IMG/VR virus record: IMGVR_UViG_3300045988_169095
Length of the DNA stretch: 64,000 nt
Direction: 5' to 3' (one strand)
From: a virus
Shown here: in pieces, positions 1 through 64,000 of the stretch
How the letters are laid out: every line of letters starts with the position of its first letter
Position numbering within the stretch: the first letter of the stretch is position 1
Program-made: the position numbers and the translations under genes
Notes under the pieces: model-generated
Told to the model about the DNA's origin: nothing
Seen by the model: the letters and a program-made list of their open reading frames with translations, nothing else
Database searches by the model: none

Positions 1-406
1 CACTTTCTCCACCAAGGAATACTTCTAATTCTAATGTTTGTGCTATAGAACTAGACACGGGAGAATAGATATTAAAATTACAATAATAGGGAGCATTAAA
101 GCTTCCAGAGCAATAAAGTATTGAACCATCATTAATAATTGACTTCCCATCTTCAGTAGACTCTCAGGAGAATGTTCCTTCATTTCCTCCAGTATAACGT
201 AACTCTAAATAATCAGGATCTCCTACAGGTCAAATTCGAAAATGCATTGGTTCTCCAGGTTGATGACCTGCAGCGCTCGTATTATATCTTACAACATTTT
301 TAAATGGATATGCATCTTCTCAATGACTTCCCTCAGCATTATACAATTGAATTGAATAAGGAGATGTTTCTTTTCCTATATTTTGTGATATAAAAGGTTT
401 TCCCAT
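1..406 (-). CDS. Virion or tail-associated protein, 5' part (3' end runs off the window). Contains at least 3 in-frame TGA codons read as Trp.
   Basis: Minus-strand ATG at 406..404 sits 4 nt downstream of the preceding minus-strand gene's stop. The frame stays open only if TGA is sense (SHWED, RIWPV, FSWES). Confidence 0.45.
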
Positions 407-409
407 ATA

Positions 410-799
410 TTAATATCTTTTAGGTATACCTCCAAGTTTATCCGCTCACCTCTCTGTGTAGAACCAGTAATATGATTTCTTAGAATTTGGAGTATGGATC
501 ATAGCCCAAATAATACTTGGAAGTCCAATAATTAGTAAATAAAGAGGACCTAAATATAAAGATTGTCTTGTATGTCCTCATTCGTGATCTTTAATAAAGT
601 TTCTATTATATTTCCAACTTGATTCTCCCATTAAGATATATAATCCTAATGAAATACCTCCAGGAAAGTTTCCTGCATAAATTGGAATTTCTTTAAATGT
701 CTCTTTACGTTCGACATTGTAACATTTGGTTAAGATAAGGCCTAGGAGACACTGTGGGAACTCCCAGATCCATCTTAATAGTTTAATATATCATTTCAT
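410..799 (-). CDS. Small membrane protein (129 aa) with 3 in-frame TGA codons.
   Basis: ATG at 799..797 and TAA complement at 410-412. Hydrophobic helices. The TGA codons fall in MKW, HEWGH and TERWADK. Confidence 0.5.
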
Positions 800-813
800 A
801 AATTTAAATATTT

Positions 814-996
814 TTATGATCATTTAGTTAATGTAACACGAGGAAGTGGAAGTCACCCTTGAGGACCGTGCAAATCATATGAATCCTGGATTTCTCTTAT
901 AGTCAAATATTTTGTACTTCCTGGCACTGTTTGTGAACTTGCAGATCCTTTAATAAATGTATATAATTCTAATTCATCTACTTTATATTGCATCAT
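814..996 (-). CDS. Small hypothetical protein with 2 in-frame TGA codons. The frame is open up to 1173, so the protein may be longer with a non-ATG start.
   Basis: Stop TAA complement at 814-816. First in-frame ATG at 996..994. Upstream, the frame is open without any ATG. Confidence 0.3.
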
Positions 997-1166
997 ATCT
1001 TCCCAGGGAACATATACTTTAATAAAAGCTCCTGTAGGTGTTATTTCTGCTAGTTTTTCATATAGGTTGTTTCCATGTGAATCTGTAGTTAAAATAATTT
1101 CTACTTTATCTATTTGAGGTGAGTATGTTCCAACTAACTGTATTTGAAATATTACCCCCGTGGTAT

Positions 1167-1355
1167 TTAGTTTTTAGGAAAGTATTTATCTTTAATAAAT
1201 TTAGCATACCATCCAGTAGCTACTCCGCCAATAAATGATATAGCCATTAATAGTGTTTTCCAGAAGCCTAAAGCTTGGAAAATACCAATGCCTCCAATTA
1301 ATACACCAAGTATAATTGCAGCAATGATTAATTTGTGTTTAAGAGAAAGTTTCAT
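1167..1355 (-). CDS. Small membrane protein (62 aa), holin-like size and topology.
   Basis: ORF with two predicted TM helices, sitting inside the lysis and virion block. Confidence 0.45.
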   Translation of the reverse strand: MKLSLKHKLIIAAIILGVLIGGIGIFQALGFWKTLLMAISFIGGVATGWYAKFIKDKYFPKN

Positions 1356-1356
1356 A

Positions 1357-1605
1357 TTATTTATATGTTAAGTTACTATAAGTTGTTCCGTTTTCAGAAA
1401 CAATATAATTTTTCTGAGTTTTATATAACGGTAATATCTCATCCTTACAATAAATAAAAGCATAGGCTTTATCATAAAAAGGATGGTCTTTCATTTTATC
1501 TTCAAATTCTTTCGGAGAACGCTCTTTTGTAACTAAAGTATAAGAGTCTCCTAAACTAAAATTCATTTCTAAACCGTCATTTGTAATTTTTCTTAATGTA
1601 AACAT
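1357..1605 (-). CDS. Hypothetical protein (82 aa).
   Basis: ORF tightly packed with its neighbours on the minus strand. Confidence 0.45.
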   Translation of the reverse strand: MFTLRKITNDGLEMNFSLGDSYTLVTKERSPKEFEDKMKDHPFYDKAYAFIYCKDEILPLYKTQKNYIVSENGTTYSNLTYK

Positions 1606-1667
1606 AAATGTATATATTTATAAATTATTTTAAACTAGATATGTAACATAGAGTTCTTTTTAGGAGC

Positions 1668-3893
1668 TCACGCTACATCATTTAGTAATCTTAGTATAGT
1701 AGAATCATCAAGCCTTTCGAAAAGTTCTTCAGGCCCTTTGTAAAGATTCATGTCTATAGCTTTTTCTATGGGTTCAATTTTCTTAGGAATAGTTGGATTG
1801 TTTATATTACTTTTATAGAACTGATTCTCTGTTCTAATTAAATAATCACCTGTATGGTTCTTATTTCTAAGTTCCTGAACCTCTTCTAAGGTATATTCAT
1901 GATTTGGATCTAAGTTATTATTAAATCTTAATTCCATTAATCTGGAATAAATTTCTGAAGGCTTATCCAAATAATCATCATACATTATTCCTGGTTTTAA
2001 TCCTCATCTATCAATAATTTCTTTAACTTTGGCAATCTGTTCATAAGGTCTAGATGCATGAGTTCATTCATGAACTTCTGTACTCTTACTATCATCAGAA
2101 GTGGTTATAGTTTTCTCTTTATGATTAGTCAGTCCTGTAATTTTGCCTGGGAGTTTTCCTCTTTTAAAAGAGTATTTACTCATAGATGCAGATTGTCTAA
2201 AATAAGGATTTTCTATTAATCCAGGTATTGCCAATCATCCTGAATAAACAGAATTATTTTTAAGTTTATCCTTCCTCTGTGAAAGCCAATTATCAACTCA
2301 TTTTCGAGTATCTGCCCCATCTTGAGCTTTAATAATTCCTCCATTACGTTCTGATACTACCTCATTTCCAAGAACACCTGCTCCAAGTATCGCAGGGACT
2401 CTTCTAAATAGTTTCAAAATGATATCCTTATTCTCTTTCCAGAAGGTTTCTTTAGCTTGTAAAGCATTAGAGCTTGTAGTTGGATAAAACATATTAGCAT
2501 CCCAACCTATATCAAAGATTTTTCTAGCTTCTGCTTCAGTTAATTCTGTAAAAGAAGATCTAATTCCAGCTTCTGCTTTGTAACTCATAATTTTGGAATA
2601 GATATCTTTAGCACTATTTTCCTGAGTCATTGCAGATAAGAATTTCTTTGGAAACAATTCTTTCTCTGTATAAGATAATCCTCTTAATCCAAAATCATCT
2701 TTAGTTCCAACTAATTCTTGAAGAAGCTGCTTTGATGCAGCCTTCTCTCCTGAACGTAAAGGATTTTGTGCTGCAGGATTTATTTCAAGAATTGTTTCTC
2801 CAGTCTTTGCATCTTTAAAGAATGCATAGTCATGTTTTGGATTCCCCAATCTAACTTTAGAAATTTGTTTAGGAACCTCTAATCTTTCAGCTGCGGGAAT
2901 ACTTCCTTTATGAGCATTTCTTAACCATTTTAAAGCACCATGAAAATATTTAGATAAATCATTTCCATAATGTTTATAAATTAAGTTAACCCCTTCTTCT
3001 GCAGCTTTTACTGTATTTTTAGCAACTTCAGATGTACCCACTACTCCAGGCAGAACAGCTAGTCTGGCCGAATCTTCATCTCCTGTTGCTGAGTAATGGA
3101 ATAAACCGTAAGGAGTAAATCCTGCTATAATATCAGCTGGAGCTGAATTTGCTCAACTACTTGAATTGTATGCAGTAGCAATATTGTCTCATTTCCTTCT
3201 AAGTCAAGATCTATTATCTGGCCTAATTTCTCCAGTCCCTCCTGCTTGAAATTTAAGAATTCCTCCATGCTTAGCAGAGGCTATTATTCTTTTTAAAGTA
3301 TCTGCATACCTTGGGTCTGTTGCATAACCTCCTTTGGCCACTCTGTCTGCGAAACCAGCTATGTCTCCAGTAAAAGCCTTATATCTATTGTTATTAAGTA
3401 GAGAAATTTTATATTTTGCATAGTCTTCTAAAGAATCAAAATCTCTAAAACTATCATTAATATAAACATCTTTCCCATTAATAACTTCTCTTGTTCTTTT
3501 TACAGAGCCTTTTCCTTTAATACCTCCAAAATTGAATTTACCAGAAGGCTTAGTTCCTCAGGCAGATTCAAGTCCATCTTGTGCAACTAACGCTTTGGCA
3601 TAGGCTGCATTTAAACCCATTTGAGAAAGGATTCTCTCATAAATAGGTAACATAGTAGCCTTAAATTCATTCTTACTTTTAAATGAAGATGAAGTAGTAT
3701 TTGCACTAATTGTATATGTAGGTTTTGATTCTTTCTCGGCTCTAGGTTTTTCTTCTGAAGTTTCAATACTATCAATTATAGGGGAGGCAACAGTTTGAGG
3801 TCTTGGTTCTTCCCTTTCTTCAGTGTTGAATCTGGGTAAATAACCTTGGAGCTCATCTGGCTCTCTTGAAATTTTCCTATACCATGTTTTCAT
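1668..3893 (-). CDS. Large virion-associated peptidoglycan hydrolase (about 742 aa) with a glucosaminidase (FlgJ/LytD-like) domain. It has at least 11 in-frame TGA=Trp codons.
   Basis: Three track ORFs (3558-3893, 2298-3041, 1668-1985) share one frame. Scanning the gaps codon by codon found only TGA, never TAA or TAG. The motif FNFGGIKG...GGYATDPRYADTLKRII matches a glucosaminidase domain. Confidence 0.6.
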
Positions 3894-3983
3894 AATTACA
3901 TTATTTGATCGCTACAAATATAGTTATAGTTCTATTTAAAACAAAATAAAAGCAGCCTTTTTATGAAGACTGCTTTTAAGAGG

Positions 3984-4526
3984 CTATGCTTTGAAAAAAT
4001 AGATTTTATTTCCCTTAGTATTTCCTATATCAATATGTAATCATGTAATTTCTCCATTATTATCTCATTTTTCTACACGTATAGGATACTTAAGTTTATC
4101 TTGATTATTTTCGAGAATTTCTCTCATCTCTTTAGCAGTTAATTTAGTTGATATTAAATCAAACGCTTGACCTTTATAATGATAGCCTGTAGGAGTACCA
4201 ACTCCACACCCAGGTTCTCTATAACCACTATAATTTCTAGATCCTCCTGCGTATCAATTGTTACATATAAGAGGAACATTTAGAATTTCTCTAACATTCT
4301 CTAAAGCTTCAAGAGCTTTTGGATCTAGAAATTTTATAGCATCATCTCCATATTGATTATATATTTTAGATGATACTAATTCTTTTACTTGAAAGTATTT
4401 ATTTGCTTGCATAATTTTATACAATAAGTTATGGCTACATCATTCTCTAATTAAAGACGGAATTGGTCTTTTGAATACAATATTGTTAGGATATAATTCT
4501 TTTAAATATTGAATTATTTTCTTCAT
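3984..4526 (-). CDS. Peptidase M15 (VanY or L-Ala-D-Glu peptidase-like) endolysin with 4 in-frame TGA=Trp codons.
   Basis: Motifs SGYREPG...H.KGQAFDL and W-LHIDIG, where the Trp is encoded by TGA. 181 codons, stop TAG. Confidence 0.65.
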
Positions 4527-5097
4527 TTCTGCCCCAATTTTGAAAAATGAATTGTTTTATCATATATTTTTAGTTTTTGCTAAGTTAGAAAAAATTTTGG
4601 GAAAATACAAGAAATTGTGTAGGTATTGTGAGGGAGAGGACAGTTAGCTTTTTTGGCCCCCTCCCGTTTTGTTTGGAAAATCGTTTAATTTTTTGGTTCA
4701 ATTTTTTGACATTTGAAACTTCAGACTGGGGTGGGTTGTTCAATTTTTGAACAATTACACGAAATATGCGTTTTTCTTGCTTTTTTCTTTGGTGCTTCAT
4801 CTTTTTTCGCTATCTTTGTAATGCGGTTAGGGAACAACGACAGCCGCGCACGTTCTTTGAAATGTTTGAGTCTTTAATAAAAATTTTTATAAACCTTTTA
4901 ATCACTTTACAATTATGATTATTATTATCGCAACCGACATTCACGTAAAAATCATTGAAAACGGGATTATTAACATTAAAGACTACCCCGCCGCCGAACT
5001 TGATTCCGTTCAATATGAACGTGAACCAGCCCGCAAATTTACAAGGGAGCAGGCAAAGGCATTAGGACTTATTAAATAATCTTAAAAACTTATAACA
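4527..5097. promoter_or_regulatory. Divergent intergenic region between the minus-strand late block and the plus-strand genes. Likely carries promoters, with short palindromes of the form TTCAAATTTTTGAA.
   Basis: No convincing ORF. AT-rich with short inverted and direct repeats. Transcription is divergent on either side. Confidence 0.4.
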
Positions 5098-5676
5098 ATG
5101 ATTAACATGGTAATGATTGACCCGCGGACGGGTGAAACGGTTCGATTTATGCAAAATGACATTATTTCGGTTCCCACGTTGGACAAAGGTGCTAAACTAT
5201 ACATAACTAAAAAACCTATATGGATTGCCACCGTAGTCAACCACGGGAACGAAATTAAACAACGGTTGTTTATGGTTGACTACACCGACCCTGATGCCCC
5301 GTTTGCTCGCTCTATGTACGTTACACAAATTGCGAGAATCGACGAAGGCGGAACAACGGTAAATAATCGCAAGCAAGGTAAATTAGCGTTTACCGACATT
5401 GTAAACACTAAGATTCATAAAGCAGGCGTTAAAAATACAGTTGTAGACCAACTTTGCGCGGGGAAATTTTTAACTGTCGTTGACACAAAAGCCGTCAAGG
5501 TTCACAAATACGACGAAACGGCAAAAGAATATATCGAGGATTTCGACGAACGTTTCGCATATTCGTGGGAAATATCGGCGGCAAAAAATATTGACGACAA
5601 ACAGGCCGAAACGATCATAATGCAAGCAATTGACCGACAATTTACTAAGGTTCCAACGGAGGAACAAACAGAGTAA
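5098..5676 (+). CDS. Hypothetical protein with an acidic C-terminal tail, possibly SSB-like. Paralog A.
   Basis: 192-aa ORF with RBS-like context. The acidic tail reads TEEQTE. Paralogous to the gene at 5818-6381. Confidence 0.55.
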   Translation: MINMVMIDPRTGETVRFMQNDIISVPTLDKGAKLYITKKPIWIATVVNHGNEIKQRLFMVDYTDPDAPFARSMYVTQIARIDEGGTTVNNRKQGKLAFTDIVNTKIHKAGVKNTVVDQLCAGKFLTVVDTKAVKVHKYDETAKEYIEDFDERFAYSWEISAAKNIDDKQAETIIMQAIDRQFTKVPTEEQTE

Positions 5677-5683
5677 ACAAGCA

Positions 5684-5710
5684 AAGCGGGGAATTTTCCC
5701 CGCTTTTTTT
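5684..5710 (+). terminator. Rho-independent terminator.
   Basis: Stem GCGGGG/CCCCGC followed by a T7 run. Confidence 0.6.
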
Positions 5711-5817
5711 GTGCCATAGCCAATGGGGCCCCCAAGATATGTAGTTGTATTACAACGATTCTTTGACGATAGAACGTATTTATCGTCGAAAAATGAAATT
5801 TTTAATACAACAAAAAT

Positions 5818-6381
5818 ATGGTAGTAAATCTCAAACAGATCGGCGGTGATGCAATTCTGCATATCGTCGAAAACAACATCATTCCGATGTCCGCTCTGGA
5901 GAAGGGCGACCGTTTCTACATCACGAAGAACCCTGTCTGGTTGGCAGAACAGCGTGGCACGAATGCCAATTCGCGTGCCCACGTCCTCGCAGTCTTCCTT
6001 GTTGACGACACGATGATCGTGAAGCCCGTGTACTTCAACCAGCTGGCACGTGTCGACCGTGAAACCAAGAAGCTCGTCATGGGTGACAAGGTGAACGCAA
6101 CGACCTATCGCGGTGGTTCGAAGGCCTTCAACAAGCTCGCAGCAGGTAAAATCCTGACGGTCAGCGAGGTGAACGAAGACGTGAACGATTTCTCGTACGA
6201 TCAGAACGGCCAGCGGAATCTGACCGAAGACGGTAAGCCGATGTTCACCAAGACCAAGGCATTCGGTTACAAGGTGGAAGACGGTAAGGCCATCAACGAT
6301 GCCGAAGCCACGAAGGCAATCGAGGAATACCTCAAGGACAACTATGTCCAGATCGACCCGAACGACGAACCGCAGGAGTAA
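5818..6381 (+). CDS. Hypothetical protein, paralog B of the gene at 5098-5676. GC-rich copy.
   Basis: 187 aa. Shares the ITK(K/N)P(I/V)W block with paralog A and ends in an acidic tail. Confidence 0.55.
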   Translation: MVVNLKQIGGDAILHIVENNIIPMSALEKGDRFYITKNPVWLAEQRGTNANSRAHVLAVFLVDDTMIVKPVYFNQLARVDRETKKLVMGDKVNATTYRGGSKAFNKLAAGKILTVSEVNEDVNDFSYDQNGQRNLTEDGKPMFTKTKAFGYKVEDGKAINDAEATKAIEEYLKDNYVQIDPNDEPQE

Positions 6382-6792
6382 TCCGTGGTTCACCGTTCGA
6401 GCTTGACTCGACGAGCAAAACTATTTGAGAGTTGGGGATAATAAATTTCCACTCTCAAATAGTATTTGCAAACCTTTCAAAGAGCCACGATTTTGTATTG
6501 TTATGCGTATGAATTTGTGGAATAATAAAGGAGAACGTAAATACCAATTAATTGATACAATATGTATTTCTTAAATTTTAATCCTCTTGGAAATGAGGGA
6601 AATGGAGGATATGTGGGAGTACTTATTTTCGTGGTGGTATTCTGTATTATATGTCATCTCCTCTTTGAAAGAGATGATCATTAGGCTTTGATCGGCCTCT
6701 TGGTCCCTAAGATTGCACCCGTCATAGTAAAGTGATTATTCTACTCTTTATCTGCGACAGAAATGAGTAGATTTTTTTTTATTTTTAGGTTT

Positions 6793-6960
6793 ATGAAAGA
6801 CGCAACAAAAGCAGCTATGAAAGCTGCATTGGCAGACATGGGTATTACCCTGGATAAGTTCAATAAGCTGGAACTCTCTGTAAAGCAAATGACAGAGATT
6901 GCAGCTGATGATGTGATTATCCGAAAAGAATCTATCACTACGGTGACAATTGAAGAGTAA
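6793..6960 (+). CDS. Small hypothetical protein (about 55 aa).
   Basis: ORF followed by a hairpin plus T-run at about 6945-6992. Confidence 0.3.
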   Translation: MKDATKAAMKAALADMGITLDKFNKLELSVKQMTEIAADDVIIRKESITTVTIEE

Positions 6961-7109
6961 GGAGGAATTAATCTTCCTACTCTTCAATTTTAAATTCGTC
7001 GTTTGGTTCTATTGTGAATGGATATCTTAAGAATCTTTTGACTTCTTGTCATCTGTCATAAGACAACTGTCCTTCAATTTTCTTTGTTTCCGAATTTACT
7101 ATTAAGTAA

Positions 7110-7829
7110 TTAGGTAAGGGAATATTCTTGGGTTTCAATGGATCCATCTTTGATTGATTTTAATTTATTAATTTCTTTCATAGCTCATTGAAGTTGTTTT
7201 TTGAGCTGTTCAATGTCTTCAGTATTCTTTTCTACTTTCTCATTTACATAAAGAACAGCTTGACAAACTTTAGCTAAATCTATAGCTCCTACAGTTCTTT
7301 GTAATCCAGTAGTTTCATCTCTTCTATAGGAAGTAAGTTCTGTAAGTATTCCTTCATCTCTCATTTCTTTATTTCTTCGTCTAATTGTTCTTACAGATGT
7401 ATGCATAGAATCTGCAAGCTCTTCTTGAGTTTTCATAGTATATGCAAATCCTGTAGCAGGGTCCTTGTAAGAATTGGCTAAAACTCCCATTACATGTCCT
7501 TTTAAATCGGGAGATCAGTCCTTATCCAAGAATTCAAATGTATATCGTTCAAAATCTTCTTCAAGTTTTGTAAATTTATACACATTTGGCATTCTAGGTT
7601 TTCGAATTACCGTAAATGCACCTTCTCTTTCTAAAGCTAAAATTGCTTTACGAATAGTGTTTAAAGCACACCCAGTTTCTTTTTTGATTGTATCTAAGGA
7701 TGGAAATGCTTCCATCGTGTCTTTATTCATATGACGGCGAATGTGGGCATAAATATATCAGTCTTTAGAAGATAAGTTCCATTTAGATGGGTGTGGAACT
7801 TGCACATGTTGATTTTTTGTATATTCCAT
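7110..7829 (-). CDS. DNA-binding protein with two winged-helix/HTH-like segments, a putative regulator or replication initiator. Contains 3 in-frame TGA=Trp codons.
   Basis: ATG at 7829..7827 preceded by an in-frame TAA. Two track ORFs (7515-7730, 7185-7490) share the frame and are joined by TGA. The 3' end runs through another TGA to the TAA at 7110. Confidence 0.5.
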
Positions 7830-7914
7830 ATATTATATAGTATAAGTTTGCTATCACAAAGGTATATATTTTGTCCATCATTTCCAAATCGATAAGGTCA
7901 AAATTTATACTAGA

Positions 7915-7974
7915 GGCCAGATTTGAACTAGGGGAGGCGGCCAAATTTGAACGTCAACAGGCCAGATTTGGTAC
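7915..7974. repeat. Iteron-like direct repeats: three copies of GGCCARATTTGRAC at 24 and 21 bp spacing.
   Basis: Copies at 7915, 7939 and 7960. Followed by a CCACC/GGTGG hairpin at about 8019-8032. Confidence 0.5.
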
Positions 7975-8079
7975 ACTAACTATATAACCAACTAAACCCA
8001 CGTAACTATATAATAGCGACCACCTTGAGGTGGATCGCCGAGATGCCCAATTTGGGTTTTCGACCTCAAACTTGAAAAT

Positions 8080-8280
8080 ATGTCAGAGTATTCTGCAACA
8101 AATATAACACAATCAGTACTTCCTAGTGATGATAAAAAGTATCCACTTAAAGAGAATTCTACTATAAATTGGAATATGGATATGTTAATGAGATATTTTG
8201 AGGGTGTGAAAAAGATGAAAGGTGCTAGAGGGGACAGTCAAATCCTCCCTTCCTCTCCAGAAACTTTCTCTCTTTCTTAA
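8080..8280 (+). CDS. Small hypothetical protein.
   Basis: 66-aa ORF. Confidence 0.35.
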   Translation: MSEYSATNITQSVLPSDDKKYPLKENSTINWNMDMLMRYFEGVKKMKGARGDSQILPSSPETFSLS

Positions 8281-8310
8281 TCTCAAAATTCATCCTTAAT
8301 ATCCTTCCAC

Positions 8311-8517
8311 ATGGTACTTATTCTCAATCCAAATACTAAAGAAGCTACAACTCTCAACCTTTCTGAATTTCAACTCTTTATTGGAAATCGTCATCTCTCT
8401 ATAAAAGACCTCTCTGGAGATCTTACCATAGAAAATATTCCAATTAATGAAAATAGGAAATCGAGAAAGCCTCTTCAAGTTTCTATTCAGTCATATAAAT
8501 TACAAATATTCAAATAG
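8311..8517 (+). CDS. Small hypothetical protein.
   Basis: 68-aa ORF. Confidence 0.3.
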   Translation: MVLILNPNTKEATTLNLSEFQLFIGNRHLSIKDLSGDLTIENIPINENRKSRKPLQVSIQSYKLQIFK

Positions 8518-8519
8518 CC

Positions 8520-8756
8520 ATGCCTGTAGAAATGATTATTATGTTAGTGGGGCTTGGATTGGGAGGTCATTTTGGCAAAGCCTTGGAAGATTCTGGTAAA
8601 GAGAATTTTACCAAGGATGAAATTCTTTCAATTCATGCATCTTCGATTGCGAAGTTCTGTGAAGATCTCAAAAAGAAACAGCAAGAAGAGCAGCAGAAAG
8701 CCAAGGAAGCAGAGCTTTCGAAATTGGGAATTCTTCCTAAATCTGGAATTTCGTAA
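8520..8756 (+). CDS. Small protein with an N-terminal hydrophobic segment and a K/E/Q-rich tail.
   Basis: 78-aa ORF. Confidence 0.35.
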   Translation: MPVEMIIMLVGLGLGGHFGKALEDSGKENFTKDEILSIHASSIAKFCEDLKKKQQEEQQKAKEAELSKLGILPKSGIS

Positions 8757-8942
8757 CAAATAAAATATACGTAAAACATCTACTATTAAATAGTAGCCAT
8801 AATTAATCTACCACAGAGTAGGATCACTTGGTTTAGAATCTCTTAAATGAAAACGCGTAAGTAGTTTTTGAGAAGCTCATAGCATCAAGTATGGTTGTGT
8901 ATTTTTTCTTTTTGAATCTTTTAAGTTTAACAATATCTAAAA

Positions 8943-9203
8943 TTGTACATCATGGAATACAAAGCAATTTCCAAGAAGACGATGCGATCGAAGGATTTCA
9001 AAGCTTTCAAAGCTCTCAAAGCAAAGAAACCTGGTTATCGCATGTACATCGTGACAACGGAAAAGAACACGAGAGACGTACTTTTCCGAACTCCGCGTGG
9101 ATTCTTCATGCAGGAAGATACCTTTCCTGCAATTGAAATCTCTGTAACACAGGCTCAAGCTTTCTTCGATAAGTATGGCATCGGAGTCGAAACAGGCTGG
9201 TAG
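8943..9203 (+). CDS. Small hypothetical protein.
   Basis: 86-aa ORF. Confidence 0.35.
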   Translation: MYIMEYKAISKKTMRSKDFKAFKALKAKKPGYRMYIVTTEKNTRDVLFRTPRGFFMQEDTFPAIEISVTQAQAFFDKYGIGVETGW

Positions 9204-9362
9204 ATATGACCAGAGAAGAGCTCAAAGAAAGAGTATCAAAGCTCATTCAAACATTAGAGAACGTTGAGAGATCTCTTCAGTTTACAAATATCCCTGTATA
9301 CGTTCTCACCAACTACATCAAAGAAGAAACAAACATTGACATCACAAAAAACTAAAAAGATC

Positions 9363-9698
9363 ATGGCAAAGAAAGAAATCAAACCGCAGACCATCGAAGA
9401 GGTCCTTGCAGAGCACACTCCGACCTCCGACGCTGTCAAGAGCGCAGTCCAGCGTTACAACGAAGAGAAGAAGAAGAAGCAGGAACAGATCATCATCGAT
9501 ACCCTCGGCGCCGTTGACTGCATCGTCTCGGACCTCGTGGACGACCTTCGCAGGATCCGTGCAGAAGAGAAACGAGCTCAGCAGCGTATCCTCGACGTGA
9601 CGGCGGCCAAGGAGGCCTATCTAGCAGATCCCGATCAGGAGGTTCTGGCCCAGGGGCTTCGCAAGGCAGGCATCAGTCTGTCCCGTTATGCAGAGTAA
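9363..9698 (+). CDS. Hypothetical protein, GC-rich.
   Basis: ATG at 9363 within the 9264-9698 ORF. Distinct GC-rich codon usage. Confidence 0.45.
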   Translation: MAKKEIKPQTIEEVLAEHTPTSDAVKSAVQRYNEEKKKKQEQIIIDTLGAVDCIVSDLVDDLRRIRAEEKRAQQRILDVTAAKEAYLADPDQEVLAQGLRKAGISLSRYAE

Positions 9699-10243
9699 CG
9701 GGAACTCGTCTAAGCGAGTCTAAACAGATCTTTAAGCTTAGAGCGTCTCTGGTCATAAAGACCAGAGGGTAGATAGAAGAAATTTAGAATTATAAAAATT
9801 TTAAATTTCTTATAAATTTATTATTATTATATTAATATTAGCCCACCTAATTATAAATAATCACCTAATTATAAATAATATGGAAGAACTTTGAATTCGG
9901 AAATATAATACTTAAAGGTGGGACGGAGGATATGGTCAGTTCCTTTGAGACAGTGCCATATTCAAGTATGTTATCTAGTCAATAATGTACTTCAGAGAAG
10001 GTTTTACACGCTCTGTTCCATTGTGCTATCAAGCCTTAACCCGACTTAAACTTAGTCTATGGGACTTTGATCGGTCCCATAGGCTCTTATGTGGTGGCGA
10101 TTGCCGCGTTAAGTTAATTTTGTTCATATTGTTAGTATTTTCTTCGAAATTGCCACATCTTGCAAGATCTGAGGGTTTGGTTGCAATCCAAGAAGCAGAA
10201 GAAAGAAAATGGTTGTAAACTAAGTATTTCAAGCAACAACGTT

Positions 10244-10318
10244 GCTCGGTTCGTCTAGTTGGCCTAGGACGCAGGATTTTCATTCCTGAAATCATGGGTT
10301 CAAATCCCATACCGAGTA
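10244..10318 (+). tRNA. tRNA-Glu(TTC).
   Basis: Cloverleaf with a Glu-type D-arm TCGTCTAG..GGACGC. Anticodon stem CAGGA/TCCTG with loop TTTTCAT. T-arm GGTTCAAATCC. Confidence 0.55.
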
Positions 10319-10457
10319 CAACTCAAACTTAAATAAATGAAATCTTTCCTCATAACGTATCTCTTCTACAATGAAGAAGGGATTCCGATTCAAAGTTCTC
10401 TTCCTGTTCTTGCTAAAGATGAATCTGACGCAAGAAATACTATGAAGTTACTCGCAT

Positions 10458-10730
10458 TTGGGTGCATTGAAATCATATCAATTCAAAGAAATGGATAATG
10501 AAACTCTCGGAGGTTGCATGGGAGCAATCATCGGAATTGTTGTAATTATCGCTATTGCAGCCTTCTTTATGAGCATTTTCATTTATTTGCTCTGGCCTGT
10601 AGTGATTCCCGCAGTATTTCCCAAACTTGTAGCAGAAGGTTACATTGTAGGTAAACTTTCACCTGCGCTCTCTTTAGGAGTTGCTATACTTTGTGCAAGT
10701 CTCTTTAAGGGAACTAGTTACAAAAATTAA
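10458..10730 (+). CDS. Small membrane protein.
   Basis: 90 aa with two TM helices. Confidence 0.4.
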   Translation: MGALKSYQFKEMDNETLGGCMGAIIGIVVIIAIAAFFMSIFIYLLWPVVIPAVFPKLVAEGYIVGKLSPALSLGVAILCASLFKGTSYKN

Positions 10731-10737
10731 AATTATT

Positions 10738-10811
10738 GGTGGTTTCATCTAGTTGCGTTAGGATACCAGAGTCTCATTCTGGAAACAGAGGTTGGAGTCC
10801 TCTAACCACTA
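10738..10811 (+). tRNA. tRNA, anticodon probably CTC, with an atypical G32 and T-loop TTGGAGT.
   Basis: Acceptor GGTGGTT/AACCACT. Anticodon stem CCAGA/TCTGG with loop GTCTCAT. Confidence 0.4.
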
Positions 10812-10845
10812 CAAACGTTTAACAATATCACAAATTGTACTTATG

Positions 10846-11571
10846 ACAAAAAATCTGTTCTCGAATCGCACTCCTTTTGAGAAGTGTTATCTCGTAGAAA
10901 ACGTAAAACAGCTTTCGTTCATTCCTGGGAATCGTAATCTCAGAATGGCTCATGTCAAAAGCATTTTCAAAGCCTTCCTTAACGGAGAGTGGATTCCTCC
11001 CGTGTTTGTCACTCCCAAAGGAGAGGTACTGGATGGTCAGCATCGTATCGCAGCATTTCGTATGCTGAAGGAGAAATACCCTGACAGCAAAGCAGCTCTT
11101 CCTGTGATGGTTGTTAATGCAGACGAATCAGCTCTGTTGTCGGCAATCAAGTTTAATTCGGGACATGCCAATTGGGTGATTGAGGACTACATGAGAGCGC
11201 ATCTGGAGAAAGGTATTCATGGGTATGAGCAGCTTCGTGACTTTTTGAAGGCTTACCCTGAATTCGAAATCAAAGCTGCAATCCAGCTTATCAAGGGTAA
11301 GCACTCTACGAAAGAGTTCAAAGAAGGAGCTCTGAAAATCTCTGACGAAGAGTACATGGAAGCTTCCAAAAAGGCTGCTGCTCTGTGTCTTATCTCAGTG
11401 AAACTCAACACCAAGGTCGTTTTCCGTCGGGATATCGTGGTGGCATTCTACCGCGTATGGGATAAAATCCCCAATATCCAGACGTATGTCAAACGACTGA
11501 GTCTCTTCAAAATGCCGCTCACTGAATCCCGTAAAGAATGGGAGAGAGCGTACGAGGACTTACTGCGGTAA
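10846..11571 (+). CDS. ParB/Srx-superfamily DGQHR-domain protein (DndB-like).
   Basis: The VLDGQHRIAAF motif. ATG at 10846, downstream of the tRNA. Confidence 0.55.
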   Translation, partial: TKNLFSNRTPFEKCYLVENVKQLSFIPGNRNLRMAHVKSIFKAFLNGEWIPPVFVTPKGEVLDGQHRIAAFRMLKEKYPDSKAALPVMVVNADESALLSAIKFNSGHANWVIEDYMRAHLEKGIHGYEQLRDFLKAYPEFEIKAAIQLIKGKHSTKEFKEGALKISDEEYMEASKKAAALCLISVKLNTKVVFRRDIVVAFYRVWDKIPNIQTYVKRLSLFKMPLTESRKEWERAYEDLLR

Positions 11572-11574
11572 GAC

Positions 11575-12230
11575 CTCTATAAGTCAATAAAGTTTTTACT
11601 TTATGCCTGCTACGATTTTCGAGCGTGTGATTAAATAGAAATTCCTTTAAGGAATTCTATTATGAACGCAGGTCGGTGATGGTCACTATCTCAGCCTCGC
11701 CACAACGAAATACGCGCTGTCTGCTGTTGTTTTCTTTTTACATAACTTGAATCAACTGGATTAAACCTTGATTTAGAGAGGGAATTAAAGGCAATCCTTA
11801 TAAATAAGCCTGTATTTTACTTCTGCCGTGGTAACGCAGATGAATAAGTGTTTGGTTGATTTAAGGTGAATCGTTTTCTTTGATTGTAGGTTCTTGTCGT
11901 AAGAAGTAACCTACGGGTTGTAGAGTTCGGGCTAACAAGCCCTTAAACCTACTTAATCAACTCTACAAGCTTTGTAAATTTAGTCACTTTACAAAGTGTA
12001 ACTCTACCTGCTGAGCGAGTCCTCTTACGGAGTTCGAGGAAGGATGCAGGACGACTTGCGCCAAGGTCCGAAGAATGTCTACTTCGTCGACACAGCAAGA
12101 GATCTTTACTTGAAGGCTCATACTTTCTTTGTTTGTCCAGAGAGTGTAAAGATTTTAATATTTATGTGGCCGATTAATTTATCTATATCTGTAGCCTGGC
12201 AAGCGTTGACAATGCAGATATTTTTTTAAT
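11575..12230 (+). ncRNA. Candidate large structured ncRNA (ORF-poor and stem-loop-rich, about 650 nt).
   Basis: No credible ORF. Multiple hairpins, including GGGCTAACAAGCCC and CTTTGTAAA..TTTACAAAG. The motif AACTCTAC recurs three times. Confidence 0.3.
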
Positions 12231-12536
12231 TTGAAAATTATGATTGGAATATATATATTCTGGGGAGTGATGACTATCTTATCCTTTTCACTATGGTTCA
12301 TTGCGAGAGCTGCGTGGATTAAGAATACTCCTGATAAAAATAAATGTTTTTGGGTTTGTTTAGTAGGAACAATTCTTATACAATTTTTATTATTTGCAGC
12401 AGTAGAAACCGCAAAACCTAAAACAACTCTTCCAACAGAGAAAGTAAAAATTACTATTAATAGTAACATTCCTAGAGATTCTATAGAATTAATAGTCAAT
12501 TCCAATTATGAAGCACATAGTACTGATCTCCCATAA
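12231..12536 (+). CDS. Small membrane protein.
   Basis: 101 aa with two TM helices. Confidence 0.4.
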   Translation: MKIMIGIYIFWGVMTILSFSLWFIARAAWIKNTPDKNKCFWVCLVGTILIQFLLFAAVETAKPKTTLPTEKVKITINSNIPRDSIELIVNSNYEAHSTDLP

Positions 12537-12676
12537 CAGCGAAAATTCTTGGAAAGGTTTTTCAAGTTATAAAGAGGCTTTACAGTATATGGATTATTTA
12601 GAGGAACAGTTTGACGATATCACTGTAGAACTGGCCTATCTTTCTGAATAAGAAATTTAATCAAACAATAAACAGT

Positions 12677-12865
12677 ATGAAGGGTGGAAAACCTGGACTG
12701 AATGTCCGTCGCAAAGGTGCTCTTGCTCGCCTAGAAGCTACGTATGCAGCTTTCAAAAAAGCAGGAAAAGACAAGGAAATCAAAGGGAAGATCATTCCTT
12801 TTGACCATGAACTCGCTCGTATGGAGCGTGAAATGGAAGTACTCAAATCTCGAATCTACAACTAA
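12677..12865 (+). CDS. Small basic protein.
   Basis: 62-aa ORF. Confidence 0.35.
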   Translation: MKGGKPGLNVRRKGALARLEATYAAFKKAGKDKEIKGKIIPFDHELARMEREMEVLKSRIYN

Positions 12866-12876
12866 AGAGAAAACAC

Positions 12877-13065
12877 ATGGCAATTATCGGACAAGTACAT
12901 CGTATCACTGAGAAACTCAGACTGGAAGCGATGAAAAAGGAAGCACGTCGGACTCGTCATTACATTCAGAAAATCGAGTTCTTCAACCCGAAAACGAAAA
13001 AGAAAGAGATTCGGGAGATCGAACATTTCAAGCCCAAGAAGAAAAAGGAAGAAACCGCAGCGTAA
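12877..13065 (+). CDS. Small basic K/E-rich protein.
   Basis: 62-aa ORF. Confidence 0.35.
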   Translation: MAIIGQVHRITEKLRLEAMKKEARRTRHYIQKIEFFNPKTKKKEIREIEHFKPKKKKEETAA

Positions 13066-13073
13066 AGCTGTAG

Positions 13074-13146
13074 AGAGCTATAGTATTTATAGGTAAGTAC
13101 ACTACTCTGAGGAGTAGAGATAGAGGTTCAAATCCTCTTAGCTCTC
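13074..13146 (+). tRNA. tRNA-like gene with a non-canonical anticodon arm (6-bp stem CTACTC/GAGTAG with a 4-nt loop, or an 8-nt loop TCTGAGGA). Identity unresolved.
   Basis: Acceptor AGAGCTA/TAGCTCT. D-stem GTAT/GTAC. T-arm AGAGGTTCAAATCCTCT. Confidence 0.4.
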
Positions 13147-13283
13147 CAAGACTTTTAAAATTTGTATAATGGAAAAAGTGACACAAAATGTACCTGATAC
13201 AGGTTATACAGATCCTGATGAATTCGTGAATGACCCTTGTATCGAAGCCATAGAGGATGAAGAACTTCTTAACATAGAATAAT

Positions 13284-13703
13284 ATGTACATAATAACTTT
13301 AATTTTAGGAATTGTAGGTGTCGTCCTTCTTGCTTTTGCAATCAGGGAAGATGAAGATGATCGAGCCTTCCCGTTGGGAATACTATCAGTAGTCTCTCTG
13401 ATATGCTCAGTGATGCTCTGGTGCTATACTGACACCAAGCATGAACGAGAACAACCCTTAACAACAATTTCAACTTTTGTTGAGGAGCATTCTCAATACC
13501 TCTCTCCAACTACAGTGAGAACTATAAGTGCAGCACCTATTCGGAAAATGCCTGATGGATGTTTCGTATATAGTGTTATTCTGGTTGATCAGGATTCTAT
13601 GTATACGTATTCTGCAGTTCTGGACCCTGAGAACATTGAGGTAGTTAATTTTATTCTCGAAGAATCTATTCCTCGACTCGAAAATCATCAAAATAAAAAA
13701 TAA
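13284..13703 (+). CDS. Membrane protein.
   Basis: 139 aa with an N-terminal TM segment. Confidence 0.45.
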   Translation: MYIITLILGIVGVVLLAFAIREDEDDRAFPLGILSVVSLICSVMLWCYTDTKHEREQPLTTISTFVEEHSQYLSPTTVRTISAAPIRKMPDGCFVYSVILVDQDSMYTYSAVLDPENIEVVNFILEESIPRLENHQNKK

Positions 13704-13706
13704 ACA

Positions 13707-14369
13707 ATGGCAAAAAATCGTCTTTTTGGTTGGATGTTCGTTGAGGACTCCAATAAAGAGCCTGAGACAGTTAAACCTCGTACTTCACAGGAAGCGTCTG
13801 CTCCTGCTGCGGTTGCTTTTCCCAGTCCTGTCGTAACTTCTGTGCCTGCTCCTACGATTATGGCATCAGGAGATGTAGATACCAAATTGGTGGAACTCCT
13901 GGAACGCAAGATCAACGAAGCAAATCTTCCTGGTCCTGACTATCTGGAACTTCTCCAGTCTGCGGAACAGATGAAGCAGTATATCCCTGATGAGACTACA
14001 CGTCTCAAAGCTGCTTTTGGTTCCATTCAGGGCATGGATCCTCGGATGACGAAGGATGTCGTTCTGGCATCGATTGACACCTATCTGGGTGTAATTGAAG
14101 CTGAACGAGGGAAAGCAAAGCTTCGCATGGAAAAGCTTCGTAAGGAAACTGTCGAGGATAAGGCAGAAGAGCTGAAGGCAACAAATCTTCGTATCGAGCA
14201 GCTTCGTGAGGAACTGAAAACTCTCACGGACAAGTCGATTGATCTCAATTCCGAAATTCAGAAGAATACGGCAGAGACGACCGCATTTGAAGCTCGAACG
14301 AATGCGACCATCGACAAGGTTACGAATCGCCTGAACGAGGACAAGGTCCGACTGGCACAAATTCTGTAA
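13707..14369 (+). CDS. Coiled-coil protein with a Pro/Ala-rich N-terminus, possibly PspA/IM30-like.
   Basis: 220 aa. Heptad-rich, GC-rich. Confidence 0.45.
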   Translation: MAKNRLFGWMFVEDSNKEPETVKPRTSQEASAPAAVAFPSPVVTSVPAPTIMASGDVDTKLVELLERKINEANLPGPDYLELLQSAEQMKQYIPDETTRLKAAFGSIQGMDPRMTKDVVLASIDTYLGVIEAERGKAKLRMEKLRKETVEDKAEELKATNLRIEQLREELKTLTDKSIDLNSEIQKNTAETTAFEARTNATIDKVTNRLNEDKVRLAQIL

Positions 14370-14371
14370 GT

Positions 14372-15406
14372 ATGATGCTGCCTGAAGGTTCAAGTCTCTC
14401 TAACTGGGAAAAACCAGGAGGCAAAACTGGTATGGTAGTTTTGGGTTTGTTAGGTGCAGGAGGGTTGATGCTTTTTTATAAAGCTCTTCCTTTCCTGATT
14501 ACTCTGGCATCTAATACACTGTACTTTGGGCTGCTCCTGGGATTAATTGCAGGAATTATCTATCTCCTGTGTGATCCCAAGTTCAGGAAAATCTGCTCTG
14601 CCACTTATTTTATGTTAATGAGAAAGCTGACTGGATTGGTTATTGAAATCGATCCTATTGCTATCGTGGAACAACGTATCCGTGATATGCAGAAAAAGTC
14701 AGCTGACATTAAAAAGGTAATGGGAGATCTCAGAGGTTGTATCATTCGTTCTAAGAACGATATTCAGAACGATACAAGGGAAATGCGTAATTGCATGGAT
14801 GAAGCACAAGTGTCTGAGCGTAATGGAAACATTGCAATGGCAACAATTCAAAAGCGCCAAGCACTTCGTCTTAAAGAATCGTTAGATGATCAGTTACTTG
14901 CTCTTAAGAACTCAGAAATGTGGTTTGATAAGCTTAAAAAGCTTGAAGAGTATGCTAATCTGACGATTCAGGATGTTACTAACGAAGTAAATATTCGTAA
15001 GAAAACATTCGAGCGCATTCGTGCCCAGCACAAAGCTTTCAAATCTGTAATGTCTATCGTTAAGGGAGACCCTGACGAATTGGCAATGTTCACTGATGCT
15101 ATGGATTTCATGGCAAAGGATATCTCGGATAAAATCGGAGAGATGGAACATGTCATTGACTCTACTACGGGTATGCTGGCTGACCTGGACGCAAAGAATG
15201 GTGTTGCCAATATGAGGGCAGAAGAATTGTTGGAACGATACAACAAGTCAGGAATTGACAGTCTCTTTAATAAGTTCTCTGATGGTCGTAAGGCTATCGC
15301 TGCACCGAAAGTAGGGGAGTATGTTCAGTTCCAAGAAATTCTCAAAGTCCCCGTAAATGGTAACGAAGCCGCTCCCAAGTCCCTCGACGATTTCTGGGGT
15401 GAGTAA
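14372..15406 (+). CDS. Membrane-anchored coiled-coil protein, possibly TelA/PspA-like.
   Basis: 344 aa. Two N-terminal TM helices followed by a long helical domain. Confidence 0.45.
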   Translation: MMLPEGSSLSNWEKPGGKTGMVVLGLLGAGGLMLFYKALPFLITLASNTLYFGLLLGLIAGIIYLLCDPKFRKICSATYFMLMRKLTGLVIEIDPIAIVEQRIRDMQKKSADIKKVMGDLRGCIIRSKNDIQNDTREMRNCMDEAQVSERNGNIAMATIQKRQALRLKESLDDQLLALKNSEMWFDKLKKLEEYANLTIQDVTNEVNIRKKTFERIRAQHKAFKSVMSIVKGDPDELAMFTDAMDFMAKDISDKIGEMEHVIDSTTGMLADLDAKNGVANMRAEELLERYNKSGIDSLFNKFSDGRKAIAAPKVGEYVQFQEILKVPVNGNEAAPKSLDDFWGE

Positions 15407-16142
15407 ATTCTTTCTGAATAATAGAAATATTGCTATATGTATTCTTCTGAATACTGTAGTGATATTTCTGTTGTCCTTTCATCGATTCCAACATGTCCTT
15501 TTGCCACTAGATGTGGCGTTTACCATATTCTTTATAATAGAGATGATTGTCAAGATTAGATGTCTTGGTAAATTATTCTTTAAGGATAAAGAATGTGTTT
15601 TTGATTTATTAATTGTTGTAGTTTCATCAATCCCATTATTTGGGTTATTCAGTTTAGATTGGATTCAAGTAATGCGATTGACTCGAATATTTAAGAGTCT
15701 TCGATTGTTTGAATTGATTCCTAATTACAAAAAATTACTCATCAATTTTAGGTTAGTAATTCGAAGTTGCATTGGAATCTTAGTAGGATTATCTATTTTG
15801 ATTTTTCTATTATCAATTATTCTGTCTTCTTTATATGGAAATATAGTTCCAGAGTATTTTGGAAATCCCCTTGAAAGTATTTATTCAGTTTTCCGATTGT
15901 TTTCTATTGAGGGTTGGTATGATATTCCAAATGCTATTGCTGAGCGTAGTTCCTATGTAATGGGATATTTATCTAAGTTTTTCTTATCAGGTATAGTTCT
16001 TGTTTTTGGTATATTCGGAATGGGATTTGTATCATCTATGTTTATTGATGAGGTAACTTCAGATAATAATGATGAAGTTCTACAACGATTAAGTAAGTTA
16101 GAAGAAATTTTAAAGAAAATACAAGAAAATGGCACAACTTAA
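15357..16142 (+). CDS. Voltage-gated cation-channel-like protein (6 TM, BacNaV/NaChBac-like).
   Basis: S1-S6 segments. S4 with Arg every third position (RLTRIFKSLRLF). Pore helix and filter FSIEGW. C-terminal coiled coil. The start may be GTG at 15398. Confidence 0.5.
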   Translation: MVTKPLPSPSTISGVSKFFLNNRNIAICILLNTVVIFLLSFHRFQHVLLPLDVAFTIFFIIEMIVKIRCLGKLFFKDKECVFDLLIVVVSSIPLFGLFSLDWIQVMRLTRIFKSLRLFELIPNYKKLLINFRLVIRSCIGILVGLSILIFLLSIILSSLYGNIVPEYFGNPLESIYSVFRLFSIEGWYDIPNAIAERSSYVMGYLSKFFLSGIVLVFGIFGMGFVSSMFIDEVTSDNNDEVLQRLSKLEEILKKIQENGTT

Positions 16143-17655
16143 GCCAGGATTCAAAGTAGTCCTGATCATGGTCGCTGTAATTGCAGCATTTTTCGTAATC
16201 AAAGCCGTCGTCCCTTCCTCCTCGTCGTCGGGGTCATCCTCTACTTCGGGTCTCGGCGACATCTTCGGAGGAAAACCGACCATCAACATCGGAGTTAACA
16301 CGTATGCGGGGTTCGCTCCCATCGTGTGGATTAATGGTGGTCTTCGTCCCAATGACGAGTCTATCCTGACTAAGGAGTATGGCATTCGTGCCAATATCAT
16401 TATCCAGGATGATTTTGTTGCTGGACGTAACGCTTTCCTGAATGGGGATATCGACCTTATTTATTGTACTACGGATGTATTGGCCGTAGAGATGGGTGAA
16501 GGTTCCGCAATGAACAGTGCTAAGTATGTAATGATGCTTAACCGTTCTCAGGGGGCAGATGCAATGGTAGTTACCAAGAATATTCGTACCGTTGCAGATC
16601 TTAAGGGTAAAAAGATTGCAGTAGCTGAAGGAACTGCATCTCATACTCTTCTTCTGAATATTCTTGAAACGAACGGGATCAGTCAGCATGACGTAACACT
16701 TGTGAAAGTTGATAACGGTGGTGCTGCAGCTGACACATTCAAAGCAGGTCAGGTAGATGCTTGTGTTACATGGGCACCTGATGACCAGGCTTGTGTAGAT
16801 GCTATTCCTGGTTCGAGAGTCCTCGTTTCAACCAAACATGCAAAAGACCTTGTAACAGATGGTCTTGTAGGAAAGGCAGAGTGGCTGGATAAGAATCATA
16901 ACGATGTTAAAAAACTTATTTCTGCAATTCTCTATGCTAATTCTACCCTGAATCAGAATCCGAATGCAGTGAAAGAAGCTTCGAAGATCTTCGCAAAGGC
17001 GTTTGGAACTGATCCTGAGTTTGCAGAATTGGGGTGTGGGAATATCTGGTTCGCTACTCTCGGTGATGAAGAAAATTTCTTTGGAATGACTTCCGATTAT
17101 ATGGGAATGAAGGCTGAAGAAATCTATTCAAAGATGGCTCGAACCTATGCTAGCCTTGGGCTTACTAAAAGTCCTCTGGGTTGGCGTAAAGTTTCCGACA
17201 TGTCGTTCATCGAGGAGCTTTCCAATGAGGGTACTGTACAAGGCAATCAGGCTCCTCAACCCGCAGTTAAGTTCTCTGCTGTAACATCAGAAGTCAGGGA
17301 AAAACAGGCAATTTCTAATAAGAAGTTGACTATTAATTTCCCTGTCAATGGTGACATCCTCGACAATGATGCTCGAGCTCTTATTGATCGAGAGTTTGTT
17401 CCGATTGCGAAGCAGTTCAACAATGCACGTGTTCGTATTGAAGGTAACACTGATAATACAGGTAATCGTGCGTACAACGAGTCTCTTTCATCTCGACGGG
17501 CTCAGGCTGTAGCTAATTATTTAATTAATGACTACGGTTTTGATCCCAATCGATTCATTATCGTTGGTAACGGTCCCAAGAATGCAATCCGTGATGGTGT
17601 GCAGGGTTCCAACATCAACTACCGAACAACTGATTTCATGCTCGTAACTGAGTAG
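16129..17655 (+). CDS. ABC-transporter substrate-binding protein (NMT1/SsuA/TauA family) fused to a C-terminal OmpA/MotB-like domain.
   Basis: N-terminal TM anchor, periplasmic binding fold, and a C-terminal NTDNTGNRAYNESLSSRRAQAV OmpA motif. Confidence 0.55.
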   Translation: MAQLKPGFKVVLIMVAVIAAFFVIKAVVPSSSSSGSSSTSGLGDIFGGKPTINIGVNTYAGFAPIVWINGGLRPNDESILTKEYGIRANIIIQDDFVAGRNAFLNGDIDLIYCTTDVLAVEMGEGSAMNSAKYVMMLNRSQGADAMVVTKNIRTVADLKGKKIAVAEGTASHTLLLNILETNGISQHDVTLVKVDNGGAAADTFKAGQVDACVTWAPDDQACVDAIPGSRVLVSTKHAKDLVTDGLVGKAEWLDKNHNDVKKLISAILYANSTLNQNPNAVKEASKIFAKAFGTDPEFAELGCGNIWFATLGDEENFFGMTSDYMGMKAEEIYSKMARTYASLGLTKSPLGWRKVSDMSFIEELSNEGTVQGNQAPQPAVKFSAVTSEVREKQAISNKKLTINFPVNGDILDNDARALIDREFVPIAKQFNNARVRIEGNTDNTGNRAYNESLSSRRAQAVANYLINDYGFDPNRFIIVGNGPKNAIRDGVQGSNINYRTTDFMLVTE

Positions 17656-17656
17656 T

Positions 17657-18493
17657 ATGCAGTTGTTCAAAATGGGTGGGACAATCACCTATAAACAAGC
17701 ATTGGCAACAGGTATCATAGGAGCAATAGTTCTGCTGCTCCTATGGTATCTAGTTACCATGTCAGGGGAAATCATTCGTCCTCAGATTTTACCGAATCCT
17801 ATAAATGTGCTCAAGGCATATCCAGATTTAATCTCTAACTCAGCCCTCTTTACCAATACTTGGTATACAATAAAGCTGAATCTTATGGGATATTTCTATG
17901 CTTTAATCATTGCAATCCCTTTGGGCCTTATTATAGGATTGTTTCCCGTTACTAAAGCGTTATTTGGCAAGTATTTTGATGCCCTTCGTTATCTCCCTAT
18001 ACCTGCAGTGTCTGGCATTTTTATCGCTGCTATAGGTATTGGATTCGATATGAAGGCTAGTTTTTTGGCTTTCGGCATTATTATTTACATTCTTCCTGTC
18101 GTTGTTCAACGAGTTTCCGAACTTCAGAATCCCGCTAATGATAAGGATTATGTGTATTTACAAACCATTTCAACGTTAGGTGCAACTAATTGGCAGAAAT
18201 TTCGATACGTTTATTTTCCTTATGTAATGCAGCGAGTTTCCACTGATGTCATTAATCTAACTGCTATTTCTTACACTTATATAGTGATTGCAGAAACCCT
18301 TAACAAGGAAGGTGGCATTGGTGCGCTGATAAACATAATGAGCAGACAGTCAAGAACTGCCGAAGTCTATGCACTTCTCTTCTTGATTATTGCTATTGGA
18401 ATTCTCCAAGATGTCCTTCTAAAGAAATTGGATGTTGTGCTCTTTCCTTCAAAGTACAATAAGCCATCCATCAAATCCAAAATAATGAAATAA
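17657..18493 (+). CDS. ABC-transporter permease (SsuC/TauC family).
   Basis: Six TM helices and an EAA-type loop (TLGATNWQKFRYVYFP). Confidence 0.6.
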   Translation: MQLFKMGGTITYKQALATGIIGAIVLLLLWYLVTMSGEIIRPQILPNPINVLKAYPDLISNSALFTNTWYTIKLNLMGYFYALIIAIPLGLIIGLFPVTKALFGKYFDALRYLPIPAVSGIFIAAIGIGFDMKASFLAFGIIIYILPVVVQRVSELQNPANDKDYVYLQTISTLGATNWQKFRYVYFPYVMQRVSTDVINLTAISYTYIVIAETLNKEGGIGALINIMSRQSRTAEVYALLFLIIAIGILQDVLLKKLDVVLFPSKYNKPSIKSKIMK

Positions 18494-18495
18494 GT

Positions 18496-19332
18496 ATGGG
18501 GCTCTTTGATGGTTTAACTGGATCCGTTCCAGTTCCCACATCTCGTTATGAGGCTGTGGATGTAATTAACTTGAAAAATCTTAACCAGTCTTTTGATACT
18601 CCTAAAGGAAAGTTCACTCTCTTTAAGGATTTTAGTCTGGATATAAAAGATTTCTCAGGAGAAGGGCAGTTTATCAGTATCTTAGGAAAGAGTGGTTGTG
18701 GTAAATCTCAGCTGCTCAAAATCATCTCTGGGCTTACACAGCCAGATTCAGGTGAAGTTCTTGTTTATGGGAAACCACAGACAGGAAAAATTCCTATGGT
18801 ATTTCAGCAGTATTCTTCATTTCCATGGATGTCAGTTCTTGACAATGTAAAACTTCCGCTCATACTTCGAGGAGTTTCTGATAAAGAAGCTACAGAGAGG
18901 GCTATGGAAATGATCAAAATTGTAGGTCTGGAAGGTAATGAAACTAAATGGGGTCAGTATCCTGTGTTATCGGGAGGACAGCTTCAACGAGTTTCAATGG
19001 CGCGAGCCCTGGTTGCAGATAACAAAATTCTTTTGTTAGATGAAGCCACTGGTGCATTAGATATTGTTATGAAACGAGAGATTCAGAACACCATTTTGGA
19101 TATCTATTATAACGCCAAATTCGATCCTACAATCCTCAATGTTACACATAGCATTGAGGAGGCTGTATATCTCTCAAATCGAATTTACATTTTAGCTCCT
19201 AATCCCTGTAAAGTTCAGGCTGTCATTGATGTTAACTTTGACGGTAGGAGAACGGATGCAATTCGTCAAACTACAGCATTTGCAAATTATGTGAAACAAG
19301 TAGAACAAGTAATGTCAGAAACACATGAGTAA
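18496..19332 (+). CDS. ABC-transporter ATP-binding protein.
   Basis: Walker A GKSGCGKS, signature LSGGQLQRV, Walker B LLLDEAT. Confidence 0.7.
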   Translation: MGLFDGLTGSVPVPTSRYEAVDVINLKNLNQSFDTPKGKFTLFKDFSLDIKDFSGEGQFISILGKSGCGKSQLLKIISGLTQPDSGEVLVYGKPQTGKIPMVFQQYSSFPWMSVLDNVKLPLILRGVSDKEATERAMEMIKIVGLEGNETKWGQYPVLSGGQLQRVSMARALVADNKILLLDEATGALDIVMKREIQNTILDIYYNAKFDPTILNVTHSIEEAVYLSNRIYILAPNPCKVQAVIDVNFDGRRTDAIRQTTAFANYVKQVEQVMSETHE

Positions 19333-19504
19333 AATCAATTTCAAAGCTTTTCCTATGTATTTCAAGGAGAAGGTCTATGATGCCGAGGGCAATGTAAAGC
19401 GTAACAAAGATGGCGAAATCGTTTACCAGCGCGTACAGCGTATGGTACGTCATAACGCAGCCTACTTTCCTAACCGAAAGTAAAACGGTTCTTTGAAACT
19501 CTGG

Positions 19505-19531
19505 TCGGAGATTAAACTCTCCGACTTTTAT
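19505..19531 (+). terminator. Rho-independent terminator.
   Basis: Stem GTCGGAG/CTCCGAC followed by TTTTAT. Confidence 0.5.
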
Positions 19532-19602
19532 GGTGGAGTCGTCTAGCGATTTAGGACGCCAGTTCTCAGCTGGAAACAGTAGTTTGAATCTACTCTCCAC
19601 TA
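19532..19602 (+). tRNA. tRNA with a Glu-type body. Anticodon loop TTCTCAG, probably CTC.
   Basis: Acceptor GGTGGAG/CTCCACT with G1.U72. D-arm TCGTCTAGCGATTTAGGAC. T-arm AGTAGTTTGAATCTACT. Confidence 0.45.
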
Positions 19603-19806
19603 CACTATTTTAATTATTTAATTTAGTTAGGGGTGCTCCTATATAATGCACGGTAGGATATTACCTAAGTATGCCCGAGCTAGTTGCTGAGAATCTCGTT
19701 AAACTTTAGAAATGTGGGTTTCAGAATTTATAATCCCCCGCAGCTAAAAATTCCCAGATACTATCAACTGGGAGCCTAACGGTATCCTCTTTGATAGTAT
19801 CTATTT

Positions 19807-19879
19807 GGTCTGTTCGTCTAGTGATCTAGGACATTATCTTCTCAAGGTAAAGACAGAGGTTTGAATCCTCTACAGACTA
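19807..19879 (+). tRNA. tRNA-Glu(CTC).
   Basis: Acceptor GGTCTGT/ACAGACT with G1.U72. Anticodon stem TTATC/GGTAA with loop TTCTCAA. Confidence 0.5.
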
Positions 19880-19895
19880 CTAATATTAGTAAACT

Positions 19896-20270
19896 ATGAA
19901 GCTTAACAAATATAAAATGAAAATAGGAATTCCTGAGTCTGTGGAATTTCTTGTATATGGAAAAGATAATTTTGAGATTCCCAAGGAGATAGAAGAAATA
20001 ACTCTTCTTCAGGAAAATCTCAATAAAGAAGAACTGGATGCTAACTTTGATCTTCCTATATATGAATTTACTGATTTTATGATTCTTTTCCTTCCTTTTA
20101 AAGGGAAACAGAAGAGAACTAGGGACAAAATTCTAAATGAAGTAGGAATTGTTTGTTGGGGAGACTTAGAAGTTGCGTATTACAACATTCGAAAACATGG
20201 AAATGCTCTTTCTAAAAAACAGCGGGAGCTAGTTATTGAAAAATACTCAGAAATAATCAATGGAATATAA
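19896..20270 (+). CDS. Hypothetical protein.
   Basis: 124-aa ORF. Confidence 0.4.
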   Translation: MKLNKYKMKIGIPESVEFLVYGKDNFEIPKEIEEITLLQENLNKEELDANFDLPIYEFTDFMILFLPFKGKQKRTRDKILNEVGIVCWGDLEVAYYNIRKHGNALSKKQRELVIEKYSEIINGI

Positions 20271-20526
20271 ACGTGTAAAACTCACAAAAGTAGGACTCAC
20301 TGGTAGAATTCCTGATGGATTGCATCCTAACGGAATTGAAGTGGGTTATATAGAGGAAGGTTATATGGTAGAGCCTCCTAAAGTTGGAGAAATGTTTCTT
20401 CTCTATCCTCACAATAAAGTAGCCTTTGGTAATACTCCCTATTTTCATACTTCTCTTGTAACAGAGGTAATCTCAGCTACTGAATTCAGAACGTTAAACA
20501 GTTTATATAAAATCGAAGTAATATAG
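20260..20526 (+). CDS. Hypothetical protein.
   Basis: 88-aa ORF. Confidence 0.4.
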   Translation: MEYKRVKLTKVGLTGRIPDGLHPNGIEVGYIEEGYMVEPPKVGEMFLLYPHNKVAFGNTPYFHTSLVTEVISATEFRTLNSLYKIEVI

Positions 20527-20849
20527 AAGGATTAGGTTGGTGGATATATTTGTGTTCTGTTGCTGGAGGGATATTAACTGTCTCATTGATATGCTCCATA
20601 GTATACTTAGCTGCTTTTTATTACTTCTGTTTTATATTGTAGTGATGAATGTGAATTGAGGACAGCCAAGAAATGGTGGAAATATACTGGCATCATTGGA
20701 ATAATTTCCATAGTGTTTACTATCTTGGTTCCTTCAAGATCTACCTGTTGCCAAATTTTTGGAGTTACAATTGCAACAGAAGTAATTAAAAATTCTGAGG
20801 CATTACAGGAGTTTCCTGGTAGGCACCGTATAAACTAAAGGATATAAGT

Positions 20850-21086
20850 ATGTACTCAATTTATTACAAAGGAAAGGAATATGAAGTCTCAGAGAAGCTA
20901 TTCCTTAATATATGTTTATGTATGCTTCAATTTGAGCAAGCGTCTATCGTTGATAAGCCTAACCTTATCGAAGCTTTCCAAGAAAGATGTGTTCCTGAGA
21001 TTCTTAAATCTCCTGATTTTGATTACTCAAGATTAGAAGATGAGAGTCTTGAAGGTGTAATTGATACAACCCCAATTTGCGAATGA
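20850..21086 (+). CDS. Small hypothetical protein.
   Basis: 78-aa ORF. Confidence 0.3.
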   Translation: MYSIYYKGKEYEVSEKLFLNICLCMLQFEQASIVDKPNLIEAFQERCVPEILKSPDFDYSRLEDESLEGVIDTTPICE

Positions 21087-21089
21087 AAA

Positions 21090-21960
21090 TCAAGTTCAAT
21101 AACAACAAGAAATACTGGTATAAACCAGGGAAAATTTAACAAGGGGCTATATTACCGTATCCAAACCAGAGCCCTTGAGGCGAAAAGGAGCCATGGATTT
21201 TACCATAAGAGAGCTTCAGGCCAACAGTCCACGATATAATGTCTAGAGCGCTGTTAGGGATACACTAATTAGAGAGGAAGGTCAGACTGGTGTATAGTCG
21301 CATATAGAGTATGGCACAGGCAAGAGATCTGAATAATAGCCCATTACTAGCACACTCTAATTTTAAAATTAGAAACTTTTGTACTAAGTATAATTGTACT
21401 CAAAAATTATTATAGGGACATTCCTTGGGAGGATAATTATTTGACAGAGGAAGTAATAAAGTTTCTATTTATAGGCTTTCAGGCTTAAGTAAAAGACCAA
21501 GTGAATCTGTTTAATATCACTAATATCTTAGATATTCTTAAAGGTAATCTTTAGTGGCCGCTGGCCCTCCGTGAGTACAGGCTGTGTTTGAAAAGAGGAA
21601 GTATAAGAATAGGCAGATACTTGCATACTTGAGAGTCATTACATCTCCTCAATGACTTGGTAAGAGAGGAGATTTTTGCATAATTATATCTCGCGGAAAT
21701 GATAAGAGTACGGATGTTTACCTGTTCTCTGATATGATTATGTTTAGACTATAGGAGTTTGATCGCTCCTATAGTCACCGTTTGCTTCAGAGGCTTAAGT
21801 CATACTAAGTAAATCTTGCCTGAATCTAATAAGCTGGAGTTCGAACCTATTCAATGACTTAGTAAAGAGAATAGGATTTTTATATAGTATATGAAAGAAA
21901 TCAAAGAATATCAAATATTAGGGATAGGATTTTTAGCGATAGCTATCCTTGCAGGGTTAA
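21090..21960 (+). ncRNA. ORF-free, repeat and hairpin-rich region of about 870 nt. Candidate structured ncRNA or regulatory region.
   Basis: 9-bp hairpin CTATAGGAG-TTTGATCG-CTCCTATAG at 21749-21774. Direct repeats TCAATGACTTrGTAAaGAGA at about 21649 and 21846, each embedded in inverted repeats. Confidence 0.3.
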
Positions 21961-21988
21961 TCCTAATTCTTATGTAGTTTTTATTTTA

Positions 21989-22061
21989 GGGCCTATAGTT
22001 AAAAGGTTTATAACGCACGACTCATAATCCTGTATTCCTGGTTCGAGTCCAGGTAGGCCCA
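21989..22061 (+). tRNA. tRNA-Met/Ile2(CAT).
   Basis: Acceptor GGGCCTA/TAGGCCC. Anticodon loop CTCATAA. Confidence 0.55.
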
Positions 22062-22080
22062 CTAATTTAAGATATAAGCA

Positions 22081-22374
22081 ATGAATGTAGATAAAGAACA
22101 TATTATAAGTTATTTCCAAGATATTATTCATATATGTGAGAAGACGACAACTGGAAATGTTTCTCATCAAATGAGTAATATTAGGATTACTTATAGTTAT
22201 ATTGCTGATAAAGTAAAGGAGCAATATGGAGAGAACATAGCATATAATAATCTTATGCACGTTGTAGAGCTAGCTTCTGGAGCCACAACTGGTAACATTA
22301 CTCATAAAGTTGCAACTATAAAGGGTTTATGCCGAAGATGTATTGATTTTATTAATGAATACGGATTAGAATAA
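22081..22374 (+). CDS. Hypothetical protein.
   Basis: 97-aa ORF. Confidence 0.4.
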   Translation: MNVDKEHIISYFQDIIHICEKTTTGNVSHQMSNIRITYSYIADKVKEQYGENIAYNNLMHVVELASGATTGNITHKVATIKGLCRRCIDFINEYGLE

Positions 22375-22376
22375 TC

Positions 22377-22634
22377 ATGGGATTTTTAATTTGGATAGTG
22401 GCAGGTTCAACAATTCTATATATTTTAACGGTAGATGATTGTGAAGATTTTTTCAGTAAAGTTTTTGTATCTATAATATATTTTAGTATTTTTGTAGCAA
22501 TAGTTCTCTTTGTTAAGAGTGATGTAGTGTGTAATATACACATGGAAGCTTATGAAAAGGGGAAGCTTGAGAAAGTATATACTATAAGAGATTCTGATAC
22601 AACATATAAATGGACCTACCGTGAGAAGAATTAG
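22377..22634 (+). CDS. Small membrane protein.
   Basis: 85-aa ORF. Confidence 0.35.
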   Translation: MGFLIWIVAGSTILYILTVDDCEDFFSKVFVSIIYFSIFVAIVLFVKSDVVCNIHMEAYEKGKLEKVYTIRDSDTTYKWTYREKN

Positions 22635-22980
22635 TTTTGAAACAGCTAAATTAGCTGCTGAGAAAGGGTATTATGAAGACTGTGATTCTGTTTATGACAT
22701 TTATGGAAATATTATAGATATAGACAACTATGGTTTAGGTATTATTCCTGAATATTGTTGTCCAGCTCCATATCAGGCGGAGTTACAAGAGTGGCTGAGA
22801 AACGAGCATGGAGTAAGTGTATTAGTCTATTTAGATGAAACACTATCATATATATGGACTATTACTTGTTTGCATCCTAGAGCCTCAATCATGGAATATC
22901 ATCAGTCTAATGAGGTATGGTGTGGACATTATGAGGATTGCTTAGAAGCAGGCTTACAGGCAGCTTTAAGATTAATGTAA
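22621..22980 (+). CDS. Hypothetical protein. Member of a three-gene paralog family with the C-terminal motif ECLEAG..AL.L.
   Basis: 119 aa. Shares its C-terminal motif with the genes at 45421-45708 and 45666-45926. Confidence 0.4.
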   Translation: MRRISFETAKLAAEKGYYEDCDSVYDIYGNIIDIDNYGLGIIPEYCCPAPYQAELQEWLRNEHGVSVLVYLDETLSYIWTITCLHPRASIMEYHQSNEVWCGHYEDCLEAGLQAALRLM

Positions 22981-22987
22981 TATGAAT

Positions 22988-23074
22988 GCCGCGATGGTGA
23001 AATTTGGTAAACACGTTGGACTTAAAATCCAATGACCCGAAGGGGTTTTGCGGGTCCGAGTCCCGCTCGCGGTA
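22988..23074 (+). tRNA. tRNA-Leu(TAA), type II.
   Basis: Anticodon stem TTGGA/TCCAA with loop CTTAAAA. Long variable arm. T-arm GCGGGTCCGAGTCCCGC. Confidence 0.55.
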
Positions 23075-23523
23075 CAGCAGTTATTTGATTACGCAACTAG
23101 GACAATAACAGCTTATGCACGAATGCGTCGTGACGATAGGCAGGTGATAGTGAGGAAGACTACCGTAGGAAATGACGGGGCAGACTGTAAAGTTCTATCC
23201 AGATACTTACCTCCAGCAGTGGCTAAAAGAGTATCATTTTTATTGAAATATTTTAATATATGGAAATTGTAAATATTATAGCAGCTTGTATAGTTGCTTA
23301 CTTTCTTCAACTTGGTATGGGTGCTGTATTGGGAACTAATCAAAATAAGTGGCTAAAGATTGGTTTTATTATTCCTGGTATTGGCCTCCTTGTACAGCTC
23401 GTATATTTATTTTATTGCGTGTTCTATATAATGTTTGATGAGGAGTAAGGCAATAAGGTGACATACAGCAATCTTTTTAAATTATTGCATTTGGGTAAAT
23501 ATGAACGTCACCTACCATTGATA

Positions 23524-23595
23524 GGAGTATGGCGCAATTGGTTAGCGCACCTCCCTGATACGGAGGGGGTTTCTGGTTCGAATCCAGATACTCCT
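23524..23595 (+). tRNA. tRNA-Ile(GAT).
   Basis: Acceptor GGAGTAT/ATACTCC. Anticodon stem CCTCC/GGAGG with loop CTGATAC. Confidence 0.55.
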
Positions 23596-23610
23596 ACTAA
23601 TTACTTTTAT

Positions 23611-24051
23611 ATGTATAAAATCTTACTTTGTTTACTTTTAGTATTTACTACTAATTATGGATATTCCCAATTAAAGTATAATCAAATAGATATCGAAATC
23701 GGGTTAAGTAGTAGTATTGATGAGCCACATATAAACATGTTATATGTTGGGGGAACTATTTATAATGCATATTTAGAGTTTCAAACCAATGCATTCACAA
23801 AAGGAATGGGATATAATAACATTATAGATATGAAAGCTATAAATGTTGGAGCTGCCTTCCCTATGTATCAAACTAATAAATTTTCATATATTATAACTCC
23901 TAAAATTGGTATATGGACTACTAATCCAAATACATATTTTTGTGGAGGATTGAATTTCAGTGTAGTATATAAGTTTATACGAATGTCTTTGCTTACAACA
24001 TTTGTAAGAAGTGAGCAATTTATAGGAATTGGCTTAGGAGTTTCATTATAA
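23611..24051 (+). CDS. Secreted or outer-membrane-like protein with a signal peptide.
   Basis: ATG at 23611, downstream of the tRNA. N-terminus MYKILLCLLLVF. Confidence 0.4.
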   Translation: MYKILLCLLLVFTTNYGYSQLKYNQIDIEIGLSSSIDEPHINMLYVGGTIYNAYLEFQTNAFTKGMGYNNIIDMKAINVGAAFPMYQTNKFSYIITPKIGIWTTNPNTYFCGGLNFSVVYKFIRMSLLTTFVRSEQFIGIGLGVSL

Positions 24052-24058
24052 GTCCAAT

Positions 24059-24133
24059 TGGGGTGTGGTGTAGTGGCGGCACGTTGGATTTTGATTCCAA
24101 AAGCATCCGTAGGTTCGATTCCTACCACCCCAA
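24059..24133 (+). tRNA. tRNA-Gln(TTG).
   Basis: Acceptor TGGGGTG/CACCCCA. Anticodon stem TTGGA/TCCAA with loop TTTTGAT. Confidence 0.55.
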
Positions 24134-24342
24134 CAATAATTAAAACAACAGTTATGATTTGGTATATTATTTTAGTAATTTTTATCATCTATCTTTTGGT
24201 AGTTTCAGGAATTATGTTTTTCTTTGCAACTAAGTTCGGATTGGTAAATACTATTGTTCAATGGGAAAAGAAAGATACTTTTTATATCTTTTGCCCCATT
24301 GTGCATTTATTTACATTGTACTATTTCTGGACTCTCAAATAG

Positions 24343-24416
24343 GACGCCTTGCCTGAATTGGTTAAAGGAGCTGCCTGCAAAGCAGTTTTGTGTGGGTTCG
24401 AGTCCTACAGGCGTCT
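24343..24416 (+). tRNA. tRNA-Cys(GCA).
   Basis: Acceptor GACGCCT/AGGCGTC. Anticodon loop CTGCAAA. Confidence 0.5.
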
Positions 24417-24425
24417 CAATACATT

Positions 24426-24498
24426 GCGAGGTAGACTGGAGATGGTCCCAGCTCGGTCTCATAAGCCGATCTACATGAGTTCGAATCTCATCCTCGCT
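24426..24498 (+). tRNA. tRNA-Met/Ile2(CAT), second copy.
   Basis: Anticodon stem TCGGT/GCCGA with loop CTCATAA. T-arm ATGAGTTCGAATCTCAT. Confidence 0.5.
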
Positions 24499-24586
24499 AC
24501 ATCTGTTATTTTTATAAGGTATCAAACAGCAAACCTTTTACAATCAAATAACTTTTAATCATTAAATGATGTAGGGATACCTTTCT

Positions 24587-24660
24587 GGAACATATGGTGT
24601 AATTGGCTAACATATCGCCCTGTCACGGCGAAGTTCGGGGTTCGAATCCCCTATGTTCCG
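24587..24660 (+). tRNA. tRNA-Asp(GTC).
   Basis: Acceptor GGAACAT/ATGTTCC. Anticodon stem TCGCC/GGCGA with loop CTGTCAC. Confidence 0.55.
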
Positions 24661-24674
24661 CAAAATTATGATTT

Positions 24675-25061
24675 ATGGATGTAAAATGGTTATCTGATAA
24701 GTCTTTTGTAGTTAAGGGTACTACATATACTGTACAGGTTCCTGTTACTTTAGAGGAGGCTTTGGAAGAGGCGCAAACTGCACTTTCCGAGATAAAAAAG
24801 AAAAAGGAGTATTATAAAGATTTATTGGAAAAACTAAATTTCTCTGATTCTTTTTTGAATAAAGCTCCTATCAAAGTAATAGTAGATAAAATTAAAATTG
24901 AGGAAGATACATATAAAATGTTATTCTTTCTTAATGAAGAAGAACATAAATATACCTTGCATTTAAAAATCATTTTAAGAGTACTTGATTTTGTTAACCT
25001 AGCATATCAGGAACTTGACTATAAAATGAGGTATAAATTAATTCCTGAAGATTTAGACTAA
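24675..25061 (+). CDS. Hypothetical protein.
   Basis: 128-aa ORF. Confidence 0.4.
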   Translation: MDVKWLSDKSFVVKGTTYTVQVPVTLEEALEEAQTALSEIKKKKEYYKDLLEKLNFSDSFLNKAPIKVIVDKIKIEEDTYKMLFFLNEEEHKYTLHLKIILRVLDFVNLAYQELDYKMRYKLIPEDLD

Positions 25062-25129
25062 ATGATAGGTGCTGATCCTTTATAAATGTGAAAGGCTCTC
25101 AAGATATATCTAAATAATAGGAATGATTC

Positions 25130-25218
25130 GGAGGGTTGTCAGAGTTGGTTTATTGTGTCACTCTTGAAAAGTGATGTACGTGATGAGCGTACCAGGGGTT
25201 CGAATCCCTTACCCTCCG
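25130..25218 (+). tRNA. tRNA-Ser(TGA), type II.
   Basis: Acceptor GGAGGGT/ACCCTCC. Anticodon stem TCACT/AGTGA with loop CTTGAAA. Long variable arm. Confidence 0.55.
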
Positions 25219-25290
25219 CGCGGTAGTAGTTCTTTGTGAAATTCTCTGCGGTATACAGTTAGTGGAAGCATAAAAGAATTTCACTTTAAG

Positions 25291-25361
25291 CACCTTTGGT
25301 GTAATTGGTAACACGATGGTCTCCAAAACCATAGTTTAGAGTTCAAGTCTTTAAGGGTGTG
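25291..25361 (+). tRNA. tRNA-Trp(CCA).
   Basis: Anticodon stem ATGGT/ACCAT with loop CTCCAAA. G73. Acceptor has G1.U72. Confidence 0.55.
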
Positions 25362-25419
25362 CATAGTTTTATTATTATTTATTACAAAGTCTCTTCAGCA
25401 AAATTTATAGCATGGGGGC

Positions 25420-25490
25420 ACTATGGTCACAGGTTCAATTCCTGTTTAATAGAAAAGTTCTATTAATAGCTCAGTTGGTAGAGCGATAGT
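25420..25490 (+). tRNA. Candidate circularly permuted tRNA. The 3' half (anticodon stem 3' strand ACTAT, variable loop, T-arm ACAGG-TTCAATT-CCTGT, acceptor 3' strand TTAATAG) at 25420-25452 precedes the 5' half (acceptor CTATTAA, D-arm TAGCTCAGTTGGTAGAGC, anticodon stem 5' strand ATAGT) at 25460-25490.
   Basis: The two halves are perfectly complementary in the 7-nt acceptor and the 5-nt anticodon-stem strands. No T-arm lies downstream of the 5' half. Confidence 0.45.
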
Positions 25491-25512
25491 TAATATAATA
25501 GAGACTTTTTAT

Positions 25513-25588
25513 CAGAGTGTAGCCCAGCTAGGTCTAAGGCGCGTGCTTTGGGAGCACGAATTCGCAGGTTCGAATCCTGTCACTCTGA
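25513..25588 (+). tRNA. tRNA-Pro(TGG).
   Basis: Acceptor CAGAGTG/CACTCTG. Anticodon stem CGTGC/GCACG with loop TTTGGGA. Confidence 0.55.
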
Positions 25589-25603
25589 CTATAATTCAAA
25601 ATT

Positions 25604-26179
25604 ATGAATAAAATTGACAAATATTTAAGAAGGTTTGCATACAAAATTGAAACCTCTGAGACAAAGGAATCTAGGTATTATACTATTGGGGATTTAATCG
25701 TTAGAGTATCTAATCATATTGGGAAAAATTCTTCTGGGAATATATCAATAATTATTGACAGAAATAATTATATACTTTATGTTCCATCAACTAATAAAGT
25801 AAGTCTTATTTCTTATGAGGAGTGTAAAACTTTAATCAGAGGTATTGTATTACATGCTTCTTTATTTTTGGTTGGAGATTCTACATATCAAAAAAGTCTT
25901 GTTAAGGAGAATGAAGAGTTAAAACTTCAGATTAGTAATTTAAAGCAGAAAATAAATATTCAGGAAAGACAATTAATTCCGAAGAAAAAACCAAATGATA
26001 CGTCTATCAAAGTAATTCGAGCTATTTTAATAAATTTAGAAAAGTGCAAAAAGAAAAAAATTAAAGTTAAGTATGGCTCTTGTGAATTTCAAACGTTACC
26101 TGACAGTACGATTTATGAAATTTGGAAAGATCCAGAAATTCGAAAATATGTTAAAGAACTTAAAATTAATTTAATATGA
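25604..26179 (+). CDS. Hypothetical protein.
   Basis: 191-aa ORF. Confidence 0.45.
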   Translation: MNKIDKYLRRFAYKIETSETKESRYYTIGDLIVRVSNHIGKNSSGNISIIIDRNNYILYVPSTNKVSLISYEECKTLIRGIVLHASLFLVGDSTYQKSLVKENEELKLQISNLKQKINIQERQLIPKKKPNDTSIKVIRAILINLEKCKKKKIKVKYGSCEFQTLPDSTIYEIWKDPEIRKYVKELKINLI

Positions 26180-26961
26180 AATTAAATGTATTACTCGCAA
26201 AACTGGAGCAGGGTGCTTCCCAGTTTAAAGCTCTCCTTCGAGATTATACAACCTTCTTTAAGAAGGAGTCAGACAACTTTCGAGGTGTTAAAAATACCTA
26301 CGAACCTCGTCCTGACACTGTAGATCTTCCCAGTGAACGTAAACTCATTGCGGTTGTAACAACAGTTGATGAGAAATTCGATTATTTCACTGATATGGTA
26401 AAAAACTATATCAGGGAGATGTTCAATTGTGAAGCAACTAATGCATCGGGAACTGCTCGTGCAGATCTGGTTGTGGATGGTAATGTAATTGCTAATCTGA
26501 GCAGTCTGGAGCTTCTTAAGCTCAAGTCATTTCTGGAAAATCCTCAGCTTCAGGAGATGTTCCAGAACATTCCCGTTCGTAAAGATTCTGAGATCTGGGA
26601 ACCATGTACTGAAGAAATGTATGCAGGTCGAGCAATTATGCAGTCTCCCCTTCTGAAAGGTACTAAAAAGTCTATCACTAAGACTCAGTACATTTTGGAA
26701 GATCCGAATGTTCAGAAGCTCGGCAGTGCAACTCACTATCAGCCCCAAATTGCAGTAAAAGATACTGTGATGGAACTGGGTGATTATACCATGCAGCGTT
26801 TCTCTGGTGAGTGGACCCCTCGTCAGCGAGCATTAGCTCTTCAGCGTAGAAGTACTCTTCTGTCAGCAACTATTGCTGCACTGAAAGTAGCAAATGAGGT
26901 AGAAGCAGTAAAATCCAATCTGGATTCAGAATGGCTGCTGAACTATCTCCAAGGTAGGTAA
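26176..26961 (+). CDS. Hypothetical protein, GC-rich.
   Basis: 261-aa ORF. Confidence 0.45.
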   Translation: MKLNVLLAKLEQGASQFKALLRDYTTFFKKESDNFRGVKNTYEPRPDTVDLPSERKLIAVVTTVDEKFDYFTDMVKNYIREMFNCEATNASGTARADLVVDGNVIANLSSLELLKLKSFLENPQLQEMFQNIPVRKDSEIWEPCTEEMYAGRAIMQSPLLKGTKKSITKTQYILEDPNVQKLGSATHYQPQIAVKDTVMELGDYTMQRFSGEWTPRQRALALQRRSTLLSATIAALKVANEVEAVKSNLDSEWLLNYLQGR

Positions 26962-27127
26962 TAAAACAAACAAAATATTTGACGATAGACTTAGCTTCAG
27001 ACTTAGACTAAGTAGCAAAGAACTGTAATATCCTAGATAAATTACAAGGAGCTACATAAGATTTAGTGTCGCGTCAAAAGCTTTAGTCTCAAGTTAATAA
27101 GGATGTGCTAATTCACTAATAAAAAAA

Positions 27128-27211
27128 TCATAAGACTGGGGGTTCGAGTCCCCCATTCGCCGCTAATTAAATCACTATATGGCGAATTGGAGAAATGGTT
27201 AACTCGTATGA
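27128..27211 (+). tRNA. Candidate circularly permuted tRNA. The 3' half TCATA-AGACT-GGGGG-TTCGAGT-CCCCC-ATTCGCC-G at 27128-27162 precedes the 5' half GGCGAAT-TG-GAG..CTC-G-TATGA at 27181-27211.
   Basis: Acceptor 7/7 complementary (ATTCGCC vs GGCGAAT). Anticodon-stem strands TCATA/TATGA complementary. An 18-nt linker lies between the halves. Confidence 0.45.
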
Positions 27212-27296
27212 ATACAATAAATTAAAGTGAGTTAGATGCACATTATCGTACAATATTTAAGAATACTGTAATTCATCAATGAAGGGGAAGTAAGCG

Positions 27297-27401
27297 GGCC
27301 ATGCTTGCTTCTCCATTTTATGGCCCTGTAAGCAAAGTGGTAAAGCTGCTTATATATTCTAGGTTCATAAGTGTGTGGAGGTTCGAGTCCTTCCATGGCC
27401 A
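27297..27401 (+). tRNA. tRNA-like element with an unresolved intervening body. Acceptor strands GGCCATG/CATGGCC are about 93 nt apart. The 3' part TCATA-AGTGTGT-GGAGG-TTCGAGT-CCTTC resembles the 3' half at 27128.
   Basis: Canonical T-arm and acceptor pairing, but the D-arm and anticodon arm cannot be placed canonically. Possible intron or rearrangement. Confidence 0.3.
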
Positions 27402-27500
27402 CGTGGTTTCATATTTAATTTGTTTTTAAGAAGAGGTAACTTACAGCAAATTTAAGTATAATTCGTCTGTTAATTATTCATAGTTACCTAGTTTTAAGGA

Positions 27501-27597
27501 GCGGGTATGGCGCAATTGGTAGCGCAGAGCACTTTTAATGCTAAGGGAGCCGAAAGGCCGTTCAGGGTTCAAGTCCCTGTGCCCGCACTATTTTTGG
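27501..27597 (+). tRNA. Type II tRNA with a long variable arm closed by a GAAA tetraloop. Anticodon loop CTTTTAA (reads as TTT). Identity unresolved and atypical.
   Basis: Acceptor GCGGGTA/TGCCCGC. D-stem GCGC/GCGC. T-arm CAGGGTTCAAGTCCCTG. Confidence 0.45.
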
Positions 27598-27659
27598 ATA
27601 TATAAAATAAAGTTATTATCTTTGTAACACAAGGTTACTTCAGCAAGCTTCTTCTACTG

Positions 27660-27760
27660 AATTGTATTTTGTTGAACAGCGATCTGGGTTCGAGTCCCAG
27701 TTATAGGAAACTTCAGGGCTGAGAAGTACTATAGTCGTCTAATGGTAGGATGTAAATTAG
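27660..27760 (+). tRNA. tRNA half-elements in a non-canonical arrangement. A T-arm CTGGG-TTCGAGT-CCCAG plus 3' acceptor-like GTTATAG at about 27676-27698 is followed downstream by a D-arm-like segment ACTATAGTCGTCTAATGGTAGGA at about 27731-27755. Possibly a third permuted tRNA.
   Basis: CTATAGT (27732-38) can pair with GTTATAG (27691-97) only by allowing two G.U pairs. Weaker than the other two loci. Confidence 0.25.
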
Positions 27761-27779
27761 AGTAACCTAGCCCATTTTT

Positions 27780-27852
27780 GGGAGTATGGCGCAATGATTA
27801 ACGCAATCGGCTGTTAACCGATAGATTCCAGGTTTGAATCCTGGTGCTCCCG
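27780..27852 (+). tRNA. tRNA-Asn(GTT).
   Basis: Acceptor GGGAGTA/TGCTCCC. Anticodon stem ATCGG/CCGAT with loop CTGTTAA. Confidence 0.55.
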
Positions 27853-27870
27853 CTTAAAATTTTAACAAAA

Positions 27871-28329
27871 ATGATAAAGATTTATCTTGCAGGCCCTTTC
27901 TTTAATGAAAAAGAAAGAAATTACATAGAAATTGCAGCAAATATTTTACGTAATCAGGGATATGAAGTTATAGTTCCTATGGAGCATTTCATTGAAAATG
28001 GTGAGAAGCTAACTAATGAGGAATGGGCACGTAAAGTATTTGAATATGATGTAGAGCAAATCAGAAATGCAGATTGTATACTTGCAATTTATCATGGTCA
28101 TTACTCTGATAGTGGTACTGCATGGGAAATAGGCTTTGCATTTGCACATGATACAACTTGTATTGTTGCTCATGTTGATCCAAGTATTACAGCAAGTATA
28201 ATGCCTGTTACTGGATGCTACTACAATATTAAATTCTCAGATATTGGTAAGATAGATCTGAAGAATTTACTTGATAATGAAAGGCCTTCTTCCAGAGGAT
28301 TGAATGCTTGGATAGTAGAGCAGAAGTAA
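27871..28329 (+). CDS. Nucleoside 2-deoxyribosyltransferase.
   Basis: The IYLAGPFF motif and family-typical length. Confidence 0.6.
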   Translation: MIKIYLAGPFFNEKERNYIEIAANILRNQGYEVIVPMEHFIENGEKLTNEEWARKVFEYDVEQIRNADCILAIYHGHYSDSGTAWEIGFAFAHDTTCIVAHVDPSITASIMPVTGCYYNIKFSDIGKIDLKNLLDNERPSSRGLNAWIVEQK

Positions 28330-28543
28330 CACAACTAGGATTTGTAGTGAAATGTAAAGCCGAGAGTGCGGTATGGACATTGCAGGCTCTGATATGAAGG
28401 CACTCTAATCTATCAGTATTAGTCCAGAGATCAGAAATGATTCAAAGCGAAAATTTCATAGTTGTGTTTTTACAAGGTCTCTTACAGCAACCTTTATTTA
28501 GCAATAGACTTTTAATCTACGTAGCTTTATAGAGACCTTTTAT

Positions 28544-28615
28544 GAGGTATTGGTGTTAGTGATAGCATATGTGACTTCCAATCACAAGGGGAGAGTTTGA
28601 ATCTCTTATACCTCT
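28544..28615 (+). tRNA. tRNA-Gly(TCC).
   Basis: Acceptor GAGGTAT/ATACCTC. Anticodon stem TGTGA/TCACA with loop CTTCCAA. Confidence 0.55.
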
Positions 28616-28650
28616 CAATTGTAACTAATAATTATTAATAAACTAAATTA

Positions 28651-29385
28651 ATGAAACGTTTTAAAGAACTTTCAGATGATATAATCAGAACTGTGTGAAA
28701 TAACAGTAAAAGTTTGTTTGAAATTTGTAAAAAGTTAGAAATTCATGATAATATTTCTAATAGAAATAAATTAAAAGAATGGGCAGTTAAAAATAAAGTG
28801 GAGATTCCTGTTACTAACATACTTACAAAAGATAGTTATGAAAAGAATCCTAAACTATGTAAACAATGCGGAAGTGCAATTTCATGAAGTAAGAGAGCCA
28901 ATGACTTTTGTTCCCATTCATGCAGTGCTACATATATAAATTTAAAAAGAGGCGCTAAGTCAAGTGGTAAGTATGTTCGTGGTGCTACTTCTATCTGTGT
29001 AAATTGTGGAAATGTAGTACCTGCAAGAAATCAATATTGTAATCACAAATGCCAAGCTGAATATGCCTACAAGGAATTTATCAAACGCTGAAAAGAAGGT
29101 AAAGAATTAGGAATGGCAGGTGAAGATGGATTATCTGCACATATTCGACGATATTTATTAGAGAAGGCTAATTATACCTGTGAAATTCCAGGATGTGGAT
29201 GTAATTTTATTAATCCCTACACCAATTTATCTATCCTTCAGATACATCATATTGATGGAGATGCAACTAACAATAAAGAAGAAAATCTCCAGGTTTTGTG
29301 TCCAAATCATCATGCAATGACTGAACATTTTGGATCAAGGAATAAAAATAGTACTAGACGATATCGATACTCTAAAAATAAATAG
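28651..29385 (+). CDS. HNH homing endonuclease with an N-terminal zinc-ribbon region. 3 in-frame TGA=Trp codons.
   Basis: The C-terminal HNH domain matches track ORF 29113-29385. The frame from ATG 28651 is continuous through TGA codons (TVW, ISW, KRW). Confidence 0.55.
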
Positions 29386-29686
29386 TTTATAGGCTAGCTC
29401 AAAGCCTATTCGAACAAACTACCGAAGTACAAGGTAATGAGCACTCCCTAAATGTTAGGGTAAAGTCGATGCTGATAGACAATAAAGAAACAAGTTAGTT
29501 TCATTCAGCAATTTTAGCGGCGTAATAACTCTTAACATATAAATTGATCATTTGTATGGAGTTTCTGTGGCAATAAAAATCAGACGTGCAAACTACGATA
29601 GTGTTTGTTGGCTCCTTAGTTTATTTAGTAGAATATGGGCTTTGTAACCCCAAGAGGACGGGGCGGAACCGTCAGGAGCCTCAATA

Positions 29687-30256
29687 ATGAATACTATTGG
29701 AGAAGAAATTTTAAAATTGCGTCAAGAAGGATTTAATTACAATGAAATCGCCTCAAAAGTAAATTGTAGTAAAGCTACAGTAAGTTATTATTGTAGTCCT
29801 GGACAAAAAGAGAAGGTAAAGAAAAGACATGATAGATATCCAAGATTTCTTTGACTATTTATTAAAAGATGCGTAGGTTTTAAACAACCTCGTTGTTATA
29901 AAATAATTACCCCTAACCAAGATTGAAACAACTCGTTTCGAACTAGAGTTTCTCACTTTCGGTTAAGGAATAAAAATTTGTCTCAGGTGTTTGGGTATAA
30001 AGAAGCATTGGAACATATAGGAGGTTTGCAAACAAAATGTTACCTTACAGGTAGAGCAATTAACATTGAAAATTCTGAGGAATATGAACTTGACCATATT
30101 ATACCTGTTTCAAAGGGTGGTTCATGTGAGCTAACTAATATGGGAATTGCATGTGTTGCAGCTAATCAAGCTAAAAAAGATTTATCTGTAGAGGAGTTTA
30201 TACAGCTTTGTAAGGAAGTTTGCGAAAATTTTGGATATGAGGTTAAAAAGAAATAA
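29687..30256 (+). CDS. HNH endonuclease with an N-terminal HTH. 2 in-frame TGA=Trp codons. Paralog of the gene at 48454-49038.
   Basis: The HTH segment LKLRQEGFNYNEIASK and the C-terminal HNH domain (track ORF 29978-30256) share one frame across the TGA codons. Confidence 0.5.
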
Positions 30257-30322
30257 ATATAAAGTAGCATACAGCAAATTTAAAACTTATAATATTGGTA
30301 AATTATAAATTGCTACTTTTAT

Positions 30323-30395
30323 GGGGTGTTAGTTCAATTGGCTAGAATCTTAGATTTGCATTCTAAAGAAAAGGGTTCGAGTCCCTTACATTCCA
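30323..30395 (+). tRNA. tRNA-Ala(TGC).
   Basis: G3.U70 is present in the acceptor. Anticodon stem TTAGA/TCTAA with loop TTTGCAT. Confidence 0.55.
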
Positions 30396-30514
30396 CAATC
30401 TTCTATAAACTAGAGTTCTATATAGAAAGAGTACTGTAATCTGTTAAGGGCTTATAAATCAGACGTTAAAGAAAAAAGTCTTCGGGGCTGAAGAGCCCTG
30501 CTATGAACTTAATT

Positions 30515-30541
30515 CCAGTAGAAATACTGGAATTTTTTATT
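30515..30541 (+). terminator. Rho-independent terminator.
   Basis: Stem TTCCAGTA/TACTGGAA followed by T6. Confidence 0.5.
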
Positions 30542-30542
30542 G

Positions 30543-30614
30543 GGACTGCGGTGTGCGTGGTGCGCTCGTTGGACTGAAAATCCAAAGGTGAACGTTCGAC
30601 TCGTTCCAGTCCCA
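30543..30614 (+). tRNA. tRNA-Phe(GAA).
   Basis: Acceptor GGGACTG/CAGTCCC. Anticodon stem TTGGA/TCCAA with loop CTGAAAA. The D-arm is atypical. Confidence 0.45.
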
Positions 30615-30700
30615 CTAATAGGCTACATACAGCAATTAGCTTCTTAATGTATTTTTTGGATGATAGTGTAGCCTTTCTTTGAAATTAATTATTACAAAAT

Positions 30701-31189
30701 ATGACTTGGTATTTAATTTTATTAGTAATCTCTGCTTGTATCTTAATTGGACAGACAGTCTTATCCTTTATTGGAGGAGAGATTGATGTTGATATGGATA
30801 CAGACATAGATTCGAGTGACATGTTATCTTTTAAGGGTATTGTTCACTTTGTATTTGGATTTTCTCTAACATTGACTACAATGGGAGGAGTTTCAGTACT
30901 ATCTACTTTCGTAGCTGTTTTGGTGGGATTGTTATTTACTATGATTCTGTTCTATCTTTACAGATACATATATAAGCATCTTCGTCAAGAAATCATCTAT
31001 CAAGATGAAATTAAGGATACTCCCGCACAGGTTTATTATTGGGACTCCGAGTTAAATAAAGGAGAGGTAGTAGTAAAGCTGGAAGGAAGATTAGTATATG
31101 TGGATGCAACATCCACAAAGAATGTTAACTATCAACCTGGAGAATCAGTTATAGTGGAAGGTACACGACATCAAGTAACAATTAAATAA
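30701..31189 (+). CDS. NfeD-like membrane protein with a C-terminal OB-fold.
   Basis: N-terminal TM helices and a C-terminal beta domain. Lies immediately upstream of the SPFH gene. Confidence 0.5.
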   Translation: MTWYLILLVISACILIGQTVLSFIGGEIDVDMDTDIDSSDMLSFKGIVHFVFGFSLTLTTMGGVSVLSTFVAVLVGLLFTMILFYLYRYIYKHLRQEIIYQDEIKDTPAQVYYWDSELNKGEVVVKLEGRLVYVDATSTKNVNYQPGESVIVEGTRHQVTIK

Positions 31190-31196
31190 TTAAAAG

Positions 31197-32810
31197 ATGA
31201 CTCTATTTATCATTCTCGGTGCAGCACTACTGTTAGTGTTGCTCTCAGTAGTGGGAATTCTCTCACGGTACAGAAAATGTCCTTCTGACAAGATTCTTGT
31301 AATCTTTGGTAAGACAGGGGGCGAAAAATCTGCTAAGTGCATTCATGGAGGAGCAGCTTTCGTGGTACCTATCGTACAGGGTTACAGTTTCATGTCACTT
31401 AAACCTTTGCAGTTTGAGTGTAATCTTCAGAAAGCTCTGTCTTCACAGAATATCCGAGTAGATGTTCCAACTACTGTGACTGTAGGTATTTCTACAGAAC
31501 CTGAAGTAATGCAAATGGCTGCAGAGCGATTGCTTGGATTGACTACTGACCAGATTGAAGATCTCGTTAAGGATATTGTATATGGTCAGATGCGTCTAAT
31601 TGTGTCTAATATGACCATTGAAGAGCTGAACTCTGAACGAGACAAGTTCCTGGAAGAAGTGAAGAATGTTGTTGGTGGAGAGCTTCGTAAGATTGGCCTG
31701 CATCTTATCAACGTCAATATCACTGATATCAGGGATGAGGCAGGTTATATCATCGCATTAGGTCAGAAGGACAAAGCAATTGCTCTTAATAAGGCAAATG
31801 TTGAAATCGCTAAGGCTGAAAAGGACGGTGCAACTCAAACTGCAGAGCAGAACAAAATTAAGAACTCTGAAGTTGCTGCAACCCAACGTGAGGAAGCAGT
31901 TGCGGTCGCAGTGGCAAATGCCGAGCGAGATTCCAAGGTTGCAGAAACTCAGCGTACTCGTGATATCAATGTGGCAACTGCTAAAGCAGAAGGTGAGATT
32001 GGTAAAATCGAAGCTGAGAAGACTGTAACAAACAAGAATGCTGAGTTGGAAGTTGTGCGAGCAGATGCTGAAAAGGCTGCAAACACAGCTCGTGTAAAAG
32101 CAGAAGCTGAAGTCGCTAAGGAGAAAGAGCTTGCTCAAGTAGAAGTTGTTAAGGCTGAAGCAAAAGTGCTGCAAGAGCAAGAACTCGCTCAGAAGACTGC
32201 AGAAGAAGCTCGTGCTCAGCGTCAAGAAGCAGCCTTACATGCTGATAAGATTGTACCTGCAGAAATTTCTAAGAAAGAGAGTCTGCTGCGTGCTGAAGCT
32301 TATCAGCTGGAACAGGAGAAAATCGCAGAAACTAATGCTAATAAGACTAAAATCGAAGCTGATGGTAAAGCGCAAGCTGAAGCTCTCAAGGGTGAAGGTG
32401 AGGCTAAAGCCATTACTGCTAAAGGTCTTGCTGAAGCAGAGGTTGTTCGTCAGAAAGGTTTGGCTCAGGCAGAAGCAGAGAAAGCTTCTCTTAAGGCTCA
32501 GGCAGATGGTTTCCGTGAGATGATCGAAGCTGCCAAAACTGATCCTGCGATTGCAATTCAGTTCAAGATGGTTCAAGAAGGAACCTACGAAAACATTGCT
32601 AAGCAACAGGTTGAGGCTTACAAGCACATGAACTTCGGTAATGTGACCATCATGGACACTACGAAGGGTGGAGGCCTCACAAATGTGATGCAAAGCCTTC
32701 TGTCTCAAGTATCCCCCATGCTGAATGTTATGAAAGAAATGAAAATTCCTGGAGTATCAAAGGTATTGGAAGAGAAAACTGAGGATGCTAAATTTCCTGA
32801 AGTTAAGTAA
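31197..32810 (+). CDS. SPFH/Band-7 flotillin-like protein (537 aa).
   Basis: N-terminal TM helix, an SPFH domain, and a long Ala/Glu/Lys-rich coiled-coil repeat region (flotillin-like). Confidence 0.6.
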   Translation: MTLFIILGAALLLVLLSVVGILSRYRKCPSDKILVIFGKTGGEKSAKCIHGGAAFVVPIVQGYSFMSLKPLQFECNLQKALSSQNIRVDVPTTVTVGISTEPEVMQMAAERLLGLTTDQIEDLVKDIVYGQMRLIVSNMTIEELNSERDKFLEEVKNVVGGELRKIGLHLINVNITDIRDEAGYIIALGQKDKAIALNKANVEIAKAEKDGATQTAEQNKIKNSEVAATQREEAVAVAVANAERDSKVAETQRTRDINVATAKAEGEIGKIEAEKTVTNKNAELEVVRADAEKAANTARVKAEAEVAKEKELAQVEVVKAEAKVLQEQELAQKTAEEARAQRQEAALHADKIVPAEISKKESLLRAEAYQLEQEKIAETNANKTKIEADGKAQAEALKGEGEAKAITAKGLAEAEVVRQKGLAQAEAEKASLKAQADGFREMIEAAKTDPAIAIQFKMVQEGTYENIAKQQVEAYKHMNFGNVTIMDTTKGGGLTNVMQSLLSQVSPMLNVMKEMKIPGVSKVLEEKTEDAKFPEVK

Positions 32811-32823
32811 TTAACTTCTTTAT

Positions 32824-32852
32824 GAGCTGTATAGTTAATATGCAGCTCTTTT
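32824..32852 (+). terminator. Rho-independent terminator.
   Basis: Stem GAGCTG..CAGCTC followed by TTTT. Confidence 0.45.
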
Positions 32853-32854
32853 AT

Positions 32855-32940
32855 CCCGACGCGGCTACGATGGTGGAGTGGCGCAGCACTGTAAATGCTG
32901 TACATCAGAAACTCATGAGGTTCGAATCCTCACGGCGGGA
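32855..32940 (+). tRNA. tRNA-Tyr(GTA), type II.
   Basis: Anticodon stem CAGCA/TGCTG with loop CTGTAAA. Long variable arm. T-arm TGAGGTTCGAATCCTCA. The acceptor is 6/7 paired. Confidence 0.5.
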
Positions 32941-32955
32941 CTAATTTATATTGAC

Positions 32956-33426
32956 ATGAAAATTGTAGATAATTTTATATTCTTCTGGGGAGGTTGGTTA
33001 AGTAACTTTCATCCTTGTAGAATAGTATTTGGCTCTAAAGTTTTTAAATCATCTGAACAGCTTTTTATGTATCTTAAAGCTTTGCATTTTGGTGATATAG
33101 AAACAGCAGAGAGGATTCTATTAGCAGAGACTCCAAAGGAAGCTAAAACCCTTGGTAGGGAGGTTAGAAACTTTGATGAAAAATCCTGGAATGAGGTTAA
33201 GATTCAGAAAATGTATCTTGCCTTGGAAGGTAAATTTAGCCAAAATAAAGATTTAATGGATAAACTTAAAGACCCAGCATTAAATGGGAAATTCTTTGTT
33301 GAAGCATCTCCCTTTGATAGAGTCTGGGGTATAGGCTATGATCAAGATCATGCACTTCAAAACCAATCAAATTGGGGAGAAAATCTACTTGGTAAGACTC
33401 TTACCTTTTACAGAGGATCTTTATAA
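32956..33426 (+). CDS. NADAR (DUF1768/YbiA-like) domain protein.
   Basis: A pattern of conserved residues matching the NADAR family. ATG at 32956, after the tRNA. Confidence 0.55.
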   Translation: MKIVDNFIFFWGGWLSNFHPCRIVFGSKVFKSSEQLFMYLKALHFGDIETAERILLAETPKEAKTLGREVRNFDEKSWNEVKIQKMYLALEGKFSQNKDLMDKLKDPALNGKFFVEASPFDRVWGIGYDQDHALQNQSNWGENLLGKTLTFYRGSL

Positions 33427-33432
33427 ACAATT

Positions 33433-33473
33433 TGCGGATATTGACATCGCTCAATATCCGCTTTATTTTTAAA
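33433..33473 (+). terminator. Rho-independent terminator.
   Basis: Stem GCGGATATT..AATATCCGC followed by a T-run. Confidence 0.55.
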
Positions 33474-33483
33474 ACTTAATAAG

Positions 33484-35175
33484 ATGTTTGAAGCAAAAAA
33501 GAAAACATTATTTGCTGTTGATAGCAGTAAATCGGCATCTAAATCAGCCTTTATTCAGGCAGGATTAAAAACTGCAGCAGAAACCACTACAGGTAACGGT
33601 GGTAAAGCCTATTCCAGTACAGGGGATCCCTTCGTTGACCAGTTTGGTAGTACATCTAAGTACAGAGAGATTCGCCCATTTGCAGAAATTGCAAAAGATT
33701 GTGAAATTCTCTGGGCAGAAAATAAAGAAGATACTGTTAAATTTATCTTTTTCTTGCGAATGATTTGTCGTAAGATTAATGATAAAGAGTATGGTACCAA
33801 AGAAGCACAGAAGGGTTCTGAACTTCGTCATGAAGGTATTATGCGTCTCATCTGGCTGCATATCAAAGATAAAGAAGTGTTCTGGAAGAATGCTTGGTTG
33901 ATTCCCTTAGTGGGTTCTTGGAAAGATCTCTTCGTTATGCTTCGTTATGACTTAGTTTATAACGGCTGGGAACACCGAGTTCTGGATTGGCGCCGTTTTG
34001 CAGATCTGATTACTGCTGGCCTTAGTTCTGATTCCCAAACGAATCTTCTTCGTAAGTATCTTCCTCAGATCAAGGCACGTTCCAAGTGTACTACAGTAGA
34101 GGCACAAGCAAATTGTATGATTGCAAAATGGCTGTGTTCAGAACTTTACGGTGCGTCAGGAGCAAAGACAGATGCTGAAAAGTATCAGGTATATCGTTCT
34201 TATGCAAAGATGAAAGCCGCAGGGACAGCACATAGCTGGCAACAGCTTATTTCAAAGCAACGATATACAGAGATTGACTTTGATAAGATTCATGGTCGTG
34301 CCTTAAACCTTCTTGTACACTCCAAGTTCTTAGAGAATCATAATCTCAAAGAGAAGTATCAGGAATGGATAGGAGCTCCAGAGACAAAGAAGGTGAAGTA
34401 CACAGGTTTTGTACATGAGCTCTTTAAACCTATTTGTAACACTGCTCCTTATAATATAGAGCAGCATATCAAAGATACTATTAATAAGCAGTTTATGACT
34501 CTTGTTAATAAGTGTAAGGAAGAGGGCAATACTACAGATCTAATTGTAGTACGTGATACTTCTGGTTCAATGGGTGCAGAAGCAACTGGAACTTCCATGT
34601 CTTGTTACAATGTAGGTAAGGCAATTGCTCTGTATTTCTCTTACTTCTTGAGAGGAAGGTTTCAAAATGCATGGATTGAGTTCAACTCGAAAGCTATGAT
34701 GCATGAGTGGAAAGGAGAAACTCCTCTGGAAAAATGGTTTAATGACCATTCAGGGTACTATGGAAGTACAAACTTTGAGGGTGTTATTAACCTCTTTACT
34801 CAGTTGAAACTTGAAGGTGTTCCAGAAGAGGAATTTCCTAAAGGAATTCTTTGTATCAGTGATTGTGAGTTTGATGCTTCAAGTCTGAATAAGACTTCAG
34901 TTGAAAGAGTTCATGATACATTGACAGCTGCAGGATTTTCTAAAGAGTATGTTGATAATTTTGTCATTTGCCTTTGGAATTTGAGAAATGATTACTACGG
35001 ATATAATGTACAAAATCGTGTTCCATTCCAAACTTATGGTGACGTCAAGAATGTCTACTATATGTCTGGATATTCAGCACAGATTGTATCTTTCTTAAAT
35101 AGGAAGGTGCAGACTACACGGGATCTGTTTGATGAGGCTATGAATCAAGAGATTCTGTCTCTCATTAAGATGTAA
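33484..35175 (+). CDS. Large protein with a C-terminal vWA-like MIDAS motif. Possibly a DUF2828-like family member.
   Basis: 563 aa. MIDAS motif DTSGSMG. GC-rich. Confidence 0.45.
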   Translation: MFEAKKKTLFAVDSSKSASKSAFIQAGLKTAAETTTGNGGKAYSSTGDPFVDQFGSTSKYREIRPFAEIAKDCEILWAENKEDTVKFIFFLRMICRKINDKEYGTKEAQKGSELRHEGIMRLIWLHIKDKEVFWKNAWLIPLVGSWKDLFVMLRYDLVYNGWEHRVLDWRRFADLITAGLSSDSQTNLLRKYLPQIKARSKCTTVEAQANCMIAKWLCSELYGASGAKTDAEKYQVYRSYAKMKAAGTAHSWQQLISKQRYTEIDFDKIHGRALNLLVHSKFLENHNLKEKYQEWIGAPETKKVKYTGFVHELFKPICNTAPYNIEQHIKDTINKQFMTLVNKCKEEGNTTDLIVVRDTSGSMGAEATGTSMSCYNVGKAIALYFSYFLRGRFQNAWIEFNSKAMMHEWKGETPLEKWFNDHSGYYGSTNFEGVINLFTQLKLEGVPEEEFPKGILCISDCEFDASSLNKTSVERVHDTLTAAGFSKEYVDNFVICLWNLRNDYYGYNVQNRVPFQTYGDVKNVYYMSGYSAQIVSFLNRKVQTTRDLFDEAMNQEILSLIKM

Positions 35176-35187
35176 ACTTAATAGGCT

Positions 35188-35218
35188 CTAGTAGAAATAC
35201 TAGAGCCTTTTTATTAAT
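35188..35218 (+). terminator. Rho-independent terminator.
   Basis: Stem GGCTCTAGTA..TACTAGAGCC followed by TTTTTATT. Confidence 0.55.
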
Positions 35219-35227
35219 AATCTAATT

Positions 35228-35362
35228 ATGGGTAAGTACCTTAAAGATTATCAAATTCCTGATTATTGCGAGGAGGATAAACCTAGAATGCCAAAGCGGC
35301 CTAAGAAGTTTAAAGACCAAGAGGGAGGAAAACCTTTAGTAAAGAAAAAGTTCAAGCGATGA
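35228..35362 (+). CDS. Small basic protein (44 aa, or 49 aa if the terminal TGA is read through).
   Basis: Short ORF with RBS-like context. Confidence 0.3.
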   Translation: MGKYLKDYQIPDYCEEDKPRMPKRPKKFKDQEGGKPLVKKKFKR

Positions 35363-35663
35363 AGAGATGATTCTTAAGAGTATTTAGAAGGTTTAATGAA
35401 CCATCAACTGATAGTTCAAAAGAATTTCCTAAAAAAGTAATTGACTTAGAACAATTTGACGATGTATTCATAGTTACTAATAAAAAAGTATATAAGGCCT
35501 GGGTTATGAAAAGAACCAGTAGACTTTTACAGATTTTTATTTGGGAGTCTAAAAAGGAGGTAATTATAAATACAATTGGACAAGCTAATTCTAGTGTTAT
35601 TCCTTTTGGCAAGGATAGCTATTTAATTATAAATAAAAAAGATATATGCGATTACTTGTAGTA
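35359..35663 (+). CDS. Hypothetical protein (about 100 aa) with TGA=Trp at codon 4.
   Basis: Open only if TGA is sense. Overlaps the start of the following gene. Confidence 0.3.
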
Positions 35664-36227
35664 GTTGATATGCAAGAAGACTTCATCAGAGGTGCATTAA
35701 CGGTTCCTGGTGCTGAAGAAATAATTTCTCCTATAGAGAAATTAGTTAAAGAGTATATAACAGCAGATGATGCTGTCCTTTTTACTCGGGATACTCATTA
35801 TGAGCATAGTGATACTAGGGGATTTAGCTATGCTATGACTCGTGAAGGTAGAAATCTTCCAATTCTTCATTGCGTTTGTGGAACTGAAGGTCATAAGCTT
35901 ATTAAGGAATTTAAGCCTTATCTTCGTTCCTGCTATGTAATGGATAAACTAAATAGGTTTGGATTTATCCAGGATGAGTTTAATGATGCCAAGATAGATG
36001 ATGGAGAATATTTATTCGACATCGCTGATTGCATTACAGAAATTACTTTGGTTGGTGTAGTAACTAATCTTTGTGTTATTTCATGTGCTGTAAGTTTTCA
36101 GCAAATATTCCCTGATGCAGATATCATCATAGATGCTTCCTGCTGTCGTTCCAATAACAATGAACTTCATAACAAAGCTTTAGATGTTATGGAGGGTTTA
36201 CAAATGACTATAATTAATCGTTATTAA
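35646..36227 (+). CDS. Isochorismatase-family hydrolase, nicotinamidase (PncA)-like.
   Basis: N-terminal LLVVDMQEDF and cysteine-hydrolase fold length. Confidence 0.55.
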   Translation: MRLLVVVDMQEDFIRGALTVPGAEEIISPIEKLVKEYITADDAVLFTRDTHYEHSDTRGFSYAMTREGRNLPILHCVCGTEGHKLIKEFKPYLRSCYVMDKLNRFGFIQDEFNDAKIDDGEYLFDIADCITEITLVGVVTNLCVISCAVSFQQIFPDADIIIDASCCRSNNNELHNKALDVMEGLQMTIINRY

Positions 36228-36313
36228 TTTTTTGATTTTTATAAACTTAATGTTTAGAACAGTTTGTGAAATTAAATTTTATTGATATCTTTGTAGTATA
36301 AAACTAATAAAGT

Positions 36314-36802
36314 ATGGATAAAATTTGTTCAAAATGTGGGGAAACTAAAGACATTTCACTCTTTGCTAAGGATCGACACTCTTCTGATGGATATACTTAT
36401 TGATGTAAAGATTGTAGAAATACAGCAAATAAGAAATATCGGAAAGAAAATCCTGATAAAGTTCAGGAACATAATGAAAAGTGAAGAGATAAAAGAAAAG
36501 AATATTATAGTCTTCCTAAAAATCAAGAAAAGCTTAGAAGACATCATCTCAAGAAAATGTATAATATTACTTTGGAAGACTATGATGCTTTGTTTCAACT
36601 TCAAGGTGGTGTTTGTGCTATATGTGGAAAACCTGAAACAAGCTCAAAGGCTAGTAACTTAGCAGTAGATCATAATCACACAAATGGTAGTATTAGAGGC
36701 CTATTATGTAATAAATGTAATAGAGGCTTAGGATATTTTGAAGATGATGCAACTATTTTGTCTAAAGCTATAGAATATTTAAAAAATAAAGATAATGTTT
36801 AG
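36314..36802 (+). CDS. HNH endonuclease (T4 endonuclease VII-like) with 2 in-frame TGA=Trp codons.
   Basis: N-terminal zinc-ribbon CSKCG..CKDC joins in frame to the track ORF at 36557-36802, which carries CAICGK and DHNH. Confidence 0.5.
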
Positions 36803-38279
36803 ACCGTGTTCAGTCCTCCTTTCAGATTTTTATAAGCAGGATCACCAGCGTCAATATGACCCTAGCATCACTAAGGTAGTTTCTTACTATGTACCTCGTA
36901 AAACTAGGATTCCTGAATTTGATAAGGTAGTAGTTTTTGGTATTCAAGCATTTATTGAGGAATATCTGATTGAGTACATGAATGAAACTTTCTTTAACCG
37001 TCCCTTAGAAGAAGTTATTGCAGAATATGAATTTGTGATTTCTTCTACTATGGGAGCAGACCGTGTTAACTCGGATAAAATTAAAAACCTTCATGAATTA
37101 GGATATCTTCCTATCGAAATTTGGGCACTTCCTGAGGGATATAAAGTAGGAATGAATATCCCCTGTATCGAGATTTCTAATACTAATCCAGAATTTGCAT
37201 GGTGTACTAATTTCATTGAAACCTTGATGCTCTCTGAGCTTTGGTATCCAATGTGTGTTGCAACTGCTGTAACTAAATATCGTAGTATTGTAAATGATTT
37301 TTATTCTAAAACTTCTGATATTTCTGGTCGTTCTGCTATTTCTGAGTTCGGATTTAGAAGTTTAGTTGGACTTCATGGTGCTATTAAAGCTTCGTGTGGA
37401 TTTTTGCTCTCTTTTAATAAGACTGCGACTATTCCTGGCATTATGTATGCTTCAAAGTATTATCATACCCCAATGTCTGTAGTAGGTGGAGGTATGGCTT
37501 CTACTGAGCACTCCGTAATGTGTAGTTCTGCTGCCATTGATGGGGATGAAAAAGTTATGATTCGACGCCTCCTTACTGAGGTCTATCCTAATGGATCATT
37601 CTCTATGGTAAGTGATTCCTATGATTACTGGAATGTTGTCGATGAGATTCTCCCATCTCTTAAGGAAGAAATTCTCAGTAGAAATGGTACTTTGTATGTT
37701 CGTGGTGACTCTGGAGATCCTGTAGAAATTGTAACTGAGACGGTTTTCTCTCTTTGGGAGACTTTTGGAGGCACTGTCAACTCTAAGGGATATAAAGTCT
37801 TAGACCCTCATGTTCGAGCTTTATATGGTGATGGCATCACTCAGTTACGTGCAAAACAGATTTATCAGATTTTGTATGATAAAGGATTCTCTGCAGAGAA
37901 TGTTGCACTTGGTGCAGGAGGATTTTCCATGCTTTCTTACATGGATGAGTTTGGGAATGTAGATATGTTCTCTCGCGATACATTTAATGTAGCAATTAAA
38001 TGCAGCTATGTAGAACAAACCATTGATGGAAAAACTAAATCTATCATGGTCTACAAAGATCCTAAAACGGATTCAGGAATGAAGAAATCCCACAGAGGAT
38101 GTTGTGCTGTTTTCTACAACCATGTAACTGGTGAGTTTGATTGTGATGAAGGTATGACACTGAAAGAAGCTCATAATGAGCCTTTCAATTTACTTCGTCC
38201 TATCTTTTCAGATGGAAAAATGAGAGAGCAAACTACTCTCACAGAAATTCGTAGAACTCTTTGGAACGGGAAATTCTAA
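36795..38279 (+). CDS. Nicotinamide phosphoribosyltransferase (NAMPT/NadV family). May be a Namat-like enzyme.
   Basis: Extended similarity blocks to NAMPT: SDFYKQ..YDP, LPIEIWALPEG, SDSYDYWN, GDSGDP. Confidence 0.65.
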   Translation: MFRPCSVLLSDFYKQDHQRQYDPSITKVVSYYVPRKTRIPEFDKVVVFGIQAFIEEYLIEYMNETFFNRPLEEVIAEYEFVISSTMGADRVNSDKIKNLHELGYLPIEIWALPEGYKVGMNIPCIEISNTNPEFAWCTNFIETLMLSELWYPMCVATAVTKYRSIVNDFYSKTSDISGRSAISEFGFRSLVGLHGAIKASCGFLLSFNKTATIPGIMYASKYYHTPMSVVGGGMASTEHSVMCSSAAIDGDEKVMIRRLLTEVYPNGSFSMVSDSYDYWNVVDEILPSLKEEILSRNGTLYVRGDSGDPVEIVTETVFSLWETFGGTVNSKGYKVLDPHVRALYGDGITQLRAKQIYQILYDKGFSAENVALGAGGFSMLSYMDEFGNVDMFSRDTFNVAIKCSYVEQTIDGKTKSIMVYKDPKTDSGMKKSHRGCCAVFYNHVTGEFDCDEGMTLKEAHNEPFNLLRPIFSDGKMREQTTLTEIRRTLWNGKF

Positions 38280-39049
38280 TGAAAGAAGTATATGAAGGAA
38301 TAGTTTCCTTTCTTAAGAATTATCAAGAACGTACCCATGTGAAAGGGTATGTTCTTGGTATTTCTGGAGGAAAGGATTCTACTGTAGTGGCCAAATTATT
38401 GGTAGATTCTATAGGTAAGGAAAATGTATTAGGTGTGCTAATGCCTAATGGTAAGCAAGCTGATATTGAGGATAGTTATACAGTATGTGACTTTCTTGAT
38501 ATTAACTATACTGTTGTTAATATAGAAAATGCGTTTGATGAACTTATTCATCAAATTGATGTTTCGAAAATAACTACAGTGGAAGGGAATGAAGAAAACA
38601 TTCCAGTAACGAAAAAGGCTCTTACTAATGTTCCTCCTCGTATTCGTATGACTATTCTATATACTATAGCTCAGTCTGTAGGATATCGAGTAGCGGGGAC
38701 TAGTAATGCTTCAGAATTATTTATTGGTTGGGGAACTAAATGGGGAGATTTGGCATCTGATATTAATCCTATTTCTCAATTAACATGTTCTGAAGTTATT
38801 TCTTTAGGAGACTATATGGGACTCCCATATGATCTTATACATAAGACTCCTGCAGATGGATTAACAGGAAAGTCTGATGAAGAAAATTTTGGTTTTACAT
38901 ATAAAGAACTTGACACTCTTATTGTAAAGCAGCGAAATCTTACTTGCACAGGTAGAATACAATGTGCTTTTACTGAACAAGAATTAAAAATCTTAAAATT
39001 ACATGAAGCTGCGTATCACAAAGATCATGTAATTAAAATACAGTATTAA
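38261..39049 (+). CDS. NH3-dependent NAD+ synthetase (NadE)-like PP-loop ATPase.
   Basis: The motif GYVLGISGGKDSTVVAKLL (SGGxDS PP-loop) and NadE-like length. Confidence 0.55.
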   Translation: MEREILMKEVYEGIVSFLKNYQERTHVKGYVLGISGGKDSTVVAKLLVDSIGKENVLGVLMPNGKQADIEDSYTVCDFLDINYTVVNIENAFDELIHQIDVSKITTVEGNEENIPVTKKALTNVPPRIRMTILYTIAQSVGYRVAGTSNASELFIGWGTKWGDLASDINPISQLTCSEVISLGDYMGLPYDLIHKTPADGLTGKSDEENFGFTYKELDTLIVKQRNLTCTGRIQCAFTEQELKILKLHEAAYHKDHVIKIQY

Positions 39050-39050
39050 T

Positions 39051-39941
39051 ATGGGAAGCGGATCATGGAGTTCTAGCACATATAAAGCTTTTGCTAATAG
39101 CTATACTAAAAAATCCAGAGAAGAAATCTTTCATCAAAGATCTCTACACGAAGAAATGGATCTTACAAAAAGTAAGACGCATATTCGAGAATCTAGAGAT
39201 TCTGAGGAACACCCAGAATCTCTTCCAGTTTTCATTGCATTAGATGAAACTGGTTCAATGGGTTCAATTCCTGATAAGATGATCAGGGATTATCTTCCGA
39301 AGTTAATGGATTCTATTATTGATTCTATTGGAGTTAAACACCCTCAAATTCTTTTTATGGGAGTAGGAGATCATGAATGTGATCACTGCCCGTGTCAGGT
39401 AGGTCAATTCGAATCTTCAACTGTTGCAATTAATCAGTGTCTCTCTAAAATCTATTTGGAGGGTCGTGGTGGAGGTAATAGTGGAGAATCCTACTTACTT
39501 CCTTGGATTATTGCAGGAAATCACACGTCAATTGATAGCTGGGAAAAGCGAAAGCAAAAAGGATTCCTTTTTACAGTTGGTGATGAACCTACTTTGACAA
39601 GAATAAGTAGGGGAACTTTGGCATCCCTCACTGGAATGGAGTATGAGCGTGATTATACCTGGCAGGAGGCTTATGAACTTGCCTGTGAGAAATATCATGT
39701 GTTTCATATCCATGTTCGACATGGAAGTGAACATTATGATGAGGTAGTAGCTAAACAAATGAAAGAAATTCTTAGAGAAAACTTTATTGTGTGCAAACCT
39801 GATGAAGTTGTAGAAGCCATTTGTGAAGCTATGGGTAAAACTCTAAAAGGTAGCTCTTCAGTAATTGAAGAGGTTTCTGCAGAAAAAACTGTAGAAAATA
39901 CAGAATCAAAACCTAATATATTTGACATACATCGACGATAA
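39051..39941 (+). CDS. vWA-domain protein.
   Basis: MIDAS motif FIALDETGSMG. Confidence 0.45.
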   Translation: MGSGSWSSSTYKAFANSYTKKSREEIFHQRSLHEEMDLTKSKTHIRESRDSEEHPESLPVFIALDETGSMGSIPDKMIRDYLPKLMDSIIDSIGVKHPQILFMGVGDHECDHCPCQVGQFESSTVAINQCLSKIYLEGRGGGNSGESYLLPWIIAGNHTSIDSWEKRKQKGFLFTVGDEPTLTRISRGTLASLTGMEYERDYTWQEAYELACEKYHVFHIHVRHGSEHYDEVVAKQMKEILRENFIVCKPDEVVEAICEAMGKTLKGSSSVIEEVSAEKTVENTESKPNIFDIHRR

Positions 39942-41035
39942 TGTATAATATTGTAGTGGGTTGTACGTTTGGCGACGAGGGCAAGGGTCAAGTGACTCAT
40001 GCCCTTTGTTGCGACGCTAAAAGAAAGCGTTTAAAACCTCTGGTTGTTAGATTTTCTGGAGGGCATCAAGCAGGGCACACAGTAACTACTTCATTTGGAA
40101 CAATGCATATATTTTCTTGCTTTGGATCTGGAACATTTGCTGAAGCACCTACCTATTGGATGAAGCAATGTGTTATGGATCCACTACAATGGATGCGGGA
40201 ACGAGAGGAGTTGGATTTCTTAGGATGTAATATCCCTATCCAATATTTTGATCCATATGTACAAGTAACAACTCCTTTTGACGTAATGCTGAATTCTGAA
40301 AGGAGTAAAGGTTTTACAGTAGGAAAAGGGATATGGGAGACTGTTCAGAGACAAAGAGAAGGACTAGCTTTATATGTAAAAGATTTAGCTTTTCCTCAAG
40401 TTGTAAAAATGAAGCTCCGATTAATTAGAGAATGGGCGGAAGATAGACTCCAGTTTAAGGAAACTTATTCAAGATTTGCTTATGTTTTCGATAACTTAGA
40501 TTCTTTAGTACATACTTATTGTAAGATTTTTTATCCCAATATAGTATTGGAGGATACGTTATCTAAATTAGCATGGAAAGAAAAGACTTCTGTGATATTT
40601 GAGGGTTCTCAAGGAGTACTTTTGGACCCTAATATTGGATTTTCACATGAATATACTACCCCACTTCCATGTTGTCCATCGTGGGACAATCTCCCATTCT
40701 TTTTAAGTGATGATCAACTAATATTTAATTTTGTATATAGATCTTATTTAACAAGACATGGTAAAGGGCCTGTTGGAGGTTCTATATTCAAGGAGATTAA
40801 TAATCCTTATGAAACAAATTTAAATAACCCTTTTCAAGGGGAATTTCAAACTTATGAATTCAATAAGGAATTAGTCTTGTATGGAATTGATCATGTTAAA
40901 TCACACTTTAATCCTGAATATAAGGTAAGGTTGATTGAAACATGTTGTGACATATGTGCAGGACATGACTTAGGAATCCCTTATAATTACTCTATCAAAA
41001 CCTGCAAAAAGAATTTTGACTCTGTATGCAAATAA
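39941..41035 (+). CDS. Adenylosuccinate-synthetase-family protein, truncated (364 aa, PurA/PurZ-like).
   Basis: P-loop GDEGKGQ and GGHQAGHT motifs characteristic of PurA. Confidence 0.5.
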   Translation: MYNIVVGCTFGDEGKGQVTHALCCDAKRKRLKPLVVRFSGGHQAGHTVTTSFGTMHIFSCFGSGTFAEAPTYWMKQCVMDPLQWMREREELDFLGCNIPIQYFDPYVQVTTPFDVMLNSERSKGFTVGKGIWETVQRQREGLALYVKDLAFPQVVKMKLRLIREWAEDRLQFKETYSRFAYVFDNLDSLVHTYCKIFYPNIVLEDTLSKLAWKEKTSVIFEGSQGVLLDPNIGFSHEYTTPLPCCPSWDNLPFFLSDDQLIFNFVYRSYLTRHGKGPVGGSIFKEINNPYETNLNNPFQGEFQTYEFNKELVLYGIDHVKSHFNPEYKVRLIETCCDICAGHDLGIPYNYSIKTCKKNFDSVCK

Positions 41036-41832
41036 TTAACTTTTTATACCCAGAAAAGTCAGAAATAAAGTATCGAATTGATACTTATCCTGATTCCCAA
41101 TCCCATCTTGTACTTGAGTCTGAAATGGATAGACGAAAGTCTCTGTTGATCTATACTAGATTATCCAATTTGAATGATATTTGGATTCTAATGCAATTAG
41201 TGGATATTTGTCATCGTCAAGGTATCCAGATTTCCTGTCTACAAATAGCTTATTTGTTTGCAGCGCGAACTGATAGATTATTTTCTTTTAATGAGGCATT
41301 AGATTTGGAGCTTGTTAAAAAATGTCTTATCTTTGTACAAGCACAGCGAATTCTAGTACTGGATCCTCATTCTAAGCGTTTGATTACAGAAGGGGTAATT
41401 GATAATGACTGGCCTGCATTCTTTGCTTTAGAAGCAAGTTCTAATATTCCAGAGAATGTTTTATTCCCTGACGAAGGTGCCTATCATCGTTACAGTGAGC
41501 TTTTTGACTCTGATACGACATACTATGCTACAAAGCATAGGATTTCAAGAGATAAGCTAGAGGTAAAATTACCTTCTAGAATAAAGCAAAATACTTCTAT
41601 TCTAGTTTTTGATGATTTATGTGATGGTGGGGGAACTTTCTTTGCAATTCATAAAGCATTACAAGACATGGGAGTAACTGATATGCATTTACGTGTCATA
41701 CATGCTATCCAAAAAGAACCTTTAGTAAAGTTATCAAAACTTTACAAAACAATAACAATTACCAATTCTTATAAGGATTGGGATAAAGAAGAACTTCCAA
41801 ACAATATAAAAGTAATAAAAGTTTATGAATAA
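41026..41832 (+). CDS. Ribose-phosphate pyrophosphokinase (Prs)-like protein. Candidate ADP-ribose pyrophosphokinase (Adps-like).
   Basis: AARTDR resembles Prs RQDR. The PRPP-binding loop reads ILVFDDLCDGGGT. Confidence 0.5.
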   Translation: MQIINFLYPEKSEIKYRIDTYPDSQSHLVLESEMDRRKSLLIYTRLSNLNDIWILMQLVDICHRQGIQISCLQIAYLFAARTDRLFSFNEALDLELVKKCLIFVQAQRILVLDPHSKRLITEGVIDNDWPAFFALEASSNIPENVLFPDEGAYHRYSELFDSDTTYYATKHRISRDKLEVKLPSRIKQNTSILVFDDLCDGGGTFFAIHKALQDMGVTDMHLRVIHAIQKEPLVKLSKLYKTITITNSYKDWDKEELPNNIKVIKVYE

Positions 41833-42175
41833 ATTTAATGAAATTCTGAGTGCTACTGGAACTGCGGTACTCAAGAAACGTGCTGAAATTATCAATGCTG
41901 ATGCCCGCGAAGCAGCTAAGGATCAGGTTAATCTTATTGAGAAAGAGATTCGTCAGATTAAGTCCAAGATTATGAATCTGGAGGATCTGTCGATTAAATC
42001 GACCGAATCACTGGTTGTAGGTACGGATTTTAAGGCAGATGAGTGGGTAACTCAGATGTTCAAGCTTCGTGATGACTTGCGCAACGCTGAAATCTGTCTG
42101 GAAATTGCTCAGAATATTTATAATGAGTATTTCACAGAACTTCCTGAAGTAAGCTGCGATAAGAAAGCAGAGTAA
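41825..42175 (+). CDS. Small coiled-coil protein.
   Basis: 116-aa ORF. Confidence 0.4.
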   Translation: MNKFNEILSATGTAVLKKRAEIINADAREAAKDQVNLIEKEIRQIKSKIMNLEDLSIKSTESLVVGTDFKADEWVTQMFKLRDDLRNAEICLEIAQNIYNEYFTELPEVSCDKKAE

Positions 42176-42185
42176 CTTCATAGGC

Positions 42186-42205
42186 GGATTTACTCCGCCT
42201 TTTGA
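42186..42205 (+). terminator. Rho-independent terminator.
   Basis: Stem GGCGGA..TCCGCC followed by TTTT. Confidence 0.5.
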
Positions 42206-42279
42206 GGGCCTTTAGCTCAATTGAATAGAGCATCTGACTACGGATCAGAAGGTTACAGGTTTGAGTCCTGTAGGGCCCA
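42206..42279 (+). tRNA. tRNA-Arg(ACG).
   Basis: Acceptor GGGCCTT/AGGGCCC. Anticodon stem TCTGA/TCAGA with loop CTACGGA. Confidence 0.55.
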
Positions 42280-42475
42280 CATATGAAAACTGTTTTATAT
42301 AGAATACAATCAATTGAAGCTCCAGAAAATGAAGGGTTTCGGTATGGCTCATTAAGAACACTATCTAAGACAAAAGTAGATGAAGAAATGTGCTTAAGGA
42401 ATGAGTTTGGAAGTCATTATCTAATTAATGTTCCAGATTATTGAATTTGTGAGATTTTAAAAGAAATAGAAGAAG

Positions 42476-43537
42476 ATGATGTATAGTTTAGATGAAATAG
42501 GTATTTTACCTAGTTCAAAAGCCACGGATATTACAAGTCGTAGTGAGTGTAGTCCTTTAGGAGACTTAGGAACATATCCTATTTTTGTTTCTCCTATGAC
42601 ATCCGTTATTGATGAATCAAATTATCAACTTTTTACAAAGGCTGATGTGCTTCCAATTATTCCAAGACGTGTAGATAATTTACAGTTTAGACTTAATGCA
42701 TGTAACCATGTTTGGTGTGCATTTAGTTTAAAGGAATTTGAAACATTCTTTTGTGAAGGAGAACCTTCTGATGAGTGTCCTCTGGTACTTATTGATATGG
42801 CTAATGGCCACATGAAGAAAATTTATGACCTGGTTAAGAAGGCTAAGGAAAAGTGGAGCACGATTATTATCATGGTAGGTAATATAGCTCATCCAGATCT
42901 TTATTGGGAATGCTATGATGCAGGGGTGGACTATGTTCGTGTAGGTATTGGAACTGGCAGTGTATGTACTACAGGAGTAAAAACTGGAGTACATGCTTCT
43001 ATGGAATGGCTATTGCAACAATTAGTTAAGCGTCGATCCATGATTAAAGAGTCTCCTAAACCTAAAAAGGCTCCAAAGATTATCGCAGATGGAGGAATTT
43101 CTACAATAGATCGAGCTATAAAGTGTTTAGCTTTGGGCGCCGATTATGTAATGATGGGTAAAATGTTTGCTCAATGTAACGAAGCTTGTGGGTATGTTAG
43201 AACAAAGTGGCCAGATGATAATGATACTATACTTAAATATTTTGCATCTTTAACTAAAGCAGAAAGTGATCGAATCATTGAAGTGTATCCTAAAGAGCGA
43301 TTATACTACGGAATGGCAAGTGAACGTGGTCAAAAGGATATTTCAAACACTAAAAAGGCCGAAGAAGGAATTGAAATTTGGGTTCCTGTTGAATATACTC
43401 TTGAATCTTTACTTTCTCAATTTGATTCTGCATTAAGGTCTGCTATGTCTTATACAGGATGTAGGACTCTTGAAGAATTCAAAAATGTAAAATGGGAGTA
43501 TATGTCTCCCTCTGAAAGAAATGCTTATTACAAATAA
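42476..43537 (+). CDS. GMP reductase/IMP dehydrogenase-family TIM-barrel protein.
   Basis: Catalytic Cys loop GIGTGSVCTT and GGISTIDRAIKCLALGADYVMMG. Confidence 0.55.
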   Translation: MMYSLDEIGILPSSKATDITSRSECSPLGDLGTYPIFVSPMTSVIDESNYQLFTKADVLPIIPRRVDNLQFRLNACNHVWCAFSLKEFETFFCEGEPSDECPLVLIDMANGHMKKIYDLVKKAKEKWSTIIIMVGNIAHPDLYWECYDAGVDYVRVGIGTGSVCTTGVKTGVHASMEWLLQQLVKRRSMIKESPKPKKAPKIIADGGISTIDRAIKCLALGADYVMMGKMFAQCNEACGYVRTKWPDDNDTILKYFASLTKAESDRIIEVYPKERLYYGMASERGQKDISNTKKAEEGIEIWVPVEYTLESLLSQFDSALRSAMSYTGCRTLEEFKNVKWEYMSPSERNAYYK

Positions 43538-43715
43538 AATGAATAATCTTGATTTATACACAGTAATAGTTTTTGGAATCTTTGTTTTATGTTTATTATT
43601 AGGACTTGGATTTGCATTAACTATGTGGTCTGCTCCTTGGGGAATATTCTACTTCGGAGGAATGATCGTGCTTACTATTTATTATCTTAATATATTAAAA
43701 GATAGGATAGAGTAA
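43521..43715 (+). CDS. Small membrane protein.
   Basis: 64 aa with two TM helices. Confidence 0.35.
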   Translation: MLITNKMNNLDLYTVIVFGIFVLCLLLGLGFALTMWSAPWGIFYFGGMIVLTIYYLNILKDRIE

Positions 43716-43736
43716 GGGAATGTAAATTCCCTATAA

Positions 43737-43810
43737 GTCCCTGTAGTTCAGTTGCATAGAACATCTCACTTCTAATGAGAAAGTCGCAGGTTGGAGCCCT
43801 GCCAGGGATA
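43737..43810 (+). tRNA. tRNA-Arg(TCT).
   Basis: Acceptor GTCCCTG/CAGGGAT with G1.U72. Anticodon stem TCTCA/TGAGA with loop CTTCTAA. Confidence 0.5.
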
Positions 43811-43825
43811 CAACGCTTAAGATTA

Positions 43826-43850
43826 ACATATATATATATATATATATATA
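43826..43850. repeat. (TA)n dinucleotide microsatellite, about 12 units.
   Basis: A run of ATATATAT. Confidence 0.7.
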
Positions 43851-43916
43851 TTTAGATATGAATTTTATAGGTTATGTTATAATATTTAACTAATTTTTAG
43901 AATGAATTCAAAATGA

Positions 43917-44543
43917 TTGTTAGAAAAAGAAAAATTAGAACAATTAATTTTAATTGATAAACTAAGTTACGAAGAGATAGGGAAAAAATATAATTGCTCT
44001 GGTAGTAATATTAAAAAAGTTGCTTCAAAAATAGGAATTACGTTACCAAAGAGACGTAAATTAAATCCTAATGAAACATTTAATAAAGGAGTGCATAAAG
44101 TAATTGTTTCTAATATTAATATCCCTAAACCTATACAAAAAGTTGGCACTAAAACTTATTGTCTTAACTGTGGACATGAATTAGATGGATATGCCAAAAA
44201 ATATTGCTCTAGTAAATGTCAAATAGAGTATAAACATAAATTAGCATATAAAAAATTTTTAGAAGGAGATCTTTCTATTATGAGAGCTAATTATAACCCT
44301 AGAGTATTTAAGAAAGATATTATAAAAGAACAAAACAATAAGTGTGCTATCTGTGGTTTAGAACCTGAGTGAAATAATAAGGAGCTTGTTTTTATTTTAG
44401 ATCATATTGACGGACATGCTGCAAACAATAAACGAGATAATTTAAGGTGTATATGTCCTAATTGTGATTCACAATTAGATACTTATAAATCTAAGAATAA
44501 AAATGGAGATAGGCATTATTACAGATACCATAAAAATAAATAG
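43917..44543 (+). CDS. HNH endonuclease with N-terminal HTH and zinc ribbon. 1 in-frame TGA=Trp codon. Start uncertain (TTG at 43917).
   Basis: Track ORF 43917-44372 continues in frame through the TGA into the HNH core LDHIDGH..NNKRDNLRCICPNC. Confidence 0.45.
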
Positions 44544-44552
44544 TTTATCCTA

Positions 44553-44600
44553 AACTGGCGGCTGAATAGCCATTGTGGGTTCGAGTCCCACCCTCCGTAC
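44553..44600 (+). other. tRNA 3'-half-like fragment (T-arm GTGGG-TTCGAGT-CCCAC plus CCTCCGT) with no matching 5' half nearby.
   Basis: Canonical T-arm only. No complementary acceptor strand within about 150 nt on either side. Confidence 0.3.
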
Positions 44601-44615
44601 TAATAACATTATAAT

Positions 44616-44990
44616 ATGGCATGGATATATAGAGATAAAAATGGAGACTTAATGTTCTCCAAAATAAAACCTAAAAAAGTTTATATTTTCAGATTTAAAA
44701 ATTATGAAATTCATAAAGAATCAGAAAGTACATGGTCTCCGTTTCTGGACTACAACTATATTATAACAGTTAGGATACCTGAAAGTTATTTTGAATCTCC
44801 TGGTTATTATGAAGTGAATGATTATGGAGATGATAATGTTCTCAGAAAGGTTTATAAAAATGAATGTGTTTTTGAAGGAGATTATTCTATGGGTTTCCCT
44901 ATAACATTTAAATCTGAAACAATTACTGCTTTAAAGCCTATTGTTGATTTAGAAAATCTTACTATAGAAGATGGATTAATTGAAATATAA
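44616..44990 (+). CDS. Hypothetical protein.
   Basis: 124-aa ORF. Confidence 0.4.
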   Translation: MAWIYRDKNGDLMFSKIKPKKVYIFRFKNYEIHKESESTWSPFLDYNYIITVRIPESYFESPGYYEVNDYGDDNVLRKVYKNECVFEGDYSMGFPITFKSETITALKPIVDLENLTIEDGLIEI

Positions 44991-45253
44991 TGAAAGAGAT
45001 TAAAATTAACAATAACATTGAAGAAGATCATGTTCCTTTATATAATCCTGAAGGTAAGTTAGTTGGAATTATAGAAAATGAACTAGCTTTTAATGATGTT
45101 CGTATTCAAATCATGGAAAACAAACTAAGAGGGTACTATATTGTATATAAAGGTCAGGTATGTCGAATAGATATTCATGGAGAATTAGATATTTGGCCTA
45201 ATGACTTATATAGAACAAATGTAGACCAACTATCAAAATTATTATGCTTTTAG
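44990..45253 (+). CDS. Hypothetical protein.
   Basis: 87-aa ORF. Confidence 0.4.
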   Translation: MKEIKINNNIEEDHVPLYNPEGKLVGIIENELAFNDVRIQIMENKLRGYYIVYKGQVCRIDIHGELDIWPNDLYRTNVDQLSKLLCF

Positions 45254-45254
45254 T

Positions 45255-45443
45255 ATGAAACAAATAAAAACATACTGTCCAAATTGTGGTAGGGAAACTA
45301 TTCATGTTATTTATACAGAAGATGGATATGGGGCTTCTGGTGTAGCAAGAATTTTTTCAAGTTTACTTTCCCTTGGAACGTCTAATTTAGCTTGTACTAC
45401 ATATAGTAAGTGTATTAGTTGTGGAAAGACTAAAGAATTATAA
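45255..45443 (+). CDS. Small zinc-ribbon protein.
   Basis: CPNCG..CISCG. Confidence 0.35.
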   Translation: MKQIKTYCPNCGRETIHVIYTEDGYGASGVARIFSSLLSLGTSNLACTTYSKCISCGKTKEL

Positions 45444-45708
45444 AATGATTAATGACCAAATTAAAAAGTTAGCTAATAAAAAGATTCCATTATATAATAA
45501 CTCTTCTAGTTTATATGATATTTTGGATTGGCTGCGGGAGAAAAAATTCCTACATGTAGAGATACAATGGTATCCTCATGGTTGGATGTTTGTTATTTAT
45601 AAAATTGATTCTCAAGAGGATGAACCATATGATACTTTCTCTGAAGTATATACTAGTTATCTAGATTGTTTAGAAGCTGGAATTATAAGAGCATTAAATC
45701 TTATATAA
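45421..45708 (+). CDS. Hypothetical protein of the ECLEAG-family (three paralogs in the window).
   Basis: C-terminal DCLEAGIIRALNLI. Confidence 0.4.
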   Translation: MERLKNYKMINDQIKKLANKKIPLYNNSSSLYDILDWLREKKFLHVEIQWYPHGWMFVIYKIDSQEDEPYDTFSEVYTSYLDCLEAGIIRALNLI

Positions 45709-45926
45709 TTATGAAAAATACAGGTTTACATGATATTCTGGATGAACTAAGAGATAAAGAGTCTTTACATGTAGAAATCGGATGGCATCCTAATGGATAT
45801 GCATACTCTATTTATAGAATTAATAGGCGAGATACAGAGCCGTGTTATGCTTCTTCTGAAAGATACTATAATTATCGGGAATGCTTAGGAGCGGCAATTG
45901 TAAAAGCAATGAACTTAGCGGATTAA
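45666..45926 (+). CDS. Hypothetical protein of the ECLEAG-family.
   Basis: C-terminal ECLGAAIVKAMNLA. Confidence 0.4.
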   Translation: MFRSWNYKSIKSYIIMKNTGLHDILDELRDKESLHVEIGWHPNGYAYSIYRINRRDTEPCYASSERYYNYRECLGAAIVKAMNLAD

Positions 45927-45931
45927 TAAAA

Positions 45932-46339
45932 ATGAAAACACTTCTTTGGGTAGATGATGCTCGTAATCCAATGGAAGATGATTGGATGAATTTTAGTCCA
46001 ATTGGGAGGAATTGTAAAGTAATATGGGCTCAATCTTACCAAGAAGCGATTGATTTTCTTGAGAAAGAATGGCCTGATGCAATTTGTCTAGATCATGATT
46101 TAGGGGAAGAGAAATCTGGATATGATATAGCTAAGTATATTGTGGATAAATGTATAGATGAAGGATATATTCTTCCACAATTTGCAAGTCAATCTGCAAA
46201 TCCTGTTGGTAGAGAGAATATTCTTTGTTTATTAAAAAACTACAGTAAACAAAGGCTTATAGAACATGTACAAAAGGTTCGTCAATATCAACGTGATTGG
46301 TTAACTGCAGTTCAGAATGGAGAAGACTTGCCAAAGTGA
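45932..46339 (+). CDS. Orphan receiver (REC/CheY-like) domain protein.
   Basis: LLWVDD followed by acidic residues. ATG at 45932. Confidence 0.4.
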   Translation: MKTLLWVDDARNPMEDDWMNFSPIGRNCKVIWAQSYQEAIDFLEKEWPDAICLDHDLGEEKSGYDIAKYIVDKCIDEGYILPQFASQSANPVGRENILCLLKNYSKQRLIEHVQKVRQYQRDWLTAVQNGEDLPK

Positions 46340-46961
46340 AAATAGAACATTTTACCATATAACTTTAAGAAGTAATCTTGAAAGCATATTAAATAAAGGG
46401 TTTATTCCCGATATTAGTATTAAATGTCAAAAATGTTATAATGACAATCCAGCTGAAAAGTTAGTTTATATGACTGATTTGGAAAGTGTAAAGGTGTGAG
46501 GAATGCTCTATATAGAGAAAATGATGATTGTATTATTTTTGAAGTTAATTGTGCAGAACTTAAATTATTAAAACATGTAAATATATACATGGTCCAGAAA
46601 ATATAAAATTGACCAATTTATGACACAGTATATTTATATACATACAAACAAATTCTCTAGATGGTTTCTTTTAAGATATCTTAAAAAGAAAGGTTATACC
46701 TTTAGAAATAATATGACTCAGGAATATATTTTTATTCATCCTTATGGTAGATATGCTTTTTGTATGTGTGAAAAAGTAATAGCTTACGAACAAGTATGGG
46801 CTTGGATTGTATTTAATAGTATATTTAAATAATTTCAACAATGCTTTACTGTAATATATGTGGATCTCCTTTACGATATATAGGAGAAACTAAGGATGCT
46901 AGTGGAAATGTTATAAGCATCTATTCATGTCCAAAATGTAACAAGTTAGTTTATATTTAGT

Positions 46962-47342
46962 ATGTTCTTTCTTAATTTAGCTGTATTAATTTTTTGTGGA
47001 GCAGTTCTTGGATATGAGAGACAAAAAACTAACAAGGTAATTGGAATTCGTTCCGTTGTTCTACTGATGTTAGGATCTTTTATATTTACATATATCTCTA
47101 CAAGAATAGGTGGAGATCCTTCTAGAGTAGCTGCCCAGATAGCTTCTGGAGTTGGCTTTATTGGTGCTGGAATCATTTGGAAGGATAAATCTACCAATAT
47201 AGCTAACTTAACAACAGCAATTCTCATTTGGGTTATTGCAGCTTTAGGAAGCATGATTTCTATTGGATTACTTGCTGAAGCAGTAGTAATAACAGGAGTA
47301 ATTTACATTGTCCTTAGATTTAATTTTTTGAAGGACGTCTAA
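46962..47342 (+). CDS. MgtC/SapB-family membrane protein.
   Basis: GYERQ...DPSRVAAQIASGVGFIGAGII. Confidence 0.55.
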   Translation: MFFLNLAVLIFCGAVLGYERQKTNKVIGIRSVVLLMLGSFIFTYISTRIGGDPSRVAAQIASGVGFIGAGIIWKDKSTNIANLTTAILIWVIAALGSMISIGLLAEAVVITGVIYIVLRFNFLKDV

Positions 47343-47348
47343 AGGTTT

Positions 47349-47433
47349 GGAGAGTAATCCTTGATGGTGATAGGGCTTGCCTGCTAAGCAATGTGTGCCT
47401 TTCTGGTATGTGGTTCGATTCCACTGCTCTCCG
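47349..47433 (+). tRNA. tRNA-Ser(GCT), type II.
   Basis: Acceptor GGAGAGT/GCTCTCC. Anticodon loop CTGCTAA. Long variable arm. Confidence 0.5.
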
Positions 47434-47657
47434 CAAATAAACTAATATTAGAAGGGTATGGAATTTAAAGTAATCAGAATTATCTTTGATAATGGAACAG
47501 AACAGGTTTTTAATTTTCAACATGTAAGAGATTTCAGTTACAATGAGAAAAATAAATCTGCAGTTATAACTATAAAAGGAAACGGACCAAATTGGGATAC
47601 TCAGCTATTTGATAATATTACTGAATTATATATTTCGAATTTAGAGTAATTAAGGAT

Positions 47658-47740
47658 GCCCCTGTGGCGTAATTTGGTAGCCGCGCTAGACTTAGGATCT
47701 AGTGAGGAAACTCGTGCAGGTTCGAGTCCTGTCAGGGGTA
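47658..47740 (+). tRNA. tRNA-Leu(TAG), type II.
   Basis: Anticodon stem CTAGA/TCTAG with loop CTTAGGA. Long variable arm. Acceptor has G1.U72. Confidence 0.5.
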
Positions 47741-47769
47741 CTTAACAATGTTTAAAATTATTAATACCA

Positions 47770-48336
47770 ATGAATATTGAAAATTTTTCAACGATAAATC
47801 TTCCTGGTCTAGCAGACCTAGGAGATACTAAAAATTGGGCAAGTATTAAAGGGGATGATCCAGGGCCTAAAGGGCCTATAGGTTCTGTGGGATATTCAGC
47901 AACAGGTGTAGGCAGGGGAAATCTTACTTCTACTACCTCAACTGGAATCGGTACTAATAGTATCACTATAAGCTCTAGTAATCCGTATGCATATGGGCCA
48001 ATTAAAACAGAAAGACTTCCTATGAGTGAAGAACTTTATTTATATATAACTGGTGGTAAAAGTTGTATTTCTACAGCACCTCCTACTTGGAATAGTCAAG
48101 AGAACTGTCTTTGGCATGCAAAAGGTTCCCGAGTATTTTCAATAGAAGGTGATTATGGACTATCTCGTCTTATAAAATCTTATATTGGTTCTGAACTAGA
48201 TATAATTTACACATATCTTACTATAAATGGATTTAATGTTTATGCTACTATTTTAGGACCTTCTGGAGAACTATTTGTAGAAAAGGCACCTATTAAAGGT
48301 AAAGAAGATCTAATTCATAGGAGTCGAAAGAAATAA
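47770..48336 (+). CDS. Collagen-like or tail-fibre-like protein.
   Basis: Triplets GDDPGPKGPIGSVG and an S/T-rich region. Confidence 0.4.
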   Translation: MNIENFSTINLPGLADLGDTKNWASIKGDDPGPKGPIGSVGYSATGVGRGNLTSTTSTGIGTNSITISSSNPYAYGPIKTERLPMSEELYLYITGGKSCISTAPPTWNSQENCLWHAKGSRVFSIEGDYGLSRLIKSYIGSELDIIYTYLTINGFNVYATILGPSGELFVEKAPIKGKEDLIHRSRKK

Positions 48337-48347
48337 TAGAAAGAGTT

Positions 48348-48437
48348 GCGCCTGACCCGAGGCGGGGGGGAGGTCTTCAAAACCTCTATGCTGTTGGTCC
48401 ATCTTCAGCCCTGTGGGATCGTTACCTACCAGGCGTG
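48348..48437 (+). tRNA. Candidate opal suppressor tRNA-Sup(TCA). It reads UGA, probably as Trp given G73. It has a long variable arm and an atypical T-loop ATCGTTA.
   Basis: Perfect 5-6 bp anticodon stem GAGGT/ACCTC with the 7-nt loop CTTCAAA. Acceptor GCGCCTG/CAGGCGT with G1.U72. Discriminator G. Confidence 0.55.
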
Positions 48438-48453
48438 CAAATAAGAAGTAAAT

Positions 48454-49038
48454 ATGACTATTAAGGAACAATGTATACATTTACGGGAAGAAGGAAAAAC
48501 TTATAACGAAATTTGTACTATTCTACACTGTTCTAAAAGTACAGTTGCATATCATTTGAATACGACTACTAAGATAGCAGCTACAAAATGACAAAGCGAA
48601 AACAAATGTAAGGATTGAAAGTACAAATTTATGCATAGTTGTTCTAACTTTCTAAATCGAAGAGATAGATCTAAACATATCAGAACAATGTGTTCAGATT
48701 GAAATAAAAAGTTTAGAACTCACGTATCAGAGTTCAATAATAGATATAAAAACAAAGGAAATTTGGCTAATAAATGTTATTACAAGGATGTGTTAACATA
48801 TCTTAATGGAACTAATGTTAAATGTTATTTAACAGGTGCACCTATTGATTTGACAAAAGATGATTATTGTTTTGATCATATAGTTCCTGTATCAAAAGGA
48901 GGAACTAATGAATTATCAAATCTAGGAGTAACTATTCCCTCAGTTAATTATTCTAAACATGATTTAACTATAGAGGAATATTTGTCTTTATGTAAACAGG
49001 TTTTAGAACACCATGGGTATACTGTAAGTAAAACTTAA
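48454..49038 (+). CDS. HNH endonuclease with an N-terminal HTH and 3 in-frame TGA=Trp codons. Paralog of the gene at 29687-30256.
   Basis: The N-terminal segment with TGAs joins in frame to the track ORF at 48763-49038, which carries the HNH core. Confidence 0.5.
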
Positions 49039-49042
49039 AAAT

Positions 49043-49546
49043 ATGACTTATAAACAAATTTTTATTGGATGGATTACTATTCTGGGTATGTATATGCTAC
49101 TGGGTTTGATGTTAAATTTCCCATGTAAATCAGAAGTGCCTCCAGTAAACTCTCCTGTAATTATTACAGAAGATTGTGATTCTCTTACAGAGTGGCAAGT
49201 TTTTATCATGGCACTTGTTGAAGTAGAATGTGAGAGAAATCCAAAAGTAAAATCTAGTAAAAATGCAATAGGCCCATTCCAAATTACTAAAATTTATGTT
49301 GATGAAGTTAATAACTTATATAACACTAATTTTGTGTTAGAGGATGCTTGGGATCTTGATAAAGCTTTAACTATGTTTGAAATGATGAATGACCATTATA
49401 ATCCAACTAGAGATATTGATAGAGCAATTAAACTACATAATCCTGGGGCTGGTAAATGGTATGGGAAAAGAATAAAAGATCGTATGGAACTAATTCGATT
49501 TAGTGAAGCACTAAGATTCAAAATTGTTGAACTTTACGATAATTAA
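49043..49546 (+). CDS. Lytic transglycosylase (SLT-domain) protein with an N-terminal TM anchor.
   Basis: Catalytic E in VECERNPKVKSSKNAIGPFQI. Confidence 0.5.
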   Translation: MTYKQIFIGWITILGMYMLLGLMLNFPCKSEVPPVNSPVIITEDCDSLTEWQVFIMALVEVECERNPKVKSSKNAIGPFQITKIYVDEVNNLYNTNFVLEDAWDLDKALTMFEMMNDHYNPTRDIDRAIKLHNPGAGKWYGKRIKDRMELIRFSEALRFKIVELYDN

Positions 49547-49638
49547 TATGTGGTGGTTGATTGGATTACTATTAGCTATTGCTATCATACTTAGTCCTAT
49601 GTTATGGGCTATTTATAAACATATAACGTATGAGAAGT

Positions 49639-50241
49639 TGAATAACTAAAATTTTAAGTGGAGTTGCAATTATTTTAGGAATAACTGTTTACTTCATGAA
49701 TGTAAGGATAAATGATTTAAATAAATCATTAGATATATCCGTTAATAATGAAAAAGCATACTCAGCTGAAAACTCAGCCTTGAAAGAGAGTAATATAGTT
49801 TTTAGATTTGAGTTAGCTCAAATGACCCACATGAATGATTCAATTCTTGTGAAAATGCGAGAAGTAGCCCAAGAACTCAAAATAAAGGATAAGAAATTAG
49901 AATCTTTACAATATCAGTTAGAACATATTTCTAAGTCAGATACTATTTTTATTAGAGATACTATATTTAAAGATCCTGGTTTTAAACTTGATACGTGTAT
50001 TCAAGATAAATGGGCTAGAACTTGTCTGCATCTTGAATATCCAAATGAAGTAGGAGTGTCAAGTGAGTTTAACAATGAAAAATATATTATTACTTCCTGG
50101 AAAAAAGAACCAATTAAGCAAAGGAAGTGGTTCCTTCCAAGATGGTTTACGAAAAAACAAAAAATTATAACTGTTGACGTAGTAGATAAGAATCCTTATG
50201 TAACTACAGAAAGACAGAGATTTGTACAAATTGTAGATTAA
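49639..50241 (+). CDS. Spanin-like protein (TM helix plus coiled coil) with TGA=Trp at codon 4.
   Basis: An in-frame N-terminal extension of the track ORF at 49696-50241 adds the TM helix ILSGVAIILGITVYF. Lies next to the SLT gene. Confidence 0.4.
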
Positions 50242-50508
50242 ATGATTACAACAATACCTACAAAATATGATATAGGGCAGAAAGTATATTTAAAGAAAAC
50301 TGCTCTTGACTTTTCTCGAGGATATTTCATTGATGTTGAAGTTCCAGATCCAACTCCTTACATAATTACATCTATTAGAATTCATGTATATCCTGATTAT
50401 ACAAGTATTTATTATCGTATCGATGGAAAACAGGAATCTATTAGGGAGGATAAAGTATTTAGTTCTTTAGAAGAGGTGGAAGCCCATTGTAAGCATGATT
50501 CAGAATAG
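50242..50508 (+). CDS. Hypothetical protein.
   Basis: 88-aa ORF. Confidence 0.4.
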   Translation: MITTIPTKYDIGQKVYLKKTALDFSRGYFIDVEVPDPTPYIITSIRIHVYPDYTSIYYRIDGKQESIREDKVFSSLEEVEAHCKHDSE

Positions 50509-50989
50509 TTTTTTGGAAAAAGGTAAAGAGAAAGAATTAGAATTTGCCTTAGCTCTTTGCAAAGCTAAAAGTCTTTCGTCCTCTATAATAGAAGAAGCTA
50601 GCAAGGAAGATGACATTTATCGTCATATTGATATCTGGGTAGGAGCAAATAGTTTCGATGTTAAAGCTGCAAAGAAAATTAACCGCTCTGATTTACTTCC
50701 TAACTATGATATTCATTGGATAGAACTCAGAAACGTTCATGGAGACAAAGGCTGGCTATTCGGGCAAGCTGATTATATAGCCTTTGAGTTGAAAACTACT
50801 TGGTGTATCTGTCCAAGAATTTCTTTAATACGGTCTCTAAAGGGTAGAATTGATTTTTCCAATTTTACTACTAATAGGGATGATATGTTTAGAGTATATA
50901 GACGTAAAGATAGATTAGATGCTATTGTTAAAGTCGATAGTGATTTTTTGACCAAGGTTGCGTCTAGTTTTTTAATTCCTAAAGAATAG
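50495..50989 (+). CDS. Hypothetical protein.
   Basis: 164-aa ORF. Confidence 0.4.
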   Translation: MIQNSFLEKGKEKELEFALALCKAKSLSSSIIEEASKEDDIYRHIDIWVGANSFDVKAAKKINRSDLLPNYDIHWIELRNVHGDKGWLFGQADYIAFELKTTWCICPRISLIRSLKGRIDFSNFTTNRDDMFRVYRRKDRLDAIVKVDSDFLTKVASSFLIPKE

Positions 50990-51186
50990 ACTATGATTTT
51001 CTCTTTAGTGTATTACTTGATTTGTGTAGGTATTATTTTTGGATCTGATGATGGAAAACCTTGGAAGTTTTCAGATTATGTTCTTTTATTATTTGCTGGC
51101 ATTTATGCTCCTTTAAGTGTAGGAATGTATATTGGTCGATTTTTAAAAGAAAATAAGGTATATAAGGAAGAGTAATCTTCCTATAT

Positions 51187-51262
51187 GGTGCGTATAGCTC
51201 AGTTGGTTTAGAGCGCCAGATTGTGGCTCTGGAGGTCACCGATTCGAATTCGGTTATGCACC
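51187..51262 (+). tRNA. tRNA-His(GTG) with G-1.
   Basis: G-1 pairs with C73. D-arm TAGCTCAGTTGGTTTAGAGC. Anticodon stem CCAGA/TCTGG with loop TTGTGGC. Confidence 0.55.
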
Positions 51263-51276
51263 CTTAAATTATTTTT

Positions 51277-51564
51277 ATGAAGATGTTTACTGAGTTTAAA
51301 AAACTTATTCCCAATAATAAATTGGGTGTTATTTCTCATCCTTGTAATAATTCAGTAATAGAGCCAAACATCTTAAAATGTTTGAATTACAAGATGCAAT
51401 TTTCACTTCGAAAATGTAATCTTATCTATTGGAATATGCTGAAACAGCTTTATATATCATCTGATGATATGTTTAAATTTCTTAAAGGAGGAGTAAGTTA
51501 TAGAGAAAGTATGACTGCCTTAATGGTAAGAGTACTAAGAGAAAATGTAGCTAAAAACGTATGA
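51277..51564 (+). CDS. Hypothetical protein.
   Basis: 95-aa ORF. Confidence 0.35.
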   Translation: MKMFTEFKKLIPNNKLGVISHPCNNSVIEPNILKCLNYKMQFSLRKCNLIYWNMLKQLYISSDDMFKFLKGGVSYRESMTALMVRVLRENVAKNV

Positions 51565-52049
51565 AAAAACTAAATATAGCACTCGTTGCACATGATGCAC
51601 GAAAACAAGAATTAATTGATTGGGTTAAATTCAATAAACAGTCATTATATAATCATCATATTATTGCTACAGGTACTACAGGTAAGTTACTTGGTAATAT
51701 CATGGTTAAACAAGTTGCAGAAACAGACTGGAAAGGAAATGAATATTTTGTAAATAAATATTTAAATGTAACTTCTGTTCTTTCAGGACCTCTTGGAGGA
51801 GATCAAATGATTGGTGCAATGATTGCACAAGGTCAAATTGATGTATTAATCTTCTTCTGTGATAATCTTATTACACAAGGACATCAAACAGATATTTCTG
51901 CATTAACTCGATTGGCATCCTTATATAATATTGCATTTGCAACAAATAGAACTACAGCAGACATGATTCTTACTTCGTCATTATTTGCGAATGAAGAATA
52001 TTGTCCTGTAAAAGCGGATTTTAGTAGTTATTTAAATCGCAAACTTTAG
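51561..52049 (+). CDS. mgsA: Methylglyoxal synthase (MgsA)-like protein.
   Basis: LVAHD...ATGTTG...SGPLGGDQ...IDVLIFFCD, the MGS fold. Confidence 0.55.
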   Translation: MKKLNIALVAHDARKQELIDWVKFNKQSLYNHHIIATGTTGKLLGNIMVKQVAETDWKGNEYFVNKYLNVTSVLSGPLGGDQMIGAMIAQGQIDVLIFFCDNLITQGHQTDISALTRLASLYNIAFATNRTTADMILTSSLFANEEYCPVKADFSSYLNRKL

Positions 52050-52051
52050 TT

Positions 52052-52309
52052 ATGTCAAAAAGTCGCAAACTTCCAATTTTTAAAGATAAAGGTCTTAAAG
52101 GCATTTATCACAGAATCGTTAAAAGGAGAATAAAAAATTATTTAAAGAGTAATTTTTTAAGATTACAAGATGAGGATTTTGATTGTAATATTCCAAATCC
52201 TAAAACAATAGTTAGCGACTACAATTATAGCGATTATACAATCGATTTACGTTATGAAAAAGGTAAAAGATGGGGAGAAGAGTGGAAAGCTAAATTCTCT
52301 AGAAAATAA
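52052..52309 (+). CDS. Small basic protein.
   Basis: 85-aa ORF. Confidence 0.35.
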   Translation: MSKSRKLPIFKDKGLKGIYHRIVKRRIKNYLKSNFLRLQDEDFDCNIPNPKTIVSDYNYSDYTIDLRYEKGKRWGEEWKAKFSRK

Positions 52310-52435
52310 ACGTATCTTAGATTACATAAAGGCTGTAAGGAAGAAATCAAGGGAAGAGGAGATCCAATTGTATGGAAAACCTCTTCCTAAAACTAAGATT
52401 AAAGAATCAAAAAAGATATATAAGAGAAATAAAAA

Positions 52436-53812
52436 ATGACTGCATTAGATTTTTTTTATGATGAGTTTGTTGCATTTTGCAATAAGTATGATCTAGTGGA
52501 ACAATTTAATAAAGGGTTGCAGATAAAAGGTTTTCCTTACGAGTTAAGCTGTAAACCCTTTATTTTATCTAGGTTATCTCCAGAAATATTTAATTTCTCT
52601 TTACATTGGGCAGAGACTCCTACCCCAAAATCACATTCATGGAGAGAAATTCATGATTTTTGGGTAGAAAAAAGTGTAGAGATAGAAAATAGCTTCAAGA
52701 AGAAATCAAAAGTATTTGAATCATTTCCAGTATACTACTTTAAGTATAAAGGATATGATTATTTAGACTATGTTCCCGATCATATTAGGCAGTTATACTA
52801 TGCAGATCAATTAATTCCTGTAAGAGTTATAGATGTAGAACAAAAAGACGTAAAAAATGGATGCCCAGAAGATGTACATATTATTTCAAATATGTCCATG
52901 TGGGTATTAAAAATGGTAACTAAGTATAAGGGAGTTGTTGAATATAAGGAGTATGACTTAGGAAAGAACATTATTAGAATGTCTAATAATTTTGCATATA
53001 TTATGAAAGCATTCCCAGCTGGATTATCTGCCATTCTAGAACTAAATCCTTCTAAAAAGGTCAATTATCTAGATATTGACTATAATACAGGCAAAGTTTC
53101 TTATCTTCCTATAGAGAAAACTCTTAAAAAGGATTTTGAGTCTGTACGTGCATATGCAGATAGTAATAGGAAAACAACTACTATAGGACGATTACTCAAT
53201 AAGTTCAATTGGGCCCCTTATCTGGATAGATGTGATATCGAAAGGATATCCAATTTTGTTTCTGGATATGGAGAAACTCTTAGTGTAGAAATTTGGGAAC
53301 CTGAAAAAATACGTATAGCATATTTAGAAGATAATTATGCAAAAGAACTAAGATGTATAAAATCTACATTGCATAATTCTTGTATGCGACATGCTGAGTG
53401 TCAAGATTTTTTTGAGTTTTATGAAAAAGCTGATGCAAAGATTGCTGTAGCACTTGATGAAAAAGGTAAAGTTTGTGCCAGAGCAATACTTTGGCAAATC
53501 AATGATTCTTTATATTTTCTGGATAGGATTTACTCAATTAGTCCTTTTTACTATGTAAAGTTTGCAAAAGCTGTTGCAAGTAAGGTTCCTATAGACTTTT
53601 ATAAAGTAGATAGAACTATATACAGTATAAAAACTTTCACTGAAGCAGAAATGCCAGTTTATAGATTATTTAGACCGAAGTTAATAAATTATGAAGGATT
53701 GGTTCCCTATGTAGATACTTTCTATATATTTGATTCTACTTGTGGAGAACTATTGACTGATACAAAAATTTTTAACCTTCAAACTACTGAAGGAAATTTA
53801 ATACATATATAA
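52436..53812 (+). CDS. Hypothetical protein (458 aa).
   Basis: Long uninterrupted ORF. Confidence 0.5.
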   Translation: MTALDFFYDEFVAFCNKYDLVEQFNKGLQIKGFPYELSCKPFILSRLSPEIFNFSLHWAETPTPKSHSWREIHDFWVEKSVEIENSFKKKSKVFESFPVYYFKYKGYDYLDYVPDHIRQLYYADQLIPVRVIDVEQKDVKNGCPEDVHIISNMSMWVLKMVTKYKGVVEYKEYDLGKNIIRMSNNFAYIMKAFPAGLSAILELNPSKKVNYLDIDYNTGKVSYLPIEKTLKKDFESVRAYADSNRKTTTIGRLLNKFNWAPYLDRCDIERISNFVSGYGETLSVEIWEPEKIRIAYLEDNYAKELRCIKSTLHNSCMRHAECQDFFEFYEKADAKIAVALDEKGKVCARAILWQINDSLYFLDRIYSISPFYYVKFAKAVASKVPIDFYKVDRTIYSIKTFTEAEMPVYRLFRPKLINYEGLVPYVDTFYIFDSTCGELLTDTKIFNLQTTEGNLIHI

Positions 53813-53813
53813 T

Positions 53814-54179
53814 ATGAAAAATGCACGTTTTTATTACAGTGTTCCGCTGAGCACTGTAAAGGTTTTAGTTGTAGGAACTCAAGATTTTATTCCTGATGAT
53901 GTTGCTGGTTTTTACAAATCTTCAATTCAGCCTATGCCTCGAATTACTATTTGTAGTCTGCTTAATGAGGATCGTACAAAATTATCTTTTGGAGTAGCTG
54001 TATGTTCAGCTAAAGATCGTTTCGTAAAGAAGATTGGTCGTGAGTTAGCTTACAAAAGAGCCCTTGAACATCCTTTCAAAGTAGCTGAAGTTACTAAAGA
54101 TAATATTCGTGAAGTACGAATGAATGTATCTCAGGCTATTGAAGGAGAAATATGGGCAATGCATCCTAAGAAATTCTAA
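53814..54179 (+). CDS. Hypothetical protein.
   Basis: 121-aa ORF. Confidence 0.4.
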   Translation: MKNARFYYSVPLSTVKVLVVGTQDFIPDDVAGFYKSSIQPMPRITICSLLNEDRTKLSFGVAVCSAKDRFVKKIGRELAYKRALEHPFKVAEVTKDNIREVRMNVSQAIEGEIWAMHPKKF

Positions 54180-54329
54180 TGGAGTACGAAATTATAATTC
54201 ATGGTAAAGTTTCTACTAAAAATGTAGATAAATTCAAAGAATGCTTCGGAAAAGCATTAACAGATAGTGAATCCACCTTTAGGGGGAATACTTATATCTA
54301 TGAATTTACAGAATATGAAGAGGTAAAAG

Positions 54330-54743
54330 ATGATACAGAAAGCTAGGGAATTTACTGTTCCTATTCTTAATGTCAAAGTGTCAATCTTAATTGGAAGTCC
54401 ACTATCCGTAGAAAGTTACCTTCAGGATGTTCATAACAAAGTATTCGGACATAGTGCACCAAATGTAGTTGCAGAAACCTTTTATTCTACTGAATCAGAT
54501 GCTGATGAGTTTTTGTATATTGCATTATACGATGATACAGATATAAAAGATTCTGCATATAACGTTATACATGAATGTCTTCATGCTGCTCATAAAATCT
54601 GTACTTTCAGAGGAGTTGAGTTAGATGAAGAGTTTCTATGTTATTTGCAGGGATTCTTAATTAACAAAGTATTTGAATGTTTGAATGCTGAACTGATGGT
54701 AGTTACAAACCATCAATTGACTGCGGAGGATACTCTGCAATAA
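54330..54743 (+). CDS. HExxH zinc-metallopeptidase-like protein.
   Basis: IHECLHAAH. Confidence 0.4.
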   Translation: MIQKAREFTVPILNVKVSILIGSPLSVESYLQDVHNKVFGHSAPNVVAETFYSTESDADEFLYIALYDDTDIKDSAYNVIHECLHAAHKICTFRGVELDEEFLCYLQGFLINKVFECLNAELMVVTNHQLTAEDTLQ

Positions 54744-55120
54744 TAACTCAAAATGGTGAAGTTATAAAAAAACTTTACAGAGGTTATAGAAACACTACTA
54801 ACAACCGTATGGAACTTCTAGGGGTCTTAGAATGTCTTAGATATTTTACAAACCCTGAACAAATAACCATATATTCGGATTCTCAATATGTAGTATCGAG
54901 TATTAACAACAAGCATCTTACCAAGTGGGTTGAAGACAATGATCAATCCAAAAAGAATCTTGATTTGTGATATCCGATTTATGAATTATTGAAGTTTCAT
55001 ACGGTTACTTTTGTGTGAGTAAAAGGCCACAATAATAACAAATTTAATGAGTTAGCTGATTTATTTGCAACTCATGCAAGTGATTGTTTAGATCTACCAG
55101 AAGATAATGGTTCATTTTAA
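54677..55120 (+). CDS. rnhA: Ribonuclease HI with 3 in-frame TGA=Trp codons.
   Basis: TDGSY..CGGYSAII, YSDSQYV, DLW-Y and VW-VKGH. The last two Trp are TGA-encoded and align to the conserved Trp of RNase HI. No standard-code ORF in the track. Confidence 0.55.
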
Positions 55121-55472
55121 GATTAAAAAAGTCGGAAATCACTGGTATCCATGTGTTAATCATGAATATGACAGTGACATATCGTTGGATCCAAAAATTG
55201 AGAAATATCTCAATAACTACTCTGTAAAATCTGGATATGTGGATGAAGTTACAATAGAGTTGGAAGAGATTCCAATGATAACAGAAGATATTAATTTAAT
55301 CTTCTTTAACGAGTCTGATATTACAAGATATTATACTACTGATGACGATTTCAATCTTAGGTTTGAAATCAATGACCATGAATTTGAGATTGATGCATAT
55401 TTATTTGGATGCTTTGAATTGCAATTCAATTTAAATTTTCATGAAAATCTCTATAAATTACATATCTGGTAA
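55107..55472 (+). CDS. Hypothetical protein.
   Basis: 121-aa ORF. Confidence 0.4.
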   Translation: MVHFKIKKVGNHWYPCVNHEYDSDISLDPKIEKYLNNYSVKSGYVDEVTIELEEIPMITEDINLIFFNESDITRYYTTDDDFNLRFEINDHEFEIDAYLFGCFELQFNLNFHENLYKLHIW

Positions 55473-55619
55473 TGAAATATGAAATCAGGATAGTGCAGAT
55501 TACTCCCAATGGTTGTTGTTTAGTATATGCTAAAGACTATGAGACCGATGAGGAAATTGAAGAGATGACAGTGTATAATAAGAAATTACGCTGTTTCATG
55601 ACAAAGGAACGCAAAGACG

Positions 55620-56195
55620 ATGAAATTAAAAACTGAGGCACAGGAATCAACAGAGAAATTAGATATTAAGAGAAGGAAGTGTACTTTATCTGAGAATATT
55701 CAAAAACTTTTACTGCGGCAATTAAAACACGAGCTGTATAATCATAACCTCTATATGAGTTTTTCTAACTTTTATGGAGTGCAAGGATTAGCTGTTCTGG
55801 AACAGTATTATAAAGAACGTGCAGATGAGGAATATCATCATCATTCATGGATTCGTACATATATGAATGAGAATGATGCAGCATATATTTACCCTGATAT
55901 TCCTGCCATTAGTGAAACTTTTGAAGATAATGTAACGCCATTTAAGTTAACTGTAGATAAGGAGATTCAAACAACTCAACTTATTTATGAAATTGTGGAT
56001 GCAGCTCTTGAAGAGGGGGACTGGGCCACTTTTAATTGGCTAAATGGAGATAACGATGAAACTGGACGACTTGTTCAAGAACAAGTTGAAGAAGAATCAA
56101 TCTCACGTACTGCTCTAGATATTGCTATGGAGGAAGGTTCTTGGCTTCGTAAGGAGAAATCCATTATGAATGCTTATAAAGGAGATGTTGATTAA
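55620..56195 (+). CDS. Ferritin-like (Dps/rubrerythrin-like) protein.
   Basis: E..Y...Y........G..G...EQ..KE.A.EEY.HH. Confidence 0.4.
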   Translation: MKLKTEAQESTEKLDIKRRKCTLSENIQKLLLRQLKHELYNHNLYMSFSNFYGVQGLAVLEQYYKERADEEYHHHSWIRTYMNENDAAYIYPDIPAISETFEDNVTPFKLTVDKEIQTTQLIYEIVDAALEEGDWATFNWLNGDNDETGRLVQEQVEEESISRTALDIAMEEGSWLRKEKSIMNAYKGDVD

Positions 56196-56346
56196 GTTAC
56201 CCGAAGACATTAATGATCTATATTTCTGTGGTAAGAAATTGCCCGCTACTATAGTAATGTAGTAGATGTATTGAGAAAAAACGGTAGAAAAATTTTGACA
56301 TTATTAATTAAATTATTACTTTTGTATACACAGAAATATAAAATTT

Positions 56347-57171
56347 ATGGGGAAACAAAAGTATAATTTAATTGACGGATTTGAAGAGTGTGCAGCAGAA
56401 ATGTATAAATCTGGAAAAACTCTTCGAGAAATAGCAAATGTTATTGGTACCTATCCAGGAAAAGTAGGACAAATTCTAAAAGAATTAGGAGTAAAGAAAG
56501 GGAGACAATACAAATACATTAATGAGCATTATTTTGACATAATTGATTCTGAGGATAAAGCTTATATCTTAGGATTTTTAATTGCTGATGGATGTATTAG
56601 ATTAGAGGAAAGAAAGAATGTAATTAGTTACAGAATTGCATTTTCTAATAATATTGACGATTCTGAAACAATTGAATTAATTCATTCTAAAATCTGCCCT
56701 AACCAAATGTTAAGAGTGTATCAGAATCCTTTAGGGCATAGAAAACCTCAATATGTTCTTCAATGGACTTCTGAGTATATGGCTAAGATATTAGAAGATA
56801 AATATAACATAACTAACAGAAAAACTTATGATGTACATTTTAGATTCCCATTTGAAAATGTCCCTTCTCAATTCCATAGAGATGTAATTAGAGGATTTCT
56901 AGATGGAGATGGATGTGTACAGAAACATTGTATTAGTTTTGTATTTAATTCTATTAAGTTTCTTACTCAGGTTATTGAGGTATTTAAAGATCTTTTTCAA
57001 AGAAATCCTTTGATGCCTTCAATGTTATATAACATTGAAGTTATAGATGGAAAAACTACTAAATACTGAAGATTACGTATTGCTACTGGACATGGAAGAA
57101 GAGCGCTAATTAAAGATTATCTATATAATGGCGCAACTTACTTTTTAACTAGAAAATTTGCTAAGTTTTAA
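56347..57171 (+). CDS. LAGLIDADG homing endonuclease with an N-terminal HTH. The C-terminal extension passes through one TGA.
   Basis: Two LAGLIDADG motifs, YILGFLIADGCI and IRGFLDGDGCV. Confidence 0.5.
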
Positions 57172-57269
57172 TACCGTGCTAACCTTATAGATTGCGAAAG
57201 GCTATAAGGTAGTGTAACGCATAGTGAGTGAATAAATATAATCTCACCACGAGTTCTCAATATCCTATT

Positions 57270-57352
57270 ATAGGATAAAAATATATGCTGACCTATAAGG
57301 AATGTCAAGATACTTATAGAACTATAGGATAAAAAACCTGTAGGATAACAAC
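57270..57352 (+). promoter_or_regulatory. Direct repeats TAGGATAA (three copies) upstream of the phosphoesterase gene.
   Basis: Copies at about 57276, 57326 and 57343. Confidence 0.3.
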
Positions 57353-58048
57353 GTGGATATTCATGGTAATTTAGATTATTTAAAGTATTTTATAAATACA
57401 GGAGTTGGATTCCCACAAAAGATATTTAACTCCTGTATTGTTTTATGTGGAGATGTAGGATTAGGATTTTCTCCTGATCTTGAAAGTATGAAGATCTCTT
57501 TCTTAAATAAGCTCTGCGAAAAAACTAATAATTATATTATTGCCATAAGAGGGAATCATGATGATCCTCAACAGTTTAAAAACCTTTATAACAAGAGATT
57601 CAAAGCGGTTGAAGATTATTCTGTAATTCAATATAAAGATAAAAATATCTTGTGTATTGGAGGTGGAACTTCTATAGATAGAATCTATAGAAAAAATAAC
57701 AAATGGGGATATTGGGAAGATGAAAAGATTGTTGAGTTGGATAATTTTGATTCAATTCCATATTGTCAAATTATCGCATCCCATTGTGCTCCTACCTGTG
57801 CATACCCTTATGGAATAGGAAAGTTAGTAATGGAATTCTGTGATGGAGATGATTCATTACTGGAAGAATTACTTTGGGAGAGAAATTATCTTCAAACTTG
57901 CTACGAAGAAATGTCTAAAAAAGGACCAGTAGAAGATTGGTATTATGGGCATTACCATAGTACTATGGATACTACTGTAGATAATACGAGGTTTCATTTA
58001 CTTGGTATTAATTACCTTTCTAGATATTGTTATAATGATTACAATTAA
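57353..58048 (+). CDS. Calcineurin-like metallophosphoesterase.
   Basis: DIHGN, GDVG, GNHD and GHYH motifs. GTG start assumed. Confidence 0.5.
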   Translation: MDIHGNLDYLKYFINTGVGFPQKIFNSCIVLCGDVGLGFSPDLESMKISFLNKLCEKTNNYIIAIRGNHDDPQQFKNLYNKRFKAVEDYSVIQYKDKNILCIGGGTSIDRIYRKNNKWGYWEDEKIVELDNFDSIPYCQIIASHCAPTCAYPYGIGKLVMEFCDGDDSLLEELLWERNYLQTCYEEMSKKGPVEDWYYGHYHSTMDTTVDNTRFHLLGINYLSRYCYNDYN

Positions 58049-58352
58049 ATGTTGTTTAGTTGCAGTTCAGACTGGACAATATTCTAAATTGGTGTTTGAG
58101 GACCTTAATAGGGATCCTTGCGATGATTTAAAATATGTCACTGTTGTAATGCTTCCAAATTGAGACTATAAAGATACTCTCAAAATTGGAGATACTGGAT
58201 ATCTGCAATTTGAAAGTGTAAAAGCTGGAGAAACTCAGTGATATAATAGAGAAATACAAGATTTTGCAGTTTATAAATTTAATGCTAATTATTTTATAAA
58301 CTTCATTAAACACAAAGAGATAAATAATATGAAAGAATTTAAGTTTGATTAA
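58035..58352 (+). CDS. Hypothetical protein (about 105 aa) visible only with TGA=Trp (2 TGA codons).
   Basis: Continuous frame from ATG 58035 to TAA 58350-52, confirmed by coordinate arithmetic. Confidence 0.35.
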
Positions 58353-58354
58353 AT

Positions 58355-59185
58355 ATGGATACAGAATTTGGAGCTAAGTTAAAGGAAGCTATAACGGCTA
58401 AAGACAATGATATTAATAGCTTGGTATGAAAAGACAAAACTGGTGTAAACATTCGTTTAATGGATATTTCCCAGAATGAACTAAAGCGATATCATCGTCA
58501 TTGCGAACAAATGCTAACTAACAGGGACATTTACAAACCTGGTAAATTAGTAATTCGTGAAAACATCCAAAAATGTTGAGATTCTTGTAATGCTGAATTG
58601 TTTGCAAGATATTTAATGCATGATTGTGAGACAGATATTAAAACCAATAAAGATCTACTTGACTTTATCAATGTCCAAAGAAAAGCAAATAATGTAGATG
58701 TGGAAGACAGTATTTCAGTTTTATTTACTGGACTTCCTCCTATCTATGAGAAAGTTACTGTAGGGAAGTTAATGGATGTATGTTTTGATAAGCTTGATGT
58801 ACTTAACAAAAAGATGATTACAGACAAGTTTATTATTGCGCAGGGAATCTGACTCACAGACGAAGAAAAACAAGAGCTCACAGAATTAGAAACAGGGGGT
58901 AAAATTAGAAATCGAATGGAAGTTGTCAAGGAAAGACTTTGTCTTAATCCTGATATTAGACTGCGTGTAAGTCCTACAGGACTTTCATTTGCTGAGTTTA
59001 GAGCTTTGATTCAACTTTCTGATCTCCCTAAAATATCTTCCTTGTCTACAATTGCTCTTAAAACTCTTAGAGACAAAGTTTTACTGCTTTTGGACAATGA
59101 TCTTGATTATCATATCAATAAATGGATGAAAATTAAGAAGGATATTGAACGAGTAGCAGAATATAAAAACTGGAATTTAGATTAG
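58355..59185 (+). CDS. Hypothetical protein (about 276 aa) with 3 in-frame TGA codons. Merges track ORFs 58598-58852 and 58916-59185.
   Basis: The two track ORFs are in one frame, and the same frame holds ATG 58355. Confidence 0.4.
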
Positions 59186-59210
59186 GTTCTGAAAATTAAT
59201 TTTAGTAATT

Positions 59211-60140
59211 TTGGAACAAGTAAATACAACACTATTAAAAGCTCTATGCGAAATAGTACATCCTTCTAGACAGGAACAGTCCATGATAACTTATATACTT
59301 AACTTCTGTTATACAATAGAAGGTATACAATTTGAAATGGATGATGAAAATAATCTTTTTATTACAAAAAATACTACTAATCCAGCGGTATATCCTTGTC
59401 TAGTAGCACATATGGATGAAATTCTACATTATACAGGTGTAAAATGTGCAAAAATTAAAGGAAATAAAATTTATGGCTATTATAAGAAGACAGGAAAACA
59501 ATGTGGACTTGGGTTAGATGACTGTTTTGGCATCTATATTTGTCTACATTGTTTATATTGCCTTCCAGACCTAAAAGTTTGTTTCACAACTCAAGAAGAA
59601 ATGGGTTGTATAGGAGCAGAAATTGCAGGTTTAAATATTGATTTCTTTGATAATTGCAGATTCCTGTTACAAGCTGATAGAATGGGAGGTCAAGATTTGA
59701 TTACACATACTAATGGCATAGACATTACTTCAGATGAATTTCTAGAAGATATAGATAGTCTTTTAGAAAAATATAAGTACAAAGAGGCACGAGGTACAAT
59801 GACAGATGTTGGAACTTTAAAAGAAAACATTAATCTGTCTGCAGTTAATATTTCGTGCGGATATTATTGTGCTCATACACACAAAGAATATGGAAATTTA
59901 ACGGAGTTAAATAATTGTTTAAATTTTATCTTAGAGATTATTAGGCTTAATGATAAAGTTTATGAACATACAGCTGATCTTTCTGGATCATATGCAAGGT
60001 ATTCAGATTTTGATTGGCCTCCTGGAGAATCTAGGCATGTTTATGCTTACCAAGATTCTGATGAAGCTTTCTATGAAAATCTTGCAGATAAGTGTTCCAA
60101 CTGTAAGACTTATAGATGTGATGAGTGCGGTTACTATTGA
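59211..60140 (+). CDS. M42/M20-like metallopeptidase-family protein.
   Basis: Candidate metal-binding motifs AHMDE, GLDDCFG, QEEMGCIG and ADRMGG. Non-ATG start (TTG). Confidence 0.4.
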   Translation: MEQVNTTLLKALCEIVHPSRQEQSMITYILNFCYTIEGIQFEMDDENNLFITKNTTNPAVYPCLVAHMDEILHYTGVKCAKIKGNKIYGYYKKTGKQCGLGLDDCFGIYICLHCLYCLPDLKVCFTTQEEMGCIGAEIAGLNIDFFDNCRFLLQADRMGGQDLITHTNGIDITSDEFLEDIDSLLEKYKYKEARGTMTDVGTLKENINLSAVNISCGYYCAHTHKEYGNLTELNNCLNFILEIIRLNDKVYEHTADLSGSYARYSDFDWPPGESRHVYAYQDSDEAFYENLADKCSNCKTYRCDECGYY

Positions 60141-60148
60141 CGTGGCTA

Positions 60149-61369
60149 ATGGACAAAACTCAACGTCAACGATTAGGCGTTCAAAAATGAATTAATAATA
60201 AAGGAAATGGGATTTGGGTTTGAAGTACTGGTGTTGGTAAATCATTTGGAGCTTTAATGGCTTGTGTGAAATTACTAAAAATTAGACCAGATGCTAAAAT
60301 TCTAATTTCTGTACCTACAACAATTCTCAAGGAGCAATGACTAAGAGACGTAGCTAAAACTAAATTCTTTGGAAATGTTACTGTTGAGGTTATTAATTCT
60401 ATTTTAAAAAAATCTTGAGAAGTTGATTTTCTAATAATTGATGAGCTTCATACTGCGGTATCGGAGCAGTCAATAAAAATATTTGATCAAGTTAAGTATG
60501 ATTTCTTTCTGGGGCTTACAGCTACTTTAGAAAGACTTGATGGAAGAGAGGAATTACTATCTTTATATACTAGAGTAATTGATGTCATTACAACTGAAGA
60601 AGCAATAAAAAATGGATGATTATCGCCATTTAGGTATTACAAAGTTCTTGTGGAGGTTGATGACATGGATACTTATTATGTAATGAACCAAAAGTTTAAT
60701 TCAGTTTTTGCATTCTTTAATTTTGATTTCAGTTCTGCAATGAAATGTGCAACTGATTGAAAGTTCCGTAATAATTACGCTTATAAGATGGGATATGATA
60801 GAAATCAGGTTTTAAATGCTGCTATGGCGTGGATGCAATTAATGCAGAAGCGCAAAAAATTTGTTATGTCCCACCCTAAAAAGTTTGAAATAGCGAAAAA
60901 AATTATAGAAGCAAGAAAAGATAAAAAAATTATTACTTTTTCAGCCACTATTAAAGATGCGGAATCTTTAAAAGTTGGATATACTCTTCATAGCAAAAAG
61001 AAAAAACAAGAAAACTCAGAAACTATTGCATTGTTTAAGTCTCAATCTTCAGGGGTTCTTAATACATCTAAAGCAGCTAATGCAGGATTGGATTGCCCTG
61101 ATATAAATTGTGAGATTAGAATTAGTGGAACTAGTTCTGGAATTGATGCAAGGCAGATTTTGGGAAGGGGATTGCGTTATGTTAATAATAAGATAACTGA
61201 AGTTTTTACTTTGGTTGTTAAAGGCACTAACGAAGAATCCTGGTTTAATAAGGCCCATCAAGGCATTTCATATATTACTATCACTGAAGATCAACTTGAC
61301 TTAGTTTTAAAAGGAGAAGAAGTAATCACAAGAAAACGAGATGATGTAATTACTAACTATAGATTTTAA
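60149..61369 (+). CDS. SF2 DExH-box helicase with 6 in-frame TGA=Trp codons.
   Basis: Motif I TGVGKS, motif II IIDELH, motif III LTAT, motif VI QILGRGLR. Continuous frame from ATG 60149 into track ORF 60788-61369. Confidence 0.55.
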
Positions 61370-61434
61370 ACAGTACTAAGTATCGTAATAACTGTAGGTA
61401 CTTAGATTTGAATTTAACTTCCAAAACTATATAA

Positions 61435-62034
61435 ATGGAGTTAAATACAATACTTAACATAATGGCAGAATATCATATTAGTGCAGACGAACTGTTACTA
61501 ATATGATTAACTCTCTATGCTCGGGATGAAGAAGGCCATTCTGAGCTTTTCTTAAAGTGGTGGACAGATTGTGAGGGAAAACAGAAACTGAAAACCATGT
61601 TTGAGAACCTAAAAGAAAAATCCATAATCAAGAAGAATTATAATCCAGAATCTTATGTTCCTAATGATATTGAATTTAATAAAAATTTTCTAAAGAAGTA
61701 TTATAAACAATCAGGAGTTCTTGGAAAAGAGCTATTTGATAACTATGAACCATTTATCCAAATTAATGGAAAGATGGCCAGTCTTAGAAATATTGCTAAG
61801 AAATTTTATACTTTAGAGGAATTTTACTTTTATTATTCTTCTCAAATAGGACATAATCCAGAAAAGCATAAAGAGGTGATGGAAATTTTACGATGGGCTC
61901 GTGAAAACAAGCTTTGTAAAGTTTCTATTCTTGAGTTCGTTGCTTCTCATAAATGGAATGAATTTGCACAGATGAAGGCTGAAGGATTTAGTCCTGATGT
62001 TGGTACTTCTTTTGATGTTTATCAGGATTTTTAA
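61435..62034 (+). CDS. Hypothetical protein (about 199 aa, 1 TGA), upstream of the DnaB-like gene. Possibly a helicase loader.
   Basis: ATG 61435 is in frame with track ORF 61597-62034. Confidence 0.35.
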
Positions 62035-63128
62035 TGGAGGATCTAAATTTACTTTGGCATTTAATTGAGCAAGGCAGAAAAGGGGAAAATAAAGGTTTGT
62101 CTGTAGGATTACCTAAATTAGACAAGATTATAGGTGGAATACAACCCTCGAGATACTATTGTATATCTGGAGCATCTTCTGCAGGTAAAACTGCTTTAGT
62201 TCTGTATTTCATATATCGGCTTTTTAAGGATTATCCTAAAGAACCTATATATCTTGTTTATTTTAGTTTGGAGATTGGTTCTGAAGTGCTACTAGCGAAG
62301 CTTATGGCTTTGTATTGTGCAGAAGAATTTGGAGTATATCTTACTATAAATGATATCCTTTCCTTTGATTCTATTCTCAGTGATTCTGATTATCAGTATC
62401 TAAAGAAGGCAAGAGACTGGATTGCAACTCTTGGTTCCAGGTTAATTATTCTTGATAAGGGTCTTAATGCTCGCATTCTATATAAAGAGATTTGTGAGCT
62501 TATGAAGAAATTAGGTTCTATAGAAAATGTAGGAAATAAAGAAGTTTATGTTCCAAAACATCCTAGGCAAAGAGTAATTGGAGTTATTGATCACATGTCA
62601 TTAATTAGACCAGAAGAAGGAAGAACCTTAAAAGCTGAAATTGATTTAACTTCGTCTTTTATGGTTACACTAAAACGTAAGTTTTATCTTTCTTGAATGG
62701 CTTTAATGCAGCAGAATAGAGAATCTTCTTCTATGGATAGAAGAAAAGCAGAACTTAATGAACCAGGTTTAAATGACGTAAAGGATTCAGGAGGACCTGT
62801 TCAAGATAGTGATGTGGTTCTTCAACTATATTATCCTGCAAGAGACAAAATTCCAACATACCGAGAGTATAAAATTCTCGGACCTCATAGTTTAGCTGGA
62901 AGATTTAGAAGTATTATTGTATCTAAGAATAGATATGGTATTGCAGACAGAGTAATAGGATGTGGATTTTATGGAGAAGTTGGATGGTTTAAAGAACTTC
63001 CACTAGGAAGAGATATTACTGACTTCACAAAATATTTGGACATTAACGCTAACATTAGAGGTATAGATACAACTGTAGTAGGTACAGTAGAAATAGATAA
63101 GAACAACATCGTATATAGTTTATCATAA
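62034..63128 (+). CDS. DnaB-like replicative helicase (364 aa), with 1 internal TGA=Trp.
   Basis: Walker A SGASSAGKT and DnaB motif QQNRESS..R. The two track ORFs are in one frame, joined by TGA at 62694. Confidence 0.55.
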
Positions 63129-63129
63129 T

Positions 63130-63866
63130 ATGTCTATTGTATTACCAACAGCGAAGGTTCCCGCTGAAACTCAGGATCCTAAAAACTTAATTCTATTTGG
63201 ACTTCCTAAAGTAGGAAAAACTACCATTCTTAGTACACTGGAAAATAATCTTATTCTTGACTTTGAAAATGGTTCTACATATGTAGATGCTCTTAAAGTT
63301 AAGGTTTCTAGTTTAAAAGAGCTAAAAGAGGTTATTAAAGCTATCAAGGATGCAGGAAAGCCATATACTTATATTACAATTGATACAATCACAGCCTTAG
63401 AAGAAATGACCAAAGATATGGCTCTTAAAATGTGGCAAAATTCTCCTCAGTTTACTACAAAGTATGAAATTAAGGACGTTACACAAATTCCTAATGGAGC
63501 TGGATATAGTTTTTGAAGGCAGGCACTGGAAACAGTTATTGACTTAATTGCCTCTGCTGCTCCTAACTTAATTATTTGTGGTCACGTTAAAGATACAGCA
63601 TTATCTGAAGGTCTTGATGGATCTGTAAAAGATCTTGATCTTGTAGGTAAAACTAAAAGGGTATTATCTGCTAAATCTGATGCAATTGGATTTGTTCATC
63701 GTGATGAAGAATCTAATTTGTGTATCAATTTTGGTATGAATGGAGAAGTACTTTGTGGTGCTCGTCCTGCTCATTTGGCAAATAAAGATATCATTGTAGC
63801 TGAGTATCAAGAAGATGGTACATTTGTATCTCATTGGGAGAGAATCTATCCCTCTCTGTCTAAATA
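63130..63866 (+). CDS. Sak4-like / AAA_24 RecA-like ATPase, with 1 internal TGA=Trp.
   Basis: P-loop GLPKVGKTT. The frame continues through the TGA at 63514 to the TAA at 63864. Confidence 0.45.
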
Positions 63867-63872
63867 AATCAT

Positions 63873-64000
63873 ATGTTTAAAGTAACATTTGAATTTGATG
63901 AAACAACTAAGTCTATTAGTAACTTAAAGTGTGAGGAACTTAAGTCTTCAAAACCAAAGGTTAACTCTAATGGGCAACCAATCATTGAAGTAGGAGAAAA
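63873..64000 (+). CDS. Hypothetical protein, 5' partial (runs off the window).
   Basis: ATG 63873, open to the window end. Confidence 0.3.
   Translation, partial: MFKVTFEFDETTKSISNLKCEELKSSKPKVNSNGQPIIEVGE

Follow-up and report, generated by a model that had tools for sequence, protein, structure and literature searches.

The window, a 64,000-nucleotide stretch of DNA (IMG/VR record IMGVR_UViG_3300045988_169095) analysed here at full length, belongs to an uncultivated tailed phage of ~176 kb recovered in gut or rumen metagenomes. Approximately 24 of its roughly 105 genes (~24%) are intact only when TGA is read through, and with a further 4-5 weaker candidates (at 6688, 10371, 20850, 46317 and 814-996) the total is about that claimed in an earlier note, which had counted at least 25 such genes. 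The recoded set includes lysis genes, nucleases (five HNH/EndoVII, one LAGLIDADG, and RNase H), the SF2 and DnaB helicases, a Sak4-like ATPase and an HTH regulator. The principal features are as follows.

2-406, minus strand: partial open reading frame (ORF) cut off by the window start; 3 TGA, 0 TGG; TGA29 is TGG in relatives
410-823, minus strand: membrane-protein-like ORF; 3 TGA, 5 TGG; TGA82 swaps with TGG in relatives
1635-3893, minus strand: 752-residue protein with a glucosaminidase (peptidoglycan hydrolase) domain; 9 TGA, 5 TGG; Pfam PF01832 at residues 88-207, across TGA112
3984-4526, minus strand: Peptidase_M15-like endolysin; 4 TGA, 0 TGG; Pfam PF08291; PHROG 894 endolysin, 3e-21
7110-7829, minus strand: HTH_36/winged-helix regulator; 3 TGA, 1 TGG; Pfam PF13730 at residues 18-70, across TGA24
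13284-54743, plus strand: TGA-poor block of 41 kb, with ion channel, ABC transporter, SPFH, NAMPT, NadE, PRPP synthetase, adenylosuccinate synthetase and IMPDH-like genes
25290-25362, plus strand: canonical phage tRNA-Trp(CCA), anticodon arm GGTCTCCAAAACC
28651-29385, plus strand: HNH endonuclease (Pfam); 3 TGA, 1 TGG
29687-30256, plus strand: HTH-HNH endonuclease (Pfam); 2 TGA, 0 TGG
36314-36802, plus strand: Endonuclease VII-type nuclease (Pfam PF02945, 3e-25); 2 TGA, 0 TGG
43902-44543, plus strand: HNH/EndoVII-like nuclease (Pfam); 2 TGA, 0 TGG
48348-48438, plus strand: candidate opal-suppressor tRNA(UCA), non-canonical, 91 nt, called by ARAGORN only
48454-49038, plus strand: HTH-HNH endonuclease (Pfam) directly 3' of the tRNA(UCA); 3 TGA, 0 TGG
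49630-50241, plus strand: spanin-like protein, predicted from an N-terminal transmembrane segment and coiled coil; TGA at codon 4
54677-55120, plus strand: RNase HI, lying among TGA-free genes that it overlaps; 3 TGA, 1 TGG
56347-57171, plus strand: LAGLIDADG homing endonuclease; 1 TGA, at codon 241
58002-59185, plus strand: two ORFs with no assigned function (58002-58352 and 58355-59185); 2 and 3 TGA
60149-61369, plus strand: SF2 (DEAD/ResIII/Helicase_C) helicase; 6 TGA, 4 TGG
61435-62034, plus strand: ORF with no assigned function; 1 TGA, 4 TGG, all four TGG being TGA in some relatives
62034-63128, plus strand: DnaB-like helicase (PDB alignment); 1 TGA, 3 TGG; DnaB_C at residues 21-307, across TGA221
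63130-63867, plus strand: Sak4-like AAA_24 ATPase; 1 TGA, 2 TGG; TGA129 swaps with TGG

When genes in the window are re-called with TGA as sense, coding density goes from 0.773 to 0.847 and genes lengthen on average from 142 to 175 aa; with TAG as sense there is no gain in density (0.776), and TAG is not recoded in this phage. A CUA-anticodon tRNA-like gene is nevertheless present at 27322-27402. The merged frames lack TAA and TAG by construction. They are not random read-through, since TGA occurs at only 0.0040 per codon in frame against 0.0326 off frame. Pfam or PHROG domains cross the in-frame TGAs in the DnaB_C, AAA_24/Sak4-like, SF2 helicase, glucosaminidase, M15 endolysin, HTH_36, RNase H and all five HNH/EndoVII genes, and the spanin-like protein includes its transmembrane segment only if codon 4 (TGG in the relative L145) is read through. 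Partial TGA recoding of this phage is thus confirmed. Two TGAs before a ferritin-like gene (55527) were rejected, as the gene probably starts downstream of them, at 55620.

The meaning of TGA was examined by codon comparison at 83 related loci in IMG/VR contigs. Sixty-nine window TGA sites could be aligned and 32 of them vary, the alternative codon being TGG at 21 and TAT at three; Gly, Ser and Cys codons never replace TGA at these 32 sites. Conversely, 27 of 197 TGG sites have TGA in some relative, and TAG and TAA appear only sporadically. Exchanges are seen at four TGA and three TGG sites of the glucosaminidase protein, at TGA24 and TGA105 of the HTH_36 regulator, and at three sites in the ORFs at 58002-59185. 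TGA162 of the M15 endolysin, which had been assigned to the Trp of a W-LH motif, is indeed TGG in relatives, as is TGA154. For RNase H the proposed match to conserved Trp holds at DLW, which has W in all four solved RNase HI proteins displayed, but only partly at WVKGH, where two of the four have W and the others K or F. This interchange with TGG in the manner of synonymous codons, without Gly or Ser, shows TGA behaving as a Trp codon across the phage lineage. It is extremely improbable that TGA has another meaning (Gly, the code 25 reading, or Sec, Ser or Cys), or that the interrupted genes reflect pseudogenization or misassembly. ARAGORN does label the UCA tRNA tRNA-Sec, because of its long variable arm and UCA anticodon, and the arm together with G73 resembles identity elements of SerRS substrates (Mukai et al., PMC5389517); however, TGA swaps with TGG and Tyr codons and matches W in the RNase HI alignment, neither the Rfam tRNA nor the tRNA-Sec model matches 48348-48438, and the same in-frame TGAs recur across several samples, in over 15 independent contigs.

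The distribution of TGA among genes is strongly uneven. Heterogeneity in TGA/(TGA+TGG) gives G=196 versus a permutation maximum of 149 (p<5e-5), and a Fisher test of the recoded sets against the rest gives 7e-18, such that the recoded and TGA-free sets described previously are statistically distinct and the mosaic is not due to chance. TGA/TGG counts are 21/12 in the lysis block, 23/28 in the replication block and 12/1 in the five nucleases within the TGA-poor block; without these nucleases, the 13.3-54.7 kb block has 12 TGA and 140 TGG, with most of the 12 at ORF edges. NAMPT (0 TGA, 6 TGG) and the ABC transporter genes (0 TGA, 2-5 TGG each) use TGG exclusively, as had been noted. Approximately 25 tRNAs lie among the metabolic and transport genes of this block.

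Gene for gene, the partition persists in relatives as distant as 46-60% amino-acid identity. At that identity the homologue of 52436-53812 has 0 TGA and 10 TGG; in relatives IMPDH has 0/6 and Metallophos 0/3, while RNase H has 3-4 TGA and the DnaB (2-5 TGA) and SF2 helicases are even more TGA-rich. The pattern could in principle be historical, with old core phage genes having gained TGA once a suppressor was acquired, accessory and metabolic genes being younger imports or highly expressed genes yet to drift, and no timing function. The TGA-poor block does consist mostly of auxiliary metabolic genes, and the mobile HNH genes use TGA almost exclusively, as would be the case if they moved between recoded phages. 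The block also shows a few TGG-to-TGA changes in relatives, so that avoidance of TGA is strong but not absolute. We nonetheless regard this account as unlikely, given that the same genes are TGA-free across three divergence tiers (about 90%, 75-80% and 60%) with adjoining or overlapping genes such as RNase H remaining TGA-rich, and that the TGA-free set includes phage-specific ORFans with 7-10 Trp codons. This stability suggests purifying selection against TGA in those genes, and points to maintenance of the gene-by-gene pattern by selection.

A candidate for the suppressor is the tRNA(UCA) at 48348-48438, which sits inside the TGA-free block. It has a G1.U72 pair and G73, its D arm is reduced and its T loop atypical, the anticodon loop reads CUUCAAA, and the loop of its long variable arm includes GUCCAU. 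It folds as a cloverleaf with the anticodon arm GGTCTTCAAAACC, which departs from that of the phage tRNA-Trp only at position 34; this 13-mer is found a single time in the window, where chance predicts 0. The tRNA is 100% identical in nine related contigs, in which the flanks are 85-99% identical. It scores 40.9 bits (E 2e-8) against a model of a five-armed family, a canonical member of which occupies the syntenic site in L145, and its sequence places it, in degenerate form, in a phage tRNA-Trp(UCA) family supported by covariation. Members of this family carry as their long variable arm a second hairpin resembling an anticodon arm, with a covarying 5-bp stem and an invariant 7-nt UCCA(AA) loop, N-U-C-C-A-A-A, corresponding to the Trp anticodon loop. 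The CCA anticodon loop is the main identity element for TrpRS, and the duplicated arm in the relatives keeps a CCA loop beside the UCA decoding arm; the suppressor appears to be a derived tRNA-Trp. With its truncated D arm and atypical T loop, the window copy may be a relic, and a working suppressor may be encoded elsewhere, in the ~110 kb beyond the window. No TrpRS or RF1 genes were found within the window.

The host is probably walled, given the glucosaminidase and M15 endolysin genes, and probably uses the standard code. It may be a member of the Bacteroidota: the nearest annotated phage matches of DnaB are crAss-like and Bacteroides phages (about 26%), and a Bacteroidota-type promoter motif is enriched. 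NadE homologues are 41-47% identical and from mixed Firmicutes, including a "Bacilli bacterium" MAG, which would fit a code-4 host with TGA as Trp everywhere and TGA-free genes arising by chance or recent import from standard-code bacteria. The unambiguous Trp behavior of TGA and the richness of the TGA-free set in host-like metabolic genes also fit, as does the observation that at most ~5 window genes could terminate with TGA and none demonstrably does. However, heterogeneity among genes is far above chance, AT pressure in such a host would push TGG to TGA, and yet TGA-free genes, ORFans included, keep TGG at 46-60% amino-acid identity while recoded genes commonly swap the two. Furthermore, several TGAs within the TGA-poor block lie at ORF edges, four being ATGA stop/start overlaps, and the peptidoglycan hydrolases imply a walled host, excluding Mollicutes. 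With about three quarters of genes keeping TGG and avoiding TGA, a uniform code-4 host is very unlikely, in agreement with the earlier note.

The best explanation, and a probable one, is that the phage reads TGA as Trp in part of its genome, with a suppressor-driven translational gate. The TGA-free genes and tRNA cluster would be translated first by the standard-code machinery of the host, with the cluster supplying tRNA(UCA) charged with Trp; as it accumulates it would compete with RF2. Since the TGA-containing genes would be translatable only after this build-up, recoding would hold back, at translation, functions that are late or could be harmful, and we infer that expression of the recoded genes is confined to times of active suppression. 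The two-code interpretation is supported in that its sequence-level predictions all hold (Trp codon behavior, two gene sets, a conserved partition, and a tRNA(UCA) in the TGA-free block), whereas host-type promoter motifs upstream of some recoded genes count against a gate. TGA is concentrated in lysis, nuclease (HNH, EndoVII, LAGLIDADG, RNase H) and replication/recombination genes and one regulator; as replication genes are also recoded, the gate is not simply one on late structural and lysis genes.

Neither the partial-recoding pattern nor the two-code idea is new, both having been set out by Borges et al. (2021 preprint, bioRxiv 10.1101/2021.08.26.457843; 2022 paper), whose Agate, Jade and Sapphire clades are TGA-recoded (code 4) gut phages of standard-code hosts with 150-200 kb genomes and 26-71% of genes recoded. 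By description, the phage described here shares with these the use of TGA as Trp, partial recoding, recoded lysis genes, a suppressor tRNA in a standard-code region, gut metagenomes as a source and a similar genome range; replication genes, "variably" recoded in those clades, are recoded here too. It differs in that nucleases and homing endonucleases are its most strongly recoded class, TrpRS and RF1 genes were not found in the window, and the suppressor tRNA is non-canonical. The crAss-like and Lak phages have TAG-to-Gln recoding (Yutin et al. 2021, PMC7886860; Peters et al. 2022, PMC9523058) and share late-gene-biased stop-codon recoding, phage suppressor tRNAs and standard-code hosts, but here TGA rather than TAG is recoded. 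In-frame TGA in conserved genes is likewise found in phages of Mollicutes (uniform code 4) and of Gracilibacteria/Absconditabacteria (code 25), although in these nearly all genes carry TGA (about 90% in code 25 phages; bioRxiv 10.1101/2021.08.26.457843), whereas the phage described here avoids it in three quarters of its genes, does not read it as Gly, and carries peptidoglycan hydrolases. What is new is the candidate suppressor together with a phage tRNA family whose extra arm copies the Trp anticodon loop. Class II or tRNA-Sec-like tRNAs and allo-tRNAs (Mukai et al. 2017, PMC5389517) similarly combine a long variable arm with a UCA anticodon, but the window tRNA(UCA) has a 7/5 acceptor/T branch, not 8/5 or 8/4, its body is tRNA-Trp-like (AGGGGC..., G73), and the extra arm of its family carries the invariant Trp anticodon loop.

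Codon-usage-scored gene calling gives the window a coding density of 0.773 under code 11 and 0.847 when TGA is read as a sense codon. The earlier note's claim that a set of genes is open only under the latter reading is confirmed, with about 24 of the ~105 genes well supported as recoded, plus a few weak ones. Domain searches were run on translations with TGA written as X, and in the recoded genes the Pfam, PHROG and PDB matches cross the X positions uninterrupted; these genes encode DnaB, an AAA_24/Sak4-like ATPase, an SF2 helicase, a 752-aa glucosaminidase protein, an M15 endolysin, an HTH_36 regulator, RNase HI and HNH/EndoVII nucleases. The endolysin has four TGA and no TGG codons, and the glucosaminidase protein has nine and five. 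Some of the TGAs that the note may have counted fall outside genes or at their ends; TGAs lie 5' of the true starts of a ferritin-like gene (55527/55620) and a helicase (start at 60149), and others are at gene ends. No capsid or tail genes were identified within the window. Recoding of TAG, prompted by a tRNA-like gene with a CUA anticodon, was rejected, as TAG read as sense adds no coding density (0.776). About one quarter of this phage's genes are split or lost by standard-code gene callers, and recoding must therefore be recognised to annotate the lineage.

The window is 64 kb long with 35% G+C and ~28 tRNA genes, and dozens of contigs from its lineage are present in IMG/VR. Near-identical contigs are 140-179 kb in length (e.g. 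IMGVR_UViG_3300045988_162375, 176,037 bp), and the relatives form three tiers, at ~98% nucleotide identity, at ~86-90%, and in a clade at ~66-68% nucleotide and ~60% amino-acid identity. A further relative, the retrieved IMG/VR locus L145, has 46-89% amino-acid identity to the window. Megablast of 30-50 kb found no match among GenBank phages. By tblastn the window DnaB matches unannotated human faecal phage contigs at 33%, and among annotated phages its closest matches come from crAss-like and Bacteroides phages, at ~26%, and from Cellulophaga phages; neither search found an annotated close relative among GenBank phages.

Every window gene was aligned to 83 related loci and the subject codons were read. 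Of 69 window TGA sites aligned, 32 are variable, with TGG as the alternative at 21 and TAT at three, so that TGA does align with Trp in homologues, as the earlier note had expected; no Gly or Ser codon appears as an alternative at these sites in the 83 loci. Conversely, 27 of 197 TGG sites have TGA in some relative. TGA and TGG act as a synonymous pair, comparable to TAT and TAC in the same table, and sense codons are replaced by TAA or TAG in relatives at scattered mixed-codon sites only. The note had also placed TGA at conserved Trp positions of RNase HI: TGA98 corresponds to the W of 'DLW' in all four of the solved RNase HI sequences shown, and TGA114 to the W of 'WVKGH' in two of the four, the other two having K and F. 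Given the TGA/TGG interchange, the RNase HI alignment and the scattered nature of the TAA and TAG replacements, TGA is read as Trp and TAG is not recoded. Code 25 is excluded because TGA is Trp and not Gly, and no GGN codon is found among the alternatives at TGA sites. The nucleotide directly 3' of TGA has no clear bias.

Recoding is confined to a subset of genes. TGA/(TGA+TGG) is heterogeneous among genes (G=196 versus a permutation mean of 102 and maximum of 149; p<5e-5), and per-gene counts separate the recoded subset from a remainder that avoids TGA, with a strong difference between blocks (Fisher test, 7e-18). A uniform code-4 genome, which the note had argued against, would have TGA at or above TGG throughout an AT-rich genome; this does not describe the 61 genes in the last line below.

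TGA and TGG codons by block of the window.
1-4526 (minus), lysis block: 21 TGA, 12 TGG
54.7-64 kb, replication block: 23 TGA, 28 TGG
28651-49038 (+), five HNH/EndoVII genes, homing-type nucleases embedded among tRNAs: 12 TGA, 1 TGG
13.3-54.7 kb, other 61 genes: 12 TGA (most at ORF edges), 140 TGG

The five homing-type nucleases, with TGA for 12 of 13 Trp codons, have the strongest TGA bias of the window's gene classes. The other TGA-bearing genes include those for the endolysin, the glucosaminidase protein, a spanin-like TM protein, the HTH regulator, a LAGLIDADG nuclease, RNase H, two helicases and Sak4. The TGA-poor set comprises an ion channel, an ABC transporter (SBP-OmpA fusion), SPFH, NAMPT, NadE, PRPP synthetase, adenylosuccinate synthetase, an IMPDH-like protein, ParB-like genes, a phosphoesterase and the tRNA cluster.

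This partition is inherited in the lineage. The 458-aa ORF at 52436 has no TGA and seven TGG codons in the window and none and ten in relatives at 46-60% identity, and the IMPDH, Metallophos and 55107 ORFs are likewise TGA-free in relatives; the TGA content of DnaB and the SF2 helicase is even higher in the 60% clade. RNase H overlaps two TGA-free genes and still has 3-4 TGA codons. Chimeric assembly as a source of the mosaic is ruled out, since over 15 contigs, drawn from several samples, have the identical gene layout.

At four gene starts (26176, 35359, 51561 and 52436) there is an ATGA overlap: the preceding gene, itself TGA-free, ends or nearly ends in a TGA that shares bases with the following ATG. 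In each a TAA or TAG follows 1-4 codons after the TGA, and because the products are near-identical with TGA as stop or as Trp, these genes are compatible with both codes; the overlaps would fit TGA possibly also being a real stop in TGA-free genes. Three other TGAs are sense codons, as that at 52254 is TGG in relatives, that at 42283 is followed by in-frame indels, and the gene at 59211 ends in a TAATG overlap.

Two groups of genes are of note in their own right.
16129-17655 (+), an NMT1/ABC substrate-binding domain fused, unusually, to an OmpA-like peptidoglycan-binding domain at the C-terminus
36795-43537 (+), NAD and nucleotide metabolism genes in one contiguous cluster, all TGA-free: NAMPT, NAD synthase, a PHROG-2971 protein, adenylosuccinate synthetase-like, PRPP synthetase and IMPDH/GMP-reductase-like

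The fusion gene is followed by permease and ATPase genes, and together the three look like a phage-encoded ABC importer.

The host is probably walled, which would exclude Mollicutes, because the phage encodes peptidoglycan hydrolases. These hydrolases, the conserved avoidance of TGA and an enriched promoter-like motif are indirect evidence that the host probably uses the standard code. The motif TTTG-N17-23-TAnnTTTG, which we take to be a Bacteroidota-type promoter, has 11 matches in the window (3915-3945(-), 7857-7888(-), 36263-36293(+), 56294-56324(+) and seven more) versus 3.8 ± 1.8 expected, several of them just upstream of genes, recoded ones included. This promoter-like motif is a possible clue to the host, and its presence before recoded genes hints that any gating would be translational rather than transcriptional. 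The nearest cellular homologues of NadE on genome contigs are a mixture of Firmicutes and other taxa at 41-47% identity, and are not diagnostic of the host. A Pistol self-cleaving ribozyme lies at 9704-9774 (+) (Rfam RF02679, 72.1 bits, E 3e-11), directly 3' of the ORF 9264-9698 and ~470 nt upstream of a tRNA-Glu gene; Pistol ribozymes are mostly associated with Firmicutes.

A candidate opal suppressor lies within the TGA-poor block, at 48348-48438 (+), where ARAGORN predicts a 91-nt tRNA with a UCA anticodon; a TGA-rich HNH gene begins 15 nt downstream. Its anticodon arm, GGTCTTCAAAACC, is the same as that of the phage tRNA-Trp(CCA) at 25290-25362 except for C34 to U, and the two tRNAs have G1.U72 and G73 in common. 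A 13-mer of this arm occurs once in the window, with none expected by chance; an exact 18-mer match to the arm in another retrieved locus (L044) was discarded as a chance match inside a coding region. All 91 nt are identical in nine related contigs, in which the surrounding DNA is 85-99% identical. The folding z-score is -0.62, which is not significant and is uninformative for tRNAs. ARAGORN labels this gene a tRNA-Sec, which would call for an 8/5 acceptor/T branch, a 6-bp D stem and an Rfam tRNA-Sec match; in this gene the branch is 7/5 and the D stem 3-4 bp long, and Rfam gives no match to tRNA or tRNA-Sec at the gathering threshold or at E<=10, so bacterial tRNA-Sec is rejected. The tRNA lacks a canonical D arm (~11 nt) and T loop (AUCGUUA). 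It is the likely suppressor of TGA.

A scan of IMG/VR for GGTCTTCAAAACC-N(3-33)-GTGGG yielded three groups: canonical tRNA-Trp-like UCA tRNAs, selC-like tRNAs, and tRNAs with five arms. To the last belong at least 22 different sequences, 93-97 nt long, which ARAGORN labels tRNA-SeC and which lie on phage contigs that are large and AT-rich. They have a tRNA-Trp-like acceptor (mostly AGGGGC...), an invariant G73, normal D and T arms, a UCA arm and, after the anticodon arm and before the T arm, an extra hairpin whose 7-nt loop, N-U-C-C-A-A-A, is the Trp anticodon loop. Twelve of the 22 aligned sequences have GGUCUCCAAAAC as the extra loop with its closing pairs, which departs from the UCA arm at position 34 alone, and the full GGUCUCCAAAACC is present in ten of those 12. 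All five helices are supported in an alignment of 22 loci (A1: L115, L121, L113, L109, L119, L130, L134, L135, L142, L145, L138, L152, L156, L158, L163, L117, L124, L099, L101, L102, L112 and L151), with 97.5% of cells paired and 20 of 26 pairs changing on both sides; in the extra arm four of five pairs covary and the UCCA of the loop is invariant. The UCA arm is preceded by the D arm and one nucleotide, and the CCA arm is followed by a 3' linker and the T arm. Because both contexts are native-like, the anticodon arm appears to have been duplicated in tandem.

The tRNA at 48348-48438 shares with this family the anticodon arm GGUCUUCAAAACC, G73 and the 7/5 branch. Its extra hairpin (GCUG/CAGC) has a 12-nt loop, UUGGUCCAUCUU, in place of the 7-nt family loop; GUCCA within it aligns to the family motif, and loop size and sequence deviate. 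Against the five-arm covariance model it scores 40.9 bits (E ~2e-8), in an alignment where its D arm is truncated and its extra loop enlarged. At the syntenic site of L145, between tRNA-Leu and the spanin-like gene, lies a canonical tRNA of the five-arm type. We infer that 48348-48438 is a derived member of the five-arm family.

In E. coli the CCA anticodon and G73 are important for TrpRS identity, and, more tentatively, the extra arm may keep TrpRS recognition. The 5' arm copy, with the loop CUUCAAA, would read UGA; the 3' copy, keeping the invariant Trp loop N-UCCAAA, would offer the host TrpRS the CCA identity element; and the arms would possibly swap occupancy of the anticodon position. 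The synthetase of a standard-code host could thereby charge a UGA-decoding tRNA with Trp. We therefore put forward, as a proposal about which we have real reservations, that the opal suppressor encoded by many large AT-rich phages, a close relative of the window phage among them, is a tRNA-Trp whose anticodon arm is duplicated in tandem, that its 3' CCA loop is shown to the host TrpRS for charging with Trp, that 48348-48438 is a derived member, and that this explains why suppressors go undetected in most TGA-recoded phages. Five-arm tRNAs could account for part of the ~65% of such phages in which none is detected. Crude and noisy comparisons of code-4 with code-11 ORF coverage at the five-arm loci give gains of 0.16-0.58 for some and nothing for others, probably because tRNA neighbourhoods are TGA-free. 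We found no description of an anticodon-like variable arm on suppressor tRNAs in a limited search of the literature, which does not prove novelty. If the extra arm keeps Trp identity on a UCA tRNA, it would be a new natural separation of tRNA identity from decoding, with a bearing on genetic-code evolution and the engineering of orthogonal UGA suppressors. The tRNA architecture is a more consequential lead than the recoding itself, and merits follow-up.

Three other tRNA genes have unusual features.
13074-13147 (+), tRNA with a 6-nt anticodon loop, CUGAGG; Rfam tRNA 49.3 bits; conserved in relatives
27322-27402 (+), tRNA-like gene with a CUA (amber) anticodon, 'Pyl' in ARAGORN; Rfam tRNA 39.4 bits
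27501-27588 (+), tRNA with a UUU (Lys) anticodon, a long variable arm (hairpin GCC-GAAA-GGC) and A73

ARAGORN assigns no anticodon to the first because of its 6-nt loop. The second has two anticodon-stem mismatches, or alternatively a 13-nt loop, and is conserved in relatives. The third has a class II-like shape, unusual for tRNA-Lys, and is under structural constraint, given a compensatory C-G to T-A change in its anticodon stem in relatives.

TGA- and TAG-recoded gut phages of standard-code hosts have been described by Borges et al. (bioRxiv 10.1101/2021.08.26.457843). In their clades recoding affects only 26-71% of genes, among them those for lysis and structure and, variably, those for replication. 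The suppressor tRNAs, detected in just 35% of the code-4 genomes, lie within regions that keep the standard code, and the authors proposed a mid-infection code switch. The window resembles these code-4 phages in having in-frame TGA in conserved domains, TGA as Trp, a recoded subset only, and recoded lysis genes. The two-code interpretation of the earlier note, which corresponds to this published model, is supported by distinct gene sets and a partition conserved in relatives; recoding being already known as a general model, the window appears to be another example, and one more probable case for a mid-infection code switch as a translational gate. Under such a gate, homing and other nucleases would be the most strongly gated class, and gating would act gene by gene inside operons. 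Unlike the phages described by Borges et al., the window has homing nucleases that use TGA near-exclusively, recoded and TGA-free genes that interleave gene by gene inside operons, and a candidate suppressor tRNA that is non-canonical.

Follow-up and report, generated by a model that had tools for sequence, protein, structure and literature searches.

CavMr, a native Ca2+ channel, has the selectivity filter TLEGWVD, in which the glycine at position 4 determines the preference for Ca2+ (PMC7041947). The mutations G4D and G4S lower PCa/PNa from >100 to ~8-12, V6T also reduces Ca2+ selectivity, and the D4G mutant of NavPp acquires it (PMC7041947). Filter swaps between NavAb and CavMr gave zero current, so filters are not always transferable between backbones (PMC7041947).

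The only phage channels in a survey of viral transport proteins are K+ channels with two to four transmembrane (TM) helices, and the words voltage, sodium channel and calcium channel appear nowhere in it (PMC6163359). The virus K+ channels, i.e., chlorovirus Kcv and those of vibriophages and mycobacteriophages, are minimal 2-TM pores (one is 4-TM) with a GFGD-type filter and without a voltage sensor (PMC6163359).

We found a phage gene that, by contrast, very probably encodes a full 6-TM voltage-gated subunit of the Nav/Cav type. Like the viral K+ channels (PMC6163359), it is carried by a virus, has cellular homologues and presumably influences the membrane potential or ion balance of its host. 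The window, meaning the whole analysed stretch of 64,000 nucleotides, belongs to a Lak-like Prevotella megaphage, a giant gut phage. Its nucleotide matches in 50,697 phage records are only to Prevotella Lak megaphages, plus two weak ones (uncultured 735-kb phage). These matches, near-identical IMG/VR viral contigs of 100-178 kb and a set of 27 tRNA genes, one of them a CTA-anticodon suppressor, support the phage origin. The initial annotation had called such a channel atypical phage cargo, and tblastn agrees, with zero matches in the 50,697 deposited phage genomes. A voltage-gated channel of the bacterial sodium/calcium type in a phage is unreported in the surveyed literature or deposited phage genomes. 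The features of the locus are as follows.

13284..13703, + strand: small protein, 139 aa, two predicted TM helices (ORF, hydropathy)
13707..14369, + strand: gene A, soluble protein, 220 aa (ORF, hydropathy, synteny)
14372..15406, + strand: gene B, inner-membrane-anchored protein, 344 aa (hydropathy, AlphaFold2, Foldseek)
15357..16142, + strand: gene C, predicted voltage-gated cation channel subunit, 261 aa (Ion_trans, phmmer, AlphaFold2, Foldseek)
15663..15719, + strand: predicted S4 voltage-sensor helix of gene C, aa 103-121 (aligned to R1-R4 of NavMs/NavAb)
15903..15923, + strand: predicted selectivity filter of gene C, S183-I-E-G-W-Y-D189 (aligned to TLESWSM of NavAb/NavMs)
16062..16133, + strand: acidic neck of gene C, D236-N-N-D-E240, and short amphipathic C-terminal helix (family alignment, model)
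16129..17655, + strand: gene D, substrate-binding protein, 508 aa (Pfam, PHROG, hydropathy)
17657..18493, + strand: gene E, ABC importer permease, 278 aa (BPD_transp_1 40 bits; multiple TM segments)
18496..19332, + strand: gene F, ABC ATPase, 278 aa (ABC_tran 96.6 bits)

The channel protein

Genes A to F are the six plus-strand ORFs described initially. Gene C matches Pfam Ion_trans (PF00520) with 73.5 bits (E=2e-20; gathering threshold 25 bits), and phmmer against the PDB retrieves NavAb, NavMs and NaChBac at E=7e-17 to 1e-13 over ~210 residues. With the AlphaFold2 model (pLDDT 80.8), the top 50 Foldseek PDB matches are all Nav/Cav/CatSper-type channels (50/50; TM <=0.73). The initial annotation had allowed that searches might instead point to a transporter family unrelated to such channels; Pfam, the PDB sequence search and the fold search all give voltage-gated cation channels.

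The protein consists of S1-S6, a pore loop, a neck and a C-terminal helix. Its six TM helices are recovered, S1, S2, S3, S5 and S6 by a hydropathy scan and S4 by its charges. R107, R110, K113 and R116 occupy every third residue of S4 and align with NavMs/NavAb, in agreement with the Arg-periodic helix originally proposed; two of them, R107 and R110, are invariant family-wide. Also invariant is the counter-charge (charge-transfer) triad, formed by F59/E62 in S2 and D83 in S3.

The pore loop FSIEGWYD can be aligned without gaps to TLESWSM in NavAb and NavMs. The earlier remark that FSIEGW recalls TLESW was therefore apt as to alignment, but the filter is closer to TLEGWVD of the Ca2+-type CavMr. 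Filter residues E185, G186, W187 and Y188 are invariant in the family, as are D231, D236, N237, N238 and D239 in and near the neck, and the motif D-x4-DNND occurs in 96 of 120 family proteins. The C-terminal helix has V241, L245, L248, L252 and I255 at its a/d positions. As for the coiled coil proposed here, the model contains an unbroken helix (200-259), but a crude heptad test on the tail, a segment very short for significance, was negative.

NavAb, NavMs and NaChBac are the closest solved channels in sequence (E ~1e-16) and fold (TM 0.6-0.73); their topology is the same, and so are the charges of S4, the charge-transfer centre and the way the pore helices are built. However, gene C lies in a separate clade with ~20-25% pairwise identity to them, and its filter has Gly-Trp-Tyr-Asp where theirs have Ser-Trp-Ser/Ala-Met/Ser. 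On sequence and model together, we are highly confident that the gene C product is a genuine voltage-gated cation channel.

Channel family and ion preference

By its sequence, gene C is assigned to a large, previously uncharacterised, Bacteroidota-specific branch of the single-domain BacNav/AnclNav superfamily. The branch is separated from all characterised bacterial channel groups with 100% bootstrap, and its phage and bacterial members alike have the filter consensus [ST][IV]EGWY[DE].

Gene C and CavMr have an E-G-W-x-D filter in common. The likeness to CavMr/AnclNav extends to the single-domain 6-TM voltage-gated architecture, Glu3, Gly4, Trp5, an acidic residue at position 7 and a C-terminal helical tail. 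By contrast, gene C has Ser, Ile and Tyr at positions 1, 2 and 6 (position 6 is Val in CavMr), is without the long P2-S6 extracellular loop, has the invariant DNNDE neck and is encoded by a phage. Nor does the family cluster with CavMr/NavPp in the tree, where the reference groups separate at 100% bootstrap. Given Glu3, Gly4 and Asp7, as in CavMr and animal Cav domains I/III, conduction of Ca2+, or of Ca2+ plus monovalent cations, would be likelier than that of Na+ alone. A preference for Ca2+, argued from sequence and by analogy, is plausible at slightly less than even confidence; the separate phylogeny from CavMr and the non-transferable filters make this a weak guide to selectivity. Tyr in place of Val at position 6 also counts against it, given the effect of V6T in CavMr.

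The channel could instead be Na+-selective like the canonical bacterial Nav channels, as the initial annotation implied, and the phage would then dissipate or adjust the sodium-motive force in its Bacteroidota host. Bacteroidota respiration uses the Na+-pumping NQR, so that Na+ entry would be physiologically meaningful. The best solved matches in sequence and fold are Nav channels, the filter Glu and Trp are common to gene C and TLESW, and one member of the phage clade (P0055) has the natural filter variant TIESWYE, with Ser at position 4. However, this is the only family member tallied that does not have Gly at position 4, the Ca2+ determinant by experiment in CavMr and NavPp (PMC7041947). 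Position 7 is Asp or Glu in almost every member tallied, and the family is split from both canonical Nav groups with 100% bootstrap. Since a CavMr structure is not among the solved matches, structural matches cannot discriminate between the Na+ and Ca2+ types. We consider Na+ selectivity rather unlikely.

Maintenance of the gene in phages

The channels of gut huge phages form one monophyletic clade (94% bootstrap), which we judge to be old. Identity within the clade goes down to 40%, and is at most 42% to the best cellular relatives among the matches listed. Against the homologues in two related contigs (L024 and L025), dN/dS of gene C is 0.09-0.10 at dS 0.4-0.7. The gene is intact, selectively maintained and under purifying selection.

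These observations bear on whether gene C is a neutral passenger, acquired from Bacteroidota or from some other phage and decaying without a role in infection. In line with such an origin, none of the 15 deposited Lak genomes has the channel, and other Lak-like phages have unrelated small ORFs or homing-endonuclease genes at the B-D junction. Moreover, the channel is frameshifted in one relative (L004) by a homopolymer change (T5 -> T6) and degraded along with the entire module in another (L033), and many channel clusters are truncated (P0015, P0025, P0026 and P0030 are further frameshifted or truncated copies), so either the channel is dispensable or some assemblies are faulty. However, a passenger is hard to reconcile with the low dN/dS, the old clade and a codon composition that is fully phage-like (GC3 0.248). 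A second synteny, DNMK-channel-NUDIX, is also conserved, in contigs of up to 387 kb whose channels are mutually only 40-50% identical. Neutral carriage is thus very unlikely.

A member of the family that shares the DNNDE neck and the C-terminal helix is encoded on Prevotella chromosomes (P0067 in bacterial context; isolate genomes). Heterotetramers are therefore conceivable, and gene C might encode a decoy or dominant-negative subunit that co-assembles with the host channel through neck and helix, altering or silencing it. Yet the host-type proteins are only 35-42% identical to the phage channel, and pore and sensor residues kept intact under purifying selection would be needless for a pure poison subunit. 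A decoy is accordingly a highly improbable explanation.

The surrounding operon and the role of the channel

The initial annotation regarded the cluster as GC-rich, which suggested acquisition from a host. Against a window mean of 0.349, the cluster as a whole is indeed higher (0.475 for A, 0.417 for B, 0.444 for D, 0.376 for E and 0.389 for F), but the channel gene, at 0.305, is not, and this difference from its neighbours points to a separate origin for the channel. Acquisition from a host holds for the five flanking genes, which have a counterpart in Dysgonomonas sp. 521; the GC argument does not extend to the channel, an AT-rich gene from an old clade specific to phages. The five flanking genes (A, B, D, E and F) make up an operon native to Bacteroidales that the phage captured. 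At the B-D junction the channel is present in particular lineages only, and it lies outside the conserved module. The channel gene shares 50 nt with B and 14 nt with D, leaving no space for a separate terminator.

The order A-B-D-E-F occurs in Dysgonomonas sp. 521 (QVMO01000021.1), in other Lak-like contigs and, channel-free, in Lak-A1. Identities to the Dysgonomonas genes are 26% for A (E=6e-21), 46% for B, 57% for D, 61% for E and 55% for F. In the bacterial operon the channel is missing from the B-D interval, and a rhomboid protease gene follows downstream; the phage version differs by the channel insertion and the small upstream TM protein. Elsewhere, the channel adjoins the same operon in a distant IMG/VR phage (L039), which acquired its channel independently, and lies directly 3' of the ATPase gene in a Paludibacteraceae genome (L101). 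Among bacteria, only 1 of the 80 genomes sampled links channel and operon, and in another Lak-like contig the channel is ~25 kb away from the module.

In gene A the N-terminus is rich in Pro/Ser/Thr, the core (GPDYLEL...IPDE..R) is helical and conserved, and the C-terminal region is helical and coiled-coil-like. Its homologues lie upstream of B (30% identity in Lak-A1, 34-37% in other Lak-like contigs), making A a conserved partner of B, and homology between the two is undetectable by hhalign (probability 41%). Both had been described as coiled-coil proteins, one of them membrane-anchored. The anchor is confirmed, with 2-3 N-terminal hydrophobic helices in B and zero in A by hydropathy scan. 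As to coiled coils, the B model has long helical hairpins after these TM helices, but a crude heptad test is only borderline for both proteins.

The AlphaFold2 model of B has a mean pLDDT of 66, and 82-93 across residues 111-190. Its top 11 Foldseek PDB matches are all Vipp1 or PspA (best E=2.9e-4), and its helical-hairpin core superposes on 6zvs_A with TM 0.81 and rmsd 3.0 A over 136 columns. The match to Pfam PspA_IM30 is weak (E=0.013, under threshold), and a homologue (P0131) has a precomputed PF04012 match. Gene B therefore appears to have a PspA/Vipp1-like fold (ESCRT-III superfamily), on a medium-confidence model and a sub-threshold Pfam match. Unlike PspA/IM30/Vipp1, to which its sequence similarity is under family thresholds, it is integral to the membrane, with TM helices at the N-terminus where those proteins have an amphipathic helix.

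Genes D, E and F encode the complete NitT/TauT-type ABC importer recognised earlier, including the fusion of the binding protein to OmpA (Pfam NMT1, OmpA, BPD_transp_1 and ABC_tran). Gene D, which contains the motif NTDNTGNRAYNESLSSRRA and ends in a TAG stop codon, has an N-terminal TM anchor (aa 10-28), an NMT1/SsuA-like domain (~aa 80-360) and an OmpA-like peptidoglycan-binding domain (aa 404-494). It scores 61.3 bits with Pfam OmpA, 56.5 with NMT1 and 51.1 with NMT1_2, matches PHROG 25518 over its full length (E=3e-56) and reaches 94 bits with NCBIfam SsuA_fam, under that model's cut-off. The same fusion is present in Dysgonomonas, where NCBI names it 'phosphate ABC transporter substrate-binding/OmpA family protein'. 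Among NCBIfam models, gene E is nearest to SaoP, TauC and SsuC, and gene F to SaoA and TauB, under cut-off. Gene F has Walker A (GKSGCGKS), signature (LSGGQLQR) and Walker B (ILLLDEA) motifs.

We propose that, after infection, the gene C product would insert into the Prevotella inner membrane as a working subunit of a homotetrameric voltage-gated cation channel. Depolarisation would open it, and cations, Ca2+ or Ca2+ plus monovalent cations in preference to Na+ alone, would flow down their gradient. Gene C retains every family-invariant residue. While the long megaphage infection lasts, it would most likely supply or augment channel activity of the host type. It may belong to a set of phage tools for host-envelope management, together with the captured operon: coiled-coil A, membrane-anchored PspA/Vipp1-like B and the importer, whose binding protein would be tethered to both inner membrane and peptidoglycan. 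This role is put forward tentatively. Taken together, and with identity weighted most, a working homotetrameric channel from an uncharacterised Bacteroidota branch, with the proposed ion preference and role, is the reading we consider probable.

Alternatively, depolarisation-triggered influx could serve as a timing or exclusion device, for host shutdown, superinfection exclusion by keeping competing phages from injecting their DNA, or lysis priming, by a logic analogous to that of chlorovirus Kcv or holin-induced depolarisation. Host depolarisation by chlorovirus channels is established, and infection with T4 or T5 comes with changes in K+ conductance (PMC6163359). The channel is an accessory gene carried by a subset of Lak-like lineages, the pattern typical of competition genes, and the PspA-like membrane-stress protein could shield the infected cell from its own leak. 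However, all invariant residues of the cellular family are kept, including those of the voltage sensor, the sequence gives no hint of a constitutive leak, and Pfam and PHROG identified zero lysis genes adjoining the channel. We regard such a device as unlikely.

The 139-aa protein directly upstream is a possible member of the module. It is missing from Lak-A1 and the bacterial operon and has zero Pfam, PHROG or PADLOC families. The protein is lineage-specific and fast-evolving, with 97-99% identity in close relatives and only 45-62% in L024 and L025.

The channel protein and its selectivity filter

Six adjacent genes make up the region at 13707-19332.

13707-14369, plus strand: gene A, 220 aa
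14372-15406, plus strand: gene B, 344 aa
15357-16142, plus strand: gene C, the channel, 261 aa
16129-17655, plus strand: gene D, a substrate-binding protein fused to an OmpA-like domain, 508 aa
17657-18493, plus strand: gene E, the permease, 278 aa
18496-19332, plus strand: gene F, the ATPase, 278 aa

C shares 50 nt with B and 14 nt with D. Given these overlaps and the tight packing of the genes, it is likely that A-F are co-transcribed.

C is a voltage-gated cation channel subunit. It matches the Pfam Ion_trans profile (PF00520) with 73.5 bits (cut-off 25, E=2e-20) over profile positions 8-225 of 241. A phmmer search against PDB sequences gave 116 matches, the best of which are NavAb chimeras, NavMs and NaChBac (E=7e-17 to 1e-13, ~210 residues aligned). 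S1, S2, S3, S5 and S6 were recovered by a hydropathy scan. An AlphaFold2 model of the single chain, based on 16 family sequences (mean pLDDT 80.8), has helices at residues 22-39, 45-70, 78-95, 100-120 and 124-160, pore helices at 171-181 and 184-197, and a final stretch at 200-259. It shows S1-S6, two pore helices and an unbroken helix from S6 to residue 259, and C has the six-TM topology with a re-entrant S5-S6 pore loop. When the PDB was searched for this fold with Foldseek, all of the top 50 matches were NavAb, NavMs, NaChBac, CavAb, Nav1.7-chimera or CatSper chains (TM up to 0.73).

The S4 helix carries a basic residue at every third position, and R107, R110, K113 and R116 align to the gating charges R1-R4 of NavMs. 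The segment FSIEGWYD falls on the TLESWSM filter in the PDB alignments. In 16 diverse phage and bacterial members of the family, the invariant residues are F59, E62, D83, R107, R110 and P122, the pore residues F168, P171, Y176, F179, R180, E185, G186, W187, Y188 and P191, and further along G218, D231 and the neck motif D236-N-N-D239. We take F59 and E62 (S2) and D83 (S3) to be the classical charge-transfer centre, the triad being defined from Kv and Nav structures. The channel fold, voltage sensor and pore of C are intact. The Pfam, PDB, fold and invariant-residue results thus agree with the initial annotation, which had described a voltage-gated-channel-like protein with six TM segments and a periodically charged S4, and they do not place C in an unrelated transporter family.

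One alternative is that C serves the phage as a dominant-negative subunit. Since C keeps all family-invariant residues, what the phage exploits is most likely the ordinary activity of a host-type channel, rather than that of a crippled or leaky one.

The type of channel was addressed with neighbor-joining trees that include the reference channel groups (PMC7041947), using 254 columns and 200 bootstraps. All reference groups were split from a family of Bacteroidota and phage proteins that includes C in 100% of the 200 bootstraps. In these trees, C thus falls outside the NavAb-like and Bacillus BacNav groups. C is also not a canonical BacNav by its filter, which is SIEGWYD (residues 183-189) and not TLESW(S/A)x. 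Nor does C cluster with CavMr, a native prokaryotic Ca2+ channel, and NavPp: these AnclNav references group with the other references, apart from the family of C.

A filter of the AnclNav/CavMr type has Gly as its fourth residue and is polar or acidic at its seventh (PMC7041947), and C has G186 and D189 at these positions. The family consensus is [ST][IV]EGWY[DE], with a near-universal Gly at position 4 and predominantly Asp or Glu at position 7. In CavMr, whose filter is TLEGWVD, Gly at position 4 was experimentally shown to determine Ca2+ selectivity: G4D and G4S lower PCa/PNa to about 8-12, while D7M is tolerated (PMC7041947). Conversely, NavPp acquires Ca2+ selectivity with D4G, and the same Gly is conserved in domains I and III of animal Cav channels (PMC7041947). 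However, exchanging the filters of CavMr and NavAb gave non-functional channels (PMC7041947), and C differs from CavMr in its backbone and at position 6, which is Tyr in C and Val in CavMr. From the position-4 rule of CavMr and NavPp we can only infer that C may prefer Ca2+, or may have mixed permeability to Ca2+ and monovalent cations, rather than being Na+-selective. The alternative is a Na+-selective channel that acts on the sodium-motive force.

Among the family proteins tallied, position 4 is Ser in only one. The natural filter of protein cluster P0055 (29 member sequences, in the phage clade with the DNMK synteny described below) is TIESWYE, with Ser in place of Gly. This is the same change as in the G4S mutant of CavMr, which loses Ca2+ selectivity.

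The family is small in protein size (~260 aa) and is distinct from characterized groups, with a Cav-like E-G-W-x-D/E filter and an invariant DNNDE neck. It could offer a second, independent natural test of the rule that glycine at position 4 confers Ca2+ selectivity.

The surrounding operon

The initial annotation had recognized an ABC importer next to the channel, and this holds. Above the gathering thresholds of Pfam, D matches NMT1/NMT1_2 (an SsuA-like fold) and OmpA, E matches BPD_transp_1 and F matches ABC_tran, so that binding protein, permease and ATPase lie in one operon. The Walker A, signature and Walker B motifs are present in the translation of F. Homologs of D are labeled "NitT/TauT family transport system substrate-binding protein" by JGI. 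None of the NCBIfam substrate equivalogs (sulfonate, taurine, nitrate, urea, Sao) was reached by D, E or F, and all fell far short, the best scores and cut-offs being 94 versus 163.5 for SsuA_fam, 74 versus 295 for SaoP and 171 versus 360 for SaoA.

The predicted OmpA fusion was likewise borne out, with PF00691 matching residues 404-494 of D at 61.3 bits (threshold 27.2). The translation of D contains NTDNTGNRAYNESLSSRRA, the conserved Asp and Arg motif of OmpA-like peptidoglycan-binding domains. D as a whole has a TM anchor at its N-terminus, then an SsuA/NMT1-like binding domain, and at its C-terminus the OmpA-like domain. Given the anchor at one end and the peptidoglycan-binding domain at the other, D would reach from the inner membrane to the cell wall. 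In PHROGs, the fusion of binding protein and OmpA-like domain is phrog_25518 (E=3e-56), a phage family to which no function is assigned. D is the only one of the six genes that ends in TAG (17653-17655); reading it as Gln (code 15) would add only 12 residues before a TAA.

Neither A nor B matches a Pfam family significantly, and homology between them is not accepted at the hhalign probability of 41%. The sequence of B scores 15.6 bits against PspA_IM30 (PF04012), below the cut-off of 33.9 (E=0.013), and a profile of 26 B homologs found only coiled-coil noise in the PDB, without PspA or Vipp1. An AlphaFold2 model of B has two to three N-terminal TM helices followed by long helical hairpins, with a mean pLDDT of 66, and 82-93 at residues 111-190. 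With this model, the top 11 Foldseek matches are Vipp1 or PspA (E 2.9e-4 to 1.9e-2; TM 0.81 and rmsd 3.0 A for 6zvs_A), matches that rest on a medium-confidence model of a common fold, the long helical hairpin. Judging by its modeled structure, B probably belongs to the PspA/ESCRT-III superfamily as a membrane-anchored member.

Coiled coils had been proposed for three of the proteins. The idea draws on predicted long helices and on analogy within families; in a crude heptad-periodicity test, none of the three candidates exceeded shuffled controls. In the C-terminal tail of C, where canonical BacNav channels have a neck and a coiled coil that forms a four-helix bundle, hydrophobic residues of the a/d type span ~2.5 heptads, and the test is non-significant over this short length.

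In the module, PADLOC matched nothing beyond single domains or coiled coils (OmpA-like domain to ZorB, ABC ATPase to mad3, coiled coil to LmuB and JetC), which provide no evidence of a defense system.

The order A-B-D-E-F occurs in the deposited Lak genome Lak-A1, with identities of 30, 37, 57, 49 and 53%, respectively, and an unrelated 109-aa ORF between B and D. It is also kept in five further Lak-like contigs (L009 to L012 and L122). The isolate chromosome of Dysgonomonas sp. 521 has the same gene order (A 26, B 46, D 57, E 61 and F 55% identity), where a rhomboid protease gene comes next and seryl-tRNA synthetase and GH43 genes flank the operon. By this conserved order, the module is a native Bacteroidales operon that was captured by Lak-like phages, an origin that accounts for its raised GC content. 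GC richness is not unique to the cluster, given that other GC-rich stretches (0.39-0.53) occur at 5000-7000 and 9000-12000, the latter including a ParB-like gene (10792-11571). The captured operon represents a widespread, unstudied envelope system of Bacteroidales that consists of a PspA-like membrane protein, a partner and an ABC importer, and whose binding protein is predicted to be tethered to both the inner membrane and peptidoglycan.

The channel is not part of the conserved Lak module: no channel lies between B and D in Lak-A1 or in the five contigs. Its place at the B-D junction is an addition seen in one sublineage.

In other Lak-like phages, mobile elements have invaded the module (L122, Ga0564435_0004, 9610-11943; L012, 12499-13434). 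The ATPase gene of L122 carries a LAGLIDADG intein (777-aa product), and both contigs have DUF723 endonuclease genes between the binding-protein and permease genes.

Channel homologs in Bacteroidota and phages

Relatives of C occur in at least 545 GTDB species genomes. The best 80 of these belong nearly all to Prevotella, Paludibacteraceae, Dysgonomonas, Bacteroides and similar bacteria, with isolate genomes among them, and one Prevotella copy lies in an ordinary chromosomal context.

Protein searches with C gave matches in three tiers: 81-99% identity in its own phage lineage (contigs of up to 170 kb), 44-53%, and 35-41% (bacterial proteins). The proteins of the middle tier, together with some of ~40% identity, come from huge-phage contigs of 233 kb, 387 kb and 215-380 kb in IMG/VR. 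These channels lie in a different, likewise conserved gene order, DNMK-channel-NUDIX, with ClpB-like, PTH2, thioredoxin and thymidylate synthase genes as neighbors. The block was seen in contigs L002, L005, L008, L015, L026-L029 and L037, which are up to 387 kb long.

The clade of C, the DNMK-synteny clades and protein clusters P0047 and P0054 form one group with 94% bootstrap support that is sister to the bacterial sequences. Given this position in the tree, the channels of huge gut phages look like a single old acquisition that later changed place in phage genomes. Three IMG/VR contigs of 47-189 kb (L038, L039 and L040) indicate another capture, independent of the first: their channels group together with 100% support inside the bacterial sequences and share the filter variant EGWN[ST].

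C could also be a neutral passenger. Compared with relatives of 89-90% identity (L024 and L025), C has a dN/dS of 0.09-0.10 at a dS of 0.4-0.7, and its neighboring genes have 0.02-0.09. C is under purifying selection and has long been retained in phages. That a deep-branching clade of huge gut phages has kept the gene under such selection points to manipulation of host membrane potential or cation signaling as a side of megaphage infection that has gone unrecognized.

The initial annotation had read the GC richness of the cluster as a sign of acquisition from a host, but this does not apply to the channel. C is the most AT-rich gene of the cluster, with a GC content of 0.305 (0.248 at third codon positions) against a mean of 0.349 for the window, and is far below A, B and D. 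This refutes a recent host acquisition of C marked by GC richness; in composition, C is a phage gene and not a recent import.

Other findings speak against this picture of a retained phage gene. The channel gene is absent from the deposited phage genomes, and in two relatives of the window it is disrupted. The closest Logan relative (L004) has six Ts in place of five at 10440-10460, corresponding to 15798-15802 in the S5-coding part of the channel gene, and the shift breaks the gene into ORFs of 197 and 81 aa. This change may be real, a sequencing or assembly error, or a homopolymer on/off switch. In L033 (IMGVR_UViG_3300045988_149335, 3600-7700), multiple frameshifts and deletions break A, B, C, D and F, and E is missing, reflecting either decay in one lineage or poor assembly. 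Several channel protein clusters found in the database search are shortened relative to full length. Many of the comparison contigs are short-read metagenome assemblies.

The absence of channels of this type from typical phage cargo, as initially asserted, was supported: tblastn found no match in 50,697 deposited phage genomes, and a survey of viral transport proteins does not mention voltage-gated Nav/Cav-type channels (PMC6163359). PHROGs has no family for C, and a search of the open-access literature found no publication on ion channels of Lak phages or megaphages. C clearly belongs to a superfamily that is already known, and viruses with channel genes are known as well (Kcv, phage K+ pores). 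Three points are new: phages carry a complete subunit of the voltage-gated Nav/Cav type, such genes define a deep clade in phages, and the phage channels derive from an unstudied Bacteroidota family with a Cav-like filter.

Possible channel-operon linkage, proposed role and phage context

The channel adjoins the operon in three independent cases. In the lineage of the window, it lies between B and D. In L039, a distant 154-kb IMG/VR phage contig whose channel was captured independently, a B-like gene is present with genes for the OmpA-fused binding protein, permease and ATPase (25-30% identity), and the channel follows 1.6 kb further on. In a Paludibacteraceae MAG (L101, JAZLJL010000092.1, 1-3915), the channel starts ~200 nt past the ATPase gene, on the same strand as the binding-protein, permease and ATPase genes, and is followed by housekeeping genes whose translations read as a RumA-like methyltransferase and a metallophosphoesterase. 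This last arrangement is a hint that cells may transcribe the channel and the ABC system as a single unit.

Two findings weigh against a tight link. Among 80 bacterial loci sampled with 3-kb flanks, the MAG is the only one with such an adjacency, and in the Lak-like contig Ga0564435_0004, channel and module are ~25 kb apart. By a rough estimate, the probability of a chance adjacency among 80 genomes is about one in seven, and each phage adjacency is a ~2% event. Because of these estimates, a functional linkage is suggestive, but not established.

In the mechanism that we propose, C would tetramerize in the inner membrane of the host, open upon depolarization and let in Ca2+ and/or Na+. Its purpose would be to maintain or reshape cation and voltage homeostasis through a long infection, beside other envelope-directed genes: PspA-like B, the ABC importer and the following protein.

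31197-32810: SPFH/Band-7 protein, 537 aa (E=1e-26), GC-rich (0.437)

This protein is a further membrane-organizing protein in the same phage region. Other conceivable uses of the channel are superinfection exclusion or the timing of lysis.

A more far-reaching and, in our estimation, improbable idea is that the channel is an electrical control element of gut megaphages in the infected cell. A voltage-gated, Ca2+-permeable channel would sense depolarization, whether caused by envelope stress, abortive-infection defenses or superinfecting phages, and turn it into a signal of Ca2+ or cations, and this signal would work jointly with PspA/Vipp1-like B and the ABC system tethered to peptidoglycan. 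That channel and operon came to lie side by side repeatedly and independently, in two phage lineages and in one bacterium, would then be the mark of a true functional unit, and not of membrane genes placed together by chance. If so, C would be the first demonstrated case of a voltage-gated channel at work in the infection cycle of a phage, and its relatives would give experiments access to a new clade of Cav-like channels in prokaryotes.

The window belongs to a Lak-like megaphage. Nucleotide matches of the region are 15 Prevotella Lak megaphage records and two weak matches (uncultured 735-kb phage, ~67% identity, ABC genes), and near-identical IMG/VR contigs are 100-178 kb long. A Mg2+ transporter has been reported in the Lak core by Crisci et al. 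Many tRNA genes are present.

10244-51263, all plus strand: 27 tRNA genes (e.g., 27322-27402 and 48348-48438), one with anticodon CTA (reads TAG) and one with TCA (reads TGA)
19532-19603 and 19807-19880, plus strand: two tRNA-Glu(ctc) genes, just past the ABC ATPase gene
13074-13147: odd tRNA-like gene with the two-base anticodon "ga" (ARAGORN), ~140 nt upstream of a small TM protein gene (13284) that comes before the module

TAG-to-Gln recoding was reported in Lak phages (PMC8346664), and the CTA and TCA suppressor tRNAs are consistent with Lak stop-codon recoding. ORF lengths in the window do not discriminate between codes 15 and 11, as freeing any one stop codon lengthens ORFs. The six genes A-F are intact under code 11.

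Finally, a metabolic island of NAD-salvage and purine-metabolism genes occurs at 36795-43537.

36795-38279: NAMPT-like gene
38261-39049: NAD synthase gene
39941-41035: adenylosuccinate-synthetase-like gene
42476-43537: IMPDH/GMP reductase gene

This island fits observations on "NAD-jumbo phages" (PMC11662467).

What the first reader, a model, noticed from the sequence alone, without database searches (positions are those of the whole stretch)
25420..25490. Circularly permuted tRNA gene: 3' half directly upstream of its own 5' half
The upstream piece (T-arm ACAGG-TTCAATT-CCTGT, acceptor 3' strand TTAATAG) and the downstream piece (acceptor 5' strand CTATTAA, canonical D-arm TAGCTCAGTTGGTAGAGC, anticodon-stem strand ATAGT) are perfectly complementary in both stems (TTAATAG/CTATTAA, ACTAT/ATAGT). 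They are separated by only 7 nt. No T-arm follows the 5' half and no acceptor 5' strand precedes the 3' half. Permuted tRNA genes are known in a red alga and a few archaea, where they are processed through a circular intermediate. I am not aware of any in phages.
Basis: seen in the sequence. Interest (0 to 1): 0.9.

Follow-up and report, generated by a model that had tools for sequence, protein, structure and literature searches.

The report
Phage tRNA-mimic Y RNA, not permuted tRNA
The "back-to-front tRNA" is real and conserved, but it is the tRNA-shaped module of a small phage non-coding RNA of the Y-RNA/YrlA type, the likely partner of a Ro60-like protein encoded 8 kb away, and not a gene for a working tRNA.

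Summary
At 25420-25490 a T arm plus acceptor 3' strand sits 7 nt upstream of the matching acceptor 5' strand plus D arm. No conventional tRNA can be parsed there. Re-permuted in silico, the halves make a canonical tRNA body.

The interpretation does not hold. The halves lie inside a 123-nt unit (25386-25508) closed by a 9-bp terminal helix, with a conserved TCAGCAA motif beside its 5' strand. No anticodon loop with U33 and no bulge-helix-bulge can be formed. This is the T arm / closed acceptor stem / D arm layout of bacterial and phage YrlA Y RNAs. Rfam YrlA is the best non-tRNA hit there, though below its curated threshold.

The window encodes a Ro60-fold protein (33484-35175, DUF2828/DUF7788). 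In 25 of 44 distant phage loci, homologous units lie within 1 kb of that gene on the same strand. Ten orthologous variants show compensatory changes in all seven acceptor pairs.

The window holds two more tRNA-like units and six short stem+ACAGCAA units. All but one lie immediately 5' of tRNA genes.

Verdict: a new variant of a known kind. The short units resemble Dictyostelium Class I RNAs; this lead is untested.

The parts
25386..25508 (+). Complete unit 1: a Y-RNA-like ncRNA carrying the tRNA-like module. This is the real extent of the finding.
   Evidence: Covariance model R1 scores it 107.7 bits, E 1e-17, though it is a seed member. RNAfold gives the terminal helix plus T, acceptor and D hairpins at -30.4 kcal/mol, z = -2.9. 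Rfam YrlA scores 30.6 bits over 25400-25511.
25386..25394 (+). Terminal (closing) helix, 5' strand AAAGTCTCT.
   Evidence: Perfect 9-bp complement of 25500-25508. Invariant among clade orthologues. It covaries across the wider family: all 8 modelled pairs show changes on both sides.
25395..25401 (+). Conserved single-stranded motif TCAGCAA (family consensus (U/A)ACAGCAA). Proposed protein-binding site.
   Evidence: C, G, C, A and A of the motif (positions 11 and 13-16 of the unit) are at least 90% conserved in the 39-sequence seed alignment. It occupies the same place as the GNCGAA motif of YrlA (PMC4201824) but has a different sequence.
25420..25428 (+). ACTAT (pairs with ATAGT at 25486-90) plus GGTC, the variable-region equivalent, with C48 next to the T stem.
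   Evidence: In the L001 variant the helix is ATTGT/ACAAT, which is compensated. It is poorly conserved family-wide, at 48% paired.
25429..25445 (+). T arm: ACAGG TTCAATT CCTGT.
   Evidence: Two of 5 pairs carry compensatory changes among orthologues. 99% of cells pair across 62 family members.
25446..25466 (+). Closed 'acceptor' stem-loop: TTAATAG, 7-nt loop AAAAGTT, CTATTAA.
   Evidence: 7 of 7 pairs. All seven pairs show compensatory double changes among 10 flank-defined orthologues. 95.5% paired family-wide.
25467..25485 (+). U8-A9 equivalents, D arm GCTC AGTTGGTA GAGC, and the G26 equivalent.
   Evidence: A14, G15 and G18G19 are present, and C48, T54-T55-C56 and A58 are present in the T-side half. 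The tRNA elbow contacts are therefore possible, read from the sequence against the standard tRNA numbering.
25486..25508 (+). ATAGT, the 9-nt 3' linker TAATATAAT, and the terminal helix 3' strand AGAGACTTT.
25290..25362 (+). tRNA-Trp(CCA), upstream neighbour.
   Evidence: 59 bits.
25513..25589 (+). tRNA-Pro(UGG), starting 4 nt after the unit. RNase P cleavage at its 5' end would set the unit's 3' end.
   Evidence: 58 bits. No promoter-like or terminator-like site lies on the + strand between the two tRNAs.
27632..27768 (+). Unit 2: terminal helix AGGTTACT/AGTAACCT, TCAGCAA, a T arm, an acceptor stem closed by a 20-nt loop that is itself a hairpin, and a D arm. It lies 11 nt before tRNA-Asn.
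   Evidence: R1 scores it 82.3 bits. It is conserved in L005, L006, L012 and L020 with changed acceptor sequences.
27078..27237 (+). Unit 3: T arm GGGGG/CCCCC, acceptor ATTCGCC/GGCGAAT closed by a 19-nt loop, and a D arm. The 5' motif is variant (TCTCAAG).
   Evidence: R1 scores it 48.3 bits, E 1e-6, and it was not in the seed. Relatives show compensated acceptor changes (L015, L017, L022).
23456..23513 (+). Short unit: 7-bp terminal helix plus ACAGCAA, no tRNA-like module. It lies 9 nt before tRNA-Ile.
24516..24583 (+). Short unit, 3 nt before tRNA-Asp.
27434..27489 (+). Short unit, 11 nt before tRNA-Lys.
28474..28539 (+). Short unit, 4 nt before a tRNA that Rfam calls at 28544-28615.
30261..30319 (+). 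Short unit, 3 nt before tRNA-Ala.
   Evidence: (29 bits).
30620..30674 (+). Short unit, directly after tRNA-Phe.
33484..35175 (+). Gene for a 563-aa Ro60-fold protein (helical ring plus vWA domain; DUF7788, with a weak DUF2828 match). Proposed protein partner of the units.

Best explanation
The locus encodes a roughly 123-nt non-coding RNA of the Y-RNA-like (YrlA-type) kind.

Shown: its 5' and 3' ends pair in a 9-bp helix. A conserved single-stranded TCAGCAA motif sits at the inner end of that helix's 5' strand. The body is a tRNA mimic made of a T arm, a 7-bp 'acceptor' stem closed by a 7-nt loop, and a D arm, with the nucleotides for the tRNA elbow contacts in place. There is no anticodon loop.

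Inferred:
- The RNA is transcribed as part of the phage tRNA island and released by ordinary tRNA processing, namely 3' maturation of tRNA-Trp upstream and RNase P cleavage at tRNA-Pro 4 nt downstream.
- The helix-plus-motif end is bound by the phage's Ro60-fold protein (33484-35175).
- The tRNA-shaped end is presented to something that recognises tRNAs. Candidates are host tRNA-modifying or processing enzymes, a 3'-5' exonuclease such as PNPase (as in Ro60/Y RNA/PNPase complexes), or a host tRNA-targeting defence factor for which it acts as a decoy.
- Because the acceptor stem has the full 7 bp, RNase P may also cut the loop at 25459/25460 to give a two-piece RNA, as reported for Mycobacterium smegmatis YrlA.
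For: 1. Architecture. Rfam YrlA is the best non-tRNA match over the whole unit. It also hits homologous units in four distant loci at 33-46 bits, E down to 3.5e-7. The terminal helix and the three tRNA-like hairpins fold as expected, z = -2.9.

2. Structure is selected.
- Ten orthologues were defined only by their flanks, not by pairing. In them 99.2% of cells pair, 10 pairs carry double changes including all 7 acceptor pairs, and 0 of 500 shuffles reach this.
- At least five different acceptor/T-stem sequences occupy the same locus in phages whose Ro-like proteins are 85-99% identical.
- Family-wide (62 distinct sequences) the T, acceptor and D helices pair in 99, 95.5 and 91.5% of cells, with a covariation score of 0.71 against 0.20 when shuffled.

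3. Protein partner. The window encodes a Ro60-fold protein.

4. Genomic linkage.
- Model R1 finds 63 matches in 52 sources, all on the strand of the Ro-like gene.
- 33 of 44 distant loci (39-57% protein identity) have a unit.
- 25 of 44 have one within 1 kb of the gene, typically 200-500 nt downstream. These include loci with no tRNA genes at all.
- In the cultured Leptolyngbya phage Lbo-JY46, units fill the unannotated gap right after the gene.

5. Precedent. YrlA RNAs next to Ro60 occur in more than 250 bacteria and phages. M. smegmatis YrlA, which has a 7-bp acceptor, is cut by RNase P and receives CCA (PMC4201824). A phage Ro60 binds two phage Y-like RNAs and host PNPase (PMC12135203).

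6. Processing context. No promoter-like or terminator-like site lies between the flanking tRNAs. Seven of the eight units carrying the CAGCAA motif in the window end 3-11 nt before a tRNA.
Against: - The Rfam YrlA score (30.6 bits) is far below the curated cut-off of 69. In relatives the match is largely confined to the tRNA-like part.
- The YrlA 5' motif GNCGAA is replaced by CAGCAA.
- In this window the Ro-like gene is 8 kb away, not adjacent.
- The protein is DUF2828/DUF7788. No TROVE match appeared in the Pfam scan at E<=0.01.
- No expression, binding or processing data exist for this RNA. The partner and the role of the tRNA-like end are inferred from linkage and homology only.
- The T and acceptor pairings in the wider seed set were partly selected by my own search pattern.
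Confidence: 0.78

Rival explanations
1. A genuine circularly permuted tRNA gene. The transcript would be circularised or cut and re-joined at the anticodon side, then opened at the acceptor ends to give a functional tRNA.
For: The two halves are in permuted order and are perfectly complementary. Re-permuted with an artificial loop they score as a canonical tRNA. The acceptor loop starts with a purine, like a discriminator base. A few distant family members encode N-CCA right after the acceptor 3' strand (L035, L067).
Against: - No 7-nt anticodon loop with U33 can be assembled from the flanks, read directly from the sequence.
- There is no bulge-helix-bulge. The flanks instead form a 9-bp terminal helix with a 25/9-nt asymmetric interior.
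- The 'anticodon' helix is not conserved in the family, and some members lack it altogether.
- The loop-side flanks differ freely between close orthologues.
- Bacteria lack the splicing endonuclease that this pathway needs (established knowledge), and none was seen in the ORFs scanned.
- Units with the same ends but no tRNA-like body exist in the same arrays.
Confidence: 0.03
2. A functionless remnant: two tandem copies of one tRNA gene that lost the outer halves, or a recombination scar.
For: This is the simplest way to generate a 3' half followed by a 5' half. [quoted passage not shown] One relative (L017) carries a 75-nt deleted version.
Against: - Compensatory substitutions maintain every helix across orthologues and across a family spanning proteins as low as 39% identical.
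- The conserved terminal helix and motif lie outside the tRNA-like part.
- The units are tightly linked to the Ro-like gene.
- The module is not a near copy of any of 531 bona fide tRNAs in the loci.
Confidence: 0.02
3. A cis-acting leader or processing element of the tRNA precursor. The stem plus ACAGCAA would guide cleavage or stabilise the downstream tRNA, independently of the Ro-like protein.
For: In this window and its clade, seven of the eight units carrying the CAGCAA motif sit 3-11 nt upstream of a tRNA gene.
Against: In distant phages the same units form arrays next to the Ro-like gene, in loci where ARAGORN finds no tRNA genes. A tRNA-shaped module is not needed for a leader. One window unit follows a tRNA rather than preceding one.
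Confidence: 0.1
4. A two-piece tRNA-like RNA that is cut in the acceptor loop, receives CCA and is charged, acting on the ribosome like a permuted (two-piece) tmRNA.
For: It has a 7-bp acceptor plus T arm, the minimal RNase P substrate. M. smegmatis YrlA is cut and CCA-tailed (PMC4201824). Some relatives encode CCA. Unit 3 gets a very weak permuted-tmRNA hit of 11 bits, E 8.8.
Against: ARAGORN finds no tmRNA. There is no G3:U70 pair and no tag reading frame. No CCA is encoded in this window's unit. The Rfam tmRNA hits are insignificant.
Confidence: 0.07

Closest known systems
YrlA (Y RNA-like, Rfam RF02553) of Salmonella Typhimurium, Mycobacterium smegmatis and mycobacteriophages (Chen et al. 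2014, PMC4201824; structure preprint 10.1101/312249)
   Same: - A terminal helix joins the 5' and 3' ends.
- A conserved motif sits at the inner end of the 5' strand.
- The tRNA-like domain is in the order T arm, closed acceptor-like stem-loop, D arm, with the tRNA elbow nucleotides present.
- It is encoded with a Ro60-type protein.
- The 7-bp acceptor matches that of the M. smegmatis RNA.
   Different: - The motif is (U/A)ACAGCAA, not GNCGAAN0-1G.
- It scores 30-46 bits against a gathering score of 69.
- The partner protein is DUF2828/DUF7788 with a Ro60 fold and gave no TROVE match in the Pfam scan.
- In this phage the RNAs are scattered through a tRNA island, each just 5' of a tRNA, 6-8 kb from the protein gene.
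- They occur alongside short units that lack the tRNA-like module.
Yrl1/Yrl2 and phiRo60 of Thermus phage phiLo (PMC12135203; PDB 9KOP, 9L5Y)
   Same: A phage-encoded Ro60-fold protein, which is the best structural match to the window's protein, with two or more Y-like RNAs encoded beside it. A stem-bulge-stem layout carrying a short conserved motif.
   Different: The phiLo RNAs carry a CGAA motif, and the passages of that paper I read do not mention a tRNA-like domain. The proteins share only about 13% identity in the structural alignment.
Circularly permuted tRNA genes of Cyanidioschyzon merolae and some other algae and archaea
   Same: The 3' half lies upstream of the 5' half on one strand. 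A short linker joins the acceptor ends. The halves are fully complementary.
   Different: Those genes encode an anticodon loop split at a bulge-helix-bulge, and they yield mature, charged tRNAs through a circular intermediate. Here there is no anticodon loop and no BHB, the host domain is wrong for the enzymes, and the ends are closed by a long helix carrying a protein-binding-type motif.
Dictyostelium Class I RNAs (Rfam RF01414; PMC7919456)
   Same: This applies to the short units and to the ends of the tRNA-like units.
- A 5' start of AAG/AGG.
- A 6-9-bp terminal helix whose structure, not sequence, is kept.
- An adjacent ...UUACAGCAA motif that matches the conserved positions of the 11-nt Class I motif.
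- An A-rich 3' segment.
- In distant phages, a CUG after the helix (alignment).
   Different: - The hits are sub-threshold: at most 37.3 bits against 41.5, with none in this window at E<=1.
- Class I RNAs are eukaryotic, have their own promoter element, and are reported as absent outside Dictyostelia.
- Their known direct binder is an RRM protein.
Phage T4 stable RNAs species 1 and 2 (rnaC, rnaD) inside the tRNA gene cluster (from memory, not checked here)
   Same: Small stable RNAs of unknown function, co-transcribed with phage tRNAs and released by tRNA-processing enzymes.
   Different: No sequence or structural comparison was made here. T4 is not known to me to encode a Ro-like protein.

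Membership tests
Circularly permuted tRNA gene | The 3' half (T arm plus acceptor 3' strand) lies upstream of the 5' half (acceptor 5' strand plus D arm) on the same strand, joined by a short linker. | tested here: met
   The linker is 7 nt.
Circularly permuted tRNA gene | The re-permuted halves form a canonical cloverleaf body. | tested here: met
   ARAGORN calls a 72-nt tRNA when an artificial 7-nt loop is supplied.
Circularly permuted tRNA gene | A 7-nt anticodon loop with U33 is encoded, split between the two outer flanks. | tested here: not met
   Every split of TAATATA... and ...TGGGGGC gives A or G at position 33 (sequence). The flanks are not conserved between orthologues.
Circularly permuted tRNA gene | A bulge-helix-bulge motif is formed by leader and trailer at the processing junction. 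| tested here: not met
   The fold shows a 9-bp terminal helix and a 25/9-nt asymmetric interior. No 3-nt/4-bp/3-nt arrangement is present.
Circularly permuted tRNA gene | A splicing endonuclease and ligase are available, with a circular intermediate and a mature charged tRNA as products. | not testable with these tools
   None was found among 30 ORFs scanned against Pfam. The scan was not exhaustive. The RNA products need experiments.
YrlA / bacterial Y RNA (RF02553) | A tRNA-like domain in the order T arm, closed acceptor-like stem-loop, D arm. | tested here: met
   Covariation is shown.
YrlA / bacterial Y RNA (RF02553) | Nucleotides for the tRNA tertiary contacts (U8, A14, G15:C48, G18G19, T54-psi55-C56, A58). 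| tested here: met
   Read from the sequence: TA before the D stem, D loop AGTTGGTA, GGTC before the T stem, T loop TTCAATT.
YrlA / bacterial Y RNA (RF02553) | A long stem joins the 5' and 3' ends, with a large internal loop. | tested here: met
   9 bp, 25386-94 with 25500-08. All 8 pairs covary across the family.
YrlA / bacterial Y RNA (RF02553) | A GNCGAAN0-1G motif in the 5' strand (the Ro60-binding module). | tested here: not met
   The sequence at the equivalent place is TCAGCAA. The family consensus is ACAGCAA.
YrlA / bacterial Y RNA (RF02553) | Reaches the Rfam gathering score of 69 bits. | tested here: not met
   30.6 bits in the window. 33-46 bits in relatives. No match at gathering threshold in 14 loci.
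YrlA / bacterial Y RNA (RF02553) | Encoded near a Ro60 orthologue. | tested here: met
   A Ro60-fold gene lies 8 kb downstream in the window. Units lie within 1 kb of the gene in 25 of 44 distant loci, always on the same strand. The protein belongs to DUF2828/DUF7788, not a canonical TROVE family.
YrlA / bacterial Y RNA (RF02553) | Bound by Ro60 in vivo, and modified by tRNA enzymes (TruB, DusA). | not testable with these tools
   Needs RIP/EMSA and modification mapping.
Dictyostelium Class I RNA (RF01414) | 42-65 nt long, with a short terminal stem, an adjacent 11-nt motif (conserved U3, C6, C9, A10, A11) and conserved ends AAG...CUGU. | tested here: inconclusive
   The short units of the window (55-68 nt) have AAG/AGG starts, 7-9-bp stems and (U)ACAGCAA. 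Distant units align to the model end to end. The unit under study is 123 nt. No hit reaches the gathering score of 41.5, and none appears in the window at E<=1.
Permuted (two-piece) tmRNA | An alanine-identity G3:U70 acceptor, an encoded CCA, a tag reading frame and pseudoknots. | tested here: not met
   ARAGORN finds no tmRNA. Acceptor pair 3:70 is A-T. No CCA is encoded. Rfam gives no tmRNA hit on unit 1.

The most novel reading that the evidence does not exclude
The stem-plus-ACAGCAA RNAs of these phages would be the same RNA class as the Class I RNAs of dictyostelid amoebae. That covers both the short 55-70-nt units and the ends of the tRNA-like units. The class as a whole would be the RNA ligand of DUF2828-type Ro60-fold proteins.

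If so, it would give the Dictyostelium RNAs a Ro/Y-RNA-like mechanism. They are abundant and developmentally regulated, are reported as unique to Dictyostelia, and have no understood mechanism. It would also extend the Ro60/Y RNA partnership to a second, much larger protein family spread across phages, bacteria and eukaryotes.

One of the four proteins pulled down with a Class I RNA, DDB_G0281243, is of unknown function (preprint 10.1101/2020.04.05.026054). I could not check whether it is a DUF2828/Ro-like protein.
Probability: 0.2. Interest if true: 0.85.

Novelty: new variant of a known kind. Interest (0 to 1): 0.55.

Why it matters
- **Annotation.** tRNA finders miss these modules, and a reader working from sequence alone takes them for permuted or broken tRNAs. 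This window has three such modules and six short relatives inside one tRNA island.
- **A large uncurated family.** The work points to Y-like RNAs that no Rfam model captures at its curated threshold. They are tied to a Ro60-fold protein family (DUF2828/DUF7788) that is almost unstudied: five passing mentions in the searchable literature. The protein is very widespread in phages, with 1619 homologues at E<=1e-3 and 230 GenBank phage records.
- **A possible conflict signature.** The tRNA-shaped module changes its helices, with compensation, between phages that are otherwise nearly identical. This is the pattern expected for a molecule involved in a conflict or in specific mimicry. It makes testable the open question of what the tRNA-like end of Y RNAs is for.
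- **A testable lead.** The resemblance to Dictyostelium Class I RNAs, if real, would link two fields.

Tried and rejected
1. Conventional tRNA at the locus. ARAGORN and the Rfam tRNA model find none.
2. Second copies of either half elsewhere in the window (a split-tRNA idea). Each half occurs only once.
3. Near-identical phage in GenBank. Megablast of 24000-27000 finds nothing.
4. Sequence match of the 563-aa protein to PDB chains. There is none. The Ro60 relationship shows only by fold and by distant tblastn.
5. Module copied from a neighbouring tRNA. The best local scores are 18-22 of 31-35 positions, which are just the generic D and T arms.
6. Promoter or terminator between the flanking tRNAs. 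None on the + strand.
7. Rfam at gathering threshold on 14 related loci. No YrlA and no Class I hit.
8. Permuted tmRNA for unit 3. 11 bits, E 8.8; rejected.
9. Whether Dictyostelium DDB_G0281243 is a DUF2828 protein. The AlphaFold-database fold library was unavailable. The term appears in only one paper. The supplements hold nothing. The 2011 pull-down paper is not held.
10. Integration scar or att duplication. Rejected because the order (3' half, then 5' half, 7 nt apart) is the opposite of what integration into a tRNA gene leaves, and because of the covariation.
11. One R1 match, the weakest, is a true tRNA-tRNA dimer (L050 12667-12759, over tRNA-Glu and a suppressor tRNA). This is the false-positive type that Chen et al. 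warned about. It does not affect the counts materially.
Full report
**1. The observation**

Going 5' to 3' on the + strand:
- ACTAT (25420-24) and GGTC (25425-28)
- a T arm, ACAGG TTCAATT CCTGT (25429-45)
- TTAATAG (25446-52), seven bases AAAAGTT (25453-59), then CTATTAA (25460-66)
- TA (25467-68) and a textbook D arm, GCTC AGTTGGTA GAGC (25469-84)
- G (25485) and ATAGT (25486-90)

TTAATAG/CTATTAA and ACTAT/ATAGT are perfect complements.

ARAGORN finds 27 tRNAs in the window but nothing between tRNA-Trp (25290-25362) and tRNA-Pro (25513-25589). The Rfam tRNA model has no match there even at E<=10.

I joined the 5' half to the 3' half around an arbitrary 7-nt loop. ARAGORN then called a canonical 72-nt tRNA, whereas the native order gives nothing. 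A tRNA body in permuted order is therefore really encoded.

It is not an artefact. The identical core is present in several other contigs. A variant with compensated helices is present in four separate sequencing runs and one IMG/VR metagenome contig.

**2. What surrounds it**

The two halves are the middle of a larger unit, 25386-25508.
- AAAGTCTCT (25386-94) pairs perfectly with AGAGACTTT (25500-08), so the RNA's ends are closed by a 9-bp helix.
- Immediately after the 5' strand comes TCAGCAA (25395-25401).
- RNAfold returns the terminal helix plus the T, acceptor and D hairpins at -30.4 kcal/mol, z = -2.9.

An Rfam scan of the region gave YrlA as its best non-tRNA hit (apart from a minus-strand match lying over tRNA-Ser). 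YrlA (RF02553) is the 'Y RNA-like' tRNA mimic. The hit covers the whole model over 25400-25511 at 30.6 bits, E 2.2e-4. That is significant for the region but far below the curated cut-off of 69.

YrlA RNAs are partners of bacterial Ro60. They consist of a terminal stem carrying the Ro60-binding motif and a tRNA-like domain in the order T arm, closed acceptor-like stem-loop, D arm (PMC4201824). That is exactly the 'permuted' order seen here.

**3. Why it is not a permuted tRNA gene**

- A permuted tRNA gene must encode the anticodon loop, split between its two outer flanks. Here the 5' half is followed by TAATATA... and the 3' half is preceded by ...TGGGGGC. Every way of building a 7-nt loop from these puts A or G at position 33, where tRNAs have U.
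- The flanks do not form a bulge-helix-bulge. They form an asymmetric 25/9-nt interior closed by the long terminal helix.
- The flanks differ freely among close orthologues.
- Across the family the 'anticodon' helix pairs in only 48% of cells, against 99, 95.5 and 91.5% for the T, acceptor and D helices. Some members lack it entirely (L035/L067).
- No splicing endonuclease or RNA ligase turned up among 30 larger ORFs scanned against Pfam. That scan was not exhaustive.

**4. The protein partner**

ORF 33484-35175 (563 aa) matches DUF7788, matches DUF2828 weakly, and matches PHROG 850 'RNA-binding protein'. It has no sequence match in the PDB.

An AlphaFold model built from 34 homologues has pLDDT 81.
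- In Foldseek its only two significant, full-length matches are the Thermus phage Ro60 (9KOP) and human Ro60 (9NEN).

By tblastn it is 24% identical over about 95% of its length to mycobacteriophage proteins annotated 'Ro-like RNA binding protein'. It is also related to 'DUF2828' proteins of Bacillus and Listeria phages, and phages of Staphylococcus and Enterococcus are among the 230 records hit.

**5. Linkage of RNA and protein**

I fetched loci around 69 homologues of this protein. A pattern scan found modules of T arm, closed 7-bp acceptor and D arm that do not overlap ARAGORN tRNAs.

In distant phages these share one architecture, in this order:
- a terminal helix 5' strand
- (U/A)ACAGCAA
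- a linker
- GUC, then the T arm
- an acceptor hairpin with a loop of 3-26 nt
- UA, then the D arm
- an A-rich linker
- the terminal helix 3' strand
- often GAUAAG

The units are frequently in tandem.

I built a covariance model from 39 of them (R1).
- It finds 63 matches at E<=1e-3 in 52 sources, all on the strand of the Ro-like gene.
- Of 44 loci outside the window's clade (39-57% protein identity), 33 have a unit.
- 25 of the 44 have one within 1 kb of the gene, mostly 200-500 nt downstream. Fifteen of the loci with units have no tRNA gene at all.
- In the cultured Leptolyngbya phage Lbo-JY46, units fill the unannotated 390-nt gap right after the gene.

The Rfam YrlA model hits the tRNA-like units of four distant loci at 33-46 bits, E down to 3.5e-7. 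It never reaches threshold, and in three of the four it matches only the tRNA-like part of the model.

**6. Evidence that the structure is selected**

The T and acceptor pairings in the seed set were partly imposed by my own pattern. To avoid that bias, I took orthologues of unit 1 defined only by the flanking string AGTCTCTTCAGCAA.

Ten distinct full-length variants exist, plus one 75-nt deletion derivative (L017). On their alignment 99.2% of cells pair. Ten pairs have changes on both sides: all seven acceptor pairs, two T pairs and one D pair. None of 500 shuffles and none of the slid controls comes close.

At least five different acceptor/T-stem combinations occupy the same locus in phages whose Ro-like proteins are 85-99% identical:
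- TTAATAG/CTATTAA
- TTATTAG/CTAATAA
- CCAATAG/CTATTGG
- CTGGGTA/TACTCAG
- CCAACTG/CAGTTGG

None of the modules is a near copy of any of 531 real tRNAs in the loci. The module therefore evolves quickly while its shape is preserved.

**7. The rest of the window**

R1 and a motif scan show that unit 1 is one of a set.
- Unit 2 (27632-27768, 82 bits) and unit 3 (27078-27237, 48 bits, with a variant motif) also carry tRNA-like modules.
- Six short units of 55-68 nt have only a 7-9-bp terminal helix, ACAGCAA and a weakly structured interior: 23456-23513, 24516-24583, 27434-27489, 28474-28539, 30261-30319 and 30620-30674.
- Seven of the eight units that carry the CAGCAA motif end 3-11 nt before a tRNA gene.
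- No promoter-like or terminator-like site separates unit 1 from its flanking tRNAs.

The likely route to the mature RNA is therefore co-transcription with the tRNAs and release by tRNA-processing enzymes. This is inference.

**8. How it most likely works**

Shown:
- the fold
- its conservation
- the Ro60 fold of the protein
- the genomic linkage

Inferred from the Ro60/Y RNA literature (PMC4201824, PMC12135203):
- The terminal helix with the CAGCAA motif binds the Ro-like ring.
- The tRNA-shaped end recruits or distracts something that recognises tRNAs. Candidates are PNPase, tRNA enzymes, or a host tRNA-targeting defence.
- The 7-bp acceptor makes cleavage by RNase P at 25459/25460 plausible, as in M. 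smegmatis YrlA.
- The rapid, compensated turnover of the acceptor and T stems hints at specificity or conflict, but this is speculation.

**9. Comparison and novelty**

The kind is known: phage and bacterial Ro60 with tRNA-like Y RNAs. This instance fails two YrlA membership criteria, the GNCGAA motif and the Rfam threshold. Its partner belongs to a different, almost unstudied family. I therefore class it as a new variant of a known kind, not as a member of RF02553 and not as a permuted tRNA.

**10. A side observation**

In the distant loci the short units, and the ends of the long ones, are hit repeatedly by the Rfam model for Dictyostelium Class I RNAs. The scores reach 37.3 bits against a cut-off of 41.5, with E 3e-5 in a 1-kb search.

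The alignment matches every defining feature given in PMC7919456: a G-initiated 6-bp terminal stem, the adjacent ..UUACAGCAA motif, an A-rich 3' part, and CUG after the stem.

No hit reaches threshold, and none appears in this window. The resemblance may be convergent.

Class I RNAs are reported as unique to Dictyostelia and their mechanism is unknown. One protein pulled down with them, DDB_G0281243, is uncharacterised (10.1101/2020.04.05.026054). I could not establish whether it is a DUF2828/Ro-like protein.

Noticed in passing
Unit 2 has an acceptor stem closed by a 20-nt loop that is itself a hairpin. Unit 3 has a GC-rich T arm, a 19-nt loop and a variant 5' motif (TCTCAAG). Both are conserved with compensated changes in relatives.
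   Followed up: partly
window 23456-23513, 24516-24583, 27434-27489, 28474-28539, 30261-30319, 30620-30674: Six short (55-68 nt) stem+ACAGCAA units without a tRNA-like body. Five lie 3-11 nt upstream of a tRNA gene and one directly follows tRNA-Phe. The layout suggests release by RNase P and other tRNA-processing enzymes.
   Followed up: partly
L032 13521-14084; L027 12059-12369; L051 11815-11867; L070 (PP438436) 5661-6019: Arrays of short units next to the Ro-like gene resemble Dictyostelium Class I RNAs (RF01414, up to 37.3 bits against a gathering score of 41.5). They share the same terminal stem, the UUACAGCAA motif, an A-rich 3' part and a CUG end. Class I RNAs are reported as absent outside Dictyostelia.
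   Followed up: partly
window 27322-27402, 48348-48438 and 13074-13147: ARAGORN calls a tRNA with a CUA anticodon (amber suppressor, labelled Pyl), one with a UCA anticodon (opal suppressor, labelled SeC), and one with an odd 2-nt anticodon call. These suggest stop-codon reassignment or suppressor use by this phage. The ORFs I used nevertheless read through normally with the standard code.
   Followed up: no
window 28544-28615: A tRNA found by Rfam (49.7 bits) that ARAGORN missed.
   Followed up: no
window 35646-43537: A block of auxiliary metabolic genes lies downstream of the Ro-like gene: isochorismatase, NAMPT/NAPRTase, NAD synthase, adenylosuccinate synthetase, and an IMPDH/GMP-reductase-family protein (42476-43537). 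IMP dehydrogenase (GuaB) was one of the four proteins pulled down with a Dictyostelium Class I RNA. This may be coincidence.
   Followed up: no
window 45881-46339: An ORF with a cREC_REC domain ('cyclic-phosphate processing receiver'). The family name points to RNA-end processing, and from memory it is linked to RNA-repair systems. That would fit a tRNA/RNA damage-response theme for this region.
   Followed up: no
window 14372-19332: The phage carries transporter-like genes: an ion-transport protein, a fusion of a periplasmic substrate-binding domain with an OmpA-like domain, an ABC permease and an ABC ATPase.
   Followed up: no
window 56347-57069; L069 12540-12755: A LAGLIDADG-type homing endonuclease ORF in the window. 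In a distant relative, a group I intron (92 bits) lies about 500 nt downstream of the tRNA-like unit.
   Followed up: no
L017 1507-1581: A 75-nt deletion derivative of unit 1. It keeps the terminal helix and motif but has lost most of the tRNA-like module, which shows the module can be lost in a close relative.
   Followed up: no
L035 10571-10634; L067 1190-1255 and 1442-1506: In some distant units the acceptor 3' strand is followed by N-CCA and then a T-rich or A/T-rich spacer. This looks like an encoded tRNA 3' end and suggests that these members are cut into two pieces.
   Followed up: no
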